The notes under the pieces: generated by a model
Told to the model about the DNA's origin: nothing
Seen by the model: the letters and a program-made list of their open reading frames with translations, nothing else
The model's database searches: none
Virus record (IMG/VR): IMGVR_UViG_3300045988_166055
Span: 32,001 to 96,000 of that record
Reading direction: 5' to 3' (one strand)
DNA: 64,000 nt
Source of the DNA: a virus
Translations under genes and position numbers: made by a program
Shown here: piece by piece, positions 1-64,000 of the stretch
How the letters are laid out: each line of letters begins with the position of its first letter
Numbering within the stretch: the first letter of the stretch is position 1

Positions 1-129
1 AATCTTCTTCAATTCGTGTTTGCATAACAATGCACGCAATTAGAGAGATGGTTGAGGGAGATTTTAAGTATAACGGTAACAATGTTTTGAAGTCAAAGAA
101 GCTTTTTAGTTTCCAGTGAGGAAAATTCT

Positions 130-687
130 ATGGAAGAAATTTGGAAGGATATTCCTGGATATGAAGGACTATATCAAGCATCTAATCTTGGACAAATAAG
201 AAGCCTAGATAGGGTTGTTGAATATGTTAAACATTATTCAGATAGAGATGTAAAAGCTGTTCACAAATTCAAGGGGAAGGTTCTTAAGCAAACATTTACC
301 TCTGGTTATCTGGGAGTACTTCTTAGTATAGATGGAAAAACAAAAGATGCTCTTGTTCACAGATTGGTTGCATGTACTTTTGTTGATAATCCTGGCAATA
401 AACCTCAGGTAGATCATAAAGATGGTGATAGAACTAACAACAATGCTGAAAATCTTGTTTGGGTAACTAGCAGAGAAAATCACGCCAGCACAATTTCTAG
501 AGGTGCACACACTTGTCAAAAGTTATTCAAACAGAAAATGATAATTGATGTTGATACGGGTGAAATTTTTGATTCAATGCTTTCGGCAGAAACAATGTAT
601 GGTATTCCTAGGGGCAGAATTTCGTCTGCTATAAAATCTAATCAAAGAGTATACGGGCACAAATTTGAATTGTACAAAGGAGGTTGA
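130..687 (+). CDS. HNH homing endonuclease (NUMOD4-like N-terminus + HNH_3-type core)
   Basis: 185-aa ORF. 'WKDIPGYEGLYQASNLGQIRS' is NUMOD4-like and 'VDHKDGDRTNNNAENLVWVTSRENH' is an HNH motif, both read from the translation. Confidence 0.85.
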   Translation: MEEIWKDIPGYEGLYQASNLGQIRSLDRVVEYVKHYSDRDVKAVHKFKGKVLKQTFTSGYLGVLLSIDGKTKDALVHRLVACTFVDNPGNKPQVDHKDGDRTNNNAENLVWVTSRENHASTISRGAHTCQKLFKQKMIIDVDTGEIFDSMLSAETMYGIPRGRISSAIKSNQRVYGHKFELYKGG

Positions 688-692
688 CTCAA

Positions 693-1328
693 ATGACTGA
701 TATTAAAGACAGCGGAAAAAGAACAGATTTCGAAAACGGCGCTGTGAGAGAAATAAGAGAAGAAAACGGAAGGTGCGATCTTTTACCTCTAAAGCAAGTT
801 GCAATGCTTTTTGACAATGATTACATAGTTAAAAAAGCTCTTGAAGGAATCGATGACTATATTTACAATGGTAATAAAGATGGAATCATCTACGCTCTTA
901 AATCTTTCTGTAAAATGCAGTGTAGAGATTCAATGCCTGAGATGATTCTCATGGTTTCTCATCATTATAAGGATGCTCTTTCAAAGTATCCCGAAAGAAA
1001 CTGGGAGAAGGGACTTCCTACGCATTCATTTGTCGATTCCGGTGTAAGACATCTTCTTAAACTCGCAAGAGGAGACCAAGACGAACCGCATAACAATGCT
1101 TTTGTTTGGAATATGCTTGGAATCCTATGGAATGATGAGCATCATCCAGAATTAGTTGATATGCCATTTGTGGATAAGCTTGTTAGCCCTAACAAATATA
1201 GACCTGAATGTGACTTGTCTACTGCTTCAGATACAATTTCTGATAAGTCGACTGTTGCTCATAATATAAATCCGCCTAAGGGTAGACAGTGGTCATATGT
1301 AAACAGATCATCAACTAAAAATTTTTGA
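693..1328 (+). CDS. DUF5664 / MazZ-N-terminal-like putative dNTP diphosphohydrolase
   Basis: AAGGAGG at 676-682 lies 10 nt before ATG 693; the track start TTG 684 is too close to the SD. 'DSGKRTDFENGAVREIREENGRCDLLP' and 'KYPERNWEKGLPTHSFVDSGVRHLLKLARGDQDEPHNNAFVWN' match my memory of the DUF5664 (dATP/dGTP diphosphohydrolase N-terminal) family. No search run. Confidence 0.5.
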   Translation: MTDIKDSGKRTDFENGAVREIREENGRCDLLPLKQVAMLFDNDYIVKKALEGIDDYIYNGNKDGIIYALKSFCKMQCRDSMPEMILMVSHHYKDALSKYPERNWEKGLPTHSFVDSGVRHLLKLARGDQDEPHNNAFVWNMLGILWNDEHHPELVDMPFVDKLVSPNKYRPECDLSTASDTISDKSTVAHNINPPKGRQWSYVNRSSTKNF

Positions 1329-1347
1329 TTTCAAAAAGGTTGTGAGT

Positions 1348-1376
1348 GAAAATACCGCTCACAACCTTGTATACTT
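1348..1376 (+). terminator. Hairpin after the MazZ-like gene (weak terminator candidate)
   Basis: GGTTGTGAG-N11-CTCACAACC gives a 9-bp perfect stem. Only TT follows, and the 3' arm overlaps motif B. Confidence 0.3.
1363..1374 (+). promoter_or_regulatory. Motif B copy (AACCTTGTATAC), putative phage promoter element
   Basis: Exact 12-mer shared with 12473 and 32753. Intergenic, 35 nt upstream of ATG 1409. Confidence 0.4.
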
Positions 1377-1408
1377 CCAGAATCGACATGAAATTGGAGG
1401 AATTCACA

Positions 1409-1675
1409 ATGTCTCTAATTCCTAGAGAAGAGTTAACAACTCTTAAACCAGCTAATGATGTCCGAATTGTTGCGGATGGTGCATATGAAATTCATGAAGA
1501 AATGTCAGTAGCACATGATATAAATACAGCAGCTAACTCAGGTGAAAAGTCTGTTGCAATTGTTAGAAAGCTATCAGATAATTTAGCAAAAAAGCTGAAA
1601 GCACAGGGATATACAATTACAGATGCATCTGAAAACTATCCTGAACCTTACTGTTATGTAATTTCCTGGATGTGA
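1409..1675 (+). CDS. hypothetical protein
   Basis: GGAGG at 1396-1400 precedes ATG 1409 (internal Met of track ORF 1346..1675). No motif recognised. Confidence 0.55.
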   Translation: MSLIPREELTTLKPANDVRIVADGAYEIHEEMSVAHDINTAANSGEKSVAIVRKLSDNLAKKLKAQGYTITDASENYPEPYCYVISWM

Positions 1676-1679
1676 TACA

Positions 1680-2048
1680 ATGAGATATGAAAATGTATTC
1701 TGCTTGAAGGCAGCATCATATCCTGAGTTGATATCTAATCGTCGTGTATTCAATTTAGGAGAAGTTAATGACATTCTTGAAGTTTGCTTTCCACATGGAA
1801 TAAAGTCAATATATGAAATAAAGCACATATCAAATCCCGAATATGAAGTAGATATATCTATTTATCTAAAGCCTACATGCAGCTGTTGGAAACAGATAAT
1901 GAAAGAAGGTCTATGCCTAACTCCAGGTCAGCATGATTACAGAGTCAAGTATTATGACTCAGTTATTCGTACAACTCGTTACATGTACTTCGGATACATT
2001 ATTCAAGATAACAATCCAGATAAACCGTATGTTTATATGAGCAGGTGA
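1680..2048 (+). CDS. hypothetical protein
   Basis: 122-aa ORF in the co-oriented array. No motif recognised. Confidence 0.55.
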   Translation: MRYENVFCLKAASYPELISNRRVFNLGEVNDILEVCFPHGIKSIYEIKHISNPEYEVDISIYLKPTCSCWKQIMKEGLCLTPGQHDYRVKYYDSVIRTTRYMYFGYIIQDNNPDKPYVYMSR

Positions 2049-2052
2049 ATAC

Positions 2053-3129
2053 ATGAAGATATTGGCTAAACTATACAAGTACAATGCAAACACTAATAAT
2101 AAAAATACAGGTGACTGCGTAGCTAGGTCAATATCATTAGCTCTAGGTATGGACTATGACGAAGTAAAACGCGGTCTCAAAAAAGTAGGTCACGAAATGA
2201 ATCTTCCTGGATGGAATTATTTTAGAGGATTCACAAGGTATATTCGTGAACAAGTTGGATATGATATATCATGGAGAAAACCTGTTGAAGTTTTCAACCA
2301 GACAATGACGGTAGAAGAATTTTCTCAAGAACTTGATACTGGAACCTATCTTTTACTTTGTGGAAAAGTAGAAGGTTCTACAAATCATATGGTTGCTTTA
2401 ATAGATGGTAACTACTATGACTCATGGGACAGCTCAAACAGAATTGTTTCATATTTCATGGTGATAGATGACGAAGGTCAATCTATTTCAGACGGTGTAG
2501 ATGTAAATGACATCTCAATGAGAATATTGGATGAGGTAGATAAGTACATTGAAAAGTTAAACAGCAAGTGTGCATATTTTCATCTTGATTGCGGAGGGTT
2601 GAAATCATCTACCGATGATTACACCAGGTCTTTTACTGTAGTAAACTACATTCACAAAGAAAGTTTCCCTGAAGAAGTTAAACCTTATTCAAACAGATAC
2701 AGGGATAGAGTAAGTAAGACATTTTATATCAAGATGAATCCTCATATGTCATATGATGTGAATTTTCAAAAGAATGTTGAAAGACTCCGTTACCAGATAA
2801 GAGAATGGAATTACGCGAACCGGAAAACAGTAGAAGATAAAGTAAAGGAAGTTCAAACTTCTAGGACAATGAACAAGGAGTTTAGAGGAGATCTTCAACT
2901 TCTTTCTAAGATTCCTAAGGAGTACCAGAAATATATAATTAGAGCAGAAGATAACGGAACATCTTATTATACAGATAGATATAGTGTTTCGTTGTATGCT
3001 TTGCCAAATGACCCGAATTACAATGACAGAGATAAGTGGGTTACATGCTACGGTGACAGCATTAGAGAGCTTATATCTAATTTGAAATATTATTTCATTG
3101 ACTTTCAAAGGTTTGGATACGACTACTAA
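2053..3129 (+). CDS. hypothetical protein with possible N-terminal papain-like Cys/His peptidase domain
   Basis: AGGTGA RBS. 'TGDCVARSISLALG' (Cys) and 'STNHMVALIDGNYYDSWDS' (His, Asp) are spaced as in C39-like peptidases. Weak by-eye call. Confidence 0.6.
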   Translation: MKILAKLYKYNANTNNKNTGDCVARSISLALGMDYDEVKRGLKKVGHEMNLPGWNYFRGFTRYIREQVGYDISWRKPVEVFNQTMTVEEFSQELDTGTYLLLCGKVEGSTNHMVALIDGNYYDSWDSSNRIVSYFMVIDDEGQSISDGVDVNDISMRILDEVDKYIEKLNSKCAYFHLDCGGLKSSTDDYTRSFTVVNYIHKESFPEEVKPYSNRYRDRVSKTFYIKMNPHMSYDVNFQKNVERLRYQIREWNYANRKTVEDKVKEVQTSRTMNKEFRGDLQLLSKIPKEYQKYIIRAEDNGTSYYTDRYSVSLYALPNDPNYNDRDKWVTCYGDSIRELISNLKYYFIDFQRFGYDY

Positions 3130-3143
3130 GGAGGGAGATCCTT

Positions 3144-3800
3144 TTGAATTACATATATGGTTGTAAGATGTTTAGATCAAGCTCAAGAAAAGATCACATA
3201 AGGGCAAATATTGCCAATCCTATCAATGTTGAGCTTGTTCAGCAAATTCAAGATCTTACTGATGATGAAGATACCGTAACTAATTCACCATCTGAAGGAA
3301 GTTCTGCTAACAATAAAGAACGAAAGATATTGAAGGGTCCTTCATCTTCTCCATCTGGTGGATCTTATTCTCCTTCGTTTAATGATAATTCAGAACCTTC
3401 TGATGAAGATATTTTCATTCCTGATGATGAAAAAAATAATGATTCAATTGACTCAGAGCAGATAGATGAGTCACCGGAATCAGACGATAATGTTGATGAC
3501 GGATCTTCTGATGATGAAGTAGAATCTTCTGAAGAAATTACTGCAGTAGTAGAAGATGAATTAGACATAAATCAGCTGAAAAGCATATTGAACAACAGCT
3601 ATTTAACTTACGGAGTTTCAAGAATATCTGAAAGAAAAAATGAAGTTTGGGTTTACTACAATGATGATATAAACTTGAATCCAATGCTATCTGACATAAT
3701 ATATTCAGTTGAATCTTCAAAATTCAAGAATCTTGAATTCAACAGAATAGCGAGATCAGATAACGCTGTAGTTTTTGAGAAGGTAGATAACGATGGTTAA
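3144..3800 (+). CDS. acidic Ser/Asp/Glu-rich low-complexity protein
   Basis: GGAGGGAG sits 9 nt before TTG 3144; ATG 3168 is an alternative start. The central ~100 aa are almost entirely S/D/E/N. Confidence 0.6.
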   Translation: MNYIYGCKMFRSSSRKDHIRANIANPINVELVQQIQDLTDDEDTVTNSPSEGSSANNKERKILKGPSSSPSGGSYSPSFNDNSEPSDEDIFIPDDEKNNDSIDSEQIDESPESDDNVDDGSSDDEVESSEEITAVVEDELDINQLKSILNNSYLTYGVSRISERKNEVWVYYNDDINLNPMLSDIIYSVESSKFKNLEFNRIARSDNAVVFEKVDNDG

Positions 3801-4113
3801 GCGAAAGCTTCCATTAACTGAAGAATTAGATTTTCATTATCTTCTTACTTTACTTCCTCCATTAAAAGATGAGCCTGAATTTTCTTGGCTTCCTGAATTG
3901 TTTAGCATAATAGGGCATGAAAAGTTATTGCTTTTATGTAAGTATGCAGGTGGAGAGAAAATAAGAATTCCTACTCTTGATGAACTAAATTTCAGCATAA
4001 ATTCATTACAATGGTTCTATGATGTTGAAATAAAGCGTTCAAAGCAATCCTCGGACATACCTTCTATATATTTAGAAGAAATTAAAAAGATTGGTGACAA
4101 ATACTTTGCTTGA
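3793..4113 (+). CDS. hypothetical protein
   Basis: 106-aa ORF overlapping the upstream stop. 'KYAGGEKIRIPTLDEL' faintly recalls the Mor-family GG..(I/Y)IP motif. Not relied on. Confidence 0.55.
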   Translation: MVKRKLPLTEELDFHYLLTLLPPLKDEPEFSWLPELFSIIGHEKLLLLCKYAGGEKIRIPTLDELNFSINSLQWFYDVEIKRSKQSSDIPSIYLEEIKKIGDKYFA

Positions 4114-4306
4114 AACTGTTAAACAAAGAATATCGTCGCTTCCTGCTAAGAGCTTCAAAGCTTTCTACAATGACTATTTGTATGAAATGCAGGATAGAGC
4201 AATAGATCAAGAAATGAATTATCTTGTTACTTATAATCAACTTGATATATTGAGTCTTGACAGATTGATACAAGATTATGTAAGTAAGATGGTGATTGAG
4301 AGATGA
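4091..4306 (+). CDS. hypothetical protein
   Basis: 71-aa ORF with a non-ATG start and weak RBS. Retained because it fills the array without gaps. Confidence 0.4.
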   Translation: MVTNTLLETVKQRISSLPAKSFKAFYNDYLYEMQDRAIDQEMNYLVTYNQLDILSLDRLIQDYVSKMVIER

Positions 4307-4626
4307 TTACAACAAATGATCTTCAAAGATTGTATGTTGATATGTATAAACAGATAAGAGAATATCTTTGGCCGTTCAGAATTGTTGAAGCACTCGCAGA
4401 TCTTGAAATAGCTTGTTACAAAGCATTTCCCGATATTGATGAGGTGAAAACATTTTTCAGACGACTTTCATCTGAAATACGGTTTCAAGCAGATAAAGAA
4501 GATGATGAAGATCTTCTTAAATCAATTGAAAAATTTCAGACATTTTTAGACGATGAAGATAAAATTGATGGAGTTTACTCAAAACTAAATAGCGTCAGAG
4601 AGGTGAAGGACAATGAGGATAAATAA
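4303..4626 (+). CDS. hypothetical protein
   Basis: 107-aa ORF with start overlapping the upstream stop (ATGA). Confidence 0.6.
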   Translation: MITTNDLQRLYVDMYKQIREYLWPFRIVEALADLEIACYKAFPDIDEVKTFFRRLSSEIRFQADKEDDEDLLKSIEKFQTFLDDEDKIDGVYSKLNSVREVKDNEDK

Positions 4627-4813
4627 GAACACGAAGCAAGCTGAAATTATTGATAACAAAGACCCAGTTCTTTGCAAAAATTCTAATTGTAGGGAAGACG
4701 CTATCATTAAAATAAGAGAAGCTATCTCTTGTTTATCGCCTATTGCTAAACAAGATGATATTGCAAGAGAATCAATAGCTAACTTAAGTGTAATTCTTTT
4801 TGACCTTCAGTAA
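4613..4813 (+). CDS. hypothetical protein
   Basis: 66-aa ORF with a GAGGTGAAGG RBS. Confidence 0.5.
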   Translation: MRINKNTKQAEIIDNKDPVLCKNSNCREDAIIKIREAISCLSPIAKQDDIARESIANLSVILFDLQ

Positions 4814-4826
4814 CAGGAGGTAGCAT

Positions 4827-5363
4827 ATGAAGGACCTCAAAACCGTTGAGGATCTGAATGATATTAAAATTCAAGATCCACTATCAAATTTTCAAAGGGA
4901 GGGCGTTTCTCGTATGCGCACCTCCCTACTGTCATGTACAATGGATTCTACAGGAAATACTGCTAAGCAAGCACTTCAGCAGATAACTGTGATGAGAATA
5001 TACCATCAAATAAGCAGAGTAATCAAATACTTAGATTTGATGGATAAGTTAGAAGATAAGCTATATTCATCTATCGAAAAGTCAATAGACAACATGGCTG
5101 AAGCAAATCCTTCTACGTGGGCAATGCTGCTTAGAATTCAATCCCAGCTACAGGACAATATGTTGCAGTCGCAGAAATTACTTGCGCCATACATGAACAT
5201 AGATTCATTTTCATTACCTGAAATAGTTGAAAACAGTAAGCAAGCCGATTCTACAGCTTATCTCATTCCACAAGAATCAAGAGAAAAACTTAGAACTAGC
5301 GCTCAAGCTATATTAGTTGAATTAGAGGCAGGTGATGAAATTGACGAAGATTCAGAATCTTGA
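4827..5363 (+). CDS. putative terminase small subunit (by position only)
   Basis: 178-aa coiled-coil-like protein with an AGGAGG RBS. It lies immediately upstream of, and overlaps, the large terminase gene. Confidence 0.3.
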   Translation: MKDLKTVEDLNDIKIQDPLSNFQREGVSRMRTSLLSCTMDSTGNTAKQALQQITVMRIYHQISRVIKYLDLMDKLEDKLYSSIEKSIDNMAEANPSTWAMLLRIQSQLQDNMLQSQKLLAPYMNIDSFSLPEIVENSKQADSTAYLIPQESREKLRTSAQAILVELEAGDEIDEDSES

Positions 5364-7251
5364 CAACCTTCCAGAAAGAATAAAATCAATTTATTCATCT
5401 GTTTCAAAAGAAGAGCAGAGGTACTTAAAACAGATTTTGATTGAGCTGTCAACAACAGGCACATCTCCTACATATGAAAACATATGGCTTGCAGACTTCA
5501 AAGAAGTCCCAGTAAGTATTGATACTTTTATATGCGATCCATATTATTTAGGGTCTGTAAACCGAAACGGAGAAGCTGTGTACCCATTTTGGCGCGAAAC
5601 GCTTAGAGATATATTTAATTCCGGAAATAAGTACAACGAAATAATACTTAGCGGAGCAACTCGTATAGGTAAAACATCTACCGCAGTAATTATATTAGCG
5701 TATATGCTGTACAGACTTATGCTATACAGAGACCCACATTCATATTTCAAAAAGAAACAAGTATCAAAATTCACTATAATATTTGCAAACTTGACAAAAG
5801 AGCTTGCAGAAGGTGTTGCGTACAGAGAATTTAATGATACACTTAAGGCGTCTCCATTTTTCAATGACCACGGAAAATTTTCTAGAAGTGACAGAAAATT
5901 TTATTATATTCCAGAAGGAGATAACATAGACATAATAGCTGTTTCAGATGCATCACAGGCGCTTGGAATGCAGTCATGGGCGGTCATGATGGACGAAACT
6001 AACTTCGCTAAGGCTGGCGTAAAGGACATAAATAAAGCGAAGGCACATATGAAAGCATTGTACGATACTGTCAATGCTCGTATCTCTGGTACATTTAGAA
6101 TAGGTGGCGAAGTTTATGGTAAGCTCATAGCTGCTTCCTCAAAGAATACCGATTCTGATTTTCTTAGTGATCATATTGAAAAACAGCTTAATTCTGGAAA
6201 TACACATTTATACTTAGTAGACGAACCTCAATGGAGAATACTTCCAAAATCTATGTTTTCAGATGAGCGATTTTATTTCACAGTTGGCGACAGATATAAG
6301 AGAGGTTTTGTAGTCCCAAAGGAGAATGAAGACGAAGCTCATCTTCAAGAATATCGTGAACAAGGTTATCAAGTAATCGAAGCTCCTGCAGAACTAAGAA
6401 AGAATTTTCTTGCAGATTATGACATATCTTTAAGAGATATAGCAGGCATATCTGTTGTAGGATCAATGGGCTTCATAACTCAGGAAGCAATAACTCCTGT
6501 AGTGTCTCAAGATAGAAAAAATCCATTCTTTACGGACACTATTCAGATTGGCTCAAAGGATAATGCCACAATACAGCAATATTTTCATATGGAAGTTGTT
6601 CCTAGTAACTTAAAAAGCTGCTACATGTCTATACATCTTGACTTAGCCGAAGTAAACGATAGACAAGGAATTGTAGGGAGCTGTGTAGACGGATCAAAGA
6701 TAGTGGAAGATATAAACGGAAGAAAGCTTTCTCTTCCATTTTTCAGAGAAGTATTTGCTGTAGGAATAGAAGCTCCTAGAGGAGACAGAATGTCTTTTCA
6801 GAAGGTGATAAATTTCTTAGTTTGGTTAAGACGATCCGGCTTCAACATAGGCGTAGTTTCAACTGACCAATTTCAGTCAAGTTACGTCAGGGAAATGCTT
6901 TCTCAACAAGGATTCAACACTAAGAAGATATCTGTTGATAGATCAGAAGAACCATACATAGGTTTGAAGAACGTAATATATGACCAAAGAATTGAGTTAG
7001 TTAAGAATCAGCTTCAAGAAGATGAATTAGTAAATCTTCAGAGAATAAACAATCGCATAGATCACCCGTCTGACGGATCAAAAGATATTTCGGATGGATT
7101 GTGTGGATCTATTTGGAATCTTGTTGAAGATCAAGTTTTACCGCAGCCTAAACCTAAATCAGTTGCTTCTGTAATTGCTTCTGTAAATTCAGGACAGAGG
7201 CAATACAGTAGAAATAATATGCCAGGATTTAATTTTCCTACAAAAAGATAA
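5335..7251 (+). CDS. terL: terminase large subunit
   Basis: Walker A-like 'LSGATRIGKTSTAV' and Walker B-like 'WAVMMDETNF'. About 640 aa, and a portal-like gene follows. Confidence 0.8.
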   Translation: MKLTKIQNLDNLPERIKSIYSSVSKEEQRYLKQILIELSTTGTSPTYENIWLADFKEVPVSIDTFICDPYYLGSVNRNGEAVYPFWRETLRDIFNSGNKYNEIILSGATRIGKTSTAVIILAYMLYRLMLYRDPHSYFKKKQVSKFTIIFANLTKELAEGVAYREFNDTLKASPFFNDHGKFSRSDRKFYYIPEGDNIDIIAVSDASQALGMQSWAVMMDETNFAKAGVKDINKAKAHMKALYDTVNARISGTFRIGGEVYGKLIAASSKNTDSDFLSDHIEKQLNSGNTHLYLVDEPQWRILPKSMFSDERFYFTVGDRYKRGFVVPKENEDEAHLQEYREQGYQVIEAPAELRKNFLADYDISLRDIAGISVVGSMGFITQEAITPVVSQDRKNPFFTDTIQIGSKDNATIQQYFHMEVVPSNLKSCYMSIHLDLAEVNDRQGIVGSCVDGSKIVEDINGRKLSLPFFREVFAVGIEAPRGDRMSFQKVINFLVWLRRSGFNIGVVSTDQFQSSYVREMLSQQGFNTKKISVDRSEEPYIGLKNVIYDQRIELVKNQLQEDELVNLQRINNRIDHPSDGSKDISDGLCGSIWNLVEDQVLPQPKPKSVASVIASVNSGQRQYSRNNMPGFNFPTKR

Positions 7252-7301
7252 TCAACTGCATTGCAGATGATATATTAAAAAAATTAAGGAGTCGATAAAA
7301 T

Positions 7302-8849
7302 ATGTTCGTAAGAAACTGTCTACGTGCAGGGGACTACCTTGTTCCTGTTCCTGTTGGAGTTCCTGTTACTCTTGAATACAACGATGGGTGGCTTTCAAAG
7401 GTTTATCTTAACTATGATAATCATAAAACTATCTTAGAGAGCCCGTTTTTTGAGATTGTAAAATCGGAAACAGACGTTCCCTCTAAGGTTCCTATCAAGA
7501 TTGGTATGACATGGGTGAAAGGTGTTCTATATTCAGGAACTCATATTTCATGCGATGGGTTTGTTTTCAATGAAGTTGTAAATAAGATGATAACTGACTT
7601 CTTGAGTAATTCAAGAACATACAGATTCTTTGCAGTTGATGTAGAAAGTAATGCAACAATGTTCCATGGGGCTGGTCCTGTGAGACAATGGCTAAAGATG
7701 AATGGATTCAAAGTTATAATGGGACAACTTGTTCCTGCTACGATAAATGAGAAAACATTCAATACAATGTGGAATGAAAAATATCAATTTGAATATCCTC
7801 TGATGATGTATTATTTCATTTGGAGAGGTTCAGAAAAGATAGTAAGAAATACACTTATGATTCAACATACTTGTAAGCGAGTGTCTAAAAATCTTCTTGA
7901 TAACGGATCTGTTCAAGCTATAATTTTCACAGAGTCAGATGAGAAAGTAGAAGTTGATTACTACGATGTAACAGCTAATGAATTGAGAGCAGGTAGTCTA
8001 TTCTACATTGATGATAATAACCATATTATCTATTCTTGGAATGATAATGCAAAATCTAAATTCAACGCAGAAATAACTTGTCCTGTATGCGGTAAAACAT
8101 ATGTTCCTAAGAAGTACACACATTGTGATGATGATAACTGTCTTTCATTGAAATACTTTACTGCTAACAACATTCTAAGATCATTTGGAATGCATGAAAT
8201 ATCTTTCAAAGATTACATCAAAAAGGTTAAGAATAATGAAATTCTCTCAGTTGGGGACATTCTTAATTGCGACGAATATCTAGATTACACTTTGAACGCA
8301 TCGTTGTACTCAGTTCTTAGAGCGCTTATTCCTCTTTCGGCTGCTAGAAGCGATGACAATATTTCGTCATTTGTTAACAGATGCAATAACAATGTAGATA
8401 GCTTGAAGTATTATATATCAAATCCTTCTAGAGCAAAAGTCGATTTTGAAATTACAGATCCGAAGTTCGATGATATGCTTGACTGGTTAAGTAAGAACGA
8501 AAATGTAGCGGATATTATCAACATTCTTGATAACCCTAGGTACAACCCTTCTTACAAAGATAAGCTTTTTGACGGACCTCCTATTTTCCGTGATAAAAAG
8601 ATTTATCTAACTGGAAGATTCAAGCACGGTGATATGAATTCTGTAATAAGTATTCTTCAAAGTTACTGTGCAGAAGTTACTGATAAATTTGGATCTGACA
8701 TTGATTGCGTTGTCATTGGTGATATCTTAGAGAATATAAACGCAAGAAACGTAAAAGCTGCTAAAAATATGCGTATTCCTGTTATGGACGAATCAACATT
8801 TTTTGATACTTATGATATTGATTCTGACATACAGCAGAACCTTCAATAA
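7302..8849 (+). CDS. NAD-dependent DNA ligase (LigA)-like protein with Zn finger and BRCT domain; adenylation lysine apparently absent
   Basis: 'TLEYNDGWLSKVYL' aligns by eye to the LigA segment following KxDG. Also present: 'WLKMNGFKV', the Cys4 finger 'CPVCGKTYVPKKYTHCDDDNC', and the C-terminal BRCT-like 'KIYLTGRFKHGDMNSVISILQSYCAEVTDKFGSDIDCVVIGD'. No KxDG motif is present. Confidence 0.55.
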   Translation: MFVRNCLRAGDYLVPVPVGVPVTLEYNDGWLSKVYLNYDNHKTILESPFFEIVKSETDVPSKVPIKIGMTWVKGVLYSGTHISCDGFVFNEVVNKMITDFLSNSRTYRFFAVDVESNATMFHGAGPVRQWLKMNGFKVIMGQLVPATINEKTFNTMWNEKYQFEYPLMMYYFIWRGSEKIVRNTLMIQHTCKRVSKNLLDNGSVQAIIFTESDEKVEVDYYDVTANELRAGSLFYIDDNNHIIYSWNDNAKSKFNAEITCPVCGKTYVPKKYTHCDDDNCLSLKYFTANNILRSFGMHEISFKDYIKKVKNNEILSVGDILNCDEYLDYTLNASLYSVLRALIPLSAARSDDNISSFVNRCNNNVDSLKYYISNPSRAKVDFEITDPKFDDMLDWLSKNENVADIINILDNPRYNPSYKDKLFDGPPIFRDKKIYLTGRFKHGDMNSVISILQSYCAEVTDKFGSDIDCVVIGDILENINARNVKAAKNMRIPVMDESTFFDTYDIDSDIQQNLQ

Positions 8850-8869
8850 GTTTGATGGAGGTGAAATAG

Positions 8870-10357
8870 ATGCCTAACAGATGGATAGATAAACTGTTAC
8901 CTAGGCCCAAGAAACAACTTTCGTATCTCCGGAACATGGTTGCAGGTTCGTTATACAGGATTTCTGACATTCGAGGAAATTCTTCTTTTTCAGACATAAA
9001 AACTCAGATTGATGCCATGAGAGCCCTTGCAAGAGATTCTCAAGTAGCTACTGCTCTTTCCTACTATGCTACAGATGCCACTGTAACAAACAGTGACGGG
9101 CAGATAATTTGGGCTGTGCCTGTTGATAAGAATAAGAAAGAAGTAGCAGAGGTAATAAATGCTCTTTTCAAGCGATGGGAAATAAATAGCTATGCTAGAG
9201 ATCATATTTTAGAACTTGCCACTATTGGTAATCTATATATTCCTACGACCGATCTATACAAAGAGCCTATAGGAAATTACAATAGAGCAAACATAGCTCT
9301 TGATAACAATACAATTCCAAATGCGGAGTTTGATATTGTCCCTTCATATAAGATTCCTCCTGAGGACATTGTACATTTATTCAAGGAAGGTAGAGATGAA
9401 GGATATATTCTTCAGCCAGATGAACAAACAACTACTTATGTAAGATATCCTTCATCATCTGTTATACATTTTTCTCTTGGTGGATTGCTTGGAGATTATA
9501 CAATTGATGCTCAAGGTAAGAACAATGATGTAGACACTTACGATATCAAGTTTGCAAAGCCACTTATGGAACAAGCTGTTCAACCGACACAGACATTAGG
9601 TCTTCTAGAAGATGCATTACTTCTTTCTTCTTTGTCAAGAGTTGTAAGATTCATAAATGTCGAATGCGGAAATGCTGAGGAGGATGAACAAAGGGATACT
9701 CTTCAGATGATAAAAGATGCTATTGAGCAGCAGCTCTCTATAAATACTCTAAACGGAGACGCTCAAAGCTTTGTCAACCCACAGTCACCTAACAATTTAA
9801 TTTATCTTCCTAGGATAAATGGTCAAGACCCAATTTCAATAACAGATTTGAATATGTCAGATGCAACAGAGTCTGATTCAAAGTTGCTTGATCATTATCA
9901 AGATAAGAAGCTCTCAGTTCTAGGTGTTCCTAAAGAAGCAATGAACTTCTCATCAAATGAAGGTCTAGGCGGTGCTGGTTCTGTTCTTTCTCAAAGATCA
10001 GCATTGTATGCTAACTCTTTGCAAAGACTTGAAACAGCTTATATTTCAGGCTGGACAGATGCAATAAACAAGTATTTTGAAGCAAGAAACATGAATGGAT
10101 TTGTAGATCAATTCAAGCTTCAGATGCAGCCGATTGTTACAAATATGTCAACAGTTGTTTCTGAAAAGCGTGATGCTTCTGTAAGTCAAGCGCAAAGCTT
10201 GATAGATATGCTCAAAAATCTTGGAGTAACAGACAAAGAGCCTTACATGAAAGCTGTCCAAGAAGCACTGAAGGAGACATTCCCTCAGTTAGGATCAGAA
10301 ACAATGACATGGAACATTGATGTAACAGAAAGCGAGGGTGGAGACAGTGGCTTCTAA
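8870..10357 (+). CDS. putative portal protein
   Basis: 495 aa with a GGAGGTG RBS, located in the packaging block after TerL, with an acidic C-terminus. Called by position and size. Confidence 0.55.
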   Translation: MPNRWIDKLLPRPKKQLSYLRNMVAGSLYRISDIRGNSSFSDIKTQIDAMRALARDSQVATALSYYATDATVTNSDGQIIWAVPVDKNKKEVAEVINALFKRWEINSYARDHILELATIGNLYIPTTDLYKEPIGNYNRANIALDNNTIPNAEFDIVPSYKIPPEDIVHLFKEGRDEGYILQPDEQTTTYVRYPSSSVIHFSLGGLLGDYTIDAQGKNNDVDTYDIKFAKPLMEQAVQPTQTLGLLEDALLLSSLSRVVRFINVECGNAEEDEQRDTLQMIKDAIEQQLSINTLNGDAQSFVNPQSPNNLIYLPRINGQDPISITDLNMSDATESDSKLLDHYQDKKLSVLGVPKEAMNFSSNEGLGGAGSVLSQRSALYANSLQRLETAYISGWTDAINKYFEARNMNGFVDQFKLQMQPIVTNMSTVVSEKRDASVSQAQSLIDMLKNLGVTDKEPYMKAVQEALKETFPQLGSETMTWNIDVTESEGGDSGF

Positions 10358-10691
10358 TTCAGAACTAATTTCTCTATTCTTTAGCGATCTAAAGAATTAT
10401 AATTCTAATAATTTTAGAATAATTGAAAAAGCTGATCTTAGCAAAGAAGATGCAAGAGTATTTAAGTCTTGTAGTAGCGTAGTTACTAGGTATTTCATAT
10501 TTAGAGAAAGACATCCCGAAGTTTCTGATCAAGATATGAAGATACTTTACTACAGACTTGGAATTGATCAAATTGCTAGATATTTTTCAGAATATCCATC
10601 AGCTTGTGTTGAAGACCTAAAGCCTTTTCAGCAGCAACTAATATGCCATGTTGAAAGAGAAAAACGAAATAAACCAGAAGCTATTGGTTAA
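10338..10691 (+). CDS. hypothetical protein
   Basis: 117-aa ORF with an uncertain GTG start (10338 or 10347). Confidence 0.45.
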   Translation: METVASNSELISLFFSDLKNYNSNNFRIIEKADLSKEDARVFKSCSSVVTRYFIFRERHPEVSDQDMKILYYRLGIDQIARYFSEYPSACVEDLKPFQQQLICHVEREKRNKPEAIG

Positions 10692-10702
10692 GAGGTGATA
10701 AT

Positions 10703-11329
10703 ATGTCTGCACCTTTGAGATATAGAATATCAGATTGGCACCAAGCTAATAAATGTTTATCAAATAACAGCAGAGATTTATGGATATCTGTTACTGATAT
10801 TATAAACAATGATATGCTAACTGGAGTAAGAATCGCTGTGTGTCATAGGCAGTTCGGAACGCTATTTTCTACAGTTATAAAGAGCAAAGGAAACTTGGTT
10901 TCTAAGTTTGAGGAAAAAATAGATCCAGATATGGATAAAGAAACAGTTCTTAAGGAAATGGCCAAATACGGATTCTTGATTGACTACAGGCCTGAATCAA
11001 ATCTTCCCGGTTCTCAGATATCTTATCTAATGTCTGTCGCAGGATTGAATTTTGATAAGATAAGAATAATGAGTGTGTATGAATATGACTCAAACGGAAG
11101 AAAACATTCTGATAATTACGTAGTTGCATTCATGTCTGCATATAACCCATACTGGTTGAACGCAAACTATTCTTGCTCTATGAAAGAATTCAAAGAAAGA
11201 CTTGCAAGCGGTTCTGTAACTAATCTTTCTAAAGTTAGCGAACAAAGAAGTTTCGATTGGTCATGGTTATACAACAACATATCAAATATTGACGATATAT
11301 TGAAAAGTTGTTCGAGGTGTTGCCAATGA
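10703..11329 (+). CDS. hypothetical protein
   Basis: 208-aa ORF with a GAGGTGA RBS. Confidence 0.65.
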   Translation: MSAPLRYRISDWHQANKCLSNNSRDLWISVTDIINNDMLTGVRIAVCHRQFGTLFSTVIKSKGNLVSKFEEKIDPDMDKETVLKEMAKYGFLIDYRPESNLPGSQISYLMSVAGLNFDKIRIMSVYEYDSNGRKHSDNYVVAFMSAYNPYWLNANYSCSMKEFKERLASGSVTNLSKVSEQRSFDWSWLYNNISNIDDILKSCSRCCQ

Positions 11330-11862
11330 GCACTAACCTTATAGGCAGAGATATAATCATAATGCGAAAGCGTTATGACGAAGCATTGCAGATGCAAGGT
11401 GTACCTTGTAGGTATCAGTTTCCTAATCTAGCTTCGACAAACACTAGCGGTGAACCTGTTGTAGACAGTTATTCTGATATGATAGATACTCATGTATTTT
11501 TTGAAGGCTCACCTAAAGTGAAGACATTCAAACGAATGGGATGGGTTGTTGAAAATGATAAAGAGCTTCCATTTTTGATTCATTGCAGTTTTAATTTGCC
11601 TAATCTTCAGAAAGATAGCGTATTTAGAATATCAGGTCAATACGCGGATGTAGATGAAAGAGTATTCAGAGTAACTGAGATATCATATGATTTGCAAGCT
11701 GCTGATCATCTGGTTTGTCAAGTAGTACCTGTGTACGAAAAACAGATAGTAGGTAGAACAGACAAAGAAATTGAGCGAACCTTCAACAAGTCAAATCATT
11801 TCATGAAGTCGCCTACCGATTACAGAGGGAAGTACATTTCAGAACAATCAGGAGAGAGGTGA
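11326..11862 (+). CDS. putative neck / head-tail joining protein (by position)
   Basis: ATG 11326 overlaps the upstream stop (ATGA) and follows GAGGTG. Lies between portal and sheath. Confidence 0.4.
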   Translation: MSTNLIGRDIIIMRKRYDEALQMQGVPCRYQFPNLASTNTSGEPVVDSYSDMIDTHVFFEGSPKVKTFKRMGWVVENDKELPFLIHCSFNLPNLQKDSVFRISGQYADVDERVFRVTEISYDLQAADHLVCQVVPVYEKQIVGRTDKEIERTFNKSNHFMKSPTDYRGKYISEQSGER

Positions 11863-12473
11863 AAAATTTGATTTATCTTTATGACAAGTCAATAGCCGAT
11901 GATCTAAGAAAATCTTTCAATCCTGAAAACATGCCTGATCCTTATGTTAAAGTAGTTGATGTTGAAAGCTTTATGAACATTGGTGCTCAAGTAAAAGACG
12001 ATCAGCTTACATTTCCTATAGTAGGATTGAACAGGCCTGACAACTATTCTATCGACACTGATAGAACAAACTTCACGCTTATTCATAAAGGTGTTCCTGT
12101 AGCTGTAGATGACAAAGAGAACGAATTTTACAACGAAAAAGTAATTCCTATAAAGCAGTCATACGATATACATGTTCTTACTACAAATCAAGCTGATATG
12201 GATGAGATGATAAGAGAAATAATATTTAAGTATACTAATATGTATTTCCTTACTATAAATTTACCTTATGAAGTAAAAAGAAAAATCAGGTTTGGAATAT
12301 GCATAGATGGTGAAATAGAAAGAACATCTGGTTATTCGCAATATGCAGAATCTGGAACACTATATGAATCAATAATTCCTGTTAGAACAGAGGGAATGGT
12401 AATAGTAAGTTACACTCCTGTAAGGATAAGACGAACAGAATTCGTCACAGAGATAGAAAATCCTAAATGCTGA
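11859..12473 (+). CDS. putative neck / tail completion protein (by position)
   Basis: 204-aa ORF. The likelier start is TTG 11868, 9 nt after GGAGAGAGG. Lies directly upstream of the sheath operon. Confidence 0.4.
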   Translation: MKNLIYLYDKSIADDLRKSFNPENMPDPYVKVVDVESFMNIGAQVKDDQLTFPIVGLNRPDNYSIDTDRTNFTLIHKGVPVAVDDKENEFYNEKVIPIKQSYDIHVLTTNQADMDEMIREIIFKYTNMYFLTINLPYEVKRKIRFGICIDGEIERTSGYSQYAESGTLYESIIPVRTEGMVIVSYTPVRIRRTEFVTEIENPKC

Positions 12474-12484
12474 ACCTTGTATAC
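12473..12484 (+). promoter_or_regulatory. Motif B copy (AACCTTGTATAC)
   Basis: Exact 12-mer, preceded by G, 24 nt upstream of GTG 12508. It heads the sheath operon. Confidence 0.45.
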
Positions 12485-12507
12485 TTTTAGAAAGAGGTGA
12501 GGAAATA

Positions 12508-12744
12508 GTGATATATTATAAAAATACATCATCTAGGAAGCTCACATTTCATGGTGTAGAATTTGGTCCAGGAGAAATAAAGCCTGTTCCAGATTTTATA
12601 AATACATTGTGCATGGTTCGTTGCGATAAGCCATCTGAGCCTGTCAGACGAATTGATCATGTTAAGCAGGAAAAGAAAGCACAATCTACACCTGCTATTA
12701 AAGTAAATAATGAGCAAGGAGGAATTACTGATGGCTCAGATTAA
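12508..12744 (+). CDS. hypothetical protein
   Basis: 78-aa ORF with an AGAGGTGAGG RBS before GTG 12508. Confidence 0.5.
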   Translation: MIYYKNTSSRKLTFHGVEFGPGEIKPVPDFINTLCMVRCDKPSEPVRRIDHVKQEKKAQSTPAIKVNNEQGGITDGSD

Positions 12745-14602
12745 CATCAATGAGATAAGCCAAAGCTACAGCTATAATATCGGTACTAACGCTTATTGCA
12801 CAGTTGCAATGCCTATTACTTCCTGCTGGGGTCCCGGATACTTTGATAAAGAAAAACAAGGTCTTACAGAGGATGATATTCTAGAGAATCTTCGTTGGGA
12901 GCATTTCGCTGCTACTCAAGAAGGCTTAGAGAGTTTCGTATCTACTTATAGAGGCCCTGCTTCTAATTATCGTTCAGCAAAAGATTTCTCATATCAGATG
13001 GCCATGACTCTTCTTACTGCAGGCTACGATGTTCTTGCATGCAGAGTTTGCCCTGGTACTCCTTCCGGAGGTACACTTAAGATTGACGATAGCAACAATC
13101 TTATCATCAAATCAAAGTACCCTGGAACTTTTGGAAACAATCTTCGTTGTGCGTTTAAGAAAGCTCGTTCAGTTTTCTTGGTTGATGGAAAGACTAAGCA
13201 AGTTGATTACTGGAACATGATTGTTTATGTCCTGGATGCGTCTGGAGTAAAAACAGCCGTAGAGAATTTGAACTTTGTTTTCGAAGTCGCAAATTCAAAT
13301 GATTCACTCTACCATATTTCCGAGATTGAGTCTAATTTCGTACAATTTTCTGGCTATGATGCCCTTACAGATGCGCTTTCATTATCCGGTACAGTGAACG
13401 TAGATCTTGCTGGAGGACACGACGCATCTGCAAACGGTGAAAGCGCTGCTATGCTGAAAGAAGCAGCAGATCTCGCTACTCTTCGTTATAAAACAGCTCT
13501 TGGGTCTGCCGACGGAGTAGCTTATGTAGCCAGACTATCTGAATTAACTACATCTGATGAAAACAAAGCAGCTATCATTCGTTATAAAGAATGGGTTTAC
13601 AACGCTGCATACTCTGCAATGGATAAGCTGAAGGATAAACTGTCTTATAACTACAACAGAATTGTTATGCCAGGCTGGGACGATCAAGATTTCTCGTCTG
13701 TAGTTGAAAATTATTCATATGATGATACCAACACAAAATTTGTCATTTCACCTCTGCACATTAGAATGATGGATGTAGCATATAACAGTCGTTGTGGTAC
13801 TGCTTACATTGACATTCCTAAGAGCCTTCCTCGTTCTAAGGTATGGAACGAGAAGGATGGTCAGGAAGGATACTCTCAGATGCTTGCAAGATTCCAGCCG
13901 GACAACACAAGCTTTGATCTAAATGCAAGCCTTTATACATCTCATTCTGCTCTATTTGCTCCTTGGGGCAATTACATCTATGTTGGAACTTCTAAGCAGA
14001 ATGAAGCTTCTCCTTCTTTCATGGCATTGATGATAGAAAGAGCGATGATCCTGAATCAGTCAAGTCAGTATGAATGGGCTCTGCCTACTACTCGTAGACA
14101 TAACCTGAAGATAGGAAAGCTTGCTTACAGTGTAAACAAGCATCTTCTAGATGATTGGCAGGGTACAGAAGGCGTAGGAGTCAATGTTATTACAGACATT
14201 CCTGACATGGGCATGAGCTTATGGGGCAATAGTACTCTATTTGAGGTGCCTGTAGCAACATATCAAGCTCTTGCTAATCTTTCTACTAGAAAGCTTGTCA
14301 ATGCTGTCGAGGATCAAGCATACAGATGCGGAATTAACATCACCTTCCAGTACAACAACGAGGATGCTTATAGTAGTTTCTACGCTGGTATGACTCCGTT
14401 ACTCGATACAATGAAGTATCAAGGAGCTATCGAGGACTACTATATCAAGATGGCAGCCGATGTAAACGGTCTTGATAGGGTGAATATCAACTCTGTCATC
14501 GGAAAAATCTATTTAACTGTCAACGGAGTTATAAACGACATAAACATCGATCTTATTGCTCTTCCTAGTTCTGTTGATCTCGATGAGTACAAAGCAGAAT
14601 AA
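12731..14602 (+). CDS. tail sheath protein
   Basis: AGGAGG lies 8 nt before ATG 12731. About 620 aa. 'FAPWGNYIY' and 'GVNVITDIPDMGMSLWGNSTL' resemble conserved sheath C-terminal motifs. A strong terminator follows. Confidence 0.75.
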   Translation: MAQININEISQSYSYNIGTNAYCTVAMPITSCWGPGYFDKEKQGLTEDDILENLRWEHFAATQEGLESFVSTYRGPASNYRSAKDFSYQMAMTLLTAGYDVLACRVCPGTPSGGTLKIDDSNNLIIKSKYPGTFGNNLRCAFKKARSVFLVDGKTKQVDYWNMIVYVLDASGVKTAVENLNFVFEVANSNDSLYHISEIESNFVQFSGYDALTDALSLSGTVNVDLAGGHDASANGESAAMLKEAADLATLRYKTALGSADGVAYVARLSELTTSDENKAAIIRYKEWVYNAAYSAMDKLKDKLSYNYNRIVMPGWDDQDFSSVVENYSYDDTNTKFVISPLHIRMMDVAYNSRCGTAYIDIPKSLPRSKVWNEKDGQEGYSQMLARFQPDNTSFDLNASLYTSHSALFAPWGNYIYVGTSKQNEASPSFMALMIERAMILNQSSQYEWALPTTRRHNLKIGKLAYSVNKHLLDDWQGTEGVGVNVITDIPDMGMSLWGNSTLFEVPVATYQALANLSTRKLVNAVEDQAYRCGINITFQYNNEDAYSSFYAGMTPLLDTMKYQGAIEDYYIKMAADVNGLDRVNINSVIGKIYLTVNGVINDINIDLIALPSSVDLDEYKAE

Positions 14603-14611
14603 ATAAACAAA

Positions 14612-14634
14612 AATCGTTATAATCAGTGTAGATA
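14612..14634 (+). promoter_or_regulatory. Motif A copy (AATCGTTAT-N6-TGTAGATA)
   Basis: Full bipartite motif. It contains TATAAT (14617-14622), and its 3' half forms the 5' arm of the terminator hairpin. Confidence 0.45.
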
Positions 14635-14662
14635 TCAATTTAGATATCTACACTGATTTTTT
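14622..14662 (+). terminator. Rho-independent terminator after the sheath gene
   Basis: 15-bp perfect stem ATCAGTGTAGATATC / GATATCTACACTGAT, 6-nt loop, then a T6 run. Confidence 0.85.
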
Positions 14663-14685
14663 AATTTTGTTCGGAGGTTCATTAT

Positions 14686-15096
14686 ATGGATGTTAAGATG
14701 AATTTTGGTCATGGTGGAATTGGATGGTGGGCTTTCGTCCTTGAAGATGACGACCTTGTCATTGGTTATCAGTCAGAAGAAAAGTATGATGAAATGTATA
14801 GAGGTAACTTCAAAGGTGTTGATACTCCTCACATTTTTGATATCATGCGCGATGATATTGAAATGTTCTTAAAAATCATAAAGTATTATAAGTGGAGTGC
14901 TGTTCCTTTCCTTAATAATGTTGCCTGTGAAGGATATACTAGAGCAATTGGAGATGTCGTCAAGCTTCTGCCTATGGATATCTATACAGATGCTATTATT
15001 GACGCAGTTAAAAACAATGATACTGATTTGAACAAAGTTGTTCTAAAAGTTGTTGAAAATATTTCAAACTACTATTCTCTTATGCATAAGGGGTGA
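14686..15096 (+). CDS. hypothetical protein
   Basis: 136-aa ORF with a GGAGGT RBS. Confidence 0.65.
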   Translation: MDVKMNFGHGGIGWWAFVLEDDDLVIGYQSEEKYDEMYRGNFKGVDTPHIFDIMRDDIEMFLKIIKYYKWSAVPFLNNVACEGYTRAIGDVVKLLPMDIYTDAIIDAVKNNDTDLNKVVLKVVENISNYYSLMHKG

Positions 15097-15100
15097 TAAT

Positions 15101-15293
15101 ATGACTGTATATGATATGCTTGTTCATAGCAAGAATGTTTATGATGTAGAATTTCGAGATAGCAGGGGGAGTTATTTTTCATAGGATGGACATTGCAAAG
15201 GCAATTACAAGTCAATATCAAAATATGAATGTCATGCAATTTATGCCATTTCTGCTTTCTAATGGATCAATTAAACTAATCATATACGTGTAA
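15101..15293 (+). pseudogene. small gene split by a 1-nt frame change at a T5 run (or two micro-ORFs)
   Basis: ATG 15101 (AAGGGGTG RBS) encodes 27 aa ending at TAG 15182. ATG 15186..15293 encodes 35 aa in the +1 frame. Removing one T from T5 (15175-15179) joins them into one 62-aa ORF. Confidence 0.35.
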
Positions 15294-15302
15294 AGGAAAG
15301 AT

Positions 15303-15512
15303 ATGAAAATTCCTAAGTATGTCCTTGACCTAATCATAAAAAGACAGCGATATGCTGAAAAAGTTATGGATTCAGCTTTCTCTCTTCAAGAATGGCTTGA
15401 TAAGAATGAAATATATGTTGAAGACTATGATCAGATTGGAGGATCAGAAATGTTTGTAAACCCAGATGAATCTGCACGCAGAGTTTTGAAAGCAATCATA
15501 GAAAAGAGGTAA
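15303..15512 (+). CDS. hypothetical protein
   Basis: 69-aa ORF in the array. Confidence 0.55.
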   Translation: MKIPKYVLDLIIKRQRYAEKVMDSAFSLQEWLDKNEIYVEDYDQIGGSEMFVNPDESARRVLKAIIEKR

Positions 15513-15514
15513 CT

Positions 15515-15889
15515 ATGGGCGAATTTCACAAGTGGCCTTCAGGTTATCTTTCATATAACGGATATTTCTACGAAGCGCCATACTATTCTCATATGGCAAC
15601 AGCTACTAAGATAGTTAATATGTATGAGTTACCTAGACCTAGAAATGCAAATTTAGATGAAGATATACTTCTACTATACGGATTCATATGTATTCGTACT
15701 TCGGATGTTTACAAAAGAGCACGGGACTGGGAAGGTAAAATTCTTCTGATTTCCGATAAACAGCAGAAATACTTATCTGACAACTGGAATGAATTCAACG
15801 ATAATCAAAAGAATTGCATTCTAGACTTGATTTCGGATTTCGGCTTGCTGAATAAATTTTACAAGGAGATAGGTGAATGTTCAAAATAA
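15515..15889 (+). CDS. hypothetical protein
   Basis: 124-aa ORF with an AGAGGT RBS. Confidence 0.6.
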   Translation: MGEFHKWPSGYLSYNGYFYEAPYYSHMATATKIVNMYELPRPRNANLDEDILLLYGFICIRTSDVYKRARDWEGKILLISDKQQKYLSDNWNEFNDNQKNCILDLISDFGLLNKFYKEIGECSK

Positions 15890-16098
15890 CAATGACTGTG
15901 AATTTAATCCATTTGAAAGACGGTTACCAGTATCAATATAAGAGAACATACTACAGAAAAACGAGACCTACTGTAAAAGAAATGGGCGCAAGATTAAATA
16001 AGTACGCCTATTCTATCATTTATCAGCTACAGAAAAAGGGAAGAACATGTGTATTTGCAGGTAGACGATGGATCAAGGAGGAAATAGTTGATGATTGA
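15877..16098 (+). CDS. hypothetical protein
   Basis: 73-aa basic protein with an AAGGAG RBS. Confidence 0.55.
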   Translation: MFKITMTVNLIHLKDGYQYQYKRTYYRKTRPTVKEMGARLNKYAYSIIYQLQKKGRTCVFAGRRWIKEEIVDD

Positions 16099-16384
16099 AG
16101 TTGGGCTGCTCATAGTAAATACATTCAAATGTTTTGGAGTAGAATTCAAGCAAACAAATTATAATTCATTTGAAGACGTAATTGAAATTAAAGTTACTGT
16201 TCCCAAAGATAGCGAAATTAAACATTCAAACGGAAAAATCATGGCCGGAAAATTTCTAGCTGAATTACTACGAGATAAAATTAGAGAACGTGGAGTTAAT
16301 TGCAGAGTAGCATACAAAGAAAGAGACGAAACTTGGAATGAATTCAAATACGAGAAGATGAGTAAGGAGATTTACGGTGTTTGA
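16088..16384 (+). CDS. hypothetical protein
   Basis: 98-aa ORF with an AAGGAGG RBS. Confidence 0.6.
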   Translation: MMIEVGLLIVNTFKCFGVEFKQTNYNSFEDVIEIKVTVPKDSEIKHSNGKIMAGKFLAELLRDKIRERGVNCRVAYKERDETWNEFKYEKMSKEIYGV

Positions 16385-16562
16385 ATATAGATATTGTTTC
16401 TTTGAATCAGAAAGTTTTAAGATTGAGGAATTAGTTGATTCTGAAACAAATGAACCTGAATTTGCATTTTACGCTAATAACAAGCTACTTTTTACAACGG
16501 ACAAATACGGGATCAAGGAGATTTGGAATCAGTTAGATAAATTTCTAAAGGAGATTGAATAA
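16377..16562 (+). CDS. hypothetical protein
   Basis: 61-aa ORF with a GTG start 8 nt after AAGGAG. Confidence 0.5.
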   Translation: MFEYRYCFFESESFKIEELVDSETNEPEFAFYANNKLLFTTDKYGIKEIWNQLDKFLKEIE

Positions 16563-16930
16563 TGGGATTATTTGACAAAAAAGGAACAGTAGTATTTGAT
16601 TTTGATGGAGTAATCCATTCGTATACATCAGGTTGGCAAGGTGAAGGTGTAGCAAATGATCCTATTGTTCCAGGAATGGCTGAGGAGCTAAAACGAATTT
16701 ATACTTCTGGATACAAAGTAGTTGTCGTATCAACTAGATGCAATTCAAGAAAAGGAATGGATTGCGTAAATGATTATCTACTAAATAATGGTGTGCTCAA
16801 GTATGTAGACCTAATTACTGCAAAGAAGCCTCCTGCAATATGTTATATTGATGATAGAGCTATTTGTTTTGATGATCATCCTGAAGGGCTTCTTGAGAAG
16901 ATTCAAAATTTCAAACCATGGAACAAATAA
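16562..16930 (+). CDS. small HAD-superfamily phosphatase (nucleotidase-like)
   Basis: HAD motif I 'VVFDFDGVIH', motif II-like 'VVVVSTR', and C-terminal 'CYIDDRAICFDD'. 122 aa. Confidence 0.6.
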   Translation: MGLFDKKGTVVFDFDGVIHSYTSGWQGEGVANDPIVPGMAEELKRIYTSGYKVVVVSTRCNSRKGMDCVNDYLLNNGVLKYVDLITAKKPPAICYIDDRAICFDDHPEGLLEKIQNFKPWNK

Positions 16931-16932
16931 AG

Positions 16933-16956
16933 GCGTCAGAAATATTCTGACGCTTT
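16933..16956 (+). terminator. Rho-independent terminator
   Basis: GCGTCAGAA-ATA-TTCTGACGC gives a 9-bp stem, followed by TTT. Confidence 0.6.
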
Positions 16957-17003
16957 CTATGCGCAACCTTCATTATTGATGATAATTTTATTATTAGTAT
17001 TGA

Positions 17004-17351
17004 GTGGTGATGAAATTGAAAAGAGTTATACTTGCAAGTCTTACTTCTTATTCTTATGTTCTTAAGTTAATATTGAATGACTTATTATCAGAAGGTAAGA
17101 AAGCAGAGATAAGCCCAGATCATAAATGTGTAAATGAATATGATAATGATGGATTCATTATAGGTCAGCAGTATCCTAGAGAAACTGAGCCTACAAAATC
17201 TACTAGGGGAAGATTTGTAAAAGTTCCTGAGGGTAAAGGCAACTACATAATGGTTACATCTGAATATAAGAAACGAAATTTTACAAATGATGATCATTTA
17301 ATAAAACATGTAGATAAAACAAATAAAGACAGCAGATGGAATAAAAAATAA
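17004..17351 (+). CDS. hypothetical protein
   Basis: 115-aa ORF with uncertain start (GTG 17004, GTG 17007 or ATG 17010). Confidence 0.5.
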   Translation: MVMKLKRVILASLTSYSYVLKLILNDLLSEGKKAEISPDHKCVNEYDNDGFIIGQQYPRETEPTKSTRGRFVKVPEGKGNYIMVTSEYKKRNFTNDDHLIKHVDKTNKDSRWNKK

Positions 17352-17517
17352 TCAATTGTGGATTTGAAATAATATGAAAAGATATGTAAGAAGCGATACT
17401 GATAGTCGAAACACTGATTTTGAAATAAAAGAAGGAATTGAATCTGGTTCGGCATCAACAGATACTCCTACGCTCTAACTAAATTCCTTAAATAAAAAGA
17501 GACGACACTGGAGGTAC

Positions 17518-17531
17518 ATATATATATATAT
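17518..17531 (+). repeat. (AT)7 dinucleotide microsatellite between the SD and start codon
   Basis: ATATATATATATAT runs into the ATG at 17530. GGAGG at 17510-17514 is therefore 15 nt from the start codon. Confidence 0.9.
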
Positions 17532-17814
17532 GAAATATTTGATTGCGTATATTCCTTATACCAGATTACCTGAGAATATTGATATTGTATTTTTCGAAAA
17601 TGAAAAAGAACTGCTCCAATTTATTGTAGAATATATTAGATGTGCTCCTGTACAATACGAAGACGGAGTTTTCTACGATTACGACGGATATGAAGTTGAT
17701 TTCTCGTTACGGTCTTGCTTGTCTTATTTAGAATCAAATTTCGTAGGTGATGGATCTTACGGTGCTACTTTGCTAACTATCACAAAAGGTAAAAATGTTC
17801 TGTTCCAAGGCTGA
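17530..17814 (+). CDS. hypothetical protein
   Basis: 94-aa ORF. The SD is present but with unusually long spacing. Confidence 0.55.
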   Translation: MKYLIAYIPYTRLPENIDIVFFENEKELLQFIVEYIRCAPVQYEDGVFYDYDGYEVDFSLRSCLSYLESNFVGDGSYGATLLTITKGKNVLFQG

Positions 17815-17880
17815 TAGATGGGACAATTAAAATATTCAAAGATGGAATCTGCACAATCCTGAAGATGAATTGAAAAAATA

Positions 17881-17919
17881 AATAGAAAGAGCAGACATTA
17901 GTTGTCTGCTCTTTCTATT
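17881..17919. terminator. Bidirectional terminator between convergent genes
   Basis: 17-bp perfect stem AATAGAAAGAGCAGACA / TGTCTGCTCTTTCTATT with a 5-nt loop. It is flanked by an A-run upstream and a T-rich run downstream, so a U-tract follows in both orientations. Confidence 0.85.
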
Positions 17920-17921
17920 TA

Positions 17922-18578
17922 TTATTTGAATTCATATACAGCCGTACCAAGGTCATGATATGGAGAATATCCTAAATTTATCATGTCTGATTCTGTCCAG
18001 TTACTTTGTCTTCTAGAATCATTTGATATGAAATTTACTCCGTTCCACCACCATTTCTTTCTTTGAGTATCTCTTTCAGATTTCATTCCAATTTCCTCGT
18101 AGTCCTCAAAATTATCAAAACAAAAATTTACATAGGAAACAATATTGTACAGACCATAATCAGATGCAAACTTTGATAATATAGAAAATCCATTCTTAAC
18201 ATAGTATCCCGGAAGCATATACATTCTAGATAGTTCAGCATAGTATCGTTTATCTTTTGATTTTTTGAAAGTCATCATGCAGTATATTACACTATCCTTA
18301 ACTAACCCTATAGCTAGAACTGTTCCTTTTGCAGCCTTTAGCGGATAGTACTCATTCATCCAATTATCTGAAATATCTTTATTCAATCTGTATATCTTCA
18401 AATCTTCACCATTTATAATAGTATGATATTCTGGTTTCTTGTAGTAATATCCTAAGAAATTTCTTTTCTTTTCATAAGAAGTCAATCTTTTTGCTTGAAC
18501 CCAATCTAATTTTGAAACATTGTCTACCCCATATCTACCCAAGTTTGTTTGTATTCGTTTATCATTTGATGTGTTCAT
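17922..18578 (-). CDS. free-standing gene related to the C-terminal half of the 56278..58092 endonuclease-like protein
   Basis: This is the only minus-strand gene. GGAGG lies 10 nt before the ATG at 18578 (track ORF trimmed by 13 aa). It has an N-terminal 'LGRYGVDNVSK' repeat-type motif. 'LAIGLVKDSVIYCMMTFKKSK...AELSRMY...NGFSILSKFASDYGLYNIVSY' aligns by eye to 'IKLGLTYNDELVSLMTFGKLR...WELVRFC...GGASKLFKYFVDNYNPEEIRSF'. Confidence 0.6.
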   Translation of the reverse strand: MNTSNDKRIQTNLGRYGVDNVSKLDWVQAKRLTSYEKKRNFLGYYYKKPEYHTIINGEDLKIYRLNKDISDNWMNEYYPLKAAKGTVLAIGLVKDSVIYCMMTFKKSKDKRYYAELSRMYMLPGYYVKNGFSILSKFASDYGLYNIVSYVNFCFDNFEDYEEIGMKSERDTQRKKWWWNGVNFISNDSRRQSNWTESDMINLGYSPYHDLGTAVYEFK

Positions 18579-18692
18579 ACGAAAACTACCTCCTTGTAGA
18601 AAAATATAAGGTATCAATTAGAACATAGTTATATTATCAATCTTTTATTAAATTGCGAAAGCAAATAAACTCGATATAAGGAGGAAGTGTAT

Positions 18693-19238
18693 ATGTTTAC
18701 ACCGCTCAAGCTTGGTACAAACCACATGTTAGGTGTTGATAATTTTATTCCATTGACATCGAATAACTTTGAAATTCGCATATACAACATGGATGGAAGT
18801 GCACCTACTGAGTTCTCAGACCTGCTAACACTTTCAACAGATGAAGTAGGCGAAGTGGTTGAGGAACAGGATTCAATTGTTGTCCATTACGGCAACGGTC
18901 TAATCAAATTCCCGAGTAAGGTTGATTATTCCGATGTTGAATGGACTCTTAACTGCTACTGCAGCCCGAATGTTCTTGAGGCTCTTCGTGAATGGCGTCG
19001 TAAGGTTTATGATCCTGATACCGAAAAAATGGGATTACCATCTGAGTACATGCGTCAGGTATATTTCATCAAGTATGATGGCCAGGGCAATGTTAGAGAT
19101 GTGATCCGTTGCCCCGGTACTTGGATCAAAGGACTAAGCAATGGAGCCCACAATCAAACAGGTGGGGAAGTAGTTAAGGTAAAAACCACGCTCGTTATTT
19201 CAAAAGCAATTTATCTGAAACCTTCTGATCTGCAGTGA
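18693..19238 (+). CDS. tail tube protein (T4 gp19-like fold)
   Basis: GGAGG at 18680-18684 lies 8 nt before ATG 18693. The pattern 'NNFEIRIYN...FPSKVDYSDVEWTLNCY...EALREWRRKV...EYMRQVYFIKYD...VKVKTTLVISKAIY' parallels T4 gp19 'NLFQVEISY...TFDDWTVTVMND...KFVDWQ...EYKKSAIVRQY...FEVTLALDY' by eye. GC-rich codon usage. Confidence 0.6.
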   Translation: MFTPLKLGTNHMLGVDNFIPLTSNNFEIRIYNMDGSAPTEFSDLLTLSTDEVGEVVEEQDSIVVHYGNGLIKFPSKVDYSDVEWTLNCYCSPNVLEALREWRRKVYDPDTEKMGLPSEYMRQVYFIKYDGQGNVRDVIRCPGTWIKGLSNGAHNQTGGEVVKVKTTLVISKAIYLKPSDLQ

Positions 19239-19257
19239 TTGTTCATCAAATTTAACA

Positions 19258-19281
19258 GCTGGTTCGCCAGCCGTTATTTTT
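19258..19281 (+). terminator. weak terminator candidate after the tube gene
   Basis: GCTGG-TTCG-CCAGC (5-bp stem with a UUCG loop), then a T5 run five nt later. Confidence 0.35.
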
Positions 19282-19304
19282 CTACAACCTTCAATTATTT
19301 TGAA

Positions 19305-19313
19305 AATCGTTAT
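19305..19313 (+). promoter_or_regulatory. Motif A copy (AATCGTTAT)
   Basis: Exact 9-mer, intergenic, 31 nt upstream of ATG 19344. Confidence 0.4.
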
Positions 19314-19343
19314 TGAAATTAAGTAAAGATATGAGGTGTAGTT

Positions 19344-19541
19344 ATGAAGAAAACATTCTATCCTGTTTTATGTTCTAAAGATGACATTGAGACATCTGGA
19401 TATGATTTTCACGGATATAGGATAACTAATTCAGGTAGCGGTTGGGTTGTTAGAGGTGGAGGACAGCGAGTCTCTCCCTATTTTGCAACTTCGGATGAAG
19501 CTGAGGAATTTATTCTTGACATGGAGAATGACGATGATTGA
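19344..19541 (+). CDS. hypothetical protein
   Basis: 65-aa ORF with a GAGGTG RBS. 'GWVVRGGGQRVSPYFATSDEAEEF' is reminiscent of DUF2188-type small proteins (weak). Confidence 0.55.
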   Translation: MKKTFYPVLCSKDDIETSGYDFHGYRITNSGSGWVVRGGGQRVSPYFATSDEAEEFILDMENDDD

Positions 19542-19716
19542 TGACATCATTGAAGGATTGCTTGGAGTACTATCTTTACTAATCACTTTAATTGGATACA
19601 TAGTATTATTTGTTATCTTTTTGATAATGATTCTAGTAGGAGTACCTATTTTATTTGTAACTTCTCCTATTTGGATAATACTATTACTTATTGATAGGAA
19701 GGAGAATAAACTTTGA
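19528..19716 (+). CDS. small membrane protein (two predicted TM helices)
   Basis: An internal ATG of track ORF 19447..19716 overlaps the upstream gene end. 'LLGVLSLLITLIGYIVLFVIFLIMILVGVPILFVTSPIWIILLLI' is strongly hydrophobic. Confidence 0.55.
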   Translation: MTMIDDIIEGLLGVLSLLITLIGYIVLFVIFLIMILVGVPILFVTSPIWIILLLIDRKENKL

Positions 19717-19958
19717 AAAGAGTAGTTAGATGTTCAGCTGAAAATACTTTATCTGGTAAATACGTTAAAGATATTTTGAAGAAGATGTCTTTCAAAGATA
19801 AAGTTCGTGTTCAGATGAATAAAGATTCTGTAACGAAGTACGATTTACCTTATGGAGGATTTAGCGGTAAGGTGATTGAAGTTCCTTGGTTCTTCTCTGA
19901 TCTTGCTGTATATTCTGTTAAAAATGATGGAAGCGAAGTAAGGATTCAGGTTAAGTAA
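19713..19958 (+). CDS. hypothetical protein
   Basis: 81-aa ORF with a TTG start after AGGAAGGAG. Confidence 0.5.
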   Translation: MKRVVRCSAENTLSGKYVKDILKKMSFKDKVRVQMNKDSVTKYDLPYGGFSGKVIEVPWFFSDLAVYSVKNDGSEVRIQVK

Positions 19959-19970
19959 ATACAAATTTGA

Positions 19971-20000
19971 ATGACGAGTCTTTCAGGCTCGTCATTTTTT
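19971..20000 (+). terminator. Rho-independent terminator
   Basis: ATGACGAG-N9-CTCGTCAT stem followed by a T6 run. Confidence 0.75.
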
Positions 20001-20013
20001 ATGTTTATTTAAG

Positions 20014-20022
20014 AATCGTTAT
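20014..20022 (+). promoter_or_regulatory. Motif A copy (AATCGTTAT)
   Basis: Exact 9-mer directly after a terminator and 54 nt upstream of ATG 20076. Confidence 0.4.
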
Positions 20023-20075
20023 TATGATTGTAATCAAAATAGATAGACAAAGATCAATTTTAGGAGGTCACCCAA

Positions 20076-20561
20076 ATGTCTTGGATCAATGTAAATGAGC
20101 AGGGAGTTCCTGTAAATGATGAAAGATATCACAACAGATTCAGTTTGTCTTTAGAGTACAAGCCTACTTATGGGCACGCTCTTTGTGTAGAGAAGGAGGA
20201 CGTCATTGCAAGATACAATCGACCCGATGATACCTTCTACGAAGAGAAGACAGGAAAGCCGATCAATTACAGTGATATTCAGTCATGGTATTGTTCATTT
20301 GATGACGGTGAAATCGGAATGAAAATTATTCACCAGGCTGAATTCAAAGTCAAAGGTCTTATGAATGAAATTGTAGTTTGCTACTACATGTTTGGTTATT
20401 ATCTAGTCGATGTTTGGTTTCAGACAGAAGAAACAGATGACAACTCTCCTACTAGAATTAACTACATTAAAACTAAATATTTTACAGTCGCAGAGAAAAA
20501 ATATTATCAGAAGCTGTCTGACCTAAACAAGACAATAGAGGAAAGAGAAAATGTTTGCTGA
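20076..20561 (+). CDS. hypothetical protein
   Basis: 161-aa ORF with an AGGAGGT RBS. Confidence 0.65.
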   Translation: MSWINVNEQGVPVNDERYHNRFSLSLEYKPTYGHALCVEKEDVIARYNRPDDTFYEEKTGKPINYSDIQSWYCSFDDGEIGMKIIHQAEFKVKGLMNEIVVCYYMFGYYLVDVWFQTEETDDNSPTRINYIKTKYFTVAEKKYYQKLSDLNKTIEERENVC

Positions 20562-20952
20562 ACTTAAGAGCAAGGAAGATATTCAGAAAGCTATTGTCGA
20601 ATACTTAGGAGAGGGTGAAAAAGATACTAGAAGAATTGAATTTTCTAAGATCTATGATAAAATTCCTACTTCATTTTTTGACAATGGTGGTATTGTAGCT
20701 TATCACAAAGTTGATTACAACAATGATATTAAAATGCGTGTTTTTCATTGTGACTGGTTCATTGTACCTGAAATTTTCTTCGAATATATTCAGGAAGATA
20801 TGTTTTACCCGGGTCAATGGAGAAGACAATATCGGTCTGGAACTAAAGTTAGTTCTGGATTTGTTTCTAGCTGTTGTGATATGTGGTCGCAAAGATATTC
20901 AAGATTCTGTCCTGACTGCGGAAGAATGATGAAAAGCTACATTGAATATTGA
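20551..20952 (+). CDS. hypothetical protein with C-terminal zinc ribbon
   Basis: 133-aa ORF with 'SSCCDMWSQRYSRFCPDCG' near the C-terminus. Confidence 0.6.
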   Translation: MFAELKSKEDIQKAIVEYLGEGEKDTRRIEFSKIYDKIPTSFFDNGGIVAYHKVDYNNDIKMRVFHCDWFIVPEIFFEYIQEDMFYPGQWRRQYRSGTKVSSGFVSSCCDMWSQRYSRFCPDCGRMMKSYIEY

Positions 20953-20964
20953 TAGGAGCAAATT

Positions 20965-21195
20965 ATGACACTGATTGAACTTCAGAATAAACTTGGAGAG
21001 CAGATTGAAGCTCTAACTAATCCCGAAGCATCAAATGAAACTAGGAAGCAGGCAGCAGAAATTGCTGCTGTTATCTCTAGTTTAGCGAAGCAGATGATAA
21101 ACAATGCAGACATTGTTCTTAGACGCGATAAGATGATTTCTGAAGGTAAGCTTAAGAACTCTGCAATCAATAGTATGATCGGTGATGAGAGGTAA
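20965..21195 (+). CDS. hypothetical coiled-coil protein
   Basis: 76-aa ORF with a TAGGAG RBS. Confidence 0.55.
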   Translation: MTLIELQNKLGEQIEALTNPEASNETRKQAAEIAAVISSLAKQMINNADIVLRRDKMISEGKLKNSAINSMIGDER

Positions 21196-21724
21196 AAGAT
21201 ATTTTACAAAAGAGCAAGAATACTGGTTAGTAGAAAACTTCAACAGATTTTCCTGCTATAGAGATATGGCTGACTGCTTTAACAAATCTTTTCATGAAAC
21301 ACGGTCTTTCGAGTCTATACGAGAAAAATGTAATAAAAGACTTCATCTTAAAGGAAAGCCTAGCGTAACTAGATACGGATCAAAGCGAAAGGAGCAGCTT
21401 CCTATAGGTACAATTAGAAAATCACAAACTAGTACTTTCATAAAAGTTAGAGAGGTTCCAGAAAAAAGCGATATTAGTGGATACATGCGCCCATATTGGA
21501 TTCCTCTTCAAGAAAAAATATATTCCGATAACTTTGGACCTGTGCCAGAGGGGAATATGGTATGTTTCTTAGATAATGATAGAAATAATTTCAACATAGC
21601 GAATTTATTCATGATAGATAGGAAGATATCCGCTATCATGTCAAGTAATCAATGGTGGTCAACTAATCCAGAGTTTACAAAAACTGCTATTCTATGGTGT
21701 AAATTGTACTATGCTATTCGATAA
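21182..21724 (+). CDS. HNH_3-like homing endonuclease (degenerate)
   Basis: 'GNMVCFLDNDRNNFNIANLFMIDRK' matches the HNH_3 pattern (x-F/H-x-D-G-x-x-x-N-N-x-x-x-N-L). The first His is replaced, so nuclease activity is uncertain. Confidence 0.5.
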   Translation: MMRGKRYFTKEQEYWLVENFNRFSCYRDMADCFNKSFHETRSFESIREKCNKRLHLKGKPSVTRYGSKRKEQLPIGTIRKSQTSTFIKVREVPEKSDISGYMRPYWIPLQEKIYSDNFGPVPEGNMVCFLDNDRNNFNIANLFMIDRKISAIMSSNQWWSTNPEFTKTAILWCKLYYAIR

Positions 21725-21740
21725 ATAAAAATTAAATAAG

Positions 21741-21763
21741 AATCGTTATATTGAATGTAGATA
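21741..21763 (+). promoter_or_regulatory. Motif A copy (AATCGTTAT-N6-TGTAGATA)
   Basis: Full bipartite motif, intergenic, 23 nt upstream of ATG 21786. Confidence 0.45.
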
Positions 21764-21785
21764 AATTTTGATGGAGGTAACAAAT

Positions 21786-22730
21786 ATGCCTGCTAATGTT
21801 GAAACAATGTTTAGCGTACGTGAGGTTCCTTGGCACGGTCTTGGAACTATTGTCCAGGAAGCTCCTACTTTTAAAGATGCACTTCACCTTGCTGGTCTAG
21901 ATTGGAATGTAATTTCTAATCCTATTTTCACTGCAGAGGGGAAGGAAATTGAAGGTTGGAAATCAAATGTTAGAGACTCTGACAACACTGTTTTAGGAAT
22001 TGTTTCTAACAAGTACAAGATTGTTCAGAATGCTGAAGCTTTCGAATTCACTGACGAGCTCATTTCTGACGATGTAAAGTATGAGACAGCAGGATCTCTT
22101 AGAAACGGAAAGCAGATTTGGCTTCTTGCTAAGATGCCTAAGGTTAAGGTAGTTGGAGACGATGTTGATCCGTATGTTTGCTTCACTAACAGCCATGATG
22201 GCCTAGGATCTATTAAAGTTTGCATGACGCCTGTTCGTGTTGTTTGCAATAACACACTTAACCTTGCTCTTAGCAATACACGGCGCTGCTGGACGACTCG
22301 TCATGTTGGAGATATCAATAGTAAGCTAGAAGAGGCAAGGCGTACGCTGGCGCTCGCTAACAGCTACATGGAAGATCTAAGCGTTGTAGGGGATAGACTT
22401 GCTAATCTTACTTTCAATCAGTCTGAAGTAGAGCAGTTTGTTGATCTTCTTTTCAAAGTTGACGACGATGCAAGTGATAGGGTCAAGAACAACGCTCAGG
22501 ACATGAAAGACGGATTTATGTATTGTTACTTCGCTCCTGACATCTTGAAGTTCAAAGATACTGCATGGGGAGTTGTAAATGCTGCTGCTGATTTTGCAGG
22601 GCATGCTCGCCCTAGAAGAGTTACTGCTAAGACAAATGAAACTCGTTGGGCAAATACAATGAATGGTAACATCATTGTTGACACTACTTTCCTTCACATG
22701 ATGAAGCTTCTCAATAAGGAGGTCGGTTGA
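21786..22730 (+). CDS. DUF932 (phage/plasmid-like protein, TIGR03299-type)
   Basis: GGAGGT RBS before ATG 21786. 'ETMFSVREVPWHGLGTIV', 'GLDWNV' and 'NSHDGLGSIKVCMTPVRVVCNNTL' match my memory of DUF932. Confidence 0.7.
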   Translation: MPANVETMFSVREVPWHGLGTIVQEAPTFKDALHLAGLDWNVISNPIFTAEGKEIEGWKSNVRDSDNTVLGIVSNKYKIVQNAEAFEFTDELISDDVKYETAGSLRNGKQIWLLAKMPKVKVVGDDVDPYVCFTNSHDGLGSIKVCMTPVRVVCNNTLNLALSNTRRCWTTRHVGDINSKLEEARRTLALANSYMEDLSVVGDRLANLTFNQSEVEQFVDLLFKVDDDASDRVKNNAQDMKDGFMYCYFAPDILKFKDTAWGVVNAAADFAGHARPRRVTAKTNETRWANTMNGNIIVDTTFLHMMKLLNKEVG

Positions 22731-22731
22731 T

Positions 22732-23001
22732 ATGGATTTGAAGGCTACAATGGTTTATGATGAAGTAAATGATAAGTATACCTACTTCGACAGGAATGGA
22801 GTCATGCTTCAGGATGGGGACATTGTCGTATATTCTGATGGTAGAGAAGAGAAGTTGTATGAAACTACTGACGGACGCCTAGGCACAGACGCAACTAACA
22901 GGCATTGGATTGAGACAGGTCGTGCAGCTCCTTGCGAGTATGGAATTTATCCTCTTGAATATATTGATCTGAAGGAAGTAACCAAGAAGGGAGATAAGTG
23001 A
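22732..23001 (+). CDS. hypothetical protein
   Basis: 89-aa ORF with an AAGGAGGT RBS. Confidence 0.6.
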   Translation: MDLKATMVYDEVNDKYTYFDRNGVMLQDGDIVVYSDGREEKLYETTDGRLGTDATNRHWIETGRAAPCEYGIYPLEYIDLKEVTKKGDK

Positions 23002-23002
23002 T

Positions 23003-23710
23003 ATGAGTACTATCAACTGGGCTGAAAACGAAATTGAGATTGTAAGAAACCGTCTCAAGTCTTCGCCTGAAGAAGAAGGAGGCGAAAATGATTACATTTT
23101 AGGATGCTATGAATCCGCATTTAAGGCATTCAAGTCCCTACTCGAGGATGGTCATTCAGGAATGTCTATTTCTATAACTAAATCAATTTTGATTCGTCTA
23201 ATTGATGGACGTCCTCTTAACGACATTCAGGATACAGAAGACGTATGGAATGAAGTTTCAGGATTGAGCAAGGATGTGAAAGAATATCAATGCTCTAGAA
23301 TGTCTTCGCTGTTCAAGAAAGTGTATCCTGATGGGTCTGTTAAGTACAACGATATTTACCGATCTGTCTGCGTCAATGTAGACGATCCGAGAAATGTGTT
23401 CAACGGATATGGATGCAGAATTCTAGACGAGATGCTTCCTATTGAGATGCCTTATTCTCCTTCGTCTAAACAGTATAAAATTTACTGCAAAGAATTCCTT
23501 TATGACGAAGACGGAGGGGATTTCGACACGCTTGGAGTACTTTACGCAATTTCTCCTGAAGGTGAAAAAATCAATATCGAAAGATACTTCAAGGATGTTA
23601 AAGGTACTCCAGGTTGGGTAGAAATCAATTCAGATGAATATTTATACAGAATGTATCATCAATTTAGAACAAATCCGGTTTCTGAGATGATGGATGACTC
23701 TAAAAATTAA
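23003..23710 (+). CDS. hypothetical protein
   Basis: 235-aa ORF with a GGGAGA RBS. Confidence 0.65.
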   Translation: MSTINWAENEIEIVRNRLKSSPEEEGGENDYILGCYESAFKAFKSLLEDGHSGMSISITKSILIRLIDGRPLNDIQDTEDVWNEVSGLSKDVKEYQCSRMSSLFKKVYPDGSVKYNDIYRSVCVNVDDPRNVFNGYGCRILDEMLPIEMPYSPSSKQYKIYCKEFLYDEDGGDFDTLGVLYAISPEGEKINIERYFKDVKGTPGWVEINSDEYLYRMYHQFRTNPVSEMMDDSKN

Positions 23711-23735
23711 ATTTCGTCTATTCAGGAGATAAAAG

Positions 23736-24080
23736 ATGATAAAGTTTAATGGAATTCATGTCTTTCCTGATGGATCGGTTTTCATAAATGCAAATTTTTA
23801 TGAAACTCCATATTCAGTTGCAATTTTTTCTAGTGAAGAGAGCATTGGCCTATATAACCTTGAAACAGAGAAAATGCTGATCCATGACGAAGATGGATTC
23901 AAATGGATACCTATTGACTTCGCTATTCACGATAATTTCTATAAGTGCTCAGAAGTTGTTAAAAGACTAATGAAGATTAAAGTAGCAGATCTGATGGTTG
24001 ATGACAAAAAGGGTGACTACTTTAGAACTTTCGTAGAAAATCTTATCAAACAATCTGATCCGGATTTCGACGAAGATTGA
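23736..24080 (+). CDS. hypothetical protein
   Basis: 114-aa ORF with a CAGGAGA RBS. Confidence 0.6.
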   Translation: MIKFNGIHVFPDGSVFINANFYETPYSVAIFSSEESIGLYNLETEKMLIHDEDGFKWIPIDFAIHDNFYKCSEVVKRLMKIKVADLMVDDKKGDYFRTFVENLIKQSDPDFDED

Positions 24081-24128
24081 ATTGTAATAAGTAAATATTA
24101 TATCTTCAAGGCAAGATCTTGTGTCTAT

Positions 24129-24157
24129 AGGCTGGTCAAATAACCCTTGACCAGCCT
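24129..24157 (+). promoter_or_regulatory. stable hairpin in the nrdD leader (no U-tract)
   Basis: AGGCTGGTCAA-N7-TTGACCAGCCT gives an 11-bp perfect stem. TATATAC follows rather than a T-run. Confidence 0.5.
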
Positions 24158-24199
24158 TATATACATATACAACGATACTAACTAGGAGGTAGTTGCTAA

Positions 24200-26431
24200 A
24201 TGAGAATAATTAAACGAAGCGGAGTAGAGGAAGATTTCAACTCCGCTAAAATTATATCTGCGTTAAATAGAGCAAATGCAGAGGTTGAGGGTGACGACAA
24301 GTTATTTCAATATGACGTCGAAGGAATTGCAAGGGCAATAGAGCAAGAAGCAAAGACATGCGACAAACCTCTAAATGTAGAAGAAATTCAAGATATGGTA
24401 GAAGATAGCATAATGTCTTTAGGAAAGTACGCATTGGCTAGAAAGTACATTAAATATCGTCAAGTTCATTCAATGAGTAGAGACAAGTATGATGACTTGA
24501 TGAAAGCAGTTGCAGACAAACTGCTTGGAAGAAAAATTGACAATCAGAATGCAAATGTAGACGAACATTCTTTCGGGGGAAGAATGGGAGAAGCTAACGA
24601 TGTAGTTTGCAGACAATTTGCACTTGACTTTCTTGTTTCTGAAAAGGCAAAGAAGAATCATATTGACAATCGTGTATACATCCATGACCTTAACAGCTAT
24701 GCTGTGGGAAATCATAATTGTCTTAGCGTACCATTTGACGATTTGCTTGCAAACGGATTCATTGTAAAGCAGACAGATGTTAGACCTGCAGGGTCATTGA
24801 ATACAGCTTTTCAGCTTGTAGCAGTCATATTTCAGTTGCAATCTTTGCAGCAGTTTGGCGGAGTTAGCTCAACGCATCTTGACTGGACAATGGTTCCTTA
24901 TTTAAGAAAGTCTTTCTATAAGCACTTCATCAAAGGTGTAAAATATATTGAAAATTTTAGGGGCAAAGGCTTAGACATATATAACAAAGAGATGTCAATT
25001 GACGACAAAGCTTACCACCATTTTCCAAAGGCTTATCAATATGCTATGGACATGACAAAAGAAGAATGTCATCAAGCAGTAGAGGGAATGTACCACAACT
25101 TAAATACACTTCAAAGTAGATCGGGAAACCAGTTGCCGTTTACATCTATCAATTACGGTACATGTACTTTGCCAGAAGGAAGAATGGTAACAAAGGCTGT
25201 TCTTGATCTGTCAATTGAAGGCCTAGGTAAATTAAATAGAACATCTATTTTCCCTTGCGGAATATTTCAGTGTATGAAGGGTGTAAATAGACATCCTGGA
25301 GATCCAAATTATGACCTATTCAGACTTGCATTGAAGTCTACAGCATTAAGACTGTATCCAAATTATTGTAATGTAGACTGGTCTGGAAATGCAGGATATG
25401 ACGTAAATGATCCTAGAACATATTTTTCTACGATGGGCTGTCGAACAGCTAACGGATACGACATAAACGGATTAGGGCAGCTAAAAGATGGAAGAGGAAA
25501 TATTTGCCCTACAACTATAATTCTTCCTACTTTGGCTATGGAAGCTAAAAAGAAAATAGAAAAATTAGCTTATTTGTCAAATTCTTCAGCATCTGAATAT
25601 GATTTGAAATCAGAATTCCTTTCTATTTTAGATGAAGCAATATCAGATGCAAGAGATTCATTGATTGAAAGATACAAATGGATTTGCAGTCAATCTCCGG
25701 ATTCAGCTAAGTTCATGTATGAAAACAATTTGATGGCAGGATATGTTCCAGAAGAAGGAATTGAATCAGCGCTTAAACATGGGACTCTTGCCATTGGGCA
25801 AATTGGACTTGCCGAAACTCTTCAGATACTGATTGGATGCGACCATACAACTAGAGAAGGTATGGAGTTTGCACAAGAAATTGAGTATCTTTTCAACAAA
25901 CGATGCAAGGAATTCAAAGAGGGTTATCACCTTAACTTTGGAGTTTATTATACACCTGCTGAAAATCTTTGTTACACCGCAATGAAGAAGTTCAAGGAAA
26001 AGTATGGCGTAATAAAAGATGTATCTGATAAGGAATTCTTTACTAATTCTATACATGTTCCTGTTTGGAAGCATATTGATCCATTTGAAAAAATAGACAT
26101 AGAATCACAGCTTACTGGATATTCAAATGCTGGATGTATAACTTATGTAGAGTTAGGAAGCAGCTGTAAACACAATCTAGATGCTCTTGAGACGCTTGTC
26201 AATTACGCAATGGATAAAGATATTCCTTATTTCGCAATAAATGTACCAAATGATCAATGTATGGAATGCGGATATTGCGATGAAATGAATGATACTTGCC
26301 CTAAATGCGGTAGCAAGGATATCAAGAGGCTGAGAAGAGTAACTGGCTATCTAACCAACGATTACAAAACATCTTTCAATAAGGGTAAGCAGCAAGAAGT
26401 AGAAATGAGAGTAAAACACGATTCCTTCTAA
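24200..26431 (+). CDS. nrdD: anaerobic ribonucleoside-triphosphate reductase (class III RNR)
   Basis: N-terminal ATP-cone ('IIKRSGVEEDFNSAKIISAL'), 743 aa, C-terminal Zn site 'CMECGYCDEMNDTCPKCG' and glycyl-radical motif 'RLRRVTGYL'. The activase gene is adjacent. Confidence 0.92.
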   Translation: MRIIKRSGVEEDFNSAKIISALNRANAEVEGDDKLFQYDVEGIARAIEQEAKTCDKPLNVEEIQDMVEDSIMSLGKYALARKYIKYRQVHSMSRDKYDDLMKAVADKLLGRKIDNQNANVDEHSFGGRMGEANDVVCRQFALDFLVSEKAKKNHIDNRVYIHDLNSYAVGNHNCLSVPFDDLLANGFIVKQTDVRPAGSLNTAFQLVAVIFQLQSLQQFGGVSSTHLDWTMVPYLRKSFYKHFIKGVKYIENFRGKGLDIYNKEMSIDDKAYHHFPKAYQYAMDMTKEECHQAVEGMYHNLNTLQSRSGNQLPFTSINYGTCTLPEGRMVTKAVLDLSIEGLGKLNRTSIFPCGIFQCMKGVNRHPGDPNYDLFRLALKSTALRLYPNYCNVDWSGNAGYDVNDPRTYFSTMGCRTANGYDINGLGQLKDGRGNICPTTIILPTLAMEAKKKIEKLAYLSNSSASEYDLKSEFLSILDEAISDARDSLIERYKWICSQSPDSAKFMYENNLMAGYVPEEGIESALKHGTLAIGQIGLAETLQILIGCDHTTREGMEFAQEIEYLFNKRCKEFKEGYHLNFGVYYTPAENLCYTAMKKFKEKYGVIKDVSDKEFFTNSIHVPVWKHIDPFEKIDIESQLTGYSNAGCITYVELGSSCKHNLDALETLVNYAMDKDIPYFAINVPNDQCMECGYCDEMNDTCPKCGSKDIKRLRRVTGYLTNDYKTSFNKGKQQEVEMRVKHDSF

Positions 26432-26445
26432 GGTGGTACTGATAT

Positions 26446-26958
26446 ATGAATTATATTAAAATATCTAAATGCGACATTGCAAATGGACTAGGATTCAGAG
26501 TTGTCCTTTGGGTATCAGGATGTAATCATAATTGTAAAGGCTGTCATAATCCTCAGACCCATGACTATTCAGCTGGAAAAGTATTTGATAACGATGCTTT
26601 AGAATATCTTATCAAATGCCTTTCAAAGCCTTATATCAGAGGCCTAACTATTTCTGGAGGCGATCCAATGTCTCCTAGAAATAGATCAAAAGTGATTGAT
26701 ATATGCAGAGCAGTAAAGCATGATTTTGGAAGTAAGAAAGATATCTGGATATACACCGGAAACGAGTTTAACTTGAGAGAATATTTCTTTCCCGTAGATG
26801 TAGTAGTTGATGGACCATATATAGAAAGCCTTCGTGACATTTCGCTTCCTTTTAGAGGTAGCTCAAACCAAAGGATAATTGATGTGAAGAAGACACATGA
26901 GGAAACGAACACACTTCTAGATCAGAGAATCGTTATTTACAATGTAGACAATAATTAA
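26446..26958 (+). CDS. nrdG: anaerobic RNR activating protein (radical SAM)
   Basis: 'GCNHNCKGCHN' CxxxCxxC cluster motif and 'GLTISGGDP'. 170 aa, immediately downstream of nrdD. Confidence 0.9.
   Translation: MNYIKISKCDIANGLGFRVVLWVSGCNHNCKGCHNPQTHDYSAGKVFDNDALEYLIKCLSKPYIRGLTISGGDPMSPRNRSKVIDICRAVKHDFGSKKDIWIYTGNEFNLREYFFPVDVVVDGPYIESLRDISLPFRGSSNQRIIDVKKTHEETNTLLDQRIVIYNVDNN
26928..26950 (+). promoter_or_regulatory. Motif A copy (AATCGTTAT-N6-TGTAGACA) inside the 3' end of nrdG
   Basis: Bipartite motif with one mismatch in the second box. It lies 43 nt upstream of ATG 26993. Confidence 0.4.
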
Positions 26959-26987
26959 CACATCAATAGAATTCAAATTCGGAGGTA
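26952..26987 (+). repeat. 36-nt perfect direct repeat, copy 1
   Basis: TAATTAACACATCAATAGAATTCAAATTCGGAGGTA is identical to 31548..31583. It spans the upstream stop codon through the SD of the next gene. Confidence 0.95.
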
Positions 26988-26992
26988 TCCTA

Positions 26993-27196
26993 ATGAGAAA
27001 TATTATTGATAGAATCTATCGTATCCTGAATGCCTGCAAAGGTTTTGACGTAGGTTACAGCTCAGGAACAGTTTCCGATGGTTATTTCTACATTGAGTAC
27101 GAAGGCAAGGCTTACGCAGTGAAGATAGCAGAAATGCCGATGAAGGAGAATGAGAACATCTTTTCTCGTGTGGGTAAGGTACAGTACTACATTTAA
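26993..27196 (+). CDS. hypothetical protein
   Basis: 67-aa ORF using the SD contained in repeat copy 1. Confidence 0.6.
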   Translation: MRNIIDRIYRILNACKGFDVGYSSGTVSDGYFYIEYEGKAYAVKIAEMPMKENENIFSRVGKVQYYI

Positions 27197-27237
27197 GATT
27201 GATGTAATTGATCTGTATTGAGAAAGGAGAACTTACT

Positions 27238-27480
27238 ATGAAGAAGTATAACTATTTTGAGGTTCCTACCCAGGTAAAGTTTTGGGATTACACCAATGGG
27301 CGCTACCATGGCGGTATTGCTTATAGAGATGAGATTATCTGCGGGTGTTGCGGAGGTGCTTTCAATATTAGCAAAATCTATAAGGTTGCACCCGATACGC
27401 TTTTAGAAGACCCTATCATCGTCTATAATAATTGGGTATGTATTAGCTCTGCGATTTGTGGAGATGAATCAATAGAATGA
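27238..27480 (+). CDS. hypothetical Cys-rich protein
   Basis: AAGGAGA RBS before ATG 27238 (internal Met of the track ORF). Contains 'IICGCCGGAF'. Confidence 0.55.
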   Translation: MKKYNYFEVPTQVKFWDYTNGRYHGGIAYRDEIICGCCGGAFNISKIYKVAPDTLLEDPIIVYNNWVCISSAICGDESIE

Positions 27481-27483
27481 AAA

Positions 27484-27744
27484 ATGACTAAAGTAGAACT
27501 GACAAATGTGGTAGAAGTGACTTATTGCAAAGATACAAATAGGAATAATTCTTGTAGTACTTTGCTAACTGCTATGGTTCATGTGCCTGAAGAGTCCTTA
27601 CCTCCTATGAGTGAAGAAGAAAAGAAATATGGCCGTCTTCTTGATGTGTACTTTAAGAAAGCTTCCGATATTCTGGAAAATGAAGTTGGACCAGTTGAAA
27701 TTTACCCATTTCGTTTCATGGGACAAGTAACTGTGGTAAATTAA
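27484..27744 (+). CDS. hypothetical protein
   Basis: 86-aa ORF with a weak RBS. Confidence 0.5.
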   Translation: MTKVELTNVVEVTYCKDTNRNNSCSTLLTAMVHVPEESLPPMSEEEKKYGRLLDVYFKKASDILENEVGPVEIYPFRFMGQVTVVN

Positions 27745-27797
27745 AAATACTTCAGCTACTTAGTTAAGCTGTGGTAGGAATAACGCAAGGAGGAGTT

Positions 27798-27956
27798 ATG
27801 GTAAAGAATGCAAGGTACATTATGCTGGCAACAAATGCAATGATCAATGATTTTAAGAGTTGTGAAAACGAAGTATTTGTTGATATGATTAAGAATCATA
27901 TTATAGACGGTGTACCTTTTGAGGAAGAAGACATTATGCAGTGGGATAAGGAGTAG
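27798..27956 (+). CDS. hypothetical protein
   Basis: AAGGAGG lies 5 nt before ATG 27798. 52 aa. Confidence 0.5.
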   Translation: MVKNARYIMLATNAMINDFKSCENEVFVDMIKNHIIDGVPFEEEDIMQWDKE

Positions 27957-27967
27957 GAGGTTGAATA

Positions 27968-28183
27968 ATGGGTCAGGTTGTCGAAAATCGGTTTCAAGAG
28001 AATCATCGCAAAACTCGGCAAGATTTAGTCTTGGAGCAATGGCCTAATGCTCATACTTGTAATGACAACGTGTTGAGTGCATGTCCTAAGGTTTTTGACA
28101 GTAATTTTGTTTGTCATTTTGACTTTTGGCATAATAATTGCAATGATTGTCGACGTAATTTTTGGATGCAGAAGGTGGATTGA
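27968..28183 (+). CDS. hypothetical Cys/His-rich protein
   Basis: 71-aa ORF with a TAGGAGGT RBS. Contains 'CPKVFDSNFVCHFDFWHNNCNDCRRNFW'. Confidence 0.55.
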   Translation: MGQVVENRFQENHRKTRQDLVLEQWPNAHTCNDNVLSACPKVFDSNFVCHFDFWHNNCNDCRRNFWMQKVD

Positions 28184-28374
28184 TGCGGTTAACCATTATC
28201 TTCAAGGACGAATTTGAGGAATACATGAAAAAGCAATTCGGAAATTTCACGAATCCGCAAGTCTATGGCGTGAAATCTGTACACATAGAAGATGGGTATC
28301 TTTGTTCCACGGTTTTTGAAACGAAAAGGTGGAACTTGGCTAATATTTCCAGATTTTACTGTGAGGAGGGCTGA
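28183..28374 (+). CDS. hypothetical protein
   Basis: ATG 28183 overlaps the upstream stop (TGATG) and follows AAGGTGG. Confidence 0.5.
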   Translation: MRLTIIFKDEFEEYMKKQFGNFTNPQVYGVKSVHIEDGYLCSTVFETKRWNLANISRFYCEEG

Positions 28375-28376
28375 CA

Positions 28377-28553
28377 ATGGCTGAATTGAAGTCTTGTCCA
28401 TTCTGCGGAGCAGAAGCTAAACCGATGGGTGAAATTTTAAGAACTCAGAATTCCGGAGAATGGAAGCATTCGTATAACGGGTGCATTCTTTCTGGTTATG
28501 TGATTAGAGAAAATAAGATAGAAGCATGGAACAGGAGGGCTAGCAATCGCTGA
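28377..28553 (+). CDS. Lar-family-like zinc-ribbon protein (restriction alleviation family)
   Basis: 58-aa ORF, below the ORF-track cutoff, translated by hand: MAELKSCPFCGAEAKPMGEILRTQNSGEWKHSYNGCILSGYVIRENKIEAWNRRASNR. 'CPFCG' near the N-terminus plus C-terminal 'EAWNRR' is the Lar-family signature as I recall it. GAGGAGGG RBS. Confidence 0.55.
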   Translation: MAELKSCPFCGAEAKPMGEILRTQNSGEWKHSYNGCILSGYVIRENKIEAWNRRASNR

Positions 28554-28606
28554 ATACATCTATCGTCCGGATGCATCTATGTCTCGTCAAGTGAGGGAAC
28601 TGAGAT

Positions 28607-28936
28607 ATGAAAATGAAGAAAGTATACAAATATGAATGCTCAAACTGGTTCAATCCTTATAGCAGACAGCGTTACCCTGTGTCCATCAATAGTGTTAAGT
28701 ACATCGAAATTGTAGGAAAGAAAACTCCAAACGGAATGCTGTGTGTATCTGCCGAGGATGTGGATGGGCATTTCTGCACTATTCTGAAGTGCTATAAGAG
28801 CACCAAGGGTAAGCGCTATTGCGTCTTTGGTAAGCATCGCCTTTATGAAGGCTATTATGGTCCTGTCCAACTTGTGGGCGTGCCCATTAGCGTTCGTTCG
28901 GCCATTGTTGGCTGCGGTGCAAGGATTGAAGATTAG
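28607..28936 (+). CDS. hypothetical protein
   Basis: 109-aa ORF with a GAGGGA RBS. The segment is GC-richer and has a mirror antisense ORF. Confidence 0.55.
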   Translation: MKMKKVYKYECSNWFNPYSRQRYPVSINSVKYIEIVGKKTPNGMLCVSAEDVDGHFCTILKCYKSTKGKRYCVFGKHRLYEGYYGPVQLVGVPISVRSAIVGCGARIED

Positions 28937-29040
28937 AGAGGGAGGGATGTGCGCCATCATTGAATTGAAACCGTTTCCGAAGTGTAGACTTAGGCCGTAT
29001 ATTCCTTATTATGAGTTTAGATTTTATGTTGAGGTGCAAA

Positions 29041-29310
29041 ATGTGGATCAAACGAAGAGATTATGAAAAGCTGAAAGAGGTTAGTGGTAAATATTCTGAT
29101 GTTATGAAAGCAATTCATAACGCAGAAAATGGATCGGTAACATTTTGTAATTTTGGAGTGTTTATGCCTGATAGTGTTTATAATTCCTATTCCGATCTTA
29201 TTGCTAGTCGTACGAAAGAAGTTAGCAACCTAAAAGAAAAAATATTGGATTTACAGGCAGGTTTTGAATACTATAAGAATAAGTGCGGAGAACTGATGGC
29301 TGATGAATGA
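29041..29310 (+). CDS. hypothetical protein
   Basis: An internal ATG of track ORF 29011..29310 follows GAGGTG. The C-terminus is coiled-coil-like. Confidence 0.5.
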   Translation: MWIKRRDYEKLKEVSGKYSDVMKAIHNAENGSVTFCNFGVFMPDSVYNSYSDLIASRTKEVSNLKEKILDLQAGFEYYKNKCGELMADE

Positions 29311-29956
29311 TATTAGAGTTTTTAAGCCATGCACCTTAATGCCATGTAAAAAATGCGGCTATGATAATGGTAGAATAATACCATACGGACATTTTCAAAG
29401 CAATCAAACTACATATCGTATTTCTTGTCCAAGATGCAGTTATTGCACAAAAGAAAAAGCAACATTGAAAGAAGCAACCGAAGCATGGAACAGGAGGACT
29501 ATAATGAGTTGTAATTGTAATAAAATTCAGAATTTAAGAATCAAGAAAATGTTTCATGATGCTATTGAGCCTAAAAGAGGGACAGACGGATCAGCAGGTT
29601 ATGATCTATTTGCTTGTGATGCAACATTGATCCTTCCTGGTAAGTCTTGTATGATTACTACAGGAATTGCAATGGAAATTCCTAATGGATATGTAGGGCT
29701 TGTTTTTGCAAGATCTGGACTTGCAACAAAGCAAGGTCTTCGTCCTGCTAATTGTGTTGGCGTAATCGACAGTGATTATAGAGGAGAAATTAAGGTCTGC
29801 TTGTATAATGATTCATATGATGTCAGAGAAGTTAACTTCGGAGATAGAATTGCACAAATTGTAATTGTACCATATATTTATCCAAATCTTGAAGTAGTAG
29901 AAAACTTATCCGATACTGAACGCGGTGATGGTGGATTTGGATCGACTGGTAAGTAA
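29303..29956 (+). CDS. in-frame Lar-like zinc ribbon + dUTPase fusion reading frame
   Basis: The first 67 aa carry 'CKKCG...CPRCSYC...TEAWNRR' (second Lar-like domain). No stop codon separates it from the dUTPase domain. Confidence 0.5.
   Translation: MNDIRVFKPCTLMPCKKCGYDNGRIIPYGHFQSNQTTYRISCPRCSYCTKEKATLKEATEAWNRRTIMSCNCNKIQNLRIKKMFHDAIEPKRGTDGSAGYDLFACDATLILPGKSCMITTGIAMEIPNGYVGLVFARSGLATKQGLRPANCVGVIDSDYRGEIKVCLYNDSYDVREVNFGDRIAQIVIVPYIYPNLEVVENLSDTERGDGGFGSTGK
29504..29956 (+). CDS. dut: dUTP diphosphatase (trimeric dUTPase)
   Basis: All five dUTPase motifs are present: 'GSAGYDL', 'ARSGLA', 'GVIDSDYRGEI', 'DRIAQIV', 'RGDGGFGSTG'. AGGAGG (29492-29497) lies 6 nt before the internal ATG 29504. 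Confidence 0.9.
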   Translation: MSCNCNKIQNLRIKKMFHDAIEPKRGTDGSAGYDLFACDATLILPGKSCMITTGIAMEIPNGYVGLVFARSGLATKQGLRPANCVGVIDSDYRGEIKVCLYNDSYDVREVNFGDRIAQIVIVPYIYPNLEVVENLSDTERGDGGFGSTGK

Positions 29957-29963
29957 ATTTGAA

Positions 29964-29987
29964 GGGGCAGAGAAATCTGCTCCTTTT
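29964..29987 (+). terminator. terminator candidate after dut
   Basis: GGGGCAG-AGAAAT-CTGCTCC gives a 7-bp stem including one G-U pair, followed by TTTT. Confidence 0.5.
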
Positions 29988-30029
29988 CTATGTAAATTAT
30001 TAAGAAATTATTAACGAAGGTCAACCCTA

Positions 30030-30058
30030 TTGACTTTTCAAAAGAATAGTTATATAAT
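30030..30058 (+). promoter_or_regulatory. canonical sigma-A/sigma-70-type promoter
   Basis: TTGACT (30030-30035), a 17-nt spacer, then TATAAT (30053-30058). Located 59 nt upstream of ATG 30117. Confidence 0.65.
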
Positions 30059-30116
30059 ATACACAATAACAAAGGCCCTCAACACATCAAGAAGGTTCAA
30101 ACCTGGAGGTAACAAA

Positions 30117-31307
30117 ATGGCTCAGTACGCAATTTACGAAGAGAATTTCGATCGTCTTCAGAAGAAGATCACGACAATCGCAAACAAGTGCAAGAAGTTC
30201 GGATGTGATTTCAAGTTTGAGGTAGTCGGAAGTGAAATACGAAAGGTAACAGATGACGAAGGAAATCAGAGAAACTGCAGATTCATTCTTGTAGAAGCCG
30301 AAGGAACTGCTAAGCTCAATGATTGGGAGTTCATCGCATCTATCGAACATAAGGAAGGCGGAAACATCATCCGTACTTTCAACAAAGACGCAGAGATTCC
30401 TACTCGTTACTTCAATTCGGATCCGATTTGCGAACATTGCAACAGTAAGCGTCGTCGTAGCAAGACCTGCCTCGTTCGTAACACTGTCACAGGTGAGTGG
30501 AAGCAGGTAGGCCTTTCTTGTCTGAAGGATTTCACTTGTGGGCTCAGCGCAGAAAATGTAACAAGATACATTAGCTTCTTCGATAACTTGATCGAAGGTC
30601 AGGCTCCTTATTCCGGAAGTTGGGGCAAGCCTTATTGGTACATTTCTCAGTATCTTCCTTACGTAGCAGAATGCGTCAAGCGTTTTGGATACTTCAACAG
30701 CTACAGCAACTATCCTACTTCAACCAGAGCTTTCACCTACTTCGAGGTTGACGCATTAGATAGAAAGTTCATGGGTAGCGAATCCATCAAGCAGGAGATG
30801 ATGGATTGCGATTTTGAAGTTACCGAAGAAAGCAAGAAGCTTGCAGAAGAAACTATCAATTGGTGCAAGCACCTTTCTAACGAGACTGATCCTTACATGC
30901 ACAACCTGGAGGTTATCTTTTTCAACGATTACTTCGCAAGAAGTGAGCTCGGATTCGTTACTTCTTCAATCAAGGCCTACATGCGTCACAAAGATATCGA
31001 AGACAAGAAGCGCAAAGAGGCTGCTGAAAGAGCAAAGGCTGCTCAGAAGTCTTCTCATAAGTACAACGAAGGCGACAAGGTACAATTTGAAGTTGTCAAC
31101 TTCAAGTACATTACTTCTTTCGATAACATGTACGGAACCACTCATCTTTACAAGTTTGAAGACAAAGAAGGTAACGTCTACTCTTGGTTCGCTTCTTCTG
31201 GGTGTGATGAAGAAAAAGTAAAGTCTATCAAGGGTACAGTTAAGTCCAACGGCGAATACAACGGAGTAAAGGAAACTTGCCTTACTCGTTGTAGAGTTAG
31301 CTACTAA
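30117..31307 (+). CDS. hypothetical protein with central zinc ribbon, K/E-rich linker and C-terminal OB-fold-like domain
   Basis: GGAGGT RBS before ATG 30117; the track start TTG 30030 is actually the -35 box. Contains 'CEHCNSKRRRSKTCLV...VGLSCLKDF'. The C-terminal 'GDKVQFEVVNFKYITSFDNMYGTTHLYKFEDKEGNVYSWFASS...IKGTVKSNGEYNGVKETCLTRCRV' has an OB-like pattern. GC-rich codon usage. Confidence 0.65.
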   Translation: MAQYAIYEENFDRLQKKITTIANKCKKFGCDFKFEVVGSEIRKVTDDEGNQRNCRFILVEAEGTAKLNDWEFIASIEHKEGGNIIRTFNKDAEIPTRYFNSDPICEHCNSKRRRSKTCLVRNTVTGEWKQVGLSCLKDFTCGLSAENVTRYISFFDNLIEGQAPYSGSWGKPYWYISQYLPYVAECVKRFGYFNSYSNYPTSTRAFTYFEVDALDRKFMGSESIKQEMMDCDFEVTEESKKLAEETINWCKHLSNETDPYMHNLEVIFFNDYFARSELGFVTSSIKAYMRHKDIEDKKRKEAAERAKAAQKSSHKYNEGDKVQFEVVNFKYITSFDNMYGTTHLYKFEDKEGNVYSWFASSGCDEEKVKSIKGTVKSNGEYNGVKETCLTRCRVSY

Positions 31308-31331
31308 GAGGTTAGAAAGGAAGGTAAAAAC

Positions 31332-31550
31332 ATGACTCGTTATCACTATATAAAGAAGATTATGTATCTCCAGTACCGGTTGCTGATGCTCCCTACTTGT
31401 ATGAACCGCCATTACTGTACTTCATATGCCAAGTGGAACTCTCGGATTCCTTATCTTCCTTTTCCAAATGGCTCTCAGACTTATCAGGAGGATTGGGACA
31501 GAACTTGTAAAGAGATCAGACGTATTAAAGGATTGAAAGATCTAAAGTAA
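31332..31550 (+). CDS. hypothetical protein
   Basis: 72-aa ORF with a GAAAGGAAGG RBS. Confidence 0.5.
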   Translation: MTRYHYIKKIMYLQYRLLMLPTCMNRHYCTSYAKWNSRIPYLPFPNGSQTYQEDWDRTCKEIRRIKGLKDLK

Positions 31551-31583
31551 TTAACACATCAATAGAATTCAAATTCGGAGGTA
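31548..31583 (+). repeat. 36-nt perfect direct repeat, copy 2
   Basis: Identical to 26952..26987. It again spans a stop codon through the SD of the next gene. Confidence 0.95.
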
Positions 31584-31588
31584 ATATT

Positions 31589-32125
31589 ATGTCTAACGGA
31601 TTTTCTGTTTATCCTTGCAGATGTGGTCGTATTCATATGATTAGTTGGGGCCTTGTCGATGAGGCTTGCGAAAAGAATATGGATATCATCCATATTTGTC
31701 AGCGATGCGGAAGAATGATTAGGATTGGTGGAGATTCGTTCTATGACGAATACGAAAAAGTATACGGATACTCTGTATACTCGTATGACATGACTTTGAA
31801 TGATCATGTAGTAAACATTGATCCGTCTTCTGACTATTCCAGCGAATGCAAACCTATTCTGAAAATCATTTCCGAGCCCGGAATTTGCATACCTATGGAG
31901 ACAGGCGGATATGCAACCGAATACTTCTCCGGAATTTTTAGAGATGGAACTAGGCCTTATTTCAGTCGAAAGGATCCGAATGAAACTTACGAAGATTTCA
32001 TCCGAAAGTGGGACATTGATGCCTCAACTGTCAACATGAATCTTTTGAAGAGATTGAATGATAAAGAAAAGTTAGACTACATCAAGAAACATATTCGTTT
32101 TGATCAGTTCGACTGGAGTAAGTGA
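31589..32125 (+). CDS. hypothetical protein with N-terminal zinc ribbon
   Basis: 178-aa ORF using the SD in repeat copy 2. Contains 'CRCGRIH...CQRCGRM'. Confidence 0.65.
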   Translation: MSNGFSVYPCRCGRIHMISWGLVDEACEKNMDIIHICQRCGRMIRIGGDSFYDEYEKVYGYSVYSYDMTLNDHVVNIDPSSDYSSECKPILKIISEPGICIPMETGGYATEYFSGIFRDGTRPYFSRKDPNETYEDFIRKWDIDASTVNMNLLKRLNDKEKLDYIKKHIRFDQFDWSK

Positions 32126-32166
32126 ATACAATATATCACACGGTTCACGACAGGAGGTAAAATTAA

Positions 32167-32445
32167 ATGATCATCAATGCTTCTAAAGCAAAACAACTTT
32201 CTAATGACGCTAACAGCTACGAACCTTACTGTGAAATTGCTGATGCTATAAGAGATGCGGCTGAATCCGGAGAATACAGCTGCCGAGTTATATTATCTGA
32301 ACAGTGCACAAAGGACGCAAAGAAGAAATATCGTGAAATTCTCGAAGAATTGGGTTACAAGGTAGAAGTAGAAAGGCATCTTGAAACGGATGACTTTGGC
32401 CAAGGTTACTACAACATATCTGTTAAGATTAGGTGGGATGAATGA
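32167..32445 (+). CDS. hypothetical protein (tandem paralog 1)
   Basis: 92-aa ORF with an AGGAGGT RBS. Shares the pattern A..A...G.Y...(30 aa)..LE.LGY....(I/V).I.W.E with the next gene. Confidence 0.6.
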   Translation: MIINASKAKQLSNDANSYEPYCEIADAIRDAAESGEYSCRVILSEQCTKDAKKKYREILEELGYKVEVERHLETDDFGQGYYNISVKIRWDE

Positions 32446-32713
32446 TATGGAAAATACTATTTACTCAGCTGAATTTGCAAGGAAACTTTGCGATGATTAT
32501 AATTCATTAACGAATACGATCAATCGATACATAAAAGAAGCTGTAAACACTGGAAGATATCAAACAGATTTTGTTGTAACAAAAGCTTGTTCAGATTATG
32601 ACAAACTTGTAGAATGCCTTAATCAATTTGAAGACCTAGGTTATTGTATTTCTATTCGAAATGAGAATCTTTTCAACAACGATTCTGTTAGGATTTCAAT
32701 TTCGTGGGAATAA
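32438..32713 (+). CDS. hypothetical protein (tandem paralog 2)
   Basis: Start at ATG 32438 or 32447 (the track ORF begins earlier at 32381). By-eye similarity to 32167..32445. Confidence 0.55.
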   Translation: MNDMENTIYSAEFARKLCDDYNSLTNTINRYIKEAVNTGRYQTDFVVTKACSDYDKLVECLNQFEDLGYCISIRNENLFNNDSVRISISWE

Positions 32714-32718
32714 GAATT

Positions 32719-32751
32719 ATGAGCAGCTATAACTTAGCTGCTCATCATTTT
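32719..32751 (+). terminator. Rho-independent terminator
   Basis: ATGAGCAGCT-N7-AGCTGCTCAT gives a 10-bp stem, followed by CATTTT. Confidence 0.75.
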
Positions 32752-32752
32752 G

Positions 32753-32764
32753 AACCTTGTATAC
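32753..32764 (+). promoter_or_regulatory. Motif B copy (AACCTTGTATAC)
   Basis: Exact 12-mer preceded by G, directly after a terminator. It heads the tail and baseplate block. Confidence 0.45.
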
Positions 32765-32824
32765 AAATGAAGGTGAGTCATAAAATTCACCATAACCAAA
32801 CAAAACTTTTGGAGGTTTTACTTT

Positions 32825-33607
32825 ATGGCGCTATCTGAAAAGATACAGCTTCTAGGCGCGGGGCTGTATAAAAACATTCCAGATGAACTTACACTTAAGA
32901 ACATTCCAACAGCATCTGAATTAGATTATGTAGGGAGTGAAGATTTTGATCAAACAATGATCGACAAAATCCTTCCTTCAGCAATTGAAGAGAAAATCGA
33001 TACAAAAGAACTTCTCGAAATTGATTACCAGTGGATTTGCAGATGCTTAAGACTGCTAAACTACGGACCATATTTCACAACAAATTCTATCTTCTGTGAT
33101 AAATGCGGACAGATGTACGGAGAATACAGAGTAAACTTAACATCTGTAGAATGCAAACCACTTCCAGAAAACTTCAAGAATAAACTTAAGATCAAGGCCG
33201 ATGAATTTCTTGATTTTAACGGTGATGTAGAGCTACATCTGCTGACGATGCAGCAAGCATTAAATTCATATAAAGACAAACAATTTATCAGTCCTACTGG
33301 AAAACCTAACAGAGAGCTTTCAAGAATCTGCTACATGATTACATCAATGGGAGATGAAAAGAACATGACTCCTATTGATGTAAGAGTATCAATTAAGAAT
33401 AAGCTATCGTCCGCTGATTACATTGTCCTAAAGGACAGAGTAGCAGAGCTTACAGACTACGGTCTAAGAGCTGGAGGTAGCTGCAATTGTCCTAGATGCG
33501 GAAGCAATGGGGCAGCATTTTTAGCTCTGGTTGACGAAAGATTTTTTCGCCCAACCTTGGACGATCTACGGCAATGGAAGCACGATAGAAGTAAACGGCC
33601 AGAATAA
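32825..33607 (+). CDS. putative tail assembly chaperone (upstream ORF of the pair preceding the tape measure)
   Basis: 260-aa ORF with a GGAGGT RBS and two zinc-ribbon motifs ('CDKCGQ', 'CNCPRCGS'). Called by position immediately upstream of the tape measure gene. Confidence 0.45.
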   Translation: MALSEKIQLLGAGLYKNIPDELTLKNIPTASELDYVGSEDFDQTMIDKILPSAIEEKIDTKELLEIDYQWICRCLRLLNYGPYFTTNSIFCDKCGQMYGEYRVNLTSVECKPLPENFKNKLKIKADEFLDFNGDVELHLLTMQQALNSYKDKQFISPTGKPNRELSRICYMITSMGDEKNMTPIDVRVSIKNKLSSADYIVLKDRVAELTDYGLRAGGSCNCPRCGSNGAAFLALVDERFFRPTLDDLRQWKHDRSKRPE

Positions 33608-33809
33608 AACATACATGGAGATTCGTCAACAAATGTATGAAAACATAATTGACGAAACATTATTTATCTCAAGAGCTTCTGAAGGAGCTGTTTCTGCTGA
33701 ATGGCTCATGGATCAACCAATATTCGTGAGAAAGAAATATGTAGAGTCATTTGAAAAAGAGCTTCGAGAAAGAGAAAAGAGACTAAATCAAGGTAAGAAA
33801 CCAAAATAG
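33531..33809 (+). CDS. overlapping +1-frame ORF, candidate frameshift extension of the chaperone
   Basis: It overlaps 32825..33607 by 77 nt and has no SD before any of its potential starts. A T6 run (33542-33547) lies at the beginning of the overlap. Confidence 0.4.
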   Translation: MTKDFFAQPWTIYGNGSTIEVNGQNKTYMEIRQQMYENIIDETLFISRASEGAVSAEWLMDQPIFVRKKYVESFEKELREREKRLNQGKKPK

Positions 33810-33826
33810 ATATTTTCCTCCAATAA

Positions 33827-33858
33827 GGGACGGGATGTAAAAGTCCCGTCTCTAATTT
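33827..33858 (+). terminator. hairpin / weak terminator
   Basis: GGGACGGGA-N8-TCCCGTCTC gives a 9-bp stem with one G-U pair, followed by TAATTT. Confidence 0.4.
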
Positions 33859-33944
33859 AATATCCAGAAATCTTATATAATATCATAAAACAGAAATTCT
33901 GAATATGATAACTAGAAAAGAAGATTGAGAGGTGAAGAAACAAT

Positions 33945-36900
33945 ATGGCTGATAACAACAAGCAAAATAAAACATCAAGATTTGTTTCTGAATCTCAAGG
34001 ATTACAGGATGAAAATCAGCAACAGCAAAATCAGAACAACCAAGGTAATCTAAACTCAGTAAAAGATTATCTTAAGTCTATAGATCAAACAACAAAGCAG
34101 ATCCTTCAGAAAGCAAATGGTTTCTCTCAATCATCTGCTCGTGATCAATTTGGTCAGAAAAAGGGATACTTTGGAGATCAATACGCTCAGAACGCAGGAA
34201 GTAGAAAGTCAGGAAAGAAATCATACGGTAGCTTCAGCGATGGATTTGAAGACGCATTCTGGGAAGGTATTCTAGGAAAAGACTTCAAAGATCAAATGGC
34301 GAGTGTTGTTCAAGGCTTCGCAAAGGACTTTGGAGTAAGCGTACAAGACCTACCCGGTGAGCTTGGAAACCAACTCGGAAAAGTTGGTATGAACGCATTT
34401 AAGAGCACAAAGCTTGGAAAGAAAGTAACCGGTAAGCTCGACAATGCAAAACAGAAGATATTTGAGTCTGCTTCTAATGCTTTTCAACAAGGTGCAGACA
34501 AATACGGCGGTAAATCTGCAGCAGGTGATGCGATAAAAAACTTAGCTGGTAAGTTCAAAGGTCAGTCAGCTGTACAAACAGCTTCTGGAACATCTTCTAT
34601 ATTAGGAAAAGCGGGAAATATAATAAACAGCGTCTTTGGATCAAGCCAAGGAGCTGCCTCAGCTGCCGGAGCTGGAGAGGCTGCTGCAACTGCTGCAGCT
34701 ACAATGGCTGAAGGTGCAGCAACTGCTGGAACAGCTGCTCAAGCAGGTGCAACAGCAATGGCCACAATGACATCTTCTGCTGCTGCAGCAACAAGCGGAA
34801 TTGCTTCAATGGCTGCCGCTGCAGGACCTGCAGGCATTGCTATTGTTGCAGGAATGGTAGCAGTAGAACTATTCTCAGAAGCACTTGGACCTGCAATTGA
34901 AGGTGCAAAGAAATTCGGCAAAGCGCTGAAAGATAGTGCAAAAAGAGATCAAGCTTCTGAAGATAGAAGAGCTGAACTTGCAAAAGACCGTCTTAAGCAA
35001 GATGTAGAAACCATCATAACTCAGCCTTTCAAGATTCTAGAAGAAGCTGCTCAAAAGATTTATGACGCTTGGGACGCAAATCTAAGAACAATAAACCAAA
35101 CACAAGGTTACACAAAATCAGATCTTCAAGATCTGATGGCTTCGTATGCTGAAAGACTTAGACAAGAAGGTCTAGCGAAATACGTAAGCGGTTCTGATAT
35201 AACAACAAACCTAACAAAAGTTCTTGAATCGGGGCTAAGCGGTAAAGTAGCAGAAGAGTTTGCATATCTAGCAACAAAGCTAAATGCTGCAATACCTACA
35301 GAAGATTTCTTCCAGTATTCATCAACATATGCTTCTCTTGCAGCTAATGCAATAAAGAATGGAAAGTCTGAAACAGAAGCAATATCTTATGCAACATCTG
35401 AGCTAGAAAACTTTGCAAGTAATCTACTTTATTCTAGTAGACAGCTTGCAGGAGGATTTAGTACTGGATTAAAGAATGCTTCGTCTCTATTTGAAGAAGC
35501 TGTAAAGATTACAACAGCAGCTAAACAAGGAGACGCAGGTCAGCTGTCATCTGTGCTAACCGCAGTATCTGCTGTAACGGGAGCAATTGCTCCTGACCTT
35601 GCATCTTCAATGACTGATGCAATAGTAAAAGCAGCGACAGGTGGTAATTCTTCTCAAATTGTTGCATTAAGATCGCTTGCGGGAATCAACGCAGGAAATA
35701 CTGAGTTCCTAAAAGCTCTGGTAAATAACCCTCAACAAGTATTCTCAACACTCTTCACTAATTTAGCGAAGATGCAGAATATGTCCAATGACAACTTCAT
35801 GGAAGTTGCAGAAGGACTTTCAGATGTATTCGGAGTATCAATGGATGCTTTCGCAAGAGTTGATTTCAACTATCTTGCAAAAGCAATCACAAACATGAAT
35901 ACATCAAATGCTTCTCTCAATGAGAACATTTCTAATCTACAATCTGGTCAGTCTACAACAAATGCTGATATTCTTAGAAACCAGCAAGTAAACCAATATA
36001 TGATAGAGAACGGTCTATCACTTGTAATGGACAACGAAGCTGCAAGAGCTATTCAGCAGCATATGTGGGATGAACAGAGACTTCAACAGCTTCAAGAAAC
36101 TACTTACGGAGTAGAAATCCAAGGTTCAGCATTAGAGTTCTTAGCTGGTATCAAAAATACTATCAAGAACATAATGAATATCCTCAACCCGGTAAGATGG
36201 TTGATTACTACTGTATCTAATGTAGCACAATCTACTGCCGAAGGAAATGCTCTAAAAGATGATGTTGCAAAAGTTCTTGCACTTGGAAAAGTCGGTCAAG
36301 GAAATGCAAAATCTTTCTACAATCTGACAACAAGAGGAAAAGAGCTTAATTTAACACCTAACCTTGTTCAACTTCTAGGCGGAGAGTCATCATATTACAA
36401 AGCTCAAGCTGTTGGCAGAACTGCATACGCAATAGGTGACCTAACATCTGCGATTCTTTCTCCTGGTGCATACTTGAGTCAGCTTGCAACACAAGGCATA
36501 GCAAGCTTTCTTCTTTCTAGAACAGATAGCAAGAATCCGAACAAATATGGAGTAGGCGGTAAATCTTCGTCATATGGTCCATCAAGCAATTATCAATGGG
36601 GCACAGTAGGAAAGAGTCAAGGTTACGGTCTTAAAGTAAAGAATACAGCAATGTCTGTATCCTCTGGAAGTTCTACTTCTTCTAATGAACAATCCGCAGA
36701 AGAAAGGAACAAGCAGATTCTTCAATCAAACTTCGATAGAATGATGAATACTATCGACAGTTTTGTTGACCAAGGTAAGACATATGATGAGTGGGCAGCA
36801 ACTGCAAGAAACTTCGGAATATCTGACTATCAAAAAGCGCTGAATACTTTAGGATATTCAGAAGCAGACCTTCAAGGCTACTTTGAAGCAAAAGAAGGAG

Positions 36901-37385
36901 TTAAGGGCGGACAAGAACAAGCAAGAAAAGCAAAGAAAGAAGAAACCTTCTGGGATAAAGGTCTAGAATACTTCGATACATTCTCATTGAACTCAGACAG
37001 TCAAATGCAGAGTATGATAGACCTAACCACATCAGGAAACGATCTAATTTCTAAGATACTTGCGAAGAATACAGAGTTCAAACAAGCCTTTGATGATTAC
37101 TTCGTGAATCATATTCTATATAGTAAATCGTATGATCACGCAGCTGTAACAAAAATACAGAACGATGAGAAGTATAAATCTTCTGATGCTATTTATGCAC
37201 TTGCAGATGCACTAACAGCTGCAACAGACCTGACTGATCCTACATTGCAAACAAATGCAATACTGAGCCAGATTCTAATCGTTGTTCAGAGCATAATGCA
37301 GCAGAATAACACATCTGGTAGGCTTACACTTCCCGATGCAATCGCAGCAATGGCAACAGGTACATTTAATTATGAATCCACTTGA
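33945..37385 (+). CDS. tail tape measure protein
   Basis: 1146 aa with a GAGAGGTGA RBS. It has an Ala/Gly-rich hydrophobic segment (aa ~230-310), long helical repeats, and lies between the chaperone pair and the baseplate genes. Confidence 0.8.
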   Translation: MADNNKQNKTSRFVSESQGLQDENQQQQNQNNQGNLNSVKDYLKSIDQTTKQILQKANGFSQSSARDQFGQKKGYFGDQYAQNAGSRKSGKKSYGSFSDGFEDAFWEGILGKDFKDQMASVVQGFAKDFGVSVQDLPGELGNQLGKVGMNAFKSTKLGKKVTGKLDNAKQKIFESASNAFQQGADKYGGKSAAGDAIKNLAGKFKGQSAVQTASGTSSILGKAGNIINSVFGSSQGAASAAGAGEAAATAAATMAEGAATAGTAAQAGATAMATMTSSAAAATSGIASMAAAAGPAGIAIVAGMVAVELFSEALGPAIEGAKKFGKALKDSAKRDQASEDRRAELAKDRLKQDVETIITQPFKILEEAAQKIYDAWDANLRTINQTQGYTKSDLQDLMASYAERLRQEGLAKYVSGSDITTNLTKVLESGLSGKVAEEFAYLATKLNAAIPTEDFFQYSSTYASLAANAIKNGKSETEAISYATSELENFASNLLYSSRQLAGGFSTGLKNASSLFEEAVKITTAAKQGDAGQLSSVLTAVSAVTGAIAPDLASSMTDAIVKAATGGNSSQIVALRSLAGINAGNTEFLKALVNNPQQVFSTLFTNLAKMQNMSNDNFMEVAEGLSDVFGVSMDAFARVDFNYLAKAITNMNTSNASLNENISNLQSGQSTTNADILRNQQVNQYMIENGLSLVMDNEAARAIQQHMWDEQRLQQLQETTYGVEIQGSALEFLAGIKNTIKNIMNILNPVRWLITTVSNVAQSTAEGNALKDDVAKVLALGKVGQGNAKSFYNLTTRGKELNLTPNLVQLLGGESSYYKAQAVGRTAYAIGDLTSAILSPGAYLSQLATQGIASFLLSRTDSKNPNKYGVGGKSSSYGPSSNYQWGTVGKSQGYGLKVKNTAMSVSSGSSTSSNEQSAEERNKQILQSNFDRMMNTIDSFVDQGKTYDEWAATARNFGISDYQKALNTLGYSEADLQGYFEAKEGVKGGQEQARKAKKEETFWDKGLEYFDTFSLNSDSQMQSMIDLTTSGNDLISKILAKNTEFKQAFDDYFVNHILYSKSYDHAAVTKIQNDEKYKSSDAIYALADALTAATDLTDPTLQTNAILSQILIVVQSIMQQNNTSGRLTLPDAIAAMATGTFNYEST

Positions 37386-37401
37386 TAGGAGAGTGCGATA
37401 A

Positions 37402-40071
37402 ATGAATTTCATAAGATTCTCAACAGGAACAACAAACATATTCCCATTAGCTAACTCTAAGACAGGCGGTCAGCTAATGACTGAATTCAACCTTCGTTCT
37501 AGAGAAAGTGTTGAAGTAGGCCCTATTCAGAGTAATAAGCGAATCCATTATATGGTTGGTCAGTCTTTTGTTAATTCAGAAGATGATTTTAAGCTGGTTG
37601 GAACTACAACAAGCTCTGGACAGATAGCTTCCGGTGACAGCCAAGTTCTAATGATAACAGAAGGTAGAGCTGTCATCAACGGTCACTACTTTGAATCACT
37701 TGTACCTGTAAAGATTGATATAGGTGAAGCAAATCAGAAGTTAAGAAAGAATTCTATGCAACCACTTCTAGGAGAGCTCTCTGTTGGTCTTCGTGCAATG
37801 TATAGCACAACAGAAACAATGGCCGGAGCCATGATTGCAGAAGAGAAAAACTACTTTGAAGGAGTTCAGGTAGTTATTCTGCCTAAATCAGAATTCAAAC
37901 TTCCTATTGACTGCAAAGATGATCAAGGGCAAGTTACAGCTCACATCAAGCTAGGTGACATCATTTATCAGAATGGTAGAATAACAAACATATCTCAGAA
38001 TTATCCTGATAAGTGTAGATATCTAGATGCTGATAGAATTACAAATATCAGTAAGCTCATGTCTGATAACTATATCAATCGAGATGGATTGAATCCGGGA
38101 TACATATACGGATTCTCTGGTAAGGGTTCATCAACAAAGGACACCTGGTGCAACATAACAGATAGCTTGATTGTATGGGATAAGAGTTACAACAAGGCTA
38201 CAACCGAAAAGCCTTCTGTAACTAATGCAAACTTCGGAACTGACACAAACGGAAATGTAGTTCTAGCTCTTCCTCATAAACAAATTGATGGGATGATGAA
38301 TACAGACGGTAAACAGCTTTACTATCAGCCCAGAATAATGAAGTTACCTAAAGCTGATTACTCATCTGGATCTTCCGGTACTGTTGATCATGCTTACACT
38401 CAGAAGATAAAAGATGCTTTTGAGAAGATCCATACAAAGATTCTAGAAGGAAAACAAAGAGCATACATTGATATTATAACTGATGAAAAACGAAAAGAGC
38501 TGCCCCCTATAAGTTCTAGCTGGAGCATTGGCGATTATGTAGTAGTAGGAACGGATAACTCAGTTGTTGCTTCTTCTGATTCAACCAAATCTCCTTCTAC
38601 ATTGTACATAATCATTGATGGAACTGTTACACAATTTAAGTTCAAAACAAGTAACAAGAATGGAGATGTTCCTTCTGGGCTTGATCTGCAGATAACCAAG
38701 TTTGAATGGTCGTCCGATAAGAATGATCCAATTCCGGAAACAGGTTCTTCTGATGAATCTGTAGAGAAGTACAACAATCAACTTCAAGTAGCTACAAGCA
38801 ACTACAGAGGAGCAATTGGCACATCTTACATCGTAATAAAATATGACCAGGTAGATAAGGATACACAAGCAGTAGATACAACATATTATTTCTACACCGT
38901 TTCAGCAAAGAATGCAGATAAGATGTATTCAGATCCTATTTGGTTAACTGGAGAAATCAATCTAGCAACAGAAGAATCAATTGGAGGGTTCTTAAATGTA
39001 CCTGACACGAAACTAGATGGTGGATATGTTTACAGAGACGAGAATGGTAATCTTAGACTGCTAGATTATGCTCTACTTCGTACAGGCACGCTCGCCTATC
39101 AGCTTGGCGCAGATCAAGAGTTCGGAAATGGGCTTACAACAGAGTCCATTCAAGAACAACTTGATGAATACGTAAACGATCGTGTAGCATTTCCTACTTC
39201 TGATACATTGAACGATAGTAAGTATAACGGTATGATAAATATCACCTTAGAGCTACCTAAAGAAGATGAAGCATCAATAGTTACTATTCGAAACATTGAC
39301 AGCAGATTCGGAACTGGTGTAAATATAAATCTTTCAGGTGAAGCAGATTCAAATACAATTATCAATATAGTAAATTGCGAGAAAATAAAGATAAATTCTA
39401 CATTAGCTCTTAGCAAGGATAAAGGTCCAGCTATAAATTTGTCTAATTGTAGTCTATGGTATGATTCAGAGGTAATTGAGAATCTAACATACATTTATGG
39501 ATTGAAGTTATGGTACAGACAGTTTGATGAATCCGATAACAACTTAACTGTTTCTGGTATGACTGTCATGTCTCTTGATTCAATATCGCAAACAAACGAC
39601 ATAGACTATTGGAATGAAGCGGTAGATAATGACATACATTATCTATACGCTCTTCAAAGTTTAACATTCAATACAGATGGAACTATCTTAGGAGCCGGAA
39701 TTCTATTAAAGAATAGAACTACTGGAAATGTGTCAAATGGTAAATCAATAATTGTTTCAAGTTTCCAATTACCAAACAACTCGTTACTACAGTATCCTAA
39801 GAATAGATTGACAAAGCAATTGAAGATAGATGGCCAATTCATTTCTGCTTATGCGTCGGATGAACCTGAAGGATATATAGTAATAGATACAAAATTCACA
39901 GCTTTATCACAGAAATGGAATACAAATGATGAGGATGTTGAGCCTGGAACAATTTCATTCCTCGCAAATGTCGAGCACATTACAAATGTTGTCGGTGTAA
40001 GCTATGGTACAGAGATTGATGGTTGGGCAACTGAATCCTTCCATCCTTTTGAAGGGAAGATAATCGGATGA
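37402..40071 (+). CDS. large tail / baseplate structural protein
   Basis: 889-aa ORF with a TAGGAGAG RBS, directly after the tape measure. No motif recognised. Confidence 0.55.
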   Translation: MNFIRFSTGTTNIFPLANSKTGGQLMTEFNLRSRESVEVGPIQSNKRIHYMVGQSFVNSEDDFKLVGTTTSSGQIASGDSQVLMITEGRAVINGHYFESLVPVKIDIGEANQKLRKNSMQPLLGELSVGLRAMYSTTETMAGAMIAEEKNYFEGVQVVILPKSEFKLPIDCKDDQGQVTAHIKLGDIIYQNGRITNISQNYPDKCRYLDADRITNISKLMSDNYINRDGLNPGYIYGFSGKGSSTKDTWCNITDSLIVWDKSYNKATTEKPSVTNANFGTDTNGNVVLALPHKQIDGMMNTDGKQLYYQPRIMKLPKADYSSGSSGTVDHAYTQKIKDAFEKIHTKILEGKQRAYIDIITDEKRKELPPISSSWSIGDYVVVGTDNSVVASSDSTKSPSTLYIIIDGTVTQFKFKTSNKNGDVPSGLDLQITKFEWSSDKNDPIPETGSSDESVEKYNNQLQVATSNYRGAIGTSYIVIKYDQVDKDTQAVDTTYYFYTVSAKNADKMYSDPIWLTGEINLATEESIGGFLNVPDTKLDGGYVYRDENGNLRLLDYALLRTGTLAYQLGADQEFGNGLTTESIQEQLDEYVNDRVAFPTSDTLNDSKYNGMINITLELPKEDEASIVTIRNIDSRFGTGVNINLSGEADSNTIINIVNCEKIKINSTLALSKDKGPAINLSNCSLWYDSEVIENLTYIYGLKLWYRQFDESDNNLTVSGMTVMSLDSISQTNDIDYWNEAVDNDIHYLYALQSLTFNTDGTILGAGILLKNRTTGNVSNGKSIIVSSFQLPNNSLLQYPKNRLTKQLKIDGQFISAYASDEPEGYIVIDTKFTALSQKWNTNDEDVEPGTISFLANVEHITNVVGVSYGTEIDGWATESFHPFEGKIIG

Positions 40072-40622
40072 GTTTAGTTCACGACTACATCAAGATAAAG
40101 TATACTCGGGAAGGTTATCTTCCCGACTATCCTTATCATATGATATCAGATGATGAAATGATAGAAGCATTCATGAAATCTGATTCCGATGAGGGATTCT
40201 TCTTTGACAACTATTATGTTAAAGACGAATCACTTAAAGAGCAATATGCAACCCTTGTCCGGACAATACGATTTCATATTGACATCTTCAAGAAATCTAA
40301 AGAAGATAAGAAGGTTCTACCAGATTGGGTGTATTCATATATGCTCGGTGTAGTTGTTTCAGAACATTCTTCAGATATTGACAGACACGACCTTTTGGTC
40401 TTGTTAGATTTAGATAATGTAGATGATGACTTCACTGAACAAGCTAAGAAAAAATGCTTGTCTATCAGCAAGCAGTGGATAAAGAAAATAACAGAAGACA
40501 ACAGATATGTTAAAATCCTTAATCCAAACGGAACATATTCTAGATATGACGGAAGACCTGCAACCATGTTCGGAGAACCTCATGTTATAAAGAGTTTGAG
40601 ACTTGAATCCGCAGGTGTTTAA
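40068..40622 (+). CDS. hypothetical protein
   Basis: 184-aa ORF with an ATGA start/stop overlap. Confidence 0.6.
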   Translation: MSLVHDYIKIKYTREGYLPDYPYHMISDDEMIEAFMKSDSDEGFFFDNYYVKDESLKEQYATLVRTIRFHIDIFKKSKEDKKVLPDWVYSYMLGVVVSEHSSDIDRHDLLVLLDLDNVDDDFTEQAKKKCLSISKQWIKKITEDNRYVKILNPNGTYSRYDGRPATMFGEPHVIKSLRLESAGV

Positions 40623-40636
40623 GAAGGTGAAAGTGA

Positions 40637-41644
40637 ATGAAGTATCTACAACTTACCAATGATACAAAGCTAAAAGATGTCGCATCTATTGTTGGAGATT
40701 CAAATGTAGAAAGATTACTAGTTGCAAACGACATTGAACGAACTCCTAATATCGGAAAGTCTTTTATTGCTAAGTGCAATAAGACAGTTTCTGATACATC
40801 TAAGTTAGTAACATGGCAAAGGAAGTCAACAATACTCAATGGCATGACGAGTGATTCTGATGTATTTGAAAAAGCGTCTATTCAGAGTGATGATGATTGG
40901 AAAGTTCTAGACACTTTAGGAACATTCCCCGGAATGCTCAAAATTCCCGATTCGATGGAAGTTCCTACATCTTACAGCATATTGGGAAATAATGAAGGAG
41001 TAAAGAAAACAGTATACAACAAAGCCATGACAATGCTTTCTAACCCTCCGCATTACATTGATCCTTCAATATTTAACGAAGTAAGTAACATACGGAATTC
41101 TAAAATAGTTAGCGGATACAGATCTAACGGTAGCAATACACAGTTCTTCAATTTACCTTGGGGAGATATAACATTGTATTCTTCTCTTGAGCCAACTGGA
41201 ATTGATATTCCGGCGTATCCTGAAGAATATAATGATAGCAGAAAAGCTAACTATACTCAAATGCCTGATATGCTCTATCAATATGAGCCATGGCAGCTAT
41301 ACGAAAGTTCTGGTCCTAGAACAAATCAGTTTGAATTCCAACTTCATAGAGATATGTGGACAACAGACCATAGAGACGGTAAAGCAAATGATCTGATACG
41401 CTATTGTCAATCAAATTGCTATCCTGATTTCAATGGGTCTGCTGTAAATTGTCCAATAGTTTCCTTATATATTATGGGCAAATGTTTAATACGAGGAGTA
41501 ATGACAGATTGCTCTGTTAGCTGGAATGGACCAATTGGATTAGATGGTTGGTATCTTGCTTTTAAGCTTTCCTTCAACATAACAGAAGTTTCTGAAATTG
41601 CTCTAAATCATAGCGTAATTAGAAACAAACCATTGATTGGATAA
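40637..41644 (+). CDS. tail protein with N-terminal LysM-like domain
   Basis: 'LQLTNDTKLKDVASIVGDSNVERLLVANDI' is LysM-like. 335 aa, in the baseplate block. Confidence 0.45.
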   Translation: MKYLQLTNDTKLKDVASIVGDSNVERLLVANDIERTPNIGKSFIAKCNKTVSDTSKLVTWQRKSTILNGMTSDSDVFEKASIQSDDDWKVLDTLGTFPGMLKIPDSMEVPTSYSILGNNEGVKKTVYNKAMTMLSNPPHYIDPSIFNEVSNIRNSKIVSGYRSNGSNTQFFNLPWGDITLYSSLEPTGIDIPAYPEEYNDSRKANYTQMPDMLYQYEPWQLYESSGPRTNQFEFQLHRDMWTTDHRDGKANDLIRYCQSNCYPDFNGSAVNCPIVSLYIMGKCLIRGVMTDCSVSWNGPIGLDGWYLAFKLSFNITEVSEIALNHSVIRNKPLIG

Positions 41645-41669
41645 TATCAAATCGTATATTTATAATCTT

Positions 41670-41755
41670 GTTTCGTATAATTATTTGAGAAAGTGTTTTT
41701 CTCGCATATGCGAAACACAAACAAATCCAGAAAATCAATAATATTTATACGAAAC
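41670..41755 (+). promoter_or_regulatory. operator-like repeat cluster in a 118-bp intergenic gap
   Basis: The 10-mer TAT(A/G)CGAAAC occurs three times: reverse at 41670-41679, forward at 41707-41716 and 41746-41755. A perfect 12-bp palindrome TCGCATATGCGA lies at 41702-41713. Confidence 0.5.
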
Positions 41756-41765
41756 AGGTGATTTG

Positions 41766-42188
41766 ATGTACATACAAAATACATTGATACCTTATCAGGT
41801 CATTGAAAAACGAGGAATAGAATACAGTGTATGTAAAGACTACAGTCATGTATCTAGATACAGGGGGCTAAGACAAGTTATTCATCTTCCTACATCAAAC
41901 GATAGAATAACAACTCTTGAAACTCCAAATGCTTTTGTAACTAATTTGAATGTAAAGTACTATGAAGTACCTAATAAGTATGAAAATAGATTAGACCTCA
42001 TTGCAAGAGATACATTAGGGTCAGCTGAATATTCATGGGTCATTTCATACTTCAATAGGATAGAAGATGGGTTTACTGTCAAAGAAGGACAAAAATTGAT
42101 GATACCTACATCATTCTACGACTTGTTCAAAACAGGCGAAATCCTTCAGTCCATTCCAGCAACTTCATTGAATCTAGGACAGGAGTAA
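41766..42188 (+). CDS. LysM-domain tail protein (P2 gpX-like)
   Basis: AGGTGA RBS before ATG 41766. The C-terminal 'YENRLDLIARDTLGSAEYSWVISYFNRIEDGFTVKEGQKLMIP' fits the LysM consensus. Confidence 0.5.
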   Translation: MYIQNTLIPYQVIEKRGIEYSVCKDYSHVSRYRGLRQVIHLPTSNDRITTLETPNAFVTNLNVKYYEVPNKYENRLDLIARDTLGSAEYSWVISYFNRIEDGFTVKEGQKLMIPTSFYDLFKTGEILQSIPATSLNLGQE

Positions 42189-42194
42189 CTACAC

Positions 42195-42731
42195 ATGAAA
42201 AGATACATCAGAGCATCTTCTAATCTTCGTCAGTCAGAATACAACGAGTATCTTATGAAGCACATAAACGGAGTAAATACAGCGTGGCGTGATATTCTGT
42301 ATCCTGCTATCCTTACCGATAGTGACGAAGATGTTGATCAGATTACAAAGGTAATTGATTTGGTTGCTAATCATGATAAGTCAAAATATCAGAAGGATGA
42401 ATATGATGCGTATCTGAATTACTTTTATCCTGATAGAAACAACAAGAAAGATTCAAACGCATTTGATATGGCTTTACTACTGCATCAAAAGCGAAACCAT
42501 CATCATTGGCAGTATTGGTGCCTTATTAGAGATGAAGGCGAAGTCAAAGCAATGGATATGCCTTTTGAGTATATTTGCGAAATGTTGTGTGACTGGAGTT
42601 CGTTTCAATTTGTATTTGATCCAAAGTCAACTGCAAACAAATGGTATAAAGATAATAAGAATAAGATGATTCTATCTGATAATACTAGAAAGGAAGTTGA
42701 AAGACTTCTTTCAATAGCACCTGAACTGTAA
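42195..42731 (+). CDS. DUF5662-like (HD-fold-like) protein
   Basis: 'VANHDKSKYQKDEYDAY', 'HQKRNHHHWQYW' and 'EMLCDWSSF' match my memory of DUF5662. Confidence 0.5.
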   Translation: MKRYIRASSNLRQSEYNEYLMKHINGVNTAWRDILYPAILTDSDEDVDQITKVIDLVANHDKSKYQKDEYDAYLNYFYPDRNNKKDSNAFDMALLLHQKRNHHHWQYWCLIRDEGEVKAMDMPFEYICEMLCDWSSFQFVFDPKSTANKWYKDNKNKMILSDNTRKEVERLLSIAPEL

Positions 42732-42744
42732 GGTGGTGTCATAA

Positions 42745-44205
42745 TTGGCTAAACATTGTTTTTGCAACTTTTTTCTTGCAGGAGTGGCTATTACAGACTT
42801 TGGGCTTGTAATCCCTTCTCCATTTACATCATTATCATTAAGTAACAGCGAGATATCATCAATGACTCAATGGACTCTTGATTGCATTGTTGGAGGAGAT
42901 GACAAAAGAAGAATAAACATTTCAGCTTTTGAAGCTCTTCTATACACATCAGCACAGAATGCAAGCAACTATTCAAATTCATCTGGAATACCTGTTTCAT
43001 TCCTGTTCGGATGGTTAGATGAAAATGGGAGTGTATTAGAATCTCTTTCTTATCAAGGCTTTACATTAACCTTCAAAGTTTCCACATCTGGTAGATACAT
43101 GAAATATTCCATTACGGGTTATGCTTCGCTTGCTATACAAACAAGTTTACCTGTATTAAGAGTTCCAGAGCTTTCTGGGATAGTACAACCATCAGCAGTT
43201 GTTGAGGGGCTAGCAGTAGCAGTGAAAGCTACTAACTACTATGATCTAGATATTGATCATTGCGATCAACCTACACTCGTTAATCACGGAGCAATGACAA
43301 CATCATTCAATAGTTATGTTAGAGGAACCTATTCAGGAAAAGACGATTACGAAACGTTTCCAGGGTTACTTAAACTGTCAAAATCTTACAATGCTTCTAG
43401 AGATTCTGCAGGTCTTGATAGCTACAAAGTTAGAAAACTAAGTCAAGCTATCAACAACAGAAAAGTAAGTCCGCTTTCAAATTTCTTGAAAACAAGTTTT
43501 ACAGATACAAAGCCACAAAGTTCGTCTTTCTCTTATTGGGTAGACGAACCAACTATGACAATCAGAGGTTGTATACATTATAAGAGCAACGCAGGTCTCC
43601 TTGGCACATACACAAAAGATACTCTTGAGTATGGTACAGCTAACACAAATGTTCTTACATTGTCAGGTTCATACAATGGTGTCGCTTATAACATGACTGA
43701 TATGAACTATACACAAGTTGGGTTCAATGTTGATGGCAGCGGTAACACTATTGCTCAAGATTATCAAGTTGTCAATAGCTGGAGTAGTACACTTGCAGAT
43801 GTATTTCAATCTGCTAACATCATAAATGATGTGAATGCAATTGCTTCTCAATTCAGTGGAGACTTTACAGTAACTATTCCTGGTAGCACAAATAAGTACA
43901 ATATTGCTCAGCCTATATCCTTACTTGTAATGTCAGGGAACACAATATCTCCTATAACCGGAGTATACAACATAATTTCTGTATCACATGATATCAGTTC
44001 GACATTCGTTACAACATTAAAGCTCCAAAGACTTGTTATGAGCTCAGCTAATCAGGTTGCAGCTCAGCAAGGAATATTGATAAGAGGAAGTTCATCATAT
44101 CCTAAACTTTCGTACTCAAAAACAAAAAACATAGTATCTACTTCAAAAGTTGATTTCGGAACAATTTATCCTGACTTCACATATATGTCAGGGACATATA
44201 TCTAA
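42745..44205 (+). CDS. putative baseplate hub protein (gpD / Mu gp44 position)
   Basis: 486-aa ORF with a TTG start 6 nt after AAGGTGGTG. Called by synteny only. Confidence 0.35.
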   Translation: MAKHCFCNFFLAGVAITDFGLVIPSPFTSLSLSNSEISSMTQWTLDCIVGGDDKRRINISAFEALLYTSAQNASNYSNSSGIPVSFLFGWLDENGSVLESLSYQGFTLTFKVSTSGRYMKYSITGYASLAIQTSLPVLRVPELSGIVQPSAVVEGLAVAVKATNYYDLDIDHCDQPTLVNHGAMTTSFNSYVRGTYSGKDDYETFPGLLKLSKSYNASRDSAGLDSYKVRKLSQAINNRKVSPLSNFLKTSFTDTKPQSSSFSYWVDEPTMTIRGCIHYKSNAGLLGTYTKDTLEYGTANTNVLTLSGSYNGVAYNMTDMNYTQVGFNVDGSGNTIAQDYQVVNSWSSTLADVFQSANIINDVNAIASQFSGDFTVTIPGSTNKYNIAQPISLLVMSGNTISPITGVYNIISVSHDISSTFVTTLKLQRLVMSSANQVAAQQGILIRGSSSYPKLSYSKTKNIVSTSKVDFGTIYPDFTYMSGTYI

Positions 44206-44765
44206 TGGTGACAAAAATGAAAATACTGAACTGCATTCTTACAAACAATGATATAGAATATCCTGAAGTAGGAACAAAGTATGGATTTGGGAGAACCGAA
44301 GACGATATTCACACAGGAGTAAATATAAAGTGTAAAAATGTTTACTCTATATGCGACGGTGTTGTTATTGATTCGGCAAAGTATAAAAATGGATATCTGG
44401 TTTTGATTCAATATGACAATACAATTTGTTTGTTGTACAGTATGCTTCGAGAGTCGTTTGTTGTTCCTGGGCAACTTATCCGAAAGGGTACAATTTTAGG
44501 AACAACAGACGACTTTGTCCATTTTGAATATTTGAGAACAGATAAAAATCCTCTTAGTTTAACATTTATATATAAATCAATAGCACTACATCCTAACGAA
44601 CCTAAAGAAGTTCTTGACGGCTCATACAATTTCTATTCATCAATAGAGACAAGATACAGCAACTATTCTCTAGAAGGAGATTATTCTACTGAAATTATTA
44701 CAGATTTTAGCAAGCTTCCTCCTTCATTTTTGGCAGAAACTGCAAGCATGGGAGAGGGTGAGTAA
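44205..44765 (+). CDS. M23/LytM-like domain protein with degenerate metal-binding motifs
   Basis: 'DIHTGVNIK' replaces HxGxD, 'LLYSML' replaces Y.HL, and 'FVHFEYL' replaces HLHFE. The overall spacing is M23-like. Confidence 0.5.
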   Translation: MVTKMKILNCILTNNDIEYPEVGTKYGFGRTEDDIHTGVNIKCKNVYSICDGVVIDSAKYKNGYLVLIQYDNTICLLYSMLRESFVVPGQLIRKGTILGTTDDFVHFEYLRTDKNPLSLTFIYKSIALHPNEPKEVLDGSYNFYSSIETRYSNYSLEGDYSTEIITDFSKLPPSFLAETASMGEGE

Positions 44766-44767
44766 GG

Positions 44768-45973
44768 TTGCCTAGTTACTCAAATAGTAGTTTAGCTACA
44801 GTGAAGATACTAACAAAAAATTATGGAAGCAGAACAGATAGCAGATTCAATAATCCATCTGGAGTAATTGATCATATTGTTATTCACCACATGGCAGGTG
44901 TAATGTCTGCAGAAAGTTGTGGTAACTGGTTCAAATATGGTACCGATGGAGCATCCTCAAATTATGGAATAGGAAGAGATGGAGATATTGGACTATATGT
45001 AGAGGAAAAGAATAGGTCATGGGCAACATCGAGTGGAAAGATTGATTGCAGAGCAGTAACAATAGAAGTTTCAAATAGTGTTGCCGGTGGTGAATGGCCT
45101 GTAAGTGATGCGTCATATAAATCGCTGATAAAACTTGTTGCAGATATTTGCAAGAGAAACGGAATAAAACGATTGAACTATACAGGTGACAAATCTGGAA
45201 ACTTACATATGCACAAATGGTATGCTTCTACAGCCTGCCCTGGACCATATTTAGAAGCAAGATTTCCTGATATAGCTAATCAAGTAAATAATATTTTATC
45301 AAATCCTTCATATAATCCTACTAGGTCACCGTCGTCGGTAAACATAAGTATAGATTCAAGTATACCTGCTGATACAACAACTGCTTATGCTTTAGCTGTA
45401 AATGGAGGAATACTTCCATCACCTGAACAAATAGACCCATATGTAATAACAATAAATAGAAAAGTAAAATCAGTAGACTTCAAGAAGATAAAAGAACTTG
45501 GAGTAATAGGGGTAGTTGTTGAATTAGGTTTCCTATTTGATTCAACGCATTCAAAAGTTGAATTTAGAAATCCTAATTTAATAAATCAGATACATATGAT
45601 TCAGGACGAAAATCTTCTATACGGTATGTATTTCAACGGAAGAGCAAGAACATTACAAGAAGCTAAAGAAGAAATGTATGAAGTGTATCTTGCTGTAAAA
45701 TCATTTCATCCTAATTTAGGGTTCTGGGTAGTTCCGTCATTCACATTCAACAAAACAAAAAATGATGAAATACTAAAGTTATACAAAGAGACATTAGAAG
45801 AACTCGGACTTAAGGGTCAGATAGGTCTATACACTAAACGTGAAGAATTAAAGAAGATAGACTGGGAAAAGGATTCGGAAGATTGGTTGCTTTGGATTGA
45901 CGATCATATTGATGCTTTTAACAACATAACTGAACTTCTTACACCTATGTTCTTTGCATACAATAATCAATGA
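44768..45973 (+). CDS. N-acetylmuramoyl-L-alanine amidase (Amidase_2/PGRP type) with C-terminal GH25-like domain
   Basis: 'IDHIVIHHMAG', 'AVTIEVSN' and 'HKWYASTACPG' are amidase_2 motifs. The C-terminal 'VDFKKIKELGVIGVVVELG...YGMYFNGRA' resembles a GH25 barrel but lacks an obvious DxS/DxE start. Confidence 0.75.
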   Translation: MPSYSNSSLATVKILTKNYGSRTDSRFNNPSGVIDHIVIHHMAGVMSAESCGNWFKYGTDGASSNYGIGRDGDIGLYVEEKNRSWATSSGKIDCRAVTIEVSNSVAGGEWPVSDASYKSLIKLVADICKRNGIKRLNYTGDKSGNLHMHKWYASTACPGPYLEARFPDIANQVNNILSNPSYNPTRSPSSVNISIDSSIPADTTTAYALAVNGGILPSPEQIDPYVITINRKVKSVDFKKIKELGVIGVVVELGFLFDSTHSKVEFRNPNLINQIHMIQDENLLYGMYFNGRARTLQEAKEEMYEVYLAVKSFHPNLGFWVVPSFTFNKTKNDEILKLYKETLEELGLKGQIGLYTKREELKKIDWEKDSEDWLLWIDDHIDAFNNITELLTPMFFAYNNQ

Positions 45974-45984
45974 GGTGATTATTT

Positions 45985-47670
45985 ATGGCCTTCAAGCCTA
46001 GGACAACTGCACCGAATAAAGGGGACTACTATTGGTACGGAGGTAGCCCATTCTATCCTTCATATGGTATGCCAAACTGTACAACATATGCTTGGGGCAG
46101 GTTCTGGGAGATACTAGGAGAAAGACCTAAACTTTGTACAGGTAATGCCGGAACATGGTACAGCTACACTCAGGATGGATACAAAAGAGGAAGTAAACCT
46201 GCATTAGGCGCTGTAGCTTGTTGGGCAAAACCGGGAGCAGCCGGTCATGTAGCAATAGTCGAGAAAATAAACTCAGATGGTTCTATTGTTACTTCTGAAA
46301 GCGGTTGGAAATCGTCTACCTTTTGGTGGACATCCACAAGGTGGCCAAATAATTATGCAAATAACGCATACACATTTCAAGGATTTATATACAATCCGGC
46401 TGTAAGCTCATCATCTAATTCAGAAGATAATGTACTAGCAAAATTCTTACAAGCTGCTAGATCAAAGATAGGTCAAGATGGAACATGGGCATGGTCTACA
46501 TCTGGATTATCAAAACCTCAACCATGGTGTGCAGCATTTGTTGTAGCTTGTGCAAAAGCTGTAGGAGTATTAGGAAAAATAATTCCTACTGACTATGGTG
46601 CTGGAAGTTTATGTAGAACAGGCGTAGCAAACGGCTGGGGAAAGTTCTATACAGGTCCTTGGCATGGAACAAATTTCAAACCTCAGCCCGGTGACATGAT
46701 TGTATATAGATGGGACAGTAGGTCATCCTATTCAGGGCATGACAAATACTATTCAGATCATATAGGTATTGTAGAGTCATTTGACGGATCGGTTGTTCAT
46801 ACAATAGAAGGAAACTCGGGTCCTGGAGGAAGCAATGAAAAAAGAAAAGTTGTTACGCATAATTATGATTATACATATAGTTGTATAAACGGATACTACA
46901 GACCTGATTGGGAGAAAGTAGGAGGATTTGTTGGCGGGCTAGGCAGTGGATCATCAGGGTACATTGGTCCTCTATATGATTACCAAAACACAAAGCAAGA
47001 TTCAATAATAAGAGAGATAGGATACTTGAATTCCTCATCAGAACCTTCTATAAAAACATCTGATATTAAATTATCTGTAGTTAACTATACATCATTGTTC
47101 ACTGCAATGTATAATTCTGCTGCTTCTAGTGTTTTAGGTTCGTCAAGATACATTGTTTCTTCAGATTTAGATCTAAGCAATGTTGAATCTGTTGCAAGAG
47201 AGATAGTTAAGTTCTGTATGACGAAGGGTCTCCCATCTTCATCTGGCGTAGGAATTGTAGCTAATATATACGCGGAATGCTCATTGAATATATCGTTAGG
47301 GCCAATAATGGACAGTAACGGTCAGTATTCTGGTGGTATGTGTATGTGGAATGGAGATAACTGGAGAGCTTTCTTACAATTTGTTGGAAGTGATTGGAAG
47401 ACAGATTTATCAGGACAATGTGAATTTTTATTTCATTACATTGATCAAAACTATTCTTGGTACAAGAGTCTTGTAAAGCGGTACTACGGATCAAATCTTG
47501 GATTAGTTGAATATCTTTCTCAGCTTCCAAATACAGAAGAAGGCGCTAAGAAAGCTGCAGATGTCTTTGTAAGATGCTATGAAAGACCTGCAAACATGGA
47601 TTATCAATCTTCTAAGCGTCAAGGCTTTGCATCAGACTTCTGGAAGAAACTGACACCAATATTGAGGTAG
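45985..47670 (+). CDS. tail-associated multidomain peptidoglycan hydrolase (CHAP + second CHAP/NlpC-like + phage tail lysozyme-like)
   Basis: 'PNCTTYAWGRF...GHVAIVEK' is CHAP. 'PWCAAFVVACAK...SDHIGIVES...TIEGNSG' is a second Cys/His domain. 'GIVANIYAECSLN...GGMCMWNGDNW' is phage tail lysozyme-like. Confidence 0.75.
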   Translation: MAFKPRTTAPNKGDYYWYGGSPFYPSYGMPNCTTYAWGRFWEILGERPKLCTGNAGTWYSYTQDGYKRGSKPALGAVACWAKPGAAGHVAIVEKINSDGSIVTSESGWKSSTFWWTSTRWPNNYANNAYTFQGFIYNPAVSSSSNSEDNVLAKFLQAARSKIGQDGTWAWSTSGLSKPQPWCAAFVVACAKAVGVLGKIIPTDYGAGSLCRTGVANGWGKFYTGPWHGTNFKPQPGDMIVYRWDSRSSYSGHDKYYSDHIGIVESFDGSVVHTIEGNSGPGGSNEKRKVVTHNYDYTYSCINGYYRPDWEKVGGFVGGLGSGSSGYIGPLYDYQNTKQDSIIREIGYLNSSSEPSIKTSDIKLSVVNYTSLFTAMYNSAASSVLGSSRYIVSSDLDLSNVESVAREIVKFCMTKGLPSSSGVGIVANIYAECSLNISLGPIMDSNGQYSGGMCMWNGDNWRAFLQFVGSDWKTDLSGQCEFLFHYIDQNYSWYKSLVKRYYGSNLGLVEYLSQLPNTEEGAKKAADVFVRCYERPANMDYQSSKRQGFASDFWKKLTPILR

Positions 47671-47677
47671 ATGAATT

Positions 47678-47977
47678 ATGATAGTATACGGATACGCAAT
47701 GAACTATCAATATACAAACGAGGGAACAATGCTCATTCAAGTAAGGATTCCTGCTATACATGGTCCTATGAATAAGAAGGAATACAAGGGTGCTAACATA
47801 CGAAATTACGTTAATGAGGAAAACCTCCCTTGGTATCAATCATTGTTATTGCCTAACAATCCATTAAGAGGTCAAGTAGTTGCATTATCATCACTAAATG
47901 ATACTCCAAATGATTTTCTTGTTCTAGGATTAACTGGTGGGCAGTATTCACCTGCAGGATTGAATACTATTGATTGA
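47678..47977 (+). CDS. putative baseplate spike / gpV-like OB protein
   Basis: 99 aa. 'LIQVRIPAIHG...LPWYQSLLLPNNPLRGQVVALSSLNDTPNDFLVLG' fits the gpV/gp5 OB pattern. Located before the gp25-like gene. Confidence 0.45.
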   Translation: MIVYGYAMNYQYTNEGTMLIQVRIPAIHGPMNKKEYKGANIRNYVNEENLPWYQSLLLPNNPLRGQVVALSSLNDTPNDFLVLGLTGGQYSPAGLNTID

Positions 47978-47988
47978 GGTGAATTAAG

Positions 47989-48426
47989 ATGTATACAAAT
48001 TCATTAGCTTGGCCGTCAATGTTTGATGTTGCTAGAAACAAAGTTTCTGTTATAGAAGATAATCAATCAGTTGTAAATAGGTCAAAGCTCTTAATATTAA
48101 CTGATCCAACTGAGTTATATATGAATCCAAATTTTGGAGTAGGATTGAAAAAGTACTTATGGCAGTACAACACAGCCAATCAGAAAGAAAGAATAAAAGA
48201 CGATATAGTTTCTCAACTTAGATTACATGAACCGTGTTCAATTCCTGAAGAAACTCAGATTTCAGAAGGCCTCTTGTTTACAGGAACATCTGATGTAGAA
48301 ACAACAAAAGATACTCAGCAGTCACTGAAGATGACTTTAGCAATAAAAACAACATATGGATCTACACTAAATATTGATACAGCTGATTTGCAATCAATAG
48401 TAGATTATTTCAATTCGTTGACATGA
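47989..48426 (+). CDS. baseplate wedge protein, gp25/GPW-like
   Basis: 'EDNQSVVNRSKLLILTDPTELYMNPNFGVGLKKYLW...VSQLRLHEPC' fits the GPW/gp25 pattern. Confidence 0.6.
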   Translation: MYTNSLAWPSMFDVARNKVSVIEDNQSVVNRSKLLILTDPTELYMNPNFGVGLKKYLWQYNTANQKERIKDDIVSQLRLHEPCSIPEETQISEGLLFTGTSDVETTKDTQQSLKMTLAIKTTYGSTLNIDTADLQSIVDYFNSLT

Positions 48427-48444
48427 CGAAGGAGGATACATCAA

Positions 48445-50328
48445 ATGGCGGAAAATGGGCTCATAAGTTACACATCAAGAGATTATAATTCTCTTGTAAA
48501 TGAATTTTGGTCTTTGGTTCCAAAACTAACAGAACTTTGGAAACCCGAAGCTGATGCGGATCCAGGTGTTGTGCTTGGAAAGTATCTCGCTTCTGTTGCT
48601 GATATGCTTGGTGTCAATCTAGACTTTATGGCGAATGAAGTATTTGCTCCTTCAGTTTCTCAACGAAAAAACGCTGAGAAACTTTTCAGTTTGATTGGAT
48701 ATGAATTAGGATTCTATACAGCTGCAAGAACAGAAGTAACTTTCACAAATACTTCTAATGAAACAATGACAATTGATTTTGGATTCAACGGAAGTAACTT
48801 CTGCACTCTTAACGCTTATACAGATATTACAAATCAATCTAGAGTAATAACATACAATATTCTCCCTCTTACAAATAAGTATGGTACAAAGGAAACAAGA
48901 AGTCAGCGAACTGTACTTACTGAAAATATAAATGTGTTTGTTGATTCAGATATTGTTCATCTTGATCCAGGCGAAAGCTGCACAAGAGTAGCAATAGAGG
49001 GAGAGCTTCGTAGTTATAGTGTTTCGGTAGAAAAAATAAAGTCAAGTAACTACATAATAAAGCTTCCGTCGCAGCACATTGATACAACAGCTATTTGGGT
49101 GAAAGCAAAGACAAGCCAAAATGCAGATGATTTCTTGTCTACTCAGTGGATTCAATGCAACAGCCCTGCAGAATTTATTCAGCCTGAACCTAGATTCTCA
49201 GTAACATATGATAATTATTCAAATGCACAGATTCAATTCTCAAACTATCTTAACCAGCTTGAGAACTATGATAAAAACTGGATAACTATTTATTGGATTG
49301 ACTGCTCAGGTGTAATTGGATGCGTAGGTGAAAATGTTTTACAAGATTTCATGCCTGCAAAATCTGGGCAATATATTGATAGCGACTCAGGTGAATTTTC
49401 TATATCAAACTTATCAAATACTGTTGAGCTGCCTCATAGCTATACAGTAACAGGTAAGAGCCCTGAGACAGCTCGTGAAGCGTATTTCAACAGCAGAAAC
49501 TATATCAATACCTTTGACAGCTTAGTAACACTTCCCGACTTCAACAGATTTCTTAATAGAGAACCTGGAGTAGACTGCGGAGTTGTAATTGACTGTCAGA
49601 AAGCGCTTGAAATAAATCTTGCTATATACAATGATAAGAATCTAACAGATTCACAGAAGTCTAAGATGTATCTAACAAAGTATGATTTCCCTGAAGGAGA
49701 TCCAACACTTGATTGGAATTCAGTACTTGGGCTTGGGTTTGATCCATCTGATCCAAACAAGTTTGTATTTGCAACAAACTTCAAGAGGTACACAGCAATG
49801 TGCTTTGCAATACATAATGATTTCTTATCGAGTAATTACGGTTCAGGGCAGATGAATAACTCTCAGATAAAGAGGAAGACAAACTTCATTCAGTATAAAC
49901 CGCCTATTCAGTTCATTGATAATGTTGTAAGAGATTACAAACCGCTGCAAGCAATGACAGTTGATCTTCAGTTTGGCTGGTTAAGAATATTTAACTTCTA
50001 TATTGTTGGAACAATAACACCTAAGAAGTCTCTTGACAAGGATACAGCAGCTGTTATCATCAACAAGGTCAAAGAGAACCTTGCAATTTACTTCTCTCCA
50101 GCAAATAGAAATATCGGAGTCAAACCTACACTAATGGAAATTATAGATGTAGTTGAAAATAGCGATTCTAGAATAAGACATTTTGATCCAGGCAGTGCAA
50201 AGACATTGGGCATTGTTTGGTCTGATTGTGACATTGAATATTTTAACTACATCAGCTTTGCTAGATATACACCAGATGTAGCATCAGCAATGGCAATAAG
50301 GATAAATCCTGAGTATCTAAGTAATTAA
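48445..50328 (+). CDS. baseplate J-like protein (gp6/gpJ family)
   Basis: 627 aa with an AGGAGGA RBS, immediately after the gp25-like gene (conserved W-J order). Confidence 0.55.
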   Translation: MAENGLISYTSRDYNSLVNEFWSLVPKLTELWKPEADADPGVVLGKYLASVADMLGVNLDFMANEVFAPSVSQRKNAEKLFSLIGYELGFYTAARTEVTFTNTSNETMTIDFGFNGSNFCTLNAYTDITNQSRVITYNILPLTNKYGTKETRSQRTVLTENINVFVDSDIVHLDPGESCTRVAIEGELRSYSVSVEKIKSSNYIIKLPSQHIDTTAIWVKAKTSQNADDFLSTQWIQCNSPAEFIQPEPRFSVTYDNYSNAQIQFSNYLNQLENYDKNWITIYWIDCSGVIGCVGENVLQDFMPAKSGQYIDSDSGEFSISNLSNTVELPHSYTVTGKSPETAREAYFNSRNYINTFDSLVTLPDFNRFLNREPGVDCGVVIDCQKALEINLAIYNDKNLTDSQKSKMYLTKYDFPEGDPTLDWNSVLGLGFDPSDPNKFVFATNFKRYTAMCFAIHNDFLSSNYGSGQMNNSQIKRKTNFIQYKPPIQFIDNVVRDYKPLQAMTVDLQFGWLRIFNFYIVGTITPKKSLDKDTAAVIINKVKENLAIYFSPANRNIGVKPTLMEIIDVVENSDSRIRHFDPGSAKTLGIVWSDCDIEYFNYISFARYTPDVASAMAIRINPEYLSN

Positions 50329-50342
50329 GGAGGAATTGATCT

Positions 50343-51461
50343 ATGGACATGAAAAATGTTTCTGTCCCCGAAGTTTATAAGTCCAGTCAGGACTTCAGAT
50401 TCTTCCTAGATTGGTTTGAAAAAGCACTAGGTCAGATAAAGTATGACACAGAAAATCTAATTGACTGCTTTGATCCACTAAGATGCAAAGAGGATCTCTT
50501 GTGGTTACTTGGTGACACCATAGGATTCAAATATGATGATAGATTATCAGCAGCATATAACCGTCTTGTTATGCTCTATTTCATGTCTATGATAAAGAAC
50601 AAGGGATCTAAAGATGGAGTAACATTAGCTGCGGAAGTCAATCTTGCACAATTTAGTGTAATAAATTACGGGAAAGAAAAGGACATTCTTCAAAACAGAC
50701 TGGAAGATACTTCTATTCCTGTAAATGCTGTTTATGTATCTAGCGATGTAGAAAATGGGTTCATTGATATAGTTTATTTTACATCAAACGATGTTCCAAT
50801 TGACGCTTGTATAGAGTATGTAAGGCCATTAGGTATGTACTGCTTCCAGCATTCAGGTGTTAGGTTCGACGGAAGAACAAAAATATCAATTGATGCAAGA
50901 CTTACAAATGAGAATGAGAAAAGTAAACTTTCTAACTTTGTTACTCATGTAGGACATTACAGTAGAAATGATTATGCAAGAATGCAGAAGATGAAAAACG
51001 AATATCTTCACGAAGTTAACAAAGACGATAAAAGAAGGTACGCATGGTACCGAAATTCTGATGTTGAAGATAGACCAGATGAAGAAATTGATCCAGGGTA
51101 CAGATCTCTTTATTCGCTTCAGATGGCCAACAACGAACACATAGTTAAGTCACTGCTTGAACCTATATTTGGTCTAGGTAAGGAACCGCTCAAGGTAGAA
51201 ACTACTGTACCTGATAATTATGTTATAAGTAATGATGAGCCTCCTTACAATCTAAGATATGATAAAGATAAAGAAGAATCAGTTTCAAAGGATATTTATA
51301 CAATTGATCAAGATCGATCTGAAAATATCCTCAATCCTCGTCCTGCTGTAAGCCCTATAATGTCCGAGCTAGGTTCAGCAGTTTTCTTAGACGATGGAAA
51401 GACATATCTTGTTAGGGATGAAAATGGAAACATAATTAAGAAAACACTTCCAGAAGAATGA
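50343..51461 (+). CDS. baseplate protein, P2 gpI-like
   Basis: 'FFLDWFEKALGQIKYDTENLIDCFDPLRCKEDLLWLLGDTIGF' fits the tail-protein-I N-terminal pattern. It follows baseplate J. Confidence 0.45.
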   Translation: MDMKNVSVPEVYKSSQDFRFFLDWFEKALGQIKYDTENLIDCFDPLRCKEDLLWLLGDTIGFKYDDRLSAAYNRLVMLYFMSMIKNKGSKDGVTLAAEVNLAQFSVINYGKEKDILQNRLEDTSIPVNAVYVSSDVENGFIDIVYFTSNDVPIDACIEYVRPLGMYCFQHSGVRFDGRTKISIDARLTNENEKSKLSNFVTHVGHYSRNDYARMQKMKNEYLHEVNKDDKRRYAWYRNSDVEDRPDEEIDPGYRSLYSLQMANNEHIVKSLLEPIFGLGKEPLKVETTVPDNYVISNDEPPYNLRYDKDKEESVSKDIYTIDQDRSENILNPRPAVSPIMSELGSAVFLDDGKTYLVRDENGNIIKKTLPEE

Positions 51462-51464
51462 TGA

Positions 51465-51475
51465 GAACCTTGTAT
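51465..51475 (+). promoter_or_regulatory. Motif B variant (AACCTTGTATC)
   Basis: 11 of 12 positions match motif B. Intergenic, 21 nt upstream of GTG 51496. Confidence 0.35.
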
Positions 51476-51495
51476 CTTTATGAATCTTAAAGGAT

Positions 51496-51750
51496 GTGAT
51501 TTCATTGGCTGAAGATATCAAACGGATGGGAAATGGTCCGTGGAAGGAAGCTTCAGATGAAGATGTAGCTAAAGACGAAAAAGGATTTACAATGCCAAAT
51601 CTTCACAGAAGATTAGATCCTCAACAGCCTACGTCTTTATATGAAGTAGCTCCCAGAGAATATCAAATAGGTGTATACGAAAAAGATTCATACAGAACAA
51701 CAACAATAAATACTCATGATGAAGAATCTGAGTATGATGAGATTCCATAA
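51496..51750 (+). CDS. hypothetical protein
   Basis: 84-aa ORF with a GTG start. Confidence 0.5.
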   Translation: MISLAEDIKRMGNGPWKEASDEDVAKDEKGFTMPNLHRRLDPQQPTSLYEVAPREYQIGVYEKDSYRTTTINTHDEESEYDEIP

Positions 51751-51762
51751 GGAGATGATTAC

Positions 51763-52965
51763 TTGGATCAGCTTAAGAAAGTTGCAAAACAAATACCTAT
51801 AAGACACAATGTATCTATCCGAGTAATTGATCCTACTTCCGGAAATGTTGTATCCGAGCATACAGGTCACAATGCTGCAACTAATTCATTAGTTACCGGA
51901 ATTGCTCACTACTTAAAGGGCGACGGTGTCCTTAACCAAGGGTATCATATGCTAAGTTCGTATGTCCCAATGTACATATCATTAGGTACAATGGGATTGA
52001 TAAATCAAGAATCAGATTCTGAAGGGCTTCCGTCAGGTCTAGGAGTTATAAGCTATAAAGATAAGTATCCAAATGATCCAGATCTAGAGGAAGCAAACAG
52101 ATTTGTTGATTATCTAACACAGACTCCTGGATACGGTGCAGACGGATACGACCCAAATGAAAATAATGGTCGAGAATATCTAGGTCTAGGTCCTGTGTTC
52201 GAAAAAAGAGTGCATAAAGAAATAAAACAAGAAATCCTACAGATTGGTGATATAAACTTTGATGGTAAAGTAGACTATCAAGATGTTATGCTACTAGTTG
52301 ATTACAATTGCGGTGTTAAACAGCTTTCTGAAAAGCAACTTTTCGTTGCTCAAGCAGACGAAAACGGATCTGTATCTTGTGAAACTGTTCAGAAGGTAAA
52401 AGATTGTGCAGAAGGAAAGATACTTCCATCCGAACTAGGTACAGCTATTTATCAGCCTAAGAGTGCTCCAACAGTAAATTGCGAGCTTATATCTGAATCA
52501 TTTCCAAGAGCTAAAATTGCATTCAGAGATATTGTACCTGAAACGGAAGCAGAATTTCCTCAAACAGTTGATGTTGTGTATAGTGCAATGATATCTACAG
52601 GAGCACTTTCGCAATTTAGAGAAACAGATAAGGATTATATCTACATTACAGAGGCTGGTCTTTGGTCTAAGCCTGATTGGTCAGACGGAGGCGACAACGG
52701 ATTGCTTGCCGGTTACAGAATATCTCCTCCTAACTCTAACAATTGGAAGATGGCTGAATGGGATACACAGAGACATGTTTATTTTGATTCACCAGAATGC
52801 AAAGAAAACAGACGAATTCTAAAACAAAATATAATCAAAGTTAAACGAAATCAAATAGTACAAGTTGTGTGGAAGATACAGATAGGCGGAATGGATCAGC
52901 TTGGAGGAATAATGAGCCTGTACCCGCACTACTCACCGACTCTTAAATGGATAAATTGGGAATAA
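51763..52965 (+). CDS. putative tail fibre / distal tail protein carrying a dockerin-like Ca-binding module
   Basis: 400 aa with a TTG start 9 nt after AAGGAG, at the last position of the baseplate block. 'GDINFDGKVDYQDVMLLVDY' is a canonical dockerin/EF-hand loop, and a degenerate second copy 'ADENGSVSCETVQKV' lies 23 aa later. Confidence 0.5.
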   Translation: MDQLKKVAKQIPIRHNVSIRVIDPTSGNVVSEHTGHNAATNSLVTGIAHYLKGDGVLNQGYHMLSSYVPMYISLGTMGLINQESDSEGLPSGLGVISYKDKYPNDPDLEEANRFVDYLTQTPGYGADGYDPNENNGREYLGLGPVFEKRVHKEIKQEILQIGDINFDGKVDYQDVMLLVDYNCGVKQLSEKQLFVAQADENGSVSCETVQKVKDCAEGKILPSELGTAIYQPKSAPTVNCELISESFPRAKIAFRDIVPETEAEFPQTVDVVYSAMISTGALSQFRETDKDYIYITEAGLWSKPDWSDGGDNGLLAGYRISPPNSNNWKMAEWDTQRHVYFDSPECKENRRILKQNIIKVKRNQIVQVVWKIQIGGMDQLGGIMSLYPHYSPTLKWINWE

Positions 52966-52977
52966 GGAGTGATAGAT

Positions 52978-53355
52978 TTGAAGAAGGTAATACATGCTGC
53001 TGAAGAAGAATACAGTCAGATTCTATTTACTCCTTCATCTCTAGTTGATTTCTTAACTCAAGTAGACGAGCTTAAAGATGTCAACATAGGCGTAAATGAT
53101 GACGGAGAAAATGTTTCAATCTCTATCGGGGATTCAACATATCAAATAAATCCTAAGTCAGTTACAAATATTGATGTATCTGATGATGATCTAGATCAAG
53201 CTTGTCAAGCGAACGAAAGTAATTATGACGAGCTTGAAGAGTCAGGTTCAATTGAAGTGAATGATTCAGTTGAATCGGGAATCATAAAACAGCTATTAAA
53301 GACCTTAGCAATAGGCGGAATAGTACGTTTAGCTGCTAAGGAATTGAAAAATTGA
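52978..53355 (+). CDS. acidic protein with amphipathic basic C-terminus
   Basis: TTG 52978 lies 8 nt after AAGGAG; the track GTG 52969 abuts the SD. It is D/E-rich and ends with 'ESGIIKQLLKTLAIGGIVRLAAKELKN'. Confidence 0.5.
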   Translation: MKKVIHAAEEEYSQILFTPSSLVDFLTQVDELKDVNIGVNDDGENVSISIGDSTYQINPKSVTNIDVSDDDLDQACQANESNYDELEESGSIEVNDSVESGIIKQLLKTLAIGGIVRLAAKELKN

Positions 53356-53366
53356 GGTATTGGAAT

Positions 53367-54752
53367 ATGAAAGATACTAGAAAGAAGATTGTATCTGATA
53401 TAGAATCAGAAAAGCCCAAGAACCCTGTCATTGGAATATTTGAAGGTGAGTGTGCTGATTCAAACATAACAAATGAGAATGGACTAGATATAACTAGACC
53501 TGTATGGGAAAACATATTTAGTTCTGAATCGTATCAGCAAGCTATTGAACTTGGATGGTACATAGGATTCCTAGGACATCCCGATGATCCTGGATGTATG
53601 GACTTCCGAAATGCTTGTATTGTAATGACAGAAGGACATATAGATGATAACGGAAAAGTATATGGTAAATTTAATCTGATTGATACTCCTGTTGGTAGGA
53701 CAGTTAAAACATTCATAGACGCAGGTGTAACATTCGGAATTTCTGTAAGAGGCGCAGGGGACATTGTAAACAATTCTGTTGATCCTGATACATTTGTATT
53801 TAGAGGATTTGACCTTGTATCGTTTCCTGCGTTTCCTGAAAGCATCCCTACTTTTACATCGATTGCAGCTTCTAGCGATGTAGAGTCCCAGAAGAAGTAT
53901 AAAGCAATTTGTGCAGCAGTTAAAGAGAATCTACCTAACATTGATAGCTGCGAAGCTATTGATATTCTACAGTGTCAGTTTGCTGAACAGTCTGATGAAT
54001 ATAAAGCTTTAGAAGACAGAAAGAAAGAAATAAAAGGATGTAATTTAACTGACGATGATTTAAGTGAATGCGATGATGTAGACATTACAAAAGATAAAGT
54101 AGAGTCAATGACAAAACTTTATCTAGAACAGGTAGAAGCAAACAATCATCTGAAGAAAGAAAATCAAATTCTTTCAAGTAAATTAGCTTCAAACGAAATT
54201 GAAGCAAGACGAAAGATTTCTTCTATTAGTAGAATAACAGCAGATCAGATAAAATGTGCAACAGATGCAAAGGATGCTGCAGAGAAAAGATGCAAGCAAT
54301 TAGTTGCAGCGTCAATCAGAATGAAAGAGACGATTTCGCAAGAAAGATCAAACAACCTTAAATATCTACAGAAGATAAGCGAAAGCAAGAATATTGTTGA
54401 TTCTAAGGATTCTTTAATTTCTTCTCTAAAAACCAGACTCAATGAAACCGTCAATGCTTCTGCTAATGTAGAGAGAAGAACTTCAAACCTTGACGAACAG
54501 TTAAAGCGATCCAAGGCTGAAATAGTAGCTTGCAAAAAGATGCTTAAAGATTATCAGGATGCTTATGCAGAACTGTATTCGCAAGCAGTTGGAGCTGATC
54601 TTCAGAAGGTTAAAGTAACTGAATCAACAAGTGTAGCTTCACTTCGTTCTGCTATTACAAGCTCAATAAGTAGAAAACCATCCTCTATTAGAGAGCCTGA
54701 AGAAATTGATGTAGATGATTGTTACTTTGACGATGACATGGTAACTATTTAA
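53367..54752 (+). CDS. prohead protease (HK97/S78-like) fused to a coiled-coil scaffolding region
   Basis: GAGGT RBS before ATG 53367. 'IGFLGHPDD' (His) and 'GVTFGISVRGAG' (Ser) are spaced as in S78/U35 proteases. The C-terminal ~230 aa are heptad-rich. Located directly upstream of the capsid gene. Confidence 0.5.
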   Translation: MKDTRKKIVSDIESEKPKNPVIGIFEGECADSNITNENGLDITRPVWENIFSSESYQQAIELGWYIGFLGHPDDPGCMDFRNACIVMTEGHIDDNGKVYGKFNLIDTPVGRTVKTFIDAGVTFGISVRGAGDIVNNSVDPDTFVFRGFDLVSFPAFPESIPTFTSIAASSDVESQKKYKAICAAVKENLPNIDSCEAIDILQCQFAEQSDEYKALEDRKKEIKGCNLTDDDLSECDDVDITKDKVESMTKLYLEQVEANNHLKKENQILSSKLASNEIEARRKISSISRITADQIKCATDAKDAAEKRCKQLVAASIRMKETISQERSNNLKYLQKISESKNIVDSKDSLISSLKTRLNETVNASANVERRTSNLDEQLKRSKAEIVACKKMLKDYQDAYAELYSQAVGADLQKVKVTESTSVASLRSAITSSISRKPSSIREPEEIDVDDCYFDDDMVTI

Positions 54753-54783
54753 TTACAAATTTTATATAGGAGAGTGTTTCAAT

Positions 54784-56151
54784 ATGATCACTAAGCGTTC
54801 CACTGCTCCTGCCCGCAGACCTGTCACTGCCGGTCAGAGCATTACTTCTGGCGTTCGTAATCGTAACGCTTCCGCTATTAAGTCCTCAGTAAATCTTACT
54901 CCGTCACAGAGAATGTTCGCTAATCAGATCGCTCGTAACTGTAGAAAGCCTGGCGCTATCATGGCAGCTACAAATACATCAAACATCATGGCTCGTCCCG
55001 ACTTCCTGGACCTGCTGCCTGTGTTTGTTCAGAAGCTGATTGTAACTGACATCTTCGGTTCCGTTGCGATGCGTTCTCGTCAGCAGCTGGTTCCTTACTT
55101 CAAGTTCATTGCTGAGAACACTAAGGGAGAGACCAAGTCTGGTACCGTTATGTCTTCTCCGTTTGCTAACCGCCAGGGCGTTGATCCTAACTTTACTGGT
55201 CGGGTAGTAAAGAACGAAGAGGTTGACGGTCAGCTGATGTATACTCCTGTTCTGCCTGGCACTGTTACCATTAAGAGCGCTCAGGGAGTATTCGTTGATA
55301 AGGGTGACGGCAAGCTGTACAAAGCCGATACTCAGGAAGAATCAGGAACCATTGATTATGCTACCGGCGAGATTGGCACCCTGACAGGTGACATGACTGC
55401 TACCTACCAGTACGACAATGAGACTGTTGGTCCTGACACCAATGGCCAGTACGGTGCTAAGATGGGTAAGGGTTACCTGCAGCTTGATGAGTTCAATCTG
55501 GTCGCTGAGGCCAAGGAGCTCGCTTGCTACTGGAGTATCTATTCTGCATTTGCTGCTCAGCAAGAATATGGTTCCAACATCGCTGACATGGCCAAGGAGG
55601 CCGCTGTTGGTGAGATCACTGCTGAAATCAACACCTCTTGCCTGGATATGCTGATGCAAGCAGCTTCTTACAAGCCTGCTTTCAACTGGGATGCTTCTCC
55701 TGTTCTGTCTGGTGCAGTTGTTCCTTCTGATTACCTGAACATGTTCAAGCTGAAGCTGGGTCAGGCTGCTGCTTCTATCTACCAGCAGACTCGCATGACT
55801 CGCCCGAACCGTCTAGTGGTAGGTACTACCGCAGCTGAGTACATCGGCATGATCAACGGCTTCAAGGGTGACAACATCGATGACACTGTTGGTCCTTACA
55901 AGTTCGGTACTCTTGACCAGTTCGAGATATATGTCAATCCTTCTTACGATCCTGATTCTTGGGTCATGTGCTGCAAGAGTAACGACATTAGAAAGAACAC
56001 GGCTCTGTTCGGCGAGTATATGCCTATCACCAACACTGATGTGGTTGGTCTGGCTAACATGTCCGCGCAGCAAGGCTATGCCACAATGTACGCAAGCAAG
56101 GTCGTCAACCCTGCCACTTGCGTGAAGGGCAAGATCCTAGGCACTTTCTAA
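54784..56151 (+). CDS. major capsid protein
   Basis: 455 aa with a TAGGAGAG RBS, after the protease-scaffold. It has markedly GC-rich codon usage and is followed by the strongest terminator in the window. Confidence 0.7.
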   Translation: MITKRSTAPARRPVTAGQSITSGVRNRNASAIKSSVNLTPSQRMFANQIARNCRKPGAIMAATNTSNIMARPDFLDLLPVFVQKLIVTDIFGSVAMRSRQQLVPYFKFIAENTKGETKSGTVMSSPFANRQGVDPNFTGRVVKNEEVDGQLMYTPVLPGTVTIKSAQGVFVDKGDGKLYKADTQEESGTIDYATGEIGTLTGDMTATYQYDNETVGPDTNGQYGAKMGKGYLQLDEFNLVAEAKELACYWSIYSAFAAQQEYGSNIADMAKEAAVGEITAEINTSCLDMLMQAASYKPAFNWDASPVLSGAVVPSDYLNMFKLKLGQAAASIYQQTRMTRPNRLVVGTTAAEYIGMINGFKGDNIDDTVGPYKFGTLDQFEIYVNPSYDPDSWVMCCKSNDIRKNTALFGEYMPITNTDVVGLANMSAQQGYATMYASKVVNPATCVKGKILGTF

Positions 56152-56187
56152 TCCTTTTAAGGATACTAACTTCATCATTTATCACAG

Positions 56188-56218
56188 CCCGGTCTCGAAA
56201 GAGACCGGGTTTATTTTT
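56188..56218 (+). terminator. Rho-independent terminator after the capsid gene
   Basis: CCCGGTCTC-GAAA-GAGACCGGG (9-bp GC-rich stem with a GNRA loop) followed by TTTATTTTT. Confidence 0.9.
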
Positions 56219-56246
56219 GTATTATTCTATATCATTTCTTTTTCAG

Positions 56247-56255
56247 AATCGTTAT
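56247..56255 (+). promoter_or_regulatory. Motif A copy (AATCGTTAT)
   Basis: Exact 9-mer after the terminator and 23 nt upstream of ATG 56278. Confidence 0.4.
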
Positions 56256-56277
56256 TGTAATTAAGAGGTGATACTAT

Positions 56278-58092
56278 ATGGGTGGACACATAAAGGTGCC
56301 GGATAATGTGTTTAGAAAATGCGAAATTTGCGGAGATACATTTCATCCTAATACATATAGACAAAGAACATGTGGAAAGCCAAAGACAAAAACTTGTCCC
56401 GTTTGCGGAAAACAATTTGAATATTCATGCAAACCCGATTATATTAAAACCACTTGTTCAAGGAAATGCGCGGATATACTTGCTAAGAAAGTTAGAAACG
56501 ACAATTCGGAAAAGCTAACTAGAAAATGTGCATATTGTGGAAAAGAATTTACGCCTAAGACAAAAAAAGATATTTATTGTAGTGGCCCACACTACAAGAA
56601 TTGTGAAGTATGCGGAAAAGAATTCGAGTTTGATGTAAGAGGATATTCTAACATAAAGACTTGTTCTAAAGAATGTAGATATAAATTATCATCTAGAAAC
56701 AAAGACATTGAATCTATGATTCGGAATCATAAGAAAACAATGACTGAAAAGTACGGTGTTGATCAACCTATGCACATTCCTGGAGTAATAGAAAAGATCA
56801 AGGAAACAAATCGAGAAAGGTACGGATCAGATTGGTATACGCAAACTTCGGAATACAAGAAATCAGTTGAAGAAACTTCATTATCCAGATATGGAGTAAA
56901 ACATTTTCTTTCAAGCGAAGATGTTAAGAATAAAAGAAGAGATACATGTAAAGAAAAATATGGATTCAGCAACTATGCTTTTCTTATGGTTGATCACCCT
57001 GAAAAACTTGAAAAATGGATTGAATTCAGAAAAGACGGAAAGAAGTACATATCAGAGAACTATTCAGAAAAGCCTACTAGAAATCAGCTATCAGAAGATT
57101 TAGGAGTATCATATTCTACTATTTCTCAAGAAATACGACTGAAGGGCTTAGATGATTATGTAATGTGTAATGTATCTTACATGGAAGACGAAATAGTAGA
57201 CGAGCTGAGGAAACTGATTCCTGATGTTCAAATCATTCGAAGATGTAAGAATTTAATAACACCGTATGAATTAGATATTTATCTACCTGAATATGAAGTT
57301 GCAATAGAATGCAATCCAACTTATACGCATAATTCGTCTACAAGTAGTTTCACAAATAAACCAAAGCCTATTAGATACCATCAAATGAAAACAGAAATGT
57401 GCGAAAGAAAAGGTGTATTTCTTTTTCATGTATTTGGTTATGAATGGTACAGCAGAAAAGAAATCCTACTTAGTATGATAGGTAATCTTTTAAGATGTAA
57501 TAGAAATAGGGTATATGCTCGAAAATGCAAACTAATTGATGTTTCGTCTAATGAATCTAGATCATTCCTAGAATGTAATCATAGACAAGGAGAAGCGTCA
57601 GCATCAATTAAGCTAGGACTAACTTACAATGACGAGTTAGTTAGTTTGATGACATTTGGAAAGCTAAGAGGAACAATTGGCACAGATAAATCGGATACAT
57701 CTAATTGCTGGGAATTAGTACGGTTTTGTTCTAAGTTAGGCACAAATGTTGTTGGTGGCGCAAGCAAGCTATTCAAATACTTTGTTGATAATTACAATCC
57801 AGAAGAAATAAGATCATTTTCAGATAGGGCTCATACAAAGGGAAATTTGTACTATAAATTAGGATTCCATGAATTGCGAAGATCTGACCCCGGGTATGTT
57901 TGGGTTGAACTTGCTACAGATAATCCTGTTAATAGAGTAACTGTACAGAAATCAAATATAAAATCCTTTCTTCATGATGATTCAATTGACCTTTCTCTTA
58001 GTGAATCGGAAATAATGATTCAACACGGTTTCGTAAAGGTATTTGATTCAGGCACAATAACATGGCAGTTGAATAAACAAAAATCGTTATAA
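56278..58092 (+). CDS. multidomain homing-endonuclease-like protein (4 FCS-type zinc ribbons + YG(V) repeats + PD-(D/E)xK/Vsr-like core + C-terminal domain)
   Basis: Four 'CxxCGxxF...(T/Y)CS..C' units lie in aa 16-135. 'EKYGVDQP', 'RERYGSDWY', 'LSRYGVKHF' and 'KEKYGFSN' are repeats. 'PYELDIYLPEYEVAIECNPTYTHNS' resembles the Vsr/DUF559-type endonuclease core. The C-terminus is paralogous to 17922..18578(-). Confidence 0.6.
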   Translation: MGGHIKVPDNVFRKCEICGDTFHPNTYRQRTCGKPKTKTCPVCGKQFEYSCKPDYIKTTCSRKCADILAKKVRNDNSEKLTRKCAYCGKEFTPKTKKDIYCSGPHYKNCEVCGKEFEFDVRGYSNIKTCSKECRYKLSSRNKDIESMIRNHKKTMTEKYGVDQPMHIPGVIEKIKETNRERYGSDWYTQTSEYKKSVEETSLSRYGVKHFLSSEDVKNKRRDTCKEKYGFSNYAFLMVDHPEKLEKWIEFRKDGKKYISENYSEKPTRNQLSEDLGVSYSTISQEIRLKGLDDYVMCNVSYMEDEIVDELRKLIPDVQIIRRCKNLITPYELDIYLPEYEVAIECNPTYTHNSSTSSFTNKPKPIRYHQMKTEMCERKGVFLFHVFGYEWYSRKEILLSMIGNLLRCNRNRVYARKCKLIDVSSNESRSFLECNHRQGEASASIKLGLTYNDELVSLMTFGKLRGTIGTDKSDTSNCWELVRFCSKLGTNVVGGASKLFKYFVDNYNPEEIRSFSDRAHTKGNLYYKLGFHELRRSDPGYVWVELATDNPVNRVTVQKSNIKSFLHDDSIDLSLSESEIMIQHGFVKVFDSGTITWQLNKQKSL

Positions 58093-58104
58093 TAATTGTA
58101 GATA
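58082..58104 (+). promoter_or_regulatory. Motif A copy (AATCGTTAT-N6-TGTAGATA)
   Basis: Full bipartite motif containing TATAAT and overlapping the stop codon of the upstream gene. It lies 41 nt upstream of ATG 58145. Confidence 0.45.
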
Positions 58105-58144
58105 GAAATGACTTATCAAAATTTATCGAAAGGAACAAAGTTTT

Positions 58145-59032
58145 ATGACAAGAGAAGAACAACTTTCTACTATTAAGCAGCTTCGTGATCTTACAGCAGA
58201 TCTTGAATGGCAGCAGGATACACTTGATGAACTTGAATGGAGCAGCTACGATCCTCCTGTAAAGCCTGTTTTGAAAACATATACCAAGCCTGCATACCCT
58301 GAGCCAGAGTCTTCCATGAGGTTCAACTGGAAGGTTTTCAACTACTTTTGGGCTATTACAGCTCTTATTTTTCTTGGCATCTGTAAGCTGTTTGATACAC
58401 CTATTTTTCTGCTTCTTCACGTAGCTATTACCATTGGATACGTCATGAAGTATCGTGAAATGAAAAAGGCTGATGTTGAGAAAGTTAGAAACTCTGCTGA
58501 ATTCAAAGCTAAGTTGAAGCAAATTGATGATGACTACGACAGTCTGGTTTATGCAGCTAAAGCGAAATACGAAAAGGATATGGATGAATGGAAGAATGAT
58601 TTGATGCCTAGATACGAGATCGACAAGGTCAAGTACGAAGCAAAGAAACGTGAAGATATTGCTAACTGCAAAGCCGCTATCACTCATGACAAGCGAGAAA
58701 TTTCTCGTATTTATGGTGAGACTAAAATCCTTCCTACTGCTTACAGGTCTCTTCCTATTCTAGAATACATTGAAGAATTCATGGCTTCTTCTAACTTCGA
58801 TGTAAATCGAGCAATTGAGAACTACGACAGAGAACAGCAGAGATGCATTGATGAAAAGAGGTTCCAGCAGGAGGTTTATTACAATCAGCTTCAGGAGCAA
58901 ATGGTTGATGCTCAGGAAAGAGCAAACAGCATTGCAGATAGAGCTAGACGCGATGCTAACAGAGCAGATTTTGTTGCAGCTGTTCAGCGTCATAACACTA
59001 ATAAGCATTTGAAGAGGATGGCTGAGAAGTAA
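58145..59032 (+). CDS. membrane-anchored coiled-coil protein
   Basis: 295 aa. The hydrophobic stretch 'VFNYFWAITALIFLGICKLFDTPIFLLLHVAITIGYVM' is followed by a long charged helical region. Confidence 0.65.
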   Translation: MTREEQLSTIKQLRDLTADLEWQQDTLDELEWSSYDPPVKPVLKTYTKPAYPEPESSMRFNWKVFNYFWAITALIFLGICKLFDTPIFLLLHVAITIGYVMKYREMKKADVEKVRNSAEFKAKLKQIDDDYDSLVYAAKAKYEKDMDEWKNDLMPRYEIDKVKYEAKKREDIANCKAAITHDKREISRIYGETKILPTAYRSLPILEYIEEFMASSNFDVNRAIENYDREQQRCIDEKRFQQEVYYNQLQEQMVDAQERANSIADRARRDANRADFVAAVQRHNTNKHLKRMAEK

Positions 59033-59033
59033 T

Positions 59034-59426
59034 ATGAAGAGAGAGAAAGGTGTAAGACATTATTGGGAGATTACTCTTGGCACAGAGACATTTCAAGAAA
59101 AATACAAAGGTGGAGTTTTATGGTACTTGAAACACGATTTTAGGGTACCTCCTCTGCATCCTACACTTCATAACTCATCTTTGGAATCATGGCTGAATGA
59201 CATCAAAGATGGAAATGCAGAAAATGTACCAGATTGGCTTATAGAAAATGTCAAATTCGTAGAAAGTAAATCGTTCAAATGCGATGATTGTGGGAAGATT
59301 GTTTATGAACCAAATCAAGCAATCATCATTCCGGGATACACATTACATTTCTGCTCATATAAGTGTGCTTGCGATTATGGCTTAGGTTGTTACAGACTTT
59401 CTGTTCAAGATGCACTTGATCTTTGA
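59034..59426 (+). CDS. hypothetical protein with C-terminal FCS-type zinc ribbon
   Basis: Contains 'CDDCGKIVYEPNQAIIIPGYTLHFCSYKCA'. Confidence 0.6.
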   Translation: MKREKGVRHYWEITLGTETFQEKYKGGVLWYLKHDFRVPPLHPTLHNSSLESWLNDIKDGNAENVPDWLIENVKFVESKSFKCDDCGKIVYEPNQAIIIPGYTLHFCSYKCACDYGLGCYRLSVQDALDL

Positions 59427-59430
59427 TAAG

Positions 59431-59439
59431 AATCGTTAT
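59431..59439 (+). promoter_or_regulatory. Motif A copy (AATCGTTAT)
   Basis: Exact 9-mer, intergenic, 47 nt upstream of ATG 59486. Confidence 0.4.
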
Positions 59440-59485
59440 ATTAAGTATCTAACATATCAAAACTTGAATACTAGAGGCTACTAAC

Positions 59486-60052
59486 ATGACAATTGCTTAC
59501 TTTGAAGGAAAGAAATACACTACCTGCAAAGATTTAAGAAAAGCTGTATTTGAATGGTGTATTGAAAAAGACATTATTCTTCCTAGCGGATCCTCTATAG
59601 TAAATCTTTGGAAACACTGGAAGATAACAAACAAATATATAGATGTTTTGTCTAGAATTGATATTGTAGATGATAGAGGTGAATTTAGACCCGATAGAAT
59701 TAGATATGTCATTGATGACAAATTCTTTGACAACACAAGCTCGCTGTATCGATATATTGATTTCTATCACAGAAGAGACATTGAGCGTGTTCGAGAAGAG
59801 AACATCAATATGTATCTTTTCAATTCTAGATTTGATACAAGCAAAATGAATTTGAAGAACAAGGTTAAAGTAGTATTTCTTCCTAAAATTTATTGCCCTA
59901 AATGTCATAGAAAGATTTTCCTTGGTGAAAATGTATTTCACACAGATAAAATGTCTAACTATTGTTCGTATGACTGTTTACCTGAAGGTGAAAGATATAT
60001 TCAGAGAATATTAAGAATGGAGGATTTGCTCTATGCCCCAGCGGTCGTATGA
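59486..60052 (+). CDS. hypothetical protein with C-terminal FCS-type zinc ribbon
   Basis: Contains 'CPKCHRKIFLGENVFHTDKMSNYCSYDCL'. Confidence 0.6.
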   Translation: MTIAYFEGKKYTTCKDLRKAVFEWCIEKDIILPSGSSIVNLWKHWKITNKYIDVLSRIDIVDDRGEFRPDRIRYVIDDKFFDNTSSLYRYIDFYHRRDIERVREENINMYLFNSRFDTSKMNLKNKVKVVFLPKIYCPKCHRKIFLGENVFHTDKMSNYCSYDCLPEGERYIQRILRMEDLLYAPAVV

Positions 60053-60218
60053 ATATAAAGGTGTAACAATCTATCTTTATTACTATGGGTGTTTTCTTTT
60101 CTACGCTGAAAAGAATAAATATGGGCTAAAGCACGGACGGTGGAAATGGATTAGTTTTTGCAATACAGATGAAGCGGAACAATTCATAGACAAGCATATA
60201 GATACTTTCTGTTGGTGA
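60033..60218 (+). CDS. hypothetical protein
   Basis: 61-aa ORF with a GGAGGA RBS. Confidence 0.5.
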   Translation: MPQRSYEYKGVTIYLYYYGCFLFYAEKNKYGLKHGRWKWISFCNTDEAEQFIDKHIDTFCW

Positions 60219-60227
60219 ACCTTATAT
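60218..60227 (+). promoter_or_regulatory. Motif B variant (GAACCTTATAT)
   Basis: Intergenic. Shares GAACCTT-TAT with motif B. Located 95 nt upstream of ATG 60322. Confidence 0.3.
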
Positions 60228-60321
60228 TTTTATGTGATAGGCGGGAGATACTATATCTTTCGTTGTATGATGAAGTTAATAAAAAACAAAGATCACATAA
60301 ATCATTTTGGAGGTTATCTAA

Positions 60322-60726
60322 ATGAGTTACAAGATTACTATTAAGTTCACCAAGCCTGTTAAGGTTGAAGCATCTATTCCTACTTATCCAATTGCCCCTG
60401 AATTTGTTCTGGGTCAGTCTTATGTGGATGAGAAGGCTTTCCGTGACCAGGCAGGCGATACCGCTTATTCCAAGAACATTTGGGAGAAGGGTGAGTTCCT
60501 GATGGCTCAGGACCTGTCTGAGTTCCTAGGTGAAGTTTCTGTCCATCCTGGTGTTGTTCTTGCTTGCAAGTCCGCTATTCTGGCTGCTGAGGCTGCCGAA
60601 GCTTCTTCTGGTGAGAATGCTGGTTATGAGTTCATAACTGATGACTACAAAGACAAGATGCTGTACGAAGAGATCGGTCGTGCTCTTGCCGGTCAGGGAT
60701 TCGAGGTAACTGTCGACCCTACGTAA
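60322..60726 (+). CDS. small, probably abundant structural protein
   Basis: 134 aa with a GGAGGT RBS. GC-rich codon usage like the capsid and tube genes. Confidence 0.65.
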   Translation: MSYKITIKFTKPVKVEASIPTYPIAPEFVLGQSYVDEKAFRDQAGDTAYSKNIWEKGEFLMAQDLSEFLGEVSVHPGVVLACKSAILAAEAAEASSGENAGYEFITDDYKDKMLYEEIGRALAGQGFEVTVDPT

Positions 60727-61403
60727 AGGGTCAGGTTGATATTTCAGCTTCTGACGGAGAGGATGCTATCCAGAAAGCCATTTCAGCTAATCCGTCAGGA
60801 GCTTATATCAAGCTGGCCCAGAATGTCTACCAAGGTGGCATTCAGGCAGAAGCTGGATCAAACATCACTATTGATCTAAATGGACATGAGCTAAAATGCG
60901 TGCCTCCATTTGTCGGATCTGATAGTAGCTATTCAAACGGATTGAGATTCATGAAGGGTTCAAAAGTTCTAATTAAGAACGGAACTGTCAAAACATCTTC
61001 TCCGGAGTTAGCTATTCTTATTCAGAACTTCGCAGACGAGTTGATTCTAGATAATGTAACATTGTCTGGAAAGCTTTCTACTCAGTACATTCTATCAAAT
61101 AACTTCGGAAATGTTGTTATGAAGAATGGAACTACTGTAAAAGCATCTGGTGGTCATGTAGCATTTGATGCTCATTACGGCTTATCTCCTGAATATGACG
61201 ATGGTGTTACAGTAAATATTGCGGATGACACTGTTAAGATAATTGGACTTGTAGAATATACTAAGCAGGAAGGAAAGTCAGATGAAGATTTCCTATCAAG
61301 GACACATATCTACATACCTGTTGGATATGACCTTACTGCTCCAGAGGGATACAAGTTCCAGTTAACAGAAGATAAAACAAGACAAGAACTAGTTAAAGCG
61401 TGA
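60726..61403 (+). CDS. beta-helix-like ORF without its own start codon, in the -1 frame relative to 60322..60726
   Basis: The frame is open from 60645. Hand translation from 60720 gives YVKGQVDISASDGEDAIQKAISANPSGAYIKLAQNVYQGGIQAEAGSNITIDLNGHELKCVPPFVG..., continuous with track ORF 60900..61403. No ATG, GTG or TTG occurs in frame before 60900. Confidence 0.5.
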   Translation, partial: KGQVDISASDGEDAIQKAISANPSGAYIKLAQNVYQGGIQAEAGSNITIDLNGHELKCVPPFVGSDSSYSNGLRFMKGSKVLIKNGTVKTSSPELAILIQNFADELILDNVTLSGKLSTQYILSNNFGNVVMKNGTTVKASGGHVAFDAHYGLSPEYDDGVTVNIADDTVKIIGLVEYTKQEGKSDEDFLSRTHIYIPVGYDLTAPEGYKFQLTEDKTRQELVKA

Positions 61404-61425
61404 TAGAGAGGAGGCCTAGTAAGAT

Positions 61426-62136
61426 ATGACTATGGATGAAGTAACTGCTCAAGTTGGATTCTTACTAGGCTTTCCTACTAACGAGAATGTAGAAGAGGTT
61501 GATCTAAGGCAAGCAGTATTGATTGCATTTAGAGAACTAAAAAGATACATTCGTCAGTCAGTGGAAAAGACTGTCCCGTTTCAAACTAGAATAGACTTGC
61601 TCAAGCAAGATATCCATACAAACAAAGTTCTCAATGTTCAAGCTGCCTATCCTAGAATAGGCCTTACAATGAGTAACATAGACAGTGGTAATGTTTTCCA
61701 GGTTGCTGCCGCTGTAAACGCCTATAGTACGATAGGCAACACAAGTTCAATCAACATAGATCCTATAATGTCTGAACTTGCAATGGCTCAAGTCCGTAAC
61801 ACAATTTCTACTGATTTTCAATGGAAATATGATCCGTATAATCAAGTAGTTTATGTTACGCACAGAGATCCATTACCTGCAATGGTAACTATACGATATG
61901 TTCCAGATTTGCAGGATGTATCAGAGATTCAAGGAACAACCTGGATTGACTACTTAGTCCGGATGAGCCTAGCATTCGCAAAAATATCGTTAGGCAGATC
62001 TCGGTCAAAATATACAATTGAGGGCTCTAATGTAACACTTGACGGTGATACACTTCTTCAAGAAGCTAACGCAGAGTTAGAAGCTATAAGAGGTGAACTT
62101 GAGCCTAAGAAAAGTAGACTTGTTGTTTTGAACTAA
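61426..62136 (+). CDS. hypothetical (probably structural) protein
   Basis: 236-aa ORF with a GAGGAGG RBS. Confidence 0.65.
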   Translation: MTMDEVTAQVGFLLGFPTNENVEEVDLRQAVLIAFRELKRYIRQSVEKTVPFQTRIDLLKQDIHTNKVLNVQAAYPRIGLTMSNIDSGNVFQVAAAVNAYSTIGNTSSINIDPIMSELAMAQVRNTISTDFQWKYDPYNQVVYVTHRDPLPAMVTIRYVPDLQDVSEIQGTTWIDYLVRMSLAFAKISLGRSRSKYTIEGSNVTLDGDTLLQEANAELEAIRGELEPKKSRLVVLN

Positions 62137-62161
62137 AATTTTATGAAAAGGAGTCTCTTAC

Positions 62162-62563
62162 ATGTTTGTTTCTAAGAAAAACACTAAGAAGGTAACTGCT
62201 AGCGACGATCTGGATACCGAAGTGATTGAGCCCGAAATGGATGAAGATGTTGTCGATGACACTCCTGATGCTGATGAAGATGTAAATGTTGCCCCTGAGG
62301 CAACTGATCTTCTATTTGAAGCAGAGGATGTAGCGCAGCTGGTTGCAGAAGTGACTGGTCAGCCTGTCGATGTTGACACAGCTGAAGATGGTAATTCTGT
62401 TGAATTCACTGTCGGTGAAGATGTTTTCACTGTTACTGCTGAAGGTGACGAGGAAGTTCTGGAAGCTGTTCGAAAGCCACTGAAGAAAAAGAAGCCTGTG
62501 TCTGCTTCTACTAATAGAAAGCCTGCTGGTAAGACCGTTCGCAAGCTGCCTAGCAAGAAGTAA
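62162..62563 (+). CDS. bipartite acidic/basic protein
   Basis: 133 aa with an AAGGAG RBS. The first ~100 aa are D/E/V-rich, and the tail 'RKPLKKKKPVSASTNRKPAGKTVRKLPSKK' is strongly basic. Confidence 0.6.
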   Translation: MFVSKKNTKKVTASDDLDTEVIEPEMDEDVVDDTPDADEDVNVAPEATDLLFEAEDVAQLVAEVTGQPVDVDTAEDGNSVEFTVGEDVFTVTAEGDEEVLEAVRKPLKKKKPVSASTNRKPAGKTVRKLPSKK

Positions 62564-62643
62564 GATAAATACTATGAAAAAAGAGCTGGTCGTGTCTTAT
62601 CAACATTGATCAGCTCTTTGATTTGTATGAAAGGATTGTTTGT

Positions 62644-63702
62644 ATGGAAAATGTAGAAGCTGGAATCATTGCTAAGCTACTTAAATCACTGCCCAAGTAC
62701 TTAGGCAACGGAATCAATGAGGTAGTTAAGAGAGGAATCAAAGTAGAAGAGTCCAAGCCAGTTGATGGAAAGAATTATGACAGTGGTATCATCTTCGTAG
62801 CTACAAGCGGAAAGGGCACTGTAATTAAGTGTAAGGTTGTACCCGTTCCTGAGAGAAAAGGTAGATTCAACATGTACATCAAGTCCAAGGATGGGAAGAA
62901 AGCATCGTATCCTTCTATAAGTCAAGATCAGATGGATGATAAGATCACTGAATTCTTTGATAAGTTTTATGGTGAAGCTTTTGAAGATGCAGATAACAAT
63001 GAAGATGATTTCAACATGGAAGAGTTCAATGAGGATGAAGACGCAAAGAATCAGTCAGCTGATAACGATGACGCAAGTTCTTCTTCAAAGTTATTCATGA
63101 AGCTGTCTAAAGTTACATCGGGAACAGATTTTCATGTCAATCTAGAGTCTGTTATGGCGAACTATAACACAGTTTCAGCTCTTGCAGATATGACTGCAGT
63201 TGTTAACAACGATGACTTTGTTTCTCTTCTAAGCGAAACTCCTAAATGTTATGAAGTTACAACAGTTGATGGACAACTAGATGTAGCTGATAGTGAAGAT
63301 ATGCCACAATTCAATCCATTTGCTGAACTGCTGAAGGGATATTATGTAGCTACGCTGAATCTAGATTATCTTTCAACGAACTACTCTGGTAGCTCTATGA
63401 ATAGATTAGATCCATATTACATGTCAAGCGACATAAGATATTGGATTCACAATATTGTAACTATAGCAAAGGTGTCAGGTTGCTGCACACCTAATCCCAT
63501 TGACCTTCTTCAAGGGCAAGTAGGAATTGTTTGCGATCAAAACCAGCAAGGATCTTGCTGTATGAAATCTGTTCTAGAAACATTGCTTGCAACAATTGAG
63601 CTATATTATGCAAATTTTTCTCATGACATACAATCTATTCTAGATGATAACATAATCCAGATTAAGACATATATCATGAATATAGGAGTTGCTCAATGTT
63701 AA
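62644..63702 (+). CDS. hypothetical protein
   Basis: ATG 62644 follows AAAGGA (the track start TTG 62623 is less likely). The N-terminus 'MENVEAGIIAKLLKSL' resembles the C-terminus of 52978..53355. Confidence 0.6.
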   Translation: MENVEAGIIAKLLKSLPKYLGNGINEVVKRGIKVEESKPVDGKNYDSGIIFVATSGKGTVIKCKVVPVPERKGRFNMYIKSKDGKKASYPSISQDQMDDKITEFFDKFYGEAFEDADNNEDDFNMEEFNEDEDAKNQSADNDDASSSSKLFMKLSKVTSGTDFHVNLESVMANYNTVSALADMTAVVNNDDFVSLLSETPKCYEVTTVDGQLDVADSEDMPQFNPFAELLKGYYVATLNLDYLSTNYSGSSMNRLDPYYMSSDIRYWIHNIVTIAKVSGCCTPNPIDLLQGQVGIVCDQNQQGSCCMKSVLETLLATIELYYANFSHDIQSILDDNIIQIKTYIMNIGVAQC

Positions 63703-63741
63703 GATAGTAATTCGTTTATTGCATAAAAGTATTTGAAAATT

Positions 63742-63790
63742 ACCTCCTTGAATCGTTATTGTATTTGATATACAATACCTTCAAGGAGGT
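63742..63790 (+). promoter_or_regulatory. hairpin pairing an anti-SD with the SD of the next gene
   Basis: ACCTCCTTGAA (63742-63752) is the perfect complement of TTCAAGGAGGT (63780-63790, which contains the GGAGG SD for ATG 63797). An inner stem ATTGTAT/ATACAAT lies within the loop. Confidence 0.6.
63751..63759 (+). promoter_or_regulatory. Motif A copy (AATCGTTAT)
   Basis: Exact 9-mer located between the two arms of the SD-sequestering hairpin. Confidence 0.4.
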
Positions 63791-63796
63791 TAAAAT

Positions 63797-64000
63797 ATGA
63801 AAACAGGAAATAGAACATATGGAAAACAATTTAGAACATATCAAGATTCTTCATGCGAAATCACAGATACTTCTATTCTTCACGAATACATAAATAATGG
63901 TTGTGGAGTAGTTACTCTTGAAAATCCTGAAACTAAAAAGTACAGAACATATGCTTTTAATCTTCCTAGATATGATAAGTTCAATGAACCTACCATCTTT
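63797..64000 (+). CDS. hypothetical protein (5' partial, runs off the window)
   Basis: ATG 63797 lies 7 nt after GGAGGT. The frame is open for 68 codons to the window end (MKTGNRTYGKQFRTYQDSSCEI...). Confidence 0.55.
   Translation, partial: MKTGNRTYGKQFRTYQDSSCEITDTSILHEYINNGCGVVTLENPETKKYRTYAFNLPRYDKFNEPTIF

Follow-up and report, generated by a model that had tools for sequence, protein, structure and literature searches.

A short sequence word and its strand bias

Why does one nine-letter word, AATCGTTAT, recur on a single strand of a viral DNA, each time shortly ahead of a gene? In the 64-kb window (the whole stretch of DNA that was analysed), the exact 9-mer was found on the + strand at 14612, 19305, 20014, 21741, 26928, 56247, 58082, 59431 and 63751, and no copy was found on the - strand. 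All nine positions first noted were recovered; dinucleotide shuffles of the window gave 0.56 expected copies, with a maximum of 3. One-mismatch variants numbered 33, including the 9 exact copies, versus 22.8 expected, an excess over chance that is not clear. The start codon lay 22-65 nt downstream of the 9-mer end for all nine copies, close to the 20-60 nt first noted. A second box at a 6-nt spacing had also been described, and the composite AATCGTTAT-N6-TGTAGAYA indeed occurred four times (14612, 21741, 26928 and 58082) versus 0.00 expected. The copies, here called class A, were as follows.

14612-14634, + strand: class A motif, with the 9-mer at 14612-14620 and a TGTAGATA box at 14627-14634; heads a 136-aa ORF (14686-15096)
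19305-19323, + strand: class A motif; heads a 65-aa ORF (19344-19541)
20014-20032, + strand: class A motif; heads a 161-aa ORF (20076-20561)
21741-21763, + strand: class A motif and TGTAGATA box; heads a DUF932 gene (21786-22730)
26928-26950, + strand: class A motif and TGTAGACA box; heads a run of small ORFs from 26993
56247-56265, + strand: class A motif; heads a zinc-ribbon DUF7487 gene (56278-58092)
58082-58104, + strand: class A motif and TGTAGATA box, in the final codons of the DUF7487 gene; heads a 295-aa ORF (58145-59032)
59431-59449, + strand: class A motif; heads a 188-aa ORF (59486-60052)
63751-63769, + strand: class A motif; heads a DUF6011 gene that starts at 63797 and extends past the window end

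The stop codon of the tail-sheath gene, at 14602, directly precedes the first copy, and the gene that follows nrdD, ORF 26446-26958, contains the 26928 copy in its 3' end. At 56247, the ribosome-binding site begins just 8 nt past the 9-mer. A degenerate copy had been suggested at 41650-41659 (+ strand), but its sequence, AATCGTATAT, mismatches the AATCGTTA core and the next start is 113 nt away; this candidate was rejected on present evidence.

The window belongs to a T4-like myovirus of ~143 kb, with T4-like capsid (Gp23), portal (Gp20), gp13 and clamp loader, and HNH endonuclease genes are frequent in its genome. This large uncultivated gut or rumen phage, read as a myovirus of Clostridia, has no sequenced cultured relative. 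We assembled a composite genome from the window and contigs that are near-identical, not identical, to it (89-100% identity in overlaps). There, the 8-mer AATCGTTA had 29 + strand and 0 - strand copies, compared with ~4 per strand by our own estimate from base composition. Behind it lie genes for replication, nucleotide metabolism and tRNAs, small ORFs and a sigma-factor operon, and no virion gene in the composite genome. The genes behind the motif had been described as non-structural or accessory. They are non-structural, but not accessory only, since they include core replication genes, tRNAs and the sigma-factor operon outside the window. The motif thus appears to be a general promoter of pre-late genes rather than a marker of accessory genes.

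Related loci showed the same placement. In 933 kb, comprising the window and the first 47 loci, the motif occurred 128 times, of which 79 fell in non-coding DNA (7% of the sequence), and 74 of these 79 pointed at the next gene. The core was retained in relatives with 59-67% capsid protein identity, where its density in non-coding DNA was ~17 times that in coding DNA (36 loci: 45 intergenic co-directional sites in 47 kb of non-coding versus 38 sites across 597 kb of coding sequence). Unrelated phage loci from the same searches had essentially no motif. In relatives L024, L117, L120 and L122, the motif was inverted together with minus-strand genes, and the DUF932 genes of the distant L117 and L120 were likewise preceded by it. 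Across deep divergence, it was conserved in front of syntenic core genes (after PolA, after RecA, at the sigma operon and at DUF932). The 56247 site was kept in relatives with 59-99% capsid identity, some of them with replaced flanking DNA; in L004 and L005, it lies within replaced, non-homologous DNA following the capsid gene. Where the downstream block is missing (L003 and L005), the 58082 motif has decayed to AATTGTCAT or AATCGTCAT. Persistence in replaced flanks and decay after downstream loss suggest selection tied to function.

Core geometry and adjoining hairpins

What is conserved is an 8-mer core, AATCGTTA, after which comes T, A or, rarely, G. A TATAAT/TATATT-like hexamer had been seen in the motif; its TA is kept, while the rest is merely W-rich, since orthologous sites in relatives read AATCGTTAA or AATCGTTAG. 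To describe the geometry, we used 92 non-redundant sites having both a ribosome-binding site and an ORF. The invariant motif bases amounted to ~15 bits, and no position upstream of -2 was conserved in these sites, in agreement with the lack of a conserved -35 box first noted. The ribosome-binding site never started before motif position 14 and showed a sharp edge at positions 16-19. Its distance from the motif ranged from 6 to >80 nt, with a lower bound only and no upper one, and the ATG was at motif position 28-34 in many sites. Position 15 was a pyrimidine in 81/92 sites and position 16 a purine in 83/92. From this limit at position 14 and the Y15/R16 step, we infer that transcription would start at the conserved pyrimidine-purine step, about 7-10 nt beyond the 8-mer. 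The 8-mer would then occupy about -16 to -9, or up to -18 to -11, followed by an AT-rich stretch, and in the tightest cases the leader would consist of little beyond the ribosome-binding site. Because this start is good to ~3 nt only, TTA(W) is not pinned as T-12/A-11 of a -10-like element. The TGTAGAYA box elaborates locally on a signal that is weaker but shared across the family (Y15, R16 and A18).

The extended -10 consensus is TGnTATAAT, or TRTGnTATAAT in Gram-positive bacteria. Like it, the motif is independent of a -35 box and has its specificity just upstream of a TA-initiated AT-rich hexamer. However, C-G replaces T-G, nothing in the consensus corresponds to AATCG, the five invariant bases upstream, and the hexamer reads T-A-W-w-n-W, just AT-rich after TA. 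Judged by these bases, the motif is not a strict extended -10 element.

The following hairpins lie at or near motif copies.

19258-19271, + strand: weak terminator-like hairpin, upstream of the 19305 motif
19969-19997, + strand: intrinsic-terminator-like hairpin with 13 pairs and a T-run, ending ~17 nt before the 20014 motif
56186-56211, + strand: intrinsic terminator with 11 pairs (7 G-C) and a T-run, behind the major capsid gene and before the 56247 motif
14621-14666, + strand: 16-bp perfect hairpin with a T-run, the two spanning 14621-14658, beginning right after the 9-mer of 14612
63742-63790, + strand: hairpin formed between the ribosome-binding site, TTCAAGGAGGT, of the gene at 63797 and an anti-Shine-Dalgarno arm, ACCTCCTTGAA, that lies upstream of the motif

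Thus, the copies at 20014 and 56247 do follow terminators immediately, as first noticed. The intrinsic terminators end 17-35 nt before these copies and leave no room for another promoter, which argues that the motif itself is the promoter. In addition, its presence ahead of tRNA genes excludes a purely translational signal. The motif had also been described as embedded in a stem-loop at 14612 and 63751. A hairpin exists at both, but at 14612 it begins after the 9-mer, and the motif at 63751-63759 is located in the loop region. The 14621-14666 hairpin is likely a terminator for sheath-gene transcripts. Its folding gave a dG of -26.1 for read-through RNA versus -11.7 from position 16; since the inferred start (~14627-14630) lies inside the 5' arm, RNA started at the motif would keep a 9-bp stem only, apart from the T-run. 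For 63742-63790, the dG was -23.0 for read-through and -3.9 for motif-started RNA, and relative L010 has an equivalent structure of different sequence (-26.0 versus -3.7). According to this modeling, the ribosome-binding site would be hidden in read-through RNA and free in RNA started at the motif. In the T4 genes e, soc and I-TevI, hairpins sequester the ribosome-binding site of read-through RNA and leave it free in internally started RNA, and the 63751 hairpin looks similar. Units may thus be insulated by a terminator just upstream of the motif, by a terminator hairpin beginning after it, which motif-started RNA would escape, or, at 63751, by an anti-Shine-Dalgarno arm that would silence read-through RNA alone. 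Of the 29 genome copies, 4 had a 14-16 bp hairpin and a T-run right after the motif, several more came after a terminator, and most had no adjoining stem-loop.

Candidate readers of the motif

Two further promoter types were found in the window.

30030-30058, + strand: host sigma-A-type promoter TTGACT-N17-TATAAT (11/12), the sole strong one in the window
12474-12484, + strand: aACCTTGTATA, a second phage-specific class, heading the sheath operon
1364, 32754, 51467 and 60219, + strand, and 18612, - strand: other copies of aACCTTRTATA

The promoter at 30030-30058 appears to represent a separate early class. The aACCTTRTATA element heads sheath, tape-measure block, baseplate, neck, holin and tail-fibre genes, that is, structural and lysis genes.

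The phage encodes three sigma or sigma-like proteins, of 175, 254 and 230 aa. The 175-aa protein matched Sigma70_r2 and TIGR02937 above the cut-offs, and its gene lies behind a class A motif (in the distant L071, behind a ATTCGTTAA variant). The 254-aa and 230-aa proteins had no Pfam match, and their genes each follow a sigma-A-type promoter, which for the 230-aa gene is conserved in a 42%-identical relative. Both gave confident models (pLDDT 82 and 87, respectively), and their Foldseek lists contained mostly sigma factors with weak E-values (0.01-3), gp55-type models ranking low. Alignment of the sigma-like proteins with canonical phage sigma by hhalign was not significant, and tblastn of both proteins against 50,697 phage records gave no match. 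In relatives L120 and L124, the 254-aa gene carries a class A motif, which would fit autoregulation and indicates that the label "early gene" is not universal.

Taken with the distribution and geometry above, these genes make it probable that AATCGTTA(T/A) is the core element of a -35-less, phage-specific promoter class for pre-late ("middle") genes, read by the host polymerase with a phage sigma-like factor. An extended -10-type or phage-factor-dependent class had been proposed; its second part is favoured by the three sigma-type genes and the separate host and late classes, its first part not. Host RNA polymerase with host sigma-A would read a handful of consensus TTGACT-N17-TATAAT promoters, two of which would express the divergent 254-aa and 230-aa proteins. 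One of these would bring the polymerase to AATCGTTA promoters, turning on replication, nucleotide-metabolism, tRNA and many small genes as well as the canonical 175-aa sigma operon, and aACCTTRTATA would then drive structural and lysis genes. With three sigma-type proteins and two phage-specific motifs, more than one pairing of factor and motif is possible; the 175-aa sigma could read class A through read-through bootstrapping.

We considered it unlikely that the motif is an early promoter for the unmodified host sigma-A holoenzyme, an unusual extended -10 with AATCG replacing TRTG and no phage factor. It does have an invariant T-A followed by W-rich bases, its G would match the extended -10 G if the start were position 18, TATAAT follows AATCGT in some copies (14612 and 58082), and one copy beyond the window, at composite 87198, goes together with a TTGACT -35 box that is spaced 17 bp from a TATAAT. 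However, the T-15 and T-7 contacts are not kept (C for T-15, just W at the -7 equivalent), 0/9 window sites scored above chance level in a sigma-70 scan, and the same genome has a separate near-consensus sigma-A class. The ~15 invariant bits also persist across phages with 59-67% capsid identity, probably with different hosts, and we know of no reason for host sigma-A to require AATCG. About equally improbable is a binding site for a MotA-like activator or sigma-appropriation factor, with the host sigma-A holoenzyme recruited to a weak adjacent -10 and no sigma-type protein reading the motif itself. Middle promoters of T4-type phages use MotA-style sigma appropriation, this phage shares the T4-like proteins listed above, and the distribution and conservation of the motif would be equally well accounted for. 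Yet with a box centred near -30, transcription would begin past the start codon where the ATG is at 28-34, and an activator would need to occupy -16 to -9, the seat of sigma region 2/3. No MotA- or AsiA-like protein was found among the proteins scanned, and three sigma-type proteins are present.

An RNA-level leader signal instead of a DNA promoter, such as a nuclease cleavage site or translational operator (cf. T4 RegB/RegA targets), is very improbable. A strand-specific motif near ribosome-binding sites would suit it, but several copies lie <40 nt after intrinsic terminators with no promoter between and would seldom be transcribed; others precede tRNA genes, and an Rfam search gave no match. 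The variable ribosome-binding-site spacing with a lower bound only is explained by a start site, not by an operator. Equally slight is the chance that the motif is a recombination or homing target for shuffling modules, as a PeSL-like cassette or an endonuclease site would be, any promoter activity being secondary. The frequent HNH endonuclease genes would agree with it, as would indels between close relatives: a deletion that begins ~10 nt past 58082, an insertion of 237 bp immediately before 63751 and the replacement of a segment around 56247. The L001 indels (W56612-58035 and W59037-60043), however, end away from motifs. Strict co-orientation with genes, the minimum ribosome-binding-site spacing and deep conservation at syntenic core genes would also be unexpected of such a target.

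Likeness to known promoter systems

PeSLs and PmSLs are composite promoter-terminator cassettes of T4-like phages (PMC2839356, PMC4122927); PeSLs have near-consensus sigma-70-type -35/-10 promoters, and PmSLs a Mot box and a -10 (PMC4122927). The resemblance to PeSLs first proposed holds for the layout, a promoter coupled to a stem-loop or terminator by small variable genes, and for the few indels abutting the motif. It does not extend to the promoter type, since class A is neither sigma-70 -35/-10 nor Mot box plus -10, and most copies lack a stem-loop.

Class A also shares with T4 late promoters a single 8-bp element near -10 without a -35 box, close to ribosome-binding sites, in a T4-like genome (Gp23 capsid, Gp20 portal, clamp loader) having to redirect the host polymerase. 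T4 late promoters, TATAAATA, are recognised by gp55, a sigma factor that acts together with gp33 and the sliding clamp. The AATCGTTA sequence is unrelated to theirs and serves replication, nucleotide-metabolism and tRNA genes, the late-like role here falling to aACCTTRTATA. Its candidate readers, two-domain sigma-like proteins, differ from the region-2-only gp55 type.

In the sigma cascade of Bacillus phage SPO1, gp28 reads middle promoters and gp33/gp34 late ones. Those promoters have two parts, a -35 and a -10 box ~17-19 bp apart, whereas the -35 element is absent here, and no sequence resembling SPO1-type proteins was found. SPO1 and this phage are both large Gram-positive myoviruses with three promoter classes and several phage sigma-type genes. 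The order proposed here, from host sigma-A-type early promoters to phage sigma proteins that retarget the core polymerase to a phage consensus, would follow that of SPO1, and the class A promoter would be a new instance of a well-known type of phage gene control.

Distribution and conservation of the motif

Nearly all genes of the window were on the + strand; the sole minus-strand gene was at 17922-18617. The identified products are listed below.

Products encoded in the window
HNH endonuclease
large terminase
T4-type portal (PF07230)
tail sheath
anaerobic ribonucleotide reductase NrdD
dUTPase
DUF932 protein
tape-measure-like protein
CHAP/lysozyme tail protein
baseplate wedge protein
prohead protease
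Gp23-type major capsid protein
gp13-like neck protein

The repeated 9-mer AATCGTTAT was found nine times in the 64-kb window, always on the + strand, while dinucleotide-preserving shuffles gave a mean of 0.56 copies and a maximum of 3. The nine + strand copies of the original prediction were thus borne out in number and in coordinates. The family (A)GAATCGTTAT was the most over-represented one among the 10- and 11-mers of the window. The predicted second box, TGTAGAYA, was confirmed after a fixed gap of 6 nt in four copies, versus 0.00 expected. Each of the nine copies was followed, after 22-65 nt, by a start codon that had a ribosome-binding site. Variants of the 9-mer with one mismatch occurred on both strands of the window, mostly in coding sequence and not clearly above chance. 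Those at 31335, 37277 and other positions, all within coding sequence and at chance frequency, were not accepted as members, and the supposed degenerate copy at 41650 was also rejected from the class. An Rfam scan of the window gave no family, and a search of the literature for the motif gave chance occurrences only; an occurrence in a SigN promoter table was irrelevant.

None of 50,697 phage records matched window 14000-22000 in a megablast search, and a search of the phage collection with the portal protein returned a single distant phage at 24% identity; therefore, no cultured relative or published transcriptome was usable for comparison. With the capsid protein as the query, 47 IMG/VR loci of 59-99% identity were obtained on contigs of 75-250 kb (L numbers denote such loci of relatives, mostly metagenomic), and exact-protein look-ups gave contigs of 142-150 kb that were 99.6-100% identical to the window ends. 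A composite genome of 143,162 bp was walked along IMGVR_UViG_3300045988_156599 and close relatives. Its parts outside the window come from contigs 89-100% identical in the overlaps and represent the phage of the window only to that degree.

The conserved 8-mer core AATCGTTA, which marks the putative promoter class named class A here, was present in 29 copies on the + strand and 0 on the - strand of the composite genome. The chance expectation estimated from base composition was about 4 per strand, and 3 or 4 of the 29 copies resembled chance copies within genes (80686, 119856, 137088).

Units headed by class A copies in the composite genome
gene after DNA polymerase A
gene after RecA
DpdA-like gene
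ligase/ThyX operon
UvrD helicase operon
several units of the 16-tRNA cluster
many small ORFs
operon containing the sigma-factor gene

None of the composite copies headed a virion or lysis gene. The genes behind the motif had been described as non-structural or accessory; a restriction to accessory genes does not hold, since replication, nucleotide and tRNA genes were also headed. The 16-tRNA cluster (L089 6082-14431) was located about 22 kb past the window end in the composite genome, and AATCGTTA preceded several of its tRNA genes.

The same preference was examined across the family. In the set formed by the window and the first 47 loci (933 kb), 79 of the 128 core occurrences were in non-coding DNA, which made up 7% of this set according to crude gene calls, and 74 of these 79 were directed at the next gene. 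Among the most divergent relatives (36 loci, 644 kb, capsid identity of 59-67%), 45 intergenic co-directional sites were found in 47 kb of non-coding DNA, versus 38 within the 597 kb of coding sequence; the motif was about 17-fold denser in non-coding DNA when all 50 intergenic sites were counted. Where relatives had genes on the opposite strand, the motif flipped with the gene. The core was essentially absent from unrelated phages fetched via weak matches.

The site following the capsid terminator was retained in most relatives, with the surrounding intergenic DNA being unalignable. Loci without the exact 9-mer had AATCGTTAA or AATCGTTAG at this site; therefore, the core is AATCGTTA followed by W. 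In L004 and L005, window 56201-57255 was swapped for non-homologous DNA, and the motif was still there, before a different 5' gene end. In L003 and L005, window 58101-60136 was deleted from about 10 nt past the 58082 copy, and the orphaned motif had degraded to AATTGTCAT or AATCGTCAT. A class A element was kept before DUF932 genes and the sigma operon in distant relatives, as the variant ATTCGTTAA in the sigma operon of L071; variants within the clade included ATTCGTTAA and AGTCGTTAT. The motif is a genuine family-wide element, judged functional, and a new putative promoter consensus in an undescribed phage clade, for which metagenomic relatives number in the hundreds, with several hundred contigs >120 kb.

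The DUF7487 zinc-ribbon gene 3' of the capsid gene (window 56278-58092) was very variable in length among relatives of 94-99% identity. It had an internal deletion of about 1.4 kb in L001 (11497-11830), and its 5' part was replaced in L004 and L005. A 20-bp perfect palindromic bidirectional terminator (window 17877-17923) was found between the + gene at 17530-17814 and the minus-strand gene at 17922-18617.

Predicted start site and local arrangements of the class A motif

Terminator-like hairpins were found upstream of the copies at 20014 and 56247, as had been predicted, with the motif 17-35 nt past the intrinsic terminator. Because no other promoter fits between terminator and motif at these two sites, the motif itself would be the promoter rather than an RNA signal, and the copies before tRNA genes also argue against an RNA signal. 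The motif is very probably a promoter core element. The whole statement, that it is the core of a phage promoter that is active at the middle stage and depends on a phage factor, is somewhat favored.

Motif positions were numbered from 0 at the first A, and logos were made from the 9 window sites, 58 family sites and 92 non-redundant family sites; the last set was limited to sites with an ORF of 40 codons or more behind a ribosome-binding site and start codon. No conserved position was found upstream of -2 in the 9, 58 or 92 sites, indicating that there is no -35 box. In the 92-site logo, position 8 was T in 61, A in 28, G in 3 and C in 0 sites, positions 9-14 were AT-rich, position 15 was a pyrimidine in 81 sites, position 16 was a purine in 83, and position 18 was A in 60. 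The TGTAGAYA box of the window covers positions 15-22 and is a locally strengthened form of this family-wide signal at positions 15, 16 and 18. Among the same 92 sites, the earliest ribosome-binding site started at position 14, with a pile-up at 16-19, where the start codons were at 28-34. From the lower bound set by the ribosome-binding sites and the pyrimidine-purine step, we infer a transcription start at around positions 15-18. Such a start would put the 8-mer between about -16 and -9, or as far upstream as -18 to -11. The geometry fits a -10-proximal recognition element, with AATCG in place of the extended -10 region, and the invariant T-A at positions 6-7 may correspond to T-12/A-11, given a start at position 18. 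The equivalent of hexamer position 6 was only W (T in 48 and A in 37 of the 92 sites), and class A sites reached at best 9/12 in a sigma-70 consensus scan, which is the chance level.

Arrangements of terminators and hairpins at class A copies
terminator then motif: window 20014 and 56247; composite 72755 and 140019
motif then a 14-16 bp perfect hairpin with a T-run, from position 8-9: window 14612; composite 78396, 116112 and 119297

The predicted stability of the hairpins in the second arrangement was -18 to -23 kcal/mol and fell to -6.5 to -13 kcal/mol if the RNA begins at position 16; the stem left in such an RNA was detached from the T-run. Thus, the hairpin could stop transcripts of the upstream unit (the sheath gene at 14612) and spare transcripts that begin at the motif. 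The motif at 63751 is flanked by an anti-Shine-Dalgarno arm on its 5' side and, on its 3' side, by the ribosome-binding site with which this arm would pair, with a predicted energy of -23.0 kcal/mol in read-through RNA versus -3.9 kcal/mol from position 16. The same layout was found with a different sequence in L010 (-26.0 versus -3.7 kcal/mol). The motif had been predicted to be embedded in a stem-loop at 14612 and 63751; hairpins were predicted at both sites, with the one at 63751 spanning the motif and the one at 14612 beginning after the 9-mer. The three local arrangements would make sense only with a start just 3' of the 8-mer, and a start placed there would let terminators and anti-Shine-Dalgarno arms act on read-through RNA only. 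The T4 genes e, soc and I-TevI have a known device that the gating at 63751, predicted here from sequence, resembles.

Comparison with known promoter systems

Promoters read by host sigma-70/sigma-A carry a TTGACA-like -35 hexamer 16-18 bp 5' of the -10 element, which class A lacks. The proposed extended -10 reading did not hold either, as an invariant C-G is found where an extended -10 promoter has T-G at -15/-14. The T4 late promoter (gp55), with TATAAATA at -10, shares the absence of a -35 box with class A, but the sequences differ (AATCGTTA in class A), and T4 late promoters head virion and lysis genes, whereas class A heads replication, nucleotide, tRNA and small genes. The geometry of T4 middle promoters (MotA/AsiA), a box near -30 plus a -10 element 11-13 bp downstream, was incompatible with the positions of the ribosome-binding sites: in about 20 non-redundant sites, these begin at 14-19 and ATG follows at 28-34, so a start about 30 nt past the motif is impossible there. 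As in SPO1, phage sigma-like genes (254 and 230 aa) are found behind host-type early promoters, and a 175-aa sigma is also present; one of these three sigma-type proteins presumably reads the class A motif. However, SPO1-type phage-sigma promoters are bipartite (-35/-10), whereas class A has a single element. A similarity to SPO1 late promoters (CGTTAGA ... GATATT) was discarded since the spacing was about 9 bp and not about 18. An ECF (group 4) promoter, with an AAC -35 element about 16-17 bp 5' of a CGT -10 element, was also discarded, since CGT was present but AAC was not enriched; 19305 alone had AACCTT at the ECF spacing. By analogy, class A would work like the phage-specific promoter classes of T4 and SPO1 while being a member of neither. 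It is textbook knowledge that phage sigma proteins read such phage-specific classes, and the finding overturns no concept.

The motif had also been likened to PeSLs. These elements were defined on near-consensus sigma-70 early promoters (PMC4122927), whereas the class A motif is not of the sigma-70 type. Among the 29 composite copies, a hairpin followed directly in 4 and a terminator directly preceded about 5. Boundaries of indels or replacements fell at motifs in 3 cases versus 2 elsewhere, an equivocal result from a 20-kb comparison of seven relatives. The likeness is partial: a minority of copies form composite promoter/terminator elements beside small variable genes, and the promoter type differs.

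Other promoter classes, sigma-like proteins and a proposed cascade

Two further promoter types were found, one of the host sigma-A type (TTGACT-N17-TATAAT, near-consensus, often in the context AGGTATTGACTTTT) and one with the motif aACCTT(G/A)TAT(A), named class B.

Sigma-A-type and class B sites
sigma-A type, intergenic: window 30030-30058; composite 87198, 122034(-), 122512(-), 122987(+), 130563(+) and 130613(-)
class B, + strand: window 1364, 12474, 32754, 51467, 53812 and 60219
class B, - strand: window 18604-18612
class B, outside the window: L074, L089 and L104

The 7 class B copies in the window (1.36 expected) were strand-specific and intergenic, and headed the sheath operon, the pre-tape-measure block, the baseplate/head block, the neck block and the lone minus-strand gene. 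Outside the window, the motif headed holin and tail-fibre/baseplate blocks (Gp10_C, Phage_tail_C), and aACCTTRTATA was family-wide. Class B is probably a late promoter class. Classes A and B are built alike: a 5-bp block and a single base precede T-A, which is followed by T or W. In some relatives, both motifs occurred in tandem before one gene, as CCTTATATagAATCGTTAT and as AATCGTTAT...CCTTATAT (L020 11570-11589; L024 13821-13848), which suggests that the gene is expressed in both periods. The sigma-A-type promoter at window 30030 headed a 397-aa protein (phrog_2319), and the TTG start at 30030 in the ORF list is actually its -35 box.

A scan of about 75 proteins, among them every ORF >440 aa of the window and the composite genome, gave no RNA polymerase domain. 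The 175-aa protein (L074:4872-5399) belongs to the sigma-70 family (Sigma70_r2, 32.5 bits; TIGR02937, 67.9 bits; phrog_351, 7.6e-27), with SigK/E/F/G as the nearest named families. Its operon began with a class A motif immediately past a terminator, and a class B motif lay 3' of the gene.

Sigma-like proteins
L097:14987-15760, - strand: 254 aa; 57-100% identity to the homologs listed; 662 homologs; AlphaFold2 mean pLDDT 82
L084:14901-15608, + strand: 230 aa; 41-99% identity to the homologs listed; 381 homologs; AlphaFold2 mean pLDDT 87

Both proteins were conserved and had no Pfam, PHROG or PDB sequence match; profile searches of the two families against PDB sequences gave only noise, and tblastn against the 50,697 phage records gave no match. 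With the 254-aa model, sigma factors made up 11 of the 12 top Foldseek PDB matches (probabilities of 0.99 for a SigD model and 0.9 for Thermus sigma-A), the top viral matches were phage sigma factors, and sigma-E region 2 superposed at 2.8-4.5 Å over about 92-120 aligned columns. With the 230-aa model, sigma factors formed most of the top 50 matches. Foldseek E-values were weak for both models (0.01-3), and hhalign gave no significant alignment to the 175-aa sigma, the top alignment of the 254-aa family falling on sigma region 2.1. In their predicted structures, the two proteins resemble sigma factors. Sigma-A-type promoters preceded both genes in the composite genome. The promoter AGGTATTGACTT...TATAAT before the 230-aa gene was also found in a 42%-identical relative, where a class A motif lay directly 3' of the gene. 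In L120 and L124, the 254-aa gene had a class A motif also or instead, which would fit autoregulation. Scans of other early-region proteins (397, 382, 394 and 197 aa) with Pfam, PHROG and NCBIfam gave nothing usable.

In the simplest scheme, these elements could be ordered into a cascade. A few early promoters would be read by host sigma-A, and an early sigma-like protein would then steer the polymerase to AATCGTTA promoters; the 254-aa protein is, with low confidence, the first candidate for this role on conservation grounds. The AATCGTTA promoters would drive the 175-aa sigma together with functions in replication and accessory roles, followed by aACCTTRTATA promoters for virion and lysis genes. 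In its full form, the proposal is tentative and rather doubtful: a large clade of uncultivated T4-like Clostridia phages would run a three-step cascade in which the 254-aa and 230-aa proteins, as newly recognised sigma-like families, retarget the host polymerase to two promoters without a -35 box, AATCG-T-TA (middle) and ACCTT-R-TA (late), with a start site that spares motif-started RNA from terminators and anti-Shine-Dalgarno arms. If true, the two sigma/promoter systems would form a natural and compact orthogonal pair, on which the reading of duplex DNA at -18 to -12 by sigma region 2/3 could be tested; if confirmed, sigma-like proteins outside Pfam and their short elements would supply synthetic biology in Gram-positive bacteria with orthogonal pairs. 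Together, the promoter classes, the terminators and the sigma candidates give a working early/middle/late regulatory map for abundant uncultured gut/rumen phages, most of whose genes are unannotated, and the motif is a simple specific marker of temporal gene class and clade membership and for gene-start correction.

Several other features were observed in these genomes. A dGTP-diphosphohydrolase-N domain protein (window 684-1328), a DpdA-like queuine tRNA-ribosyltransferase homolog (phrog_887; L052:7478-8440) and a weak PTPS/QueD-like protein (L060:6142-6579) hint at 7-deazaguanine modification of phage DNA. In one close relative, the gene for the clamp-loader large subunit (L054 1055-3373) contained an intein (772 aa versus 337 aa; PF14890 Intein_splicing). 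A non-coding AT-rich stretch of about 1.1-1.5 kb with short repeats (ttcaaatt / caatttgaaa) was located between divergent early promoters and adjoining the 254-aa gene (L097 ~15760-16900, composite 121.9-123.0 kb; L117 2480-4000); an origin or a regulatory hub may lie there. The complete chromosome of Ruminococcus callidus ATCC 27760 (1551790-1558497, L123; DNA of 38.6% G+C) encoded a homolog with 50% identity to the 254-aa protein; this locus may belong to a prophage of the phage family and may point to the host. The remaining matches in the genome collection were contigs of 127-148 kb and one of 68 kb, binned in Clostridia, Ruminococcus and, implausibly, Bacteroidales MAGs.

What the first reader, a model, noticed from the sequence alone, without database searches (positions are those of the whole stretch)
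28377..29956. Two Lar-family-like zinc-ribbon paralogs, one unannotated (58 aa) and one fused in frame to dUTPase
- An ORF below the 60-aa track cutoff lies at 28377..28553: MAELKSCPFCGAEAKPMG...NKIEAWNRRASNR. It has the CPFCG start and the AWNRR C-terminal signature I associate with Lar-type restriction-alleviation proteins.
- The first 67 codons of ORF 29303..29956 are a second copy of this architecture (CKKCG...CPRCSYC...ATEAWNRR). They run without a stop into a complete five-motif dUTPase.
- The WNRR codons (UGG AAC AGG AGG) themselves create a perfect AGGAGG 6 nt upstream of the dUTPase Met (29504).
- The locus could therefore yield both a free 150-aa dUTPase and a 217-aa Lar-dUTPase fusion.
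- Phage dUTPases are known to moonlight as signalling proteins. A fusion to a putative anti-restriction module would be new.
Basis: partly seen in the sequence, partly recalled or inferred. Interest (0 to 1): 0.62.

Follow-up and report, generated by a model that had tools for sequence, protein, structure and literature searches.

The report
Lar-like zinc ribbon fused to dUTPase
In a complete 143-kb human-gut phage, loss of a single base has joined a small Lar-type zinc-ribbon gene in frame to the dUTPase gene; the fusion is real and shared by one young clade, but it is a rare departure from a junction that phages normally build to keep the two frames apart, so it is more likely a tolerated accident than a new device.

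Summary
Both ORFs, the in-frame run-on and the AGGAGG 6 nt before the dUTPase ATG are present. Both small domains match Lar models over their full length (TIGR03655 E~1e-5), but score below the curated cut-offs.

The fusion is not an error: at least 8 independent assemblies carry it intact. It is a recent, single event. Sister lineages have a 7-nt spacer (ACCTATA or GCCTACA) where the window has ACTATA. There Lar2 ends ...WNRR(A/T)YNEL* 11 nt inside dut, as a separate overlapping gene. All 6-nt loci form one shallow clade.

Recombination between the two 18-nt GAAGCATGGAACAGGAGG boxes has also produced Lar1-dUTPase fusions (206 aa). More distant relatives have no Lar upstream, and their dut has its own SD.

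Family-wide, WNRR encoded as AGGAGG serves as the SD of the next gene. In IMG/VR samples, out-of-frame spacers are common at Lar-like 3' ends (5 nt 42/106, 7 nt 84/109, 8 nt 47/110). In-frame spacers are almost absent (6 nt 1/101, 9 nt 1/94).

The Lar gene at this site is often broken in relatives (A5/A7, T4, a nonsense codon). Most likely this is a tolerated one-base deletion, and free 150-aa dUTPase is still made. Function is untested. Interest is modest.

The parts
28377..28553 (+). Lar1: free-standing 58-aa Lar-like zinc ribbon (CPFCG knuckle, probable H31/C36 second ligand pair, C-terminal EAWNRR, tail ASNR*)
   Evidence: TIGR03655 E=1e-5, phrog_599 E=1.8e-7. The identical protein is on record on several contigs (8 read; one search lists 5).
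28521..28542 (+). Copy 1 of the GAAGCATGGAACAGGAGG box (codes EAWNRR and contains AGGAGG)
   Evidence: the repeat finder family D2: 21 of 22 nt identical to 29480-29501, spacing 959 nt. It is the recombination partner that gives the 206-aa Lar1-dUTPase in L005.
28533..28568 (+). Decayed 7-nt-type junction after Lar1. AGGAGGGCTAGCAATCGCTGAAT resembles the common linker AGGAGGGCTGACAATGGCTGAAT (WNRRADNG* overlapping an MAE... start), with the ATG mutated to ATC.
   Evidence: the repeat finder family D1 (75% identity to 28364-28399). Compare the junctions of L045 and L049.
28607..28936 (+). 109-aa Cys-rich ORF of unknown function. Part of the 959-nt block that is missing from the Lar1-dUTPase genomes.
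   Evidence: no family hit. Called as a gene in relatives.
29011..29310 (+). 99-aa ORF (called as 89 aa in relatives) of unknown function. Its stop TGA 29308-29310 overlaps the Lar2 ATG (ATGAATGA), which suggests translational coupling.
29303..29503 (+). Lar2 domain: 67 codons, four-Cys zinc ribbon (CKKCG...CPRCSYC) plus a C-terminal helix ending EAWNRR. It has no stop codon of its own.
   Evidence: AF2 pLDDT 81-88 within the fusion and 89.5 alone. Relatives occur as free 63-66-aa proteins.
29319..29323 (+). T5 run in Lar2 codons 6-7. It is T4 in L057 and L077, which frameshifts the N-terminus.
29348..29353 (+). A6 run inside the first zinc knuckle (CKKC). It is A7 in L053 and L054 and A5 in L066 and L067, which frameshifts Lar2.
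29480..29501 (+). Copy 2 of the EAWNRR/AGGAGG box
29492..29503 (+). Shine-Dalgarno AGGAGG (29492-29497, which are the two Arg codons) plus the 6-nt spacer ACTATA. Sister lineages have 7 nt (ACCTATA or GCCTACA).
29504..29956 (+). dut: complete 150-aa trimeric-type dUTPase with its own SD and ATG. It also forms the C-terminal part of the 217-aa fusion ORF.
   Evidence: PF00692 E=2.7e-34; TIGR00576 158 bits. All relatives start at the same codon.
29961..29986 (+). Terminator-like hairpin (11-bp stem followed by a U-rich tract) that closes the dut transcription unit
   Evidence: -16.8 kcal/mol, z = -4.3.

Best explanation
Two divergent Lar-like zinc-ribbon genes sit in the mosaic accessory block between nrdG and the tail genes of a complete 143.5-kb human-gut myovirus-like phage. 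Its host is probably a Bacillota member (inference).

In this family, the conserved C-terminal WNRR is normally encoded ...TGGAACAGGAGG. The AGGAGG serves as the Shine-Dalgarno of the next gene. That gene's ATG lies 5, 7 or 8 nt downstream in another frame, and the Lar ORF stops a few codons into it.

In the ancestor of the window's clade, Lar2 stood in this way before dut with a 7-nt spacer (ACCTATA). Loss of one C left ACTATA. That put Lar2 in frame with dut and removed its stop.

Expected products (inferred):
- Ribosomes that start at the Lar2 ATG must now make a 217-aa Lar2-linker-dUTPase.
- Ribosomes that start at the unchanged, unstructured SD and ATG make the normal 150-aa dUTPase.
- An N-terminal extension on a flexible linker should be tolerated by a trimeric dUTPase.

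Because the Lar gene at this position is dispensable, the fusion persists as a near-neutral variant rather than a selected device. The shared 18-nt EAWNRR/SD box also acts as a recombination site. Deletion between the two boxes gave the Lar1-dUTPase (206 aa) genomes.

Shown: the anatomy, the one-base difference, the clade structure, the family-wide frame rule and the recurrent inactivation. Inferred: the direction of the change, production of both isoforms, and neutrality.
For: Junction sequences:
- Window and L055-L064: AGGAGG-ACTATA-ATG. L005: ATTATA.
- L013 and L065-L074: GCCTACA. L053 and L054: ACCTATA.
- With 7 nt, Lar2 ends WNRR(A/T)YNEL* at a TAA inside dut codons 3-4.

Clade structure:
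- In a tree of dut plus 1.2 kb downstream, all 6-nt loci form one shallow clade (support 1.0, branches <=0.007). The 7-nt lineages are deeper and paraphyletic.

The fusion is not an artefact:
- It is intact in independent ENA and Logan assemblies. 22 contigs carry the window's exact dut.
- 206-aa Lar1 fusions are on about 12 contigs, up to 143 kb.

Family rule:
- RR is encoded AGGAGG in 21 of 33 related Lar 3' ends, with the next start 7 nt later in most and none in frame.
- IMG/VR samples, Lar-like fraction by spacer: 5 nt 42/106, 6 nt 1/101, 7 nt 84/109, 8 nt 47/110, 9 nt 1/94.

Dispensability:
- A7, A5 and T4 frameshifts and a TAG nonsense codon occur in the Lar gene before dut.
- L001-L009 have no Lar, and dut has its own GGAG.

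Structure and accessibility:
- AF2 gives two confident domains joined by a low-confidence linker at residues 67-73.
- The SD/ATG region is unstructured.
Against: - The fused ORF is intact in most sampled members of its clade. L059 carries five amino-acid changes in Lar2 without breaking it. That is compatible with continued constraint.
- The clade has been sampled in many independent metagenomes, so the fusion is at least not strongly deleterious.
- The near absence of in-frame junctions elsewhere could mean fusions are normally purged. If so, the survival of this one needs explaining.
- No expression data exist.
- The direction of the indel rests on outgroup and majority reasoning in a recombining, mosaic region.
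Confidence: 0.68

Rival explanations
1. The fusion is a functional two-isoform gene. The phage deliberately makes both free dUTPase (from the internal SD and ATG) and a Lar2-dUTPase. In the latter, the trimeric enzyme displays three Lar-like modules, which would give avidity or localisation to an anti-defence or DNA-binding activity, or link nucleotide sanitising to it.
For: - The fusion ORF is intact in at least 8 independent assemblies, with conserved zinc ligands.
- A second fusion type (Lar1-dUTPase, 206 aa) is found on about 12 contigs with five sequence variants.
- AF2 predicts two well-folded domains on a flexible linker.
- Lar2 has a coupled start that overlaps the upstream stop.
- Other phage trimeric dUTPases are known to moonlight, for example in SaPI derepression (PMC5593958, PMC5608427).
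Against: - A single one-base event in a very shallow clade.
- The Lar1 fusions inherit the same junction, so they are not independent.
- The nearest sisters keep the genes separate.
- Lar in the fused position is also found broken: L060 has a nonsense codon, and L057 and L077 have T4.
- No independent Lar-dUTPase fusion was found among 5.8 billion proteins, within word-search sensitivity.
- In-frame junctions are about 1% of samples across the family.
- The dUTPase has no extra motif or insertion like the moonlighting staphylococcal enzymes. It is a standard 150 aa.
Confidence: 0.17
2. Lar2 is a non-expressed relic. Only its 3' end matters, as the leader that carries the dut Shine-Dalgarno. 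Little or no translation starts at 29303, so in practice only the 150-aa dUTPase is made.
For: - The GGAG before the Lar2 ATG is 12 nt away, which is a poor spacing.
- Gene callers in 22 contigs called only the 150-aa dut and left the Lar2 stretch uncalled.
- Frameshifted Lar2 copies keep the EAWNRR/AGGAGG 3' end intact (L053, L054, L066, L067).
Against: - The Lar2 ATG overlaps the stop of the upstream gene (ATGAATGA), which is a standard coupling arrangement.
- Lar2 is conserved as a free 63-66-aa protein, with all ligands, in many phages at 59-87% identity.
- Most copies in the window clade are intact.
Confidence: 0.12
3. The in-frame run-on is a sequencing or assembly error in this record.
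For: A one-base difference in a short CC run could arise as an error.
Against: - The same 6-nt spacer occurs in independent ENA and Logan assemblies from different runs and assemblers. These include ERZ27311767, ERZ27274574, ERZ27258630, ERZ28657159, SRR5818523, SRR7750086, SRR31966116 and SRR32829908.
- The state co-segregates with a well-supported clade.
Confidence: 0.02

Closest known systems
Lar / RalR of the E. coli K-12 Rac prophage (Pfam PF14354 Lar_restr_allev; NCBIfam TIGR03655 anti_R_Lar; NF007260 RalR)
   Same: - A small zinc ribbon of about 55-65 aa.
- An N-terminal CPFCG-type knuckle and a C-terminal helix ending (A/E)WN(K/R)R.
- Carried by phages and prophages in accessory or early regions.
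- Full-length alignment to the family profiles.
   Different: - Scores are below the curated cut-offs. The RalR equivalog model gives only 17.7 bits against a cut-off of 113, so these are not orthologs.
- Lar1 has only three Cys plus a His.
- Lar2 has no stop and is joined to dUTPase.
- The activity of the family is itself unsettled. Restriction alleviation is from King & Murray 1995 (my own knowledge). A non-specific DNase toxin of a type I TA pair is reported in PMC4041452. Nothing has been tested here.
Homotrimeric dUTPases (PF00692 / TIGR00576), including the phage Duts that moonlight as SaPI derepressors (phi11, 80alpha)
   Same: - The 150-aa C-terminal part is a complete dUTPase well above the family cut-offs.
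- The staphylococcal phage enzymes show that a phage Dut can carry a second role (PMC5593958, PMC5608427).
   Different: - There is no extra motif VI or insertion here.
- The additional element is an N-terminal zinc-ribbon domain that arose by a frame-joining deletion.
- There is no evidence of any signalling role.
Overlapping, translationally coupled gene junctions in which the SD of a gene lies inside the 3' end of the upstream gene
   Same: The normal Lar junction (WNRR = AGGAGG, start 5, 7 or 8 nt later, Lar stop inside the next gene) is a textbook overlap and coupling layout. The sister lineages of the window have it at dut.
   Different: - Here the SD coincides with the family's signature protein motif.
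- It forms a conserved 18-nt box that also serves as a recombination site.
- In the window clade the overlap has collapsed into an in-frame fusion.
N-terminal isoforms of cellular dUTPase (human DUT-N and DUT-M, from one gene; my own knowledge)
   Same: They are a precedent for long and short dUTPase forms that differ only by an N-terminal extension while the catalytic core stays active.
   Different: - The human isoforms arise from alternative promoters and exons, and the extension is a targeting peptide.
- Here the two forms would arise from two start codons on one mRNA, and the extension is a folded zinc ribbon.

Membership tests
Lar family (TIGR03655 / PF14354) | Profile match at or above the curated cut-off | tested here: not met
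   - TIGR03655: 25.7 bits (Lar1) and 25.9 bits (Lar2) against 39.6.
- PF14354: 19.9 and 16.4 bits against 28.6.
- E-values are significant (1e-5 to 1e-6) and the alignments span profile positions 1-55 of 55.
- All 18 relatives hit TIGR03655 (best E = 1.9e-9).
- Conclusion: Lar-like, but not formal members by threshold.
Lar family (TIGR03655 / PF14354) | N-terminal CxxC(G) zinc knuckle | tested here: met
   CPFCG in Lar1 and CKKCG in Lar2. The CxxC is invariant in alignment A1.
Lar family (TIGR03655 / PF14354) | Second pair of zinc ligands that completes a zinc ribbon | tested here: inconclusive
   - Lar2 has CPRC, and AF2 gives a ribbon with pLDDT 89.5.
- Lar1 has only H31 and C36 as candidates.
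- Metal binding was not tested.
Lar family (TIGR03655 / PF14354) | C-terminal helix ending in the (A/E)WN(R/K)R signature | tested here: met
   - EAWNRR is present in both copies.
- W, N and the second R are invariant in A1.
- AF2 places a helix at residues 55-64 of the fusion.
Lar family (TIGR03655 / PF14354) | Alleviates type I restriction (or DNase activity, as reported for RalR) | not testable with these tools
   This needs plating or biochemical assays. Only the Rac protein has been characterised (PMC4041452).
Trimeric dUTPase (PF00692 / TIGR00576) | Full-length profile match above the cut-off, with the conserved motifs | tested here: met
   - PF00692: 118 bits against 22.
- TIGR00576: 158 bits against 102.55.
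- NF001862: 149 bits against 103.
- AGYDL, ARSG, GVIDSDYRGE, RIAQ and RGDGGFGSTG are visible.
Natural Lar-dUTPase fusion proteins (as a family) | The same architecture in independent, diverged lineages | tested here: not met
   - Only the window's own cluster and the P0001 cluster (Lar1-dUTPase, same junction) were found.
- 39 IMG/VR Lar1 and Lar2 relatives all stop 2-10 residues after WNRR.
- tblastn hits that seemed to span both domains were upstream read-through of ordinary dut frames.

The most novel reading that the evidence does not exclude
The Lar-dUTPase fusion is adaptive. The phage makes free dUTPase from the internal start and also a trimer-displayed Lar-like module. That combination would give an anti-defence or DNA-targeting benefit and would explain why this clade alone escapes the otherwise strict avoidance of in-frame Lar junctions. 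A weaker but broader novelty is the family-wide rule itself. The Lar signature WNRR is co-opted as the SD of the next gene, with frame-avoiding spacers, and it forms a portable recombination linker.
Probability: 0.15. Interest if true: 0.6.

Novelty: new variant of a known kind. Interest (0 to 1): 0.33.

Why it matters
The two genes themselves are ordinary. Lar-like zinc ribbons are among the commonest small accessory genes of phages (this scan alone has 789 notes on them in at least 746 genomes), and dut is a standard nucleotide-metabolism gene.

The fusion shows how one base in an SD-ATG spacer turns an overlapping gene pair into a two-domain protein, and that such a variant can spread through a natural phage clade.

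The more useful result is general. In Lar-like genes, the signature motif WNRR is encoded as AGGAGG and serves as the ribosome-binding site of the following gene. Spacers of 5, 7 or 8 nt are common and in-frame spacers of 6 or 9 nt are almost absent. This helps annotation in two ways. Small Lar genes and their overlapping neighbours are often miscalled or dropped, and here 22 contigs left Lar2 uncalled. It also suggests that either a free Lar C-terminus or unfused downstream proteins are under selection.

If the fusion did prove functional, it would be a new kind of moonlighting phage dUTPase.

Tried and rejected
- tblastn of the 217-aa protein against 50,697 phage records gave hits that seemed to cover both domains (MT837454, MellowYellow, phiEcoM-GJ1). 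Inspection showed ordinary dUTPase genes whose frame is open a little upstream, or a different upstream gene, and no Lar domain. Rejected.
- tblastn of Lar2 alone against phage records gave no match. Lar1 gave only Rhizobium phage 16-3 p066 and one faecal contig. There is no cultured relative.
- Sequence search of a Lar profile against PDB gave only spurious or generic zinc-finger hits. Foldseek of the AF2 Lar2 model gave no hit with E < 0.3 (YaiA, Rpb9-like and NrdR zinc ribbons). There is no structural precedent to lean on.
- The idea that the two Lar copies are a recent tandem duplication is rejected, because only EAWNRR aligns.
- The promoter and terminator scan found nothing between Lar2 and dut, so there is no separate transcription unit.
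- dN/dS within the fused clade was considered. There are too few substitutions (4 non-synonymous and 2 synonymous by eye between the window and L013 haplotypes printed) to be informative.
Only the fractions within each sample were used.
- The single metagenome scan added only two loci.
Full report
**What is there.** The window is bases 32,001-96,000 of a complete 143,504-bp virus record with direct terminal repeats. GC content is 33-40%. It encodes a tail sheath, a baseplate wedge and an endolysin-containing protein, and NrdD and NrdG lie just upstream of the finding. Relatives come from human gut or faecal metagenomes. The best named cellular dUTPase hits are from Bacillota and Lachnospiraceae, and the phage uses strong AGGAGG ribosome sites, so a Bacillota host is likely. 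That is inference only.

- Lar1 at 28377-28553 (58 aa).
- A 217-aa ORF at 29303-29956, whose first 67 codons form a second zinc ribbon.
- No stop before a complete dUTPase that begins at ATG 29504.
- AGGAGG at 29492-29497, which forms the two Arg codons of WNRR, followed by the 6-nt spacer ACTATA.

**Are they Lar-like?** Both small domains align over the whole length of the Lar models.

| Model | Lar1 | Lar2 | Curated cut-off |
|---|---|---|---|
| TIGR03655 | E = 1e-5, 25.7 bits | E = 9.3e-6, 25.9 bits | 39.6 bits |
| PF14354 | E = 8.6e-4, 19.9 bits | E = 0.011, 16.4 bits | 28.6 bits |
| phrog_599 | E = 1.8e-7 | E = 1.4e-5 | none |

All scores are below the curated cut-offs. In an alignment of 18 relatives, every member hits TIGR03655 (best E = 1.9e-9), and the CxxC knuckle and W-N-x-R are invariant. 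AlphaFold2 gives a confident zinc ribbon plus a C-terminal helix (pLDDT 89.5). No solved structure resembles it significantly by sequence or fold. I therefore call them Lar-like, not formal family members.

They are not recent paralogs. BLASTP aligns only EAWNRR. The DNA nevertheless shares an exact 18-nt box, GAAGCATGGAACAGGAGG (21 of 22 nt). The genome has no further Lar-like locus. The dUTPase part is unambiguous (TIGR00576, 157-158 bits against 102.55).

**What relatives show.** Four arrangements occur among close relatives of the dut gene.

1. *No Lar upstream.* L001-L009 (85-92% dUTPase identity, contigs of 100-130 kb) have an unrelated 75-aa gene, a TAA, a GGAG and then the 150-aa dut.
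2. *Separate, overlapping genes.* L013 and L065-L074 (spacer GCCTACA) and L053 and L054 (spacer ACCTATA) have Lar2 directly before dut with a 7-nt spacer. Lar2 then ends ...WNRR(A/T)YNEL* at a TAA inside dut codons 3-4.
3. *Lar2 in frame.* The window and L055-L064 have ACTATA (6 nt). The fusion is intact in independent ENA and Logan assemblies. 22 contigs carry the window's exact dUTPase. Gene callers there called only the 150-aa dut and left a 194-nt gap where Lar2 lies.
4. *Lar1 in frame.* L005, and the cluster members P0137, P0141, P0144 and P0147 (about 12 contigs, up to 143 kb), have Lar1 joined directly to dut (206 aa). The 959 nt between the two 18-nt boxes is missing.

So the fusion differs from the separate-gene state by a single base (ACCTATA against ACTATA). 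A tree of dut plus the downstream 1.2 kb puts all 6-nt loci in one shallow clade (support 1.0, internal branches <=0.007). The 7-nt lineages are deeper and paraphyletic. This fits one recent deletion, followed by box-to-box recombination that produced the Lar1 fusions.

**The junction is a family-wide design.** Among 33 distinct candidate WNRR-type 3' ends from IMG/VR relatives, RR is encoded AGGAGG in 21 cases and AGGAGA in 5. The next gene's start lies 7 nt later in most cases, always out of frame, and Lar stops 2-10 codons later. None is in frame.

I then sampled IMG/VR for TGGAACAGGAGG + N(k) + ATG.

| Spacer k | Frame | Matches at a Lar-like 3' end | Of those, ATG opens an ORF >= 40 aa |
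|---|---|---|---|
| 5 | out | 42/106 | 42 |
| 6 | in | 1/101 | 0 |
| 7 | out | 84/109 | 77 |
| 8 | out | 47/110 | 38 |
| 9 | in | 1/94 (dubious) | 1 |

The three-base periodicity shows that using WNRR as the SD of the following gene is the norm. In-frame junctions are almost never kept. The window clade is therefore a rare, derived outlier. Lar1's own tail (GCTAGCAATCGCTGA, reading ASNR*) looks like a decayed copy of the commonest linker GCTGACAATGGCTGA (ADNG* overlapping an MAE... start), with the ATG mutated to ATC.

**Is the Lar gene at this site needed?** It is often broken:
- The A6 run in the first zinc knuckle is A7 in L053 and L054 and A5 in L066 and L067.
- The T5 run near the N-terminus is T4 in L057 and L077.
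- Lar1 in the fused L060 carries a TCG-to-TAG nonsense codon.
- Several lineages lack it altogether.

The Lar2-type domain is otherwise promiscuous. It occurs free (63-66 aa), in tandem with another Lar domain (P0149, L016), and at the C-terminus of unrelated proteins (P0150-P0152).

**Mechanism proposed.** The anatomy and its evolutionary origin are shown. The following is inferred:
- Lar2's ATG overlaps the stop of the upstream gene (ATGAATGA), so it is probably translated by coupling.
- With no stop codon, those ribosomes must produce Lar2-linker-dUTPase.
- AF2 predicts two independent, confident domains joined by a low-confidence linker at residues 67-73.
- The dut SD and ATG are unchanged and lie in unstructured RNA, so free 150-aa dUTPase should still be made.
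- A strong hairpin terminator follows dut.

I rate a tolerated, near-neutral one-base deletion at about 0.68, an adaptive two-isoform gene at about 0.17, an untranslated relic leader at about 0.12, and an artefact at about 0.02.

**Comparison with the known.** The closest family is Lar/RalR of the Rac prophage. It is the only characterised member, and its function is disputed: restriction alleviation against a DNase toxin (PMC4041452). Moonlighting staphylococcal phage dUTPases (PMC5593958, PMC5608427) carry an extra motif that is absent here. No independent Lar-dUTPase fusion was found in the 5.8-billion-protein collection, within word-search sensitivity, nor in annotated phage records.

**Limits.**
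- The IMG/VR counts are sample fractions without phylogenetic correction.
- The region is mosaic. A 36-nt intergenic box is repeated at 26952 and 31548, so tree-based polarity is provisional.

**Verdict.** It is a new architectural variant of two known kinds of gene. It is most likely incidental, and it comes with a modestly interesting general rule about Lar gene junctions.

Noticed in passing
window 26952-26987, 31548-31583 (perfect copies) and 30076-30111 (69% identity): A 36-nt RBS-containing intergenic box (TAATTAACACATCAATAGAATTCAAATTCGGAGGTA) brackets the 4.6-kb block that holds the small Cys-rich genes, both Lar genes and dut. In L001-type relatives the 178-aa gene (window 31589-32125) follows nrdG directly. 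The block therefore looks like a cassette inserted or permuted by recombination at these boxes.
   Followed up: partly
window 29348-29353 (A6) and 29319-29323 (T5); L053, L054, L066, L067, L057, L077: Homopolymer length varies in Lar2 across natural populations (A5, A6, A7; T4, T5), giving frameshifted copies in independent samples. In the T4 variants, a short 11-codon ORF ends at a TAATG that overlaps the next in-frame Met. Whether this is decay or contingency-type switching is unknown.
   Followed up: partly
L016 2501-2875; protein P0149: Tandem Lar2-Lar ORFs occur, with two Lar-like domains in one 127-204-aa frame. The first WNKR is encoded AAGAGG and runs straight into a CPFCG knuckle. This is another way Lar junctions collapse into fusions.
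   Followed up: no
L002 and L004 (nrdD product 1041 aa); L007 (nrdD split into 423 + 297 aa): In some relatives the anaerobic ribonucleotide reductase gene nrdD carries an insertion with a faint GIY-YIG hit, or is called as two genes. This suggests a mobile intron, intein or homing endonuclease that is absent from the window's 743-aa nrdD.
   Followed up: no
window 30030-31307: The listed TTG 30030 start is probably the -35 box of a near-consensus promoter (TTGACT-17-TATAAT, 11 of 12 matches). Relatives' gene calls give a 396-aa product, which corresponds to ATG 30117 (phrog_2319, unknown function).
   Followed up: partly
window 28364-28399 against 28533-28568: The linker AGGAGGGCTGACAATGGCTGAA precedes Lar1, although the upstream 70-aa gene is not Lar-like (it ends ...YCEEG*). 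The same linker follows many Lar genes in other phages. It behaves as a portable gene-junction sequence.
   Followed up: partly
window 56278-58092: A 604-aa ORF has a strong homing/HNH endonuclease hit (phrog_3339, E = 4e-102) among the structural genes.
   Followed up: no

Follow-up and report, generated by a model that had tools for sequence, protein, structure and literature searches.

A dockerin-type module inserted in a conserved baseplate-block protein of an uncultured gut myovirus

The window (the whole 64-kb stretch of DNA analyzed in this study) contains a baseplate block whose final gene encodes a 400-aa protein (51763..52965, + strand, TTG start) that contains a genuine dockerin-type module of duplicated F-hands, as judged from the family profile, the conservation, and the predicted fold. 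The module spans aa 157 to 226 (52231..52440, + strand; supported by AF2, Foldseek, and Pfam PF00404 over aa 162 to 205). It separates the N- and C-terminal halves of a phage protein core that is widespread but unannotated, and the insertion is specific to this lineage. The phage is a ~140-kb uncultured gut myovirus, and the same 400-aa gene was called independently on other contigs of 138 to 148 kb. The exact protein match, P0271, belongs to a 90% cluster with 235 members, i.e., to an abundant lineage, and this cluster includes DAF92094.1/A0A8S5UCJ3, annotated as "dockerin type 1." The name is already present in GenBank and UniProt; what is new here is the insertion architecture at a domain-insertion hotspot and the swapping of modules at that site. 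No functional study of a tail-borne phage dockerin was found in the literature on phages together with dockerin, cohesin, or scaffoldin; the nearest reports there concern an E. coli phage whose tailspike contains a carbohydrate-binding module (CBM) fold (PMC5967307) and contigs of putative archaeal viruses that carry dockerin genes (PMC13452462). A tblastn search of the INPHARED phages with the 400-aa protein gave no match.

Sequence and predicted structure of the dockerin module

The initial annotation described a canonical dockerin F-hand loop followed by a second segment, and the letters of both are as given there: aa 162 to 181 of the ORF translation read GDINFDGKVDYQDVMLLVDY, and aa 198 to 214 read ADENGSVSCETVQKVKD. 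Across the six-frame ORFs of the window, the strict pattern D.[DN].[DN]G.[ILV][DNST]..[DE] has a single match; the chance expectation is about 0.004 matches per shuffle of the + strand proteome. The Pfam Dockerin_1 model matches the 400-aa protein alone with an E value of 0.0049 and 17.5 bits (aa 162 to 205); because this score is under the PF00404 gathering threshold of 22.9 bits, the single sequence formally fails a Pfam search, whereas 22 of the 23 aligned homologues match the same model (E ≤ 0.01, best 1.8e-12). Precomputed PF00404 matches are present on P0004-P0120 and absent on the sub-clade of the window (P0001-P0003). The family profile matches PDB dockerins at 1.5e-15 to 1e-5, including 8x3a (1.5e-15), 2ccl (2.8e-7), and Ruminococcus bromii Amy16 (2.8e-6), and in NCBIfam the relatives align to the CelK model at its dockerin end. 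Generic EF-hand models are also matched by several family members. The most similar non-phage dockerins are multi-dockerin metagenomic proteins, which gave no hint of the host.

The AF2 model of the whole protein, built from a diverse 54-sequence alignment, has a pLDDT of 88.7 and a pTM of 0.84, with pLDDT values of 89 to 98 in blocks over aa 151 to 230. When a shallow alignment of 23 close homologues was used, the dockerin was predicted with a pLDDT of 82 to 94 and the core with 50. The module takes the shape of a β-strand lead-in followed by helix 172 to 182, a short helix at 190 to 195, and helix 206 to 216, i.e., the three-helix dockerin fold, with helix pLDDT values of about 90 or higher. 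Foldseek against the PDB returned dockerins only (TM-target 0.68 to 0.83, RMSD 2.5 to 3.5 Å, probability 0.96 to 1.0); the best match is 2ccl_B (TM-target 0.83, RMSD 2.8 Å over 62 columns), and 4uyp_B and 4fl4 both score 0.71, with probabilities of 0.99 to 1.0 for these three. The family profile, the conserved ligands, and the predicted fold, with its confident model and its dockerin-only matches in the PDB, bear out the F-hand pair of the initial annotation.

In the standard dockerin layout, segment 1 is formed by aa 163 to 184 (52249..52314, + strand), the linker by aa 185 to 196, and segment 2 by aa 197 to 218 (52351..52416, + strand). The linker of 23 aa described previously is obtained if residues are counted from Asp174 at the end of loop 1 to Ala198. 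Segment 1 consists of a calcium loop with fully canonical ligands (D163-x-N165-x-D167-G168-x-V-D171-x-x-D174) and helix 1. Its ligands are near-invariant among 26 non-redundant homologues, in which Asp163, Gly168, and Asp174 are conserved in all 26 and Asp167 in 25. The most variable columns are positions 10 and 11 (Tyr172 and Gln173), with entropies of 3.29 and 2.97 bits, respectively. These two positions set the cohesin specificity in the type I dockerins of Clostridium thermocellum (1OHZ/2CCL). Any exposed helix face would likewise vary strongly at these positions.

Segment 2, in which a degenerate calcium loop precedes helix 3, is present in register, and its loop reads Q197-A-D199-E-N201-G202-S-V-S205-C-E-T208, so that ligand positions 1 and 12 are occupied by Gln197 and Thr208, respectively. 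The family consensus is D-V-N-x-D-G-x-I-D-C-x-D, and a canonical loop (D-x-N-x-D-G-x-I-D-x-x-D) is found in most homologues; P0017 and P0093, for example, have two canonical loops. A nonacidic residue at position 12 together with a residue other than Asp at position 1 is restricted to the window, P0002, and P0003; loop 2 of P0121 is also degenerate. The earlier description of the second segment as degenerate therefore applies to the sub-clade of the window but not to most of the homologues, and the second calcium site of the window copy is probably defective. The conserved ligand positions suggest that the module binds Ca2+ and folds in a Ca2+-dependent manner. Cysteine is frequent at segment positions 21, 10′, and 19′ in the family; a disulfide bond among Cys183, Cys206, and Cys215 was considered and dropped, since strict co-variation of these cysteines is absent.

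Between clades, the dockerin shows 38 to 51% identity and the core 65 to 77%, indicating that the dockerin evolves faster. Within the lineage of the window, the dockerin differs from that of locus L001 by 19 synonymous and 2 nonsynonymous substitutions, which shows purifying selection on the module, and indels or frameshifts were not found in 15 cluster members. The amino acid variation within the cluster is concentrated at aa 201 to 209, i.e., in loop 2. It is very improbable that the loop is a chance motif or that the module is a decaying, functionless remnant in this lineage. The score below the Pfam cutoff, the absence of ligand positions 1 and 12 from loop 2, and the gathering of within-cluster changes in that loop are in keeping with such a remnant, but the rarity of the pattern in shuffled sequence, the confident dockerin fold, the excess of synonymous changes, the intact reading frames, and the abundance of the lineage all speak against it.

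Conserved core and exchangeable inserts

The N-terminal half of the core (aa 1 to 152; 51763..52218, + strand; sub-profile Ncore) carries the motifs HTGHNAATNS and PGYGADGYDxNxNNxR, and the C-terminal half (aa 229 to 400; 52447..52962, + strand; sub-profile Ccore) carries NCELIS, ITEAGLWS, and GDNGLLAGYRI. Ncore matches about 79 cluster representatives after clustering at 50% identity, and Ccore matches the same representatives, in which the two halves often abut directly. The mean column entropies are 0.90 and 0.85 bits for the N and C halves, respectively. The core has no match in Pfam, PHROG, NCBIfam, or the PDB sequences, and it is covered by no PHROG family when the protein and 54 family members are searched; a PDB sequence-profile search gave spurious designed-propeller matches only. 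The C-terminal half is predicted with pLDDT values mostly above 90; nevertheless, Foldseek against the PDB found nothing for the core with a probability above 0.25, and BFVD gave weak matches to small uncharacterized phage proteins (TM-target up to 0.69). A comparison by hhalign showed no relation between the core and gp084 or gp085, the proteins that occupy the corresponding place in Bacillus phage HSE3.

The dockerin is found in 1 of the ~79 core-containing cluster representatives. At the same N/C junction, at least 18 representatives carry inserts of the CBM5/12 type; PF02839 is matched by 14 of 20 such inserts (best 7.6e-7), and the insert profile matches chitinase CBMs and the phage tail fibers 9rkv and 8fqc. 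Other modules of the family include a Cys knuckle at the junction and Big_2 (Ig-like), LRR_5 (BspA-type LRR), and DUF285 in C-terminal extensions. Across the relatives, a conserved core is combined with exchangeable modules, as expected of receptor-binding proteins (RBPs). Since this surface-loop hotspot and the C terminus carry swapped ligand-binding modules, the dockerin is most likely the host-surface binding module of its lineage, and its location where relatives carry sugar-binding modules suggests that it probably helps the phage to stick to its host.

We also considered that the module is a Ca2+-dependent structural or sensor element without a protein partner, which would stabilize the protein or couple extracellular Ca2+ to a change in the conformation of the baseplate. 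Ca2+ drives a conformational change of the baseplate in lactococcal phage p2, and dockerin-like modules without a known cohesin partner are common, reportedly occurring in many non-cellulosomal proteins. The calcium ligands are the most strongly conserved positions of the module, several members match generic EF-hand models, and the whole-chain pTM suggests a module packed on the core in a fixed orientation rather than a dangling one. However, the insert is missing from most of the family or replaced by a CBM, a pattern that fits an accessory for ligand binding better than a structural requirement. The loss of ligands in loop 2 is tolerated while the domain stays under purifying selection, and the fold match is specific to dockerins. 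A structural or sensor role is regarded as unlikely, but as deserving consideration.

Baseplate context and host

The gene stands after genes for a gp25/W-like baseplate wedge protein (47989..48426, + strand; PF04965 1.3e-6, phrog_261), a gp6/J-like baseplate wedge protein (48445..50328, + strand; phrog_219 3.4e-8), and a P2 gpI-like tail or baseplate protein (50343..51461, + strand; TIGR02242 3.3e-6, below the cutoff), and it is followed by genes for a prohead protease and the major capsid protein (MCP), which confirms that it closes the baseplate block. The N terminus of the gp6/J-like protein matches the "baseplate J protein" of Bacillus phage HSE3. The synteny of the block is kept in 8 related loci, and that of the gpI-like gene in all related loci, so that gene order and synteny place this gene at the far end of the baseplate genes, as is typical of RBPs. 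Further upstream lie three consecutive genes for peptidoglycan hydrolases identified by Pfam (44205..47670, + strand; M23, amidase_2, and 2x CHAP plus tail lysozyme; 5.8e-10, 3.7e-21, 1.6e-27, and 6e-14) and two large unannotated ORFs at 33945-40071, for which a phmmer search of the PDB returned nothing. The designation "distal tail (fiber) protein" in the initial annotation is not retained: the 400-aa protein is predicted to be compact α/β rather than fiber-like, it has no tail-fiber match in Pfam or PHROG, and no homology to a characterized fiber or RBP family was detected in Pfam, PHROG, NCBIfam, the PDB, or INPHARED. It should not be taken as a siphovirus Dit protein. Dockerin bearers are commonly secreted proteins with a signal peptide and a C-terminal module, whereas here the dockerin is internal and inspection by eye shows no hydrophobic, signal-like stretch in the N terminus, MDQLKKVAKQIPIRHNVSIRV, which suggests that the protein leaves the cell only as part of the virion or upon lysis.

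The dockerin may instead act inside the virion, joining a phage-encoded cohesin-like β-sandwich, e.g., in a fiber or decoration protein, to the baseplate. The cohesin-dockerin pair is a high-affinity assembly device, and the window covers 64 kb of the ~140-kb genome. The Cohesin family (PF00963) was not found by Pfam in the window ORFs of 90 aa or more; this negative result carries little weight, since HMMs often miss ruminococcal cohesins owing to their divergence (PMC13463774), and a phage cohesin could be missed in the same way. The family HMM found no second dockerin in the window, the CBMs at the same site in sister lineages point to an external ligand, and related phages build the same baseplate block without any dockerin. 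Such an internal plug is judged improbable.

The initial annotation pointed to a cohesin-bearing anaerobic Firmicute as host. The complete genome of Ruminococcus callidus ATCC 27760 contains a syntenic prophage that belongs to the same phage family and lies in the region around ~1.475 to 1.496 Mb of the chromosome; for this species, 76 dockerin proteins and a surface cellulosome have been reported (PMC13463774). Judged by MCP, the closest cultured phages have Bacillota hosts, and the phage encodes an anaerobic ribonucleotide reductase (NrdD) as well as the three peptidoglycan hydrolases of the baseplate block. A host of this kind is thus plausible, but the homologues in the R. callidus prophage lack the dockerin, which indicates that the module is unnecessary for infecting a cohesin-bearing Ruminococcus. 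No dockerin-bearing copy was found in the GTDB representative genomes. Among the metagenome-assembled genome (MAG) contigs, the three loci closest to the window are binned with Bacteroidales; the MAG labels were discarded as host evidence because binning of whole-phage contigs is unreliable, but they are a caveat to a Ruminococcus-like host. The GC content (38.7% for the R. callidus locus L005 and 36.8% for the window) was also rejected as a clue, since it does not discriminate between loci. R. callidus ATCC 27760 is a culturable strain with a prophage and offers an experimental entry point.

Proposed function and comparison with known systems

From the insertion pattern, we interpret the dockerin as an exchangeable surface-binding module, for which docking onto host cohesins is the most likely role, with about even confidence. 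Outside the cell, at millimolar Ca2+, the dockerin on the virion would be folded, and the copies arranged around the baseplate would dock onto free cohesins of cell-wall-anchored scaffoldins of the cellulosome or amylosome type, presumably in Ruminococcus-like Clostridia. Docking would serve as a reversible, multivalent primary attachment, after which the baseplate lysins would act, and the hypervariable helix positions 10 and 11 would determine the specificity. We infer the exposure on the virion, the Ca2+ dependence, the cohesin ligand, and the role in adsorption from the module and its setting. Two features of the window protein, its score under the Pfam cutoff and the loss of ligands 1 and 12 from loop 2, run against docking to cohesins. 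On real cells, cohesins are largely taken up by the dockerins of enzymes.

The module may also confer adhesion that is not receptor binding; i.e., it could bind cohesins of cell-free or fiber-bound cellulosomes and amylosomes, or a non-cohesin ligand, and concentrate virions at the particles on which the host feeds, by analogy with the adherence of phage Ig domains to mucus. The evidence for a displayed module is identical for this alternative, the CBM5/12 modules of the sister lineages are able to attach both to insoluble polysaccharide and to cell-wall glycans, and the unannotated ORFs at 33945-40071 could be the true receptor-binding fibers. On the other hand, the dockerin gene occupies the fiber/RBP position, and the analysis positively identified no further candidate for an RBP. 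We consider particle adhesion rather unlikely. The data at hand fit this alternative and docking onto host cohesins equally.

The cellulosomes and amylosomes of fiber- and starch-degrading gut bacteria are joined together by cohesin-dockerin pairing. A bolder proposal, which we advance only tentatively from the sequence evidence, is that a lineage of abundant human-gut myoviruses adsorbs by a baseplate dockerin that plugs into free cohesins of cell-wall-anchored scaffoldins, making the cohesin-dockerin system a phage receptor system. If this is true, these phages would be the first viruses to exploit cohesin-dockerin as a receptor, and phage predation would be linked to keystone polysaccharide degraders (Ruminococcus spp.). 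The hypervariable helix positions of the dockerin would then set the host range, and its specificity positions would give a sequence-readable handle on the host range of an abundant, uncultured ~140-kb gut lineage. The phage would also select for diversification of scaffoldin cohesins in ruminococci, which is a possible reason why ruminococcal cohesins have diverged beyond the reach of HMMs (PMC13463774). Whatever the ligand, the previously unannotated baseplate family with its insertion hotspot for a dockerin, CBM5/12, and a Cys knuckle helps to annotate RBPs in gut viromes and possibly provides a display site for engineering.

The sister lineages (e.g., P0139-P0146, P0132, and P0138) share the core halves and the insertion point with the window, and the gene follows the gp6/J-like and gpI-like genes where checked. 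They carry carbohydrate-binding or adhesin-type repeats, some with extensions of up to ~2,300 aa, whereas the lineage of the window has the ~70-aa dockerin alone, without an extension. With P2 gpH and Mu gp49, the protein shares the position directly after the W(gp25)-J(gp6)-I series; however, these are fibers without homology to the 400-aa protein, which is predicted to be globular α/β. Evolved Dit and other baseplate proteins from siphophages of lactic acid bacteria reportedly contain CBMs inserted in loops. They follow the same principle, in which a conserved baseplate scaffold gains a small loop-inserted binding module, but they belong to siphoviruses and have carbohydrate ligands, in contrast to the myovirus, the gpH position, and the protein-protein docking domain described here; a PDB profile search and Foldseek detected no relation to them in sequence or fold.

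The module was compared with the type I dockerins of Xyn10B/XynY (1OHZ/2CCL) and the double dockerin of Clo1313_0689 (8X39/8X3A) from C. thermocellum, ScaB (4UYP) from Acetivibrio cellulolyticus, and R. bromii Amy16 and Amy10. It shares with them two segments of ~22 residues, each with a 12-residue calcium loop (degenerate in segment 2 of the window) and a helix, a 12-residue linker with a short helix, the lack of an entering helix before loop 1 (F-hand), the ligand pattern D-x-N/D-x-D-G-x-V/I-D-x-x-D, and the predicted three-helix fold (TM 0.68 to 0.83). Unlike these dockerins, which are C-terminal on secreted enzymes, the phage module is a mid-protein insert in a protein with no obvious signal peptide, its loop 2 lacks ligands 1 and 12 in the lineage of the window, and cysteines are frequent at three of its segment positions in the family.

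Dockerin module of the terminal baseplate protein

The insert in the middle of the 400-aa protein encoded at positions 51763-52965 (plus strand, TTG start) is a bona fide dockerin module. Translation confirms both the calcium-binding loop (aa 162-181, GDINFDGKVDYQDVMLLVDY) and the second segment (aa 198-214, ADENGSVSCETVQKVKD) described in the initial annotation. A strict calcium-loop pattern occurs at a single site among the six-frame ORFs of the window, i.e., in this protein, against a chance expectation of 0.004 per shuffled proteome. Loop 1 of the window copy is a canonical calcium loop, and in loop 2 ligand positions 1 and 12 are occupied by Q and T, respectively. Degeneration of this kind is found only in the window protein and two members of its sub-clade, P0002 and P0003; the metagenomic relative P0121 is degenerate in another manner. 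The module is likely a dockerin with one calcium site or one with a non-canonical second site. The window sequence alone formally falls short in the Pfam search proposed as a check, because its match to Dockerin_1 (PF00404; aa 162-205, E = 0.0049) scores 17.5 bits and the cutoff is 22.9 bits, whereas 22 of 23 aligned homologues match the model (best, 1.8e-12).

More than 1,000 metagenomic homologues were found, mostly on contigs of ~140 kb, and a precomputed PF00404 match is present in the best 120 of them, except for the window's own sub-clade (P0001-P0003). The family consensus contains two canonical loops (GDxNFDGKVDxxD...LVDY and ADVNxDGxIxCxD), and the family profile matches solved dockerins, including the Clostridium thermocellum double dockerin (8X3A, 1.5e-15), the XynY dockerin (2CCL/1OHZ, ~3e-7) and the Ruminococcus bromii Amy16 and Amy10 dockerins. 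In NCBIfam, the segment of the relatives falls on the dockerin end of the CelK model. AF2 prediction with a 23-homologue alignment was confident at aa ~155-230 only, and with a diverse alignment of 54 sequences it covered the entire chain (pLDDT 88.7, pTM 0.84). The only significant Foldseek matches of the AF2 model in the PDB are dockerins, the best being 2CCL_B (TM-target 0.83), 4UYP_B (0.71) and 4FL4 (0.71), with a probability of ~1.0. The predicted order, i.e., a strand lead-in, loop 1, a helix (172-182), a short helix (190-195), loop 2 and a helix (206-216), agrees with the suggested pair of F-hands and is that of a dockerin rather than of a helix-loop-helix EF-hand. Cys183, Cys206 and Cys215 (52309-52311, 52378-52380 and 52405-52407) lie at segment positions 21, 10' and 19', which are Cys in 12, 13 and 16 of 26 family members, respectively; strict co-variation of the three positions was not seen.

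Insertion hotspot of the core protein

No relatives of the core were found in Pfam, PHROG, NCBIfam or the PDB, the dockerin protein has no match among INPHARED phages, and the BFVD matches of the core are exclusively small uncharacterised phage proteins (TM-target up to 0.69). A search over 1.84 billion cluster representatives gave 148 matches below 1e-30, and the best 150 representatives were dissected with separate sub-profiles of the dockerin and of each core half (N and C). Both halves are present in ~79 of these 150, among which only P0121 carries a dockerin between them. The halves abut directly in many core-bearing representatives; others have an insert within the N half, a different one where the two halves meet, or a C-terminus extended by up to ~2,300 aa, and the extensions of the family include Big_2, BspA-type LRR_5 and DUF285 repeats.

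A junction insert of 39-66 aa was found in at least 18 representatives, and 14 of 20 such inserts match Pfam CBM_5_12 (best, 7.6e-7). Their profile matches CBMs of chitinases and deacetylases, as well as solved phage tail fibre or spike proteins (9RKV, 8FQC and T4 gp34). The CBM5/12 representatives (P0134, P0136, P0139-P0146, P0149, P0150, P0152, P0154, P0158, P0163, P0168, P0170, P0173, P0190 and P0195) use exactly the dockerin site, equivalent to window aa ~152-229. A Cys-rich "CPxCG...C.C" knuckle occupies the junction in P0131, P0167, P0169 and P0188, and a β-rich insert of 71-86 aa and unassigned type does so in P0143, P0162 and P0164. The N/C junction is an insertion hotspot, and the dockerin sits where the protein family displays exchangeable binding modules. 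Some metagenomic proteins from the same search consist of 5 to ~20 tandem dockerin-like modules (P0196, P0198-P0203, P0205, P0206, P0208, P0249 and others), an unusual architecture that includes N-terminal signal or transmembrane-like segments in some cases.

Gene context and plausible host

In gene order, a 486-aa gene of unknown product, which from its position is possibly the baseplate hub, is followed by three peptidoglycan hydrolases on the plus strand (44205-47670): an M23 peptidase, an amidase_2 protein with an unannotated C-terminal half of ~200 aa, and a protein of 561 aa that combines two CHAP domains with a phage tail lysozyme domain. Three consecutive hydrolases within a baseplate block make up an unusually strong set of cell-wall-degrading enzymes. 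A 99-aa gene of unknown product (possibly the spike, again from position), gp25-like, gp6/J-like and gpI-like genes (the last TIGR02242, sub-threshold) and an 84-aa ORF precede the dockerin gene; a 128-aa ORF, the prohead protease and a gp23-like MCP follow it. The gene order bears out the earlier placement of the dockerin gene as the terminal baseplate gene, and it occupies the P2 gpH (fibre) position. Two large plus-strand ORFs immediately upstream of the baseplate genes (33945-37385, 1146 aa; 37402-40071, 889 aa) have no sequence match in Pfam, PHROG or the PDB and could be the tape measure and/or the true fibres.

Further genes of the window encode a T4-like portal, a sheath (weak match) and the anaerobic ribonucleotide reductase NrdD (24200-26958, plus strand; PF13597, 9.7e-145; ATP-cone and glycyl-radical domains), which indicates replication in a strict anaerobe. 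A 4Fe-4S/radical-SAM activase-type protein was matched among these ORFs as well and is probably the 170-aa ORF adjoining NrdD; matches were assigned to ORFs here by size and adjacency. Portal, sheath, reductase and activase-type partner therefore characterize the phage as a myovirus of an anaerobe. The label "Siphoviridae sp. ctgN495", under which a near-identical protein is deposited (DAF92094.1/A0A8S5UCJ3), is misleading, given the weakly matched sheath, the gp25/gp6-like baseplate and the T4-type portal and MCP. By MCP, the closest cultured phages are myoviruses of Bacillus, Listeria and Streptococcus (25-28% identity). Other plus-strand genes include a candidate anti-defence gene of the Tad3 family of type I Thoeris inhibitors (23003-23710, 235 aa; PF25185, 7.7e-25, above cutoff), HNH homing endonucleases among the phage genes (130-687, NUMOD4 and HNH_3; 21182-21724, HNH_3 alone) and a 604-aa DUF7487 protein between the MCP and neck (gp13-like) genes (56278-58092). 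Its N-terminal region is Cys-rich with repeated CxxC-type motifs (by eye), and the gene is kept only in some related loci, i.e., L001, L002, L009 and, on the opposite strand, L003.

A scan of GTDB representative genomes gave eight loci (L002-L009). Seven are MAG contigs, most of phage size (127-145 kb), and their inconsistent bin labels (Muribaculaceae, Bacteroidaceae, Bacteroides, Oscillospiraceae and Clostridia) reflect either unreliable binning or a family spanning phyla. The eighth, L005, belongs to a complete isolate chromosome, that of Ruminococcus callidus ATCC 27760 (NZ_CP186925.1, 1474792-1496209). It shares synteny with the window over the stretch that runs from the 486-aa gene preceding the lysins to the MCP, at 29-65% (mostly 38-65%) amino-acid identity (gp6-like, 60%; gpI-like, 53%; MCP, 61%); the three lysins, the 99-aa gene, gp25 and the protease are shared as well. 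L005 carries two tandem core paralogs (327 and 512 aa), neither with a dockerin, and appears to be a prophage, which gives a ~140-kb myovirus lineage that is otherwise uncultured a representative in a strain that can be grown. According to a 2026 paper (PMC13463774), R. callidus ATCC 27760 encodes 76 proteins with dockerins and displays an elaborate cellulosome on its surface. Because of this locus and that cellulosome, the proposed cohesin-bearing, Ruminococcus-type host is plausible for the family. None of the eight loci carries a dockerin. In the window, the dockerin lies in the terminal baseplate gene of a phage family with this Ruminococcus link.

Selection on the module and its proposed role

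Between the window and the related locus L001, the dockerin codons differ by 19 synonymous and 2 nonsynonymous changes (elsewhere, 77 and 12), and 15 cluster members show no indels, their amino-acid differences being concentrated at loop 2 (aa 201-209). The module is kept by purifying selection and is not decaying, which makes a non-functional remnant very improbable.

Across 26 non-redundant dockerin-bearing homologues, the calcium ligands are nearly invariant, and mean column entropy is 1.54 bits in the dockerin versus 0.85-0.90 bits in the core. Variability is highest in segment 1 at positions 10 and 11 (3.29 and 2.97 bits), through which the type I dockerins of C. thermocellum chiefly contact their cohesins (1OHZ/2CCL). 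This pattern fits a diversifying binding surface, but it is also expected of a merely exposed surface. The alternative that the module serves, in a calcium-dependent manner, as a structural element or sensor with no partner to bind is unlikely. Docking onto a cohesin-like partner encoded by the phage itself appears distinctly improbable; the ORFs of at least 90 aa in the window, which covers 64 kb of a ~140-kb genome, have no Pfam cohesin match, a negative result weakened by the reported failure of HMMs to detect most R. callidus ATCC 27760 cohesins (PMC13463774). It is also unlikely that the module adheres to cellulosomes that are free of cells or attached to fibre, or to a ligand other than a cohesin. 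We infer, at about an even chance with the uncertainty of the host included, that the dockerin is virion-exposed, takes up its fold with Ca2+ and binds the cohesins that scaffoldins present on the host surface, in a primary, multivalent step of attachment.

A near-identical member of the 90% cluster in GenBank/UniProt (DAF92094.1/A0A8S5UCJ3) is automatically named "dockerin type 1", as are other gut-phage proteins, so the bare observation of a dockerin is not new. No paper was found that treats dockerins as modules of phage tails or baseplates; new here are the insertion-hotspot architecture, in which CBM5/12 modules are alternatives, and the link to a prophage of R. callidus. The principle is the same as in phage baseplate and receptor-binding protein scaffolds with a swapped-in binding module, except that the module here is a cohesin-type plug.
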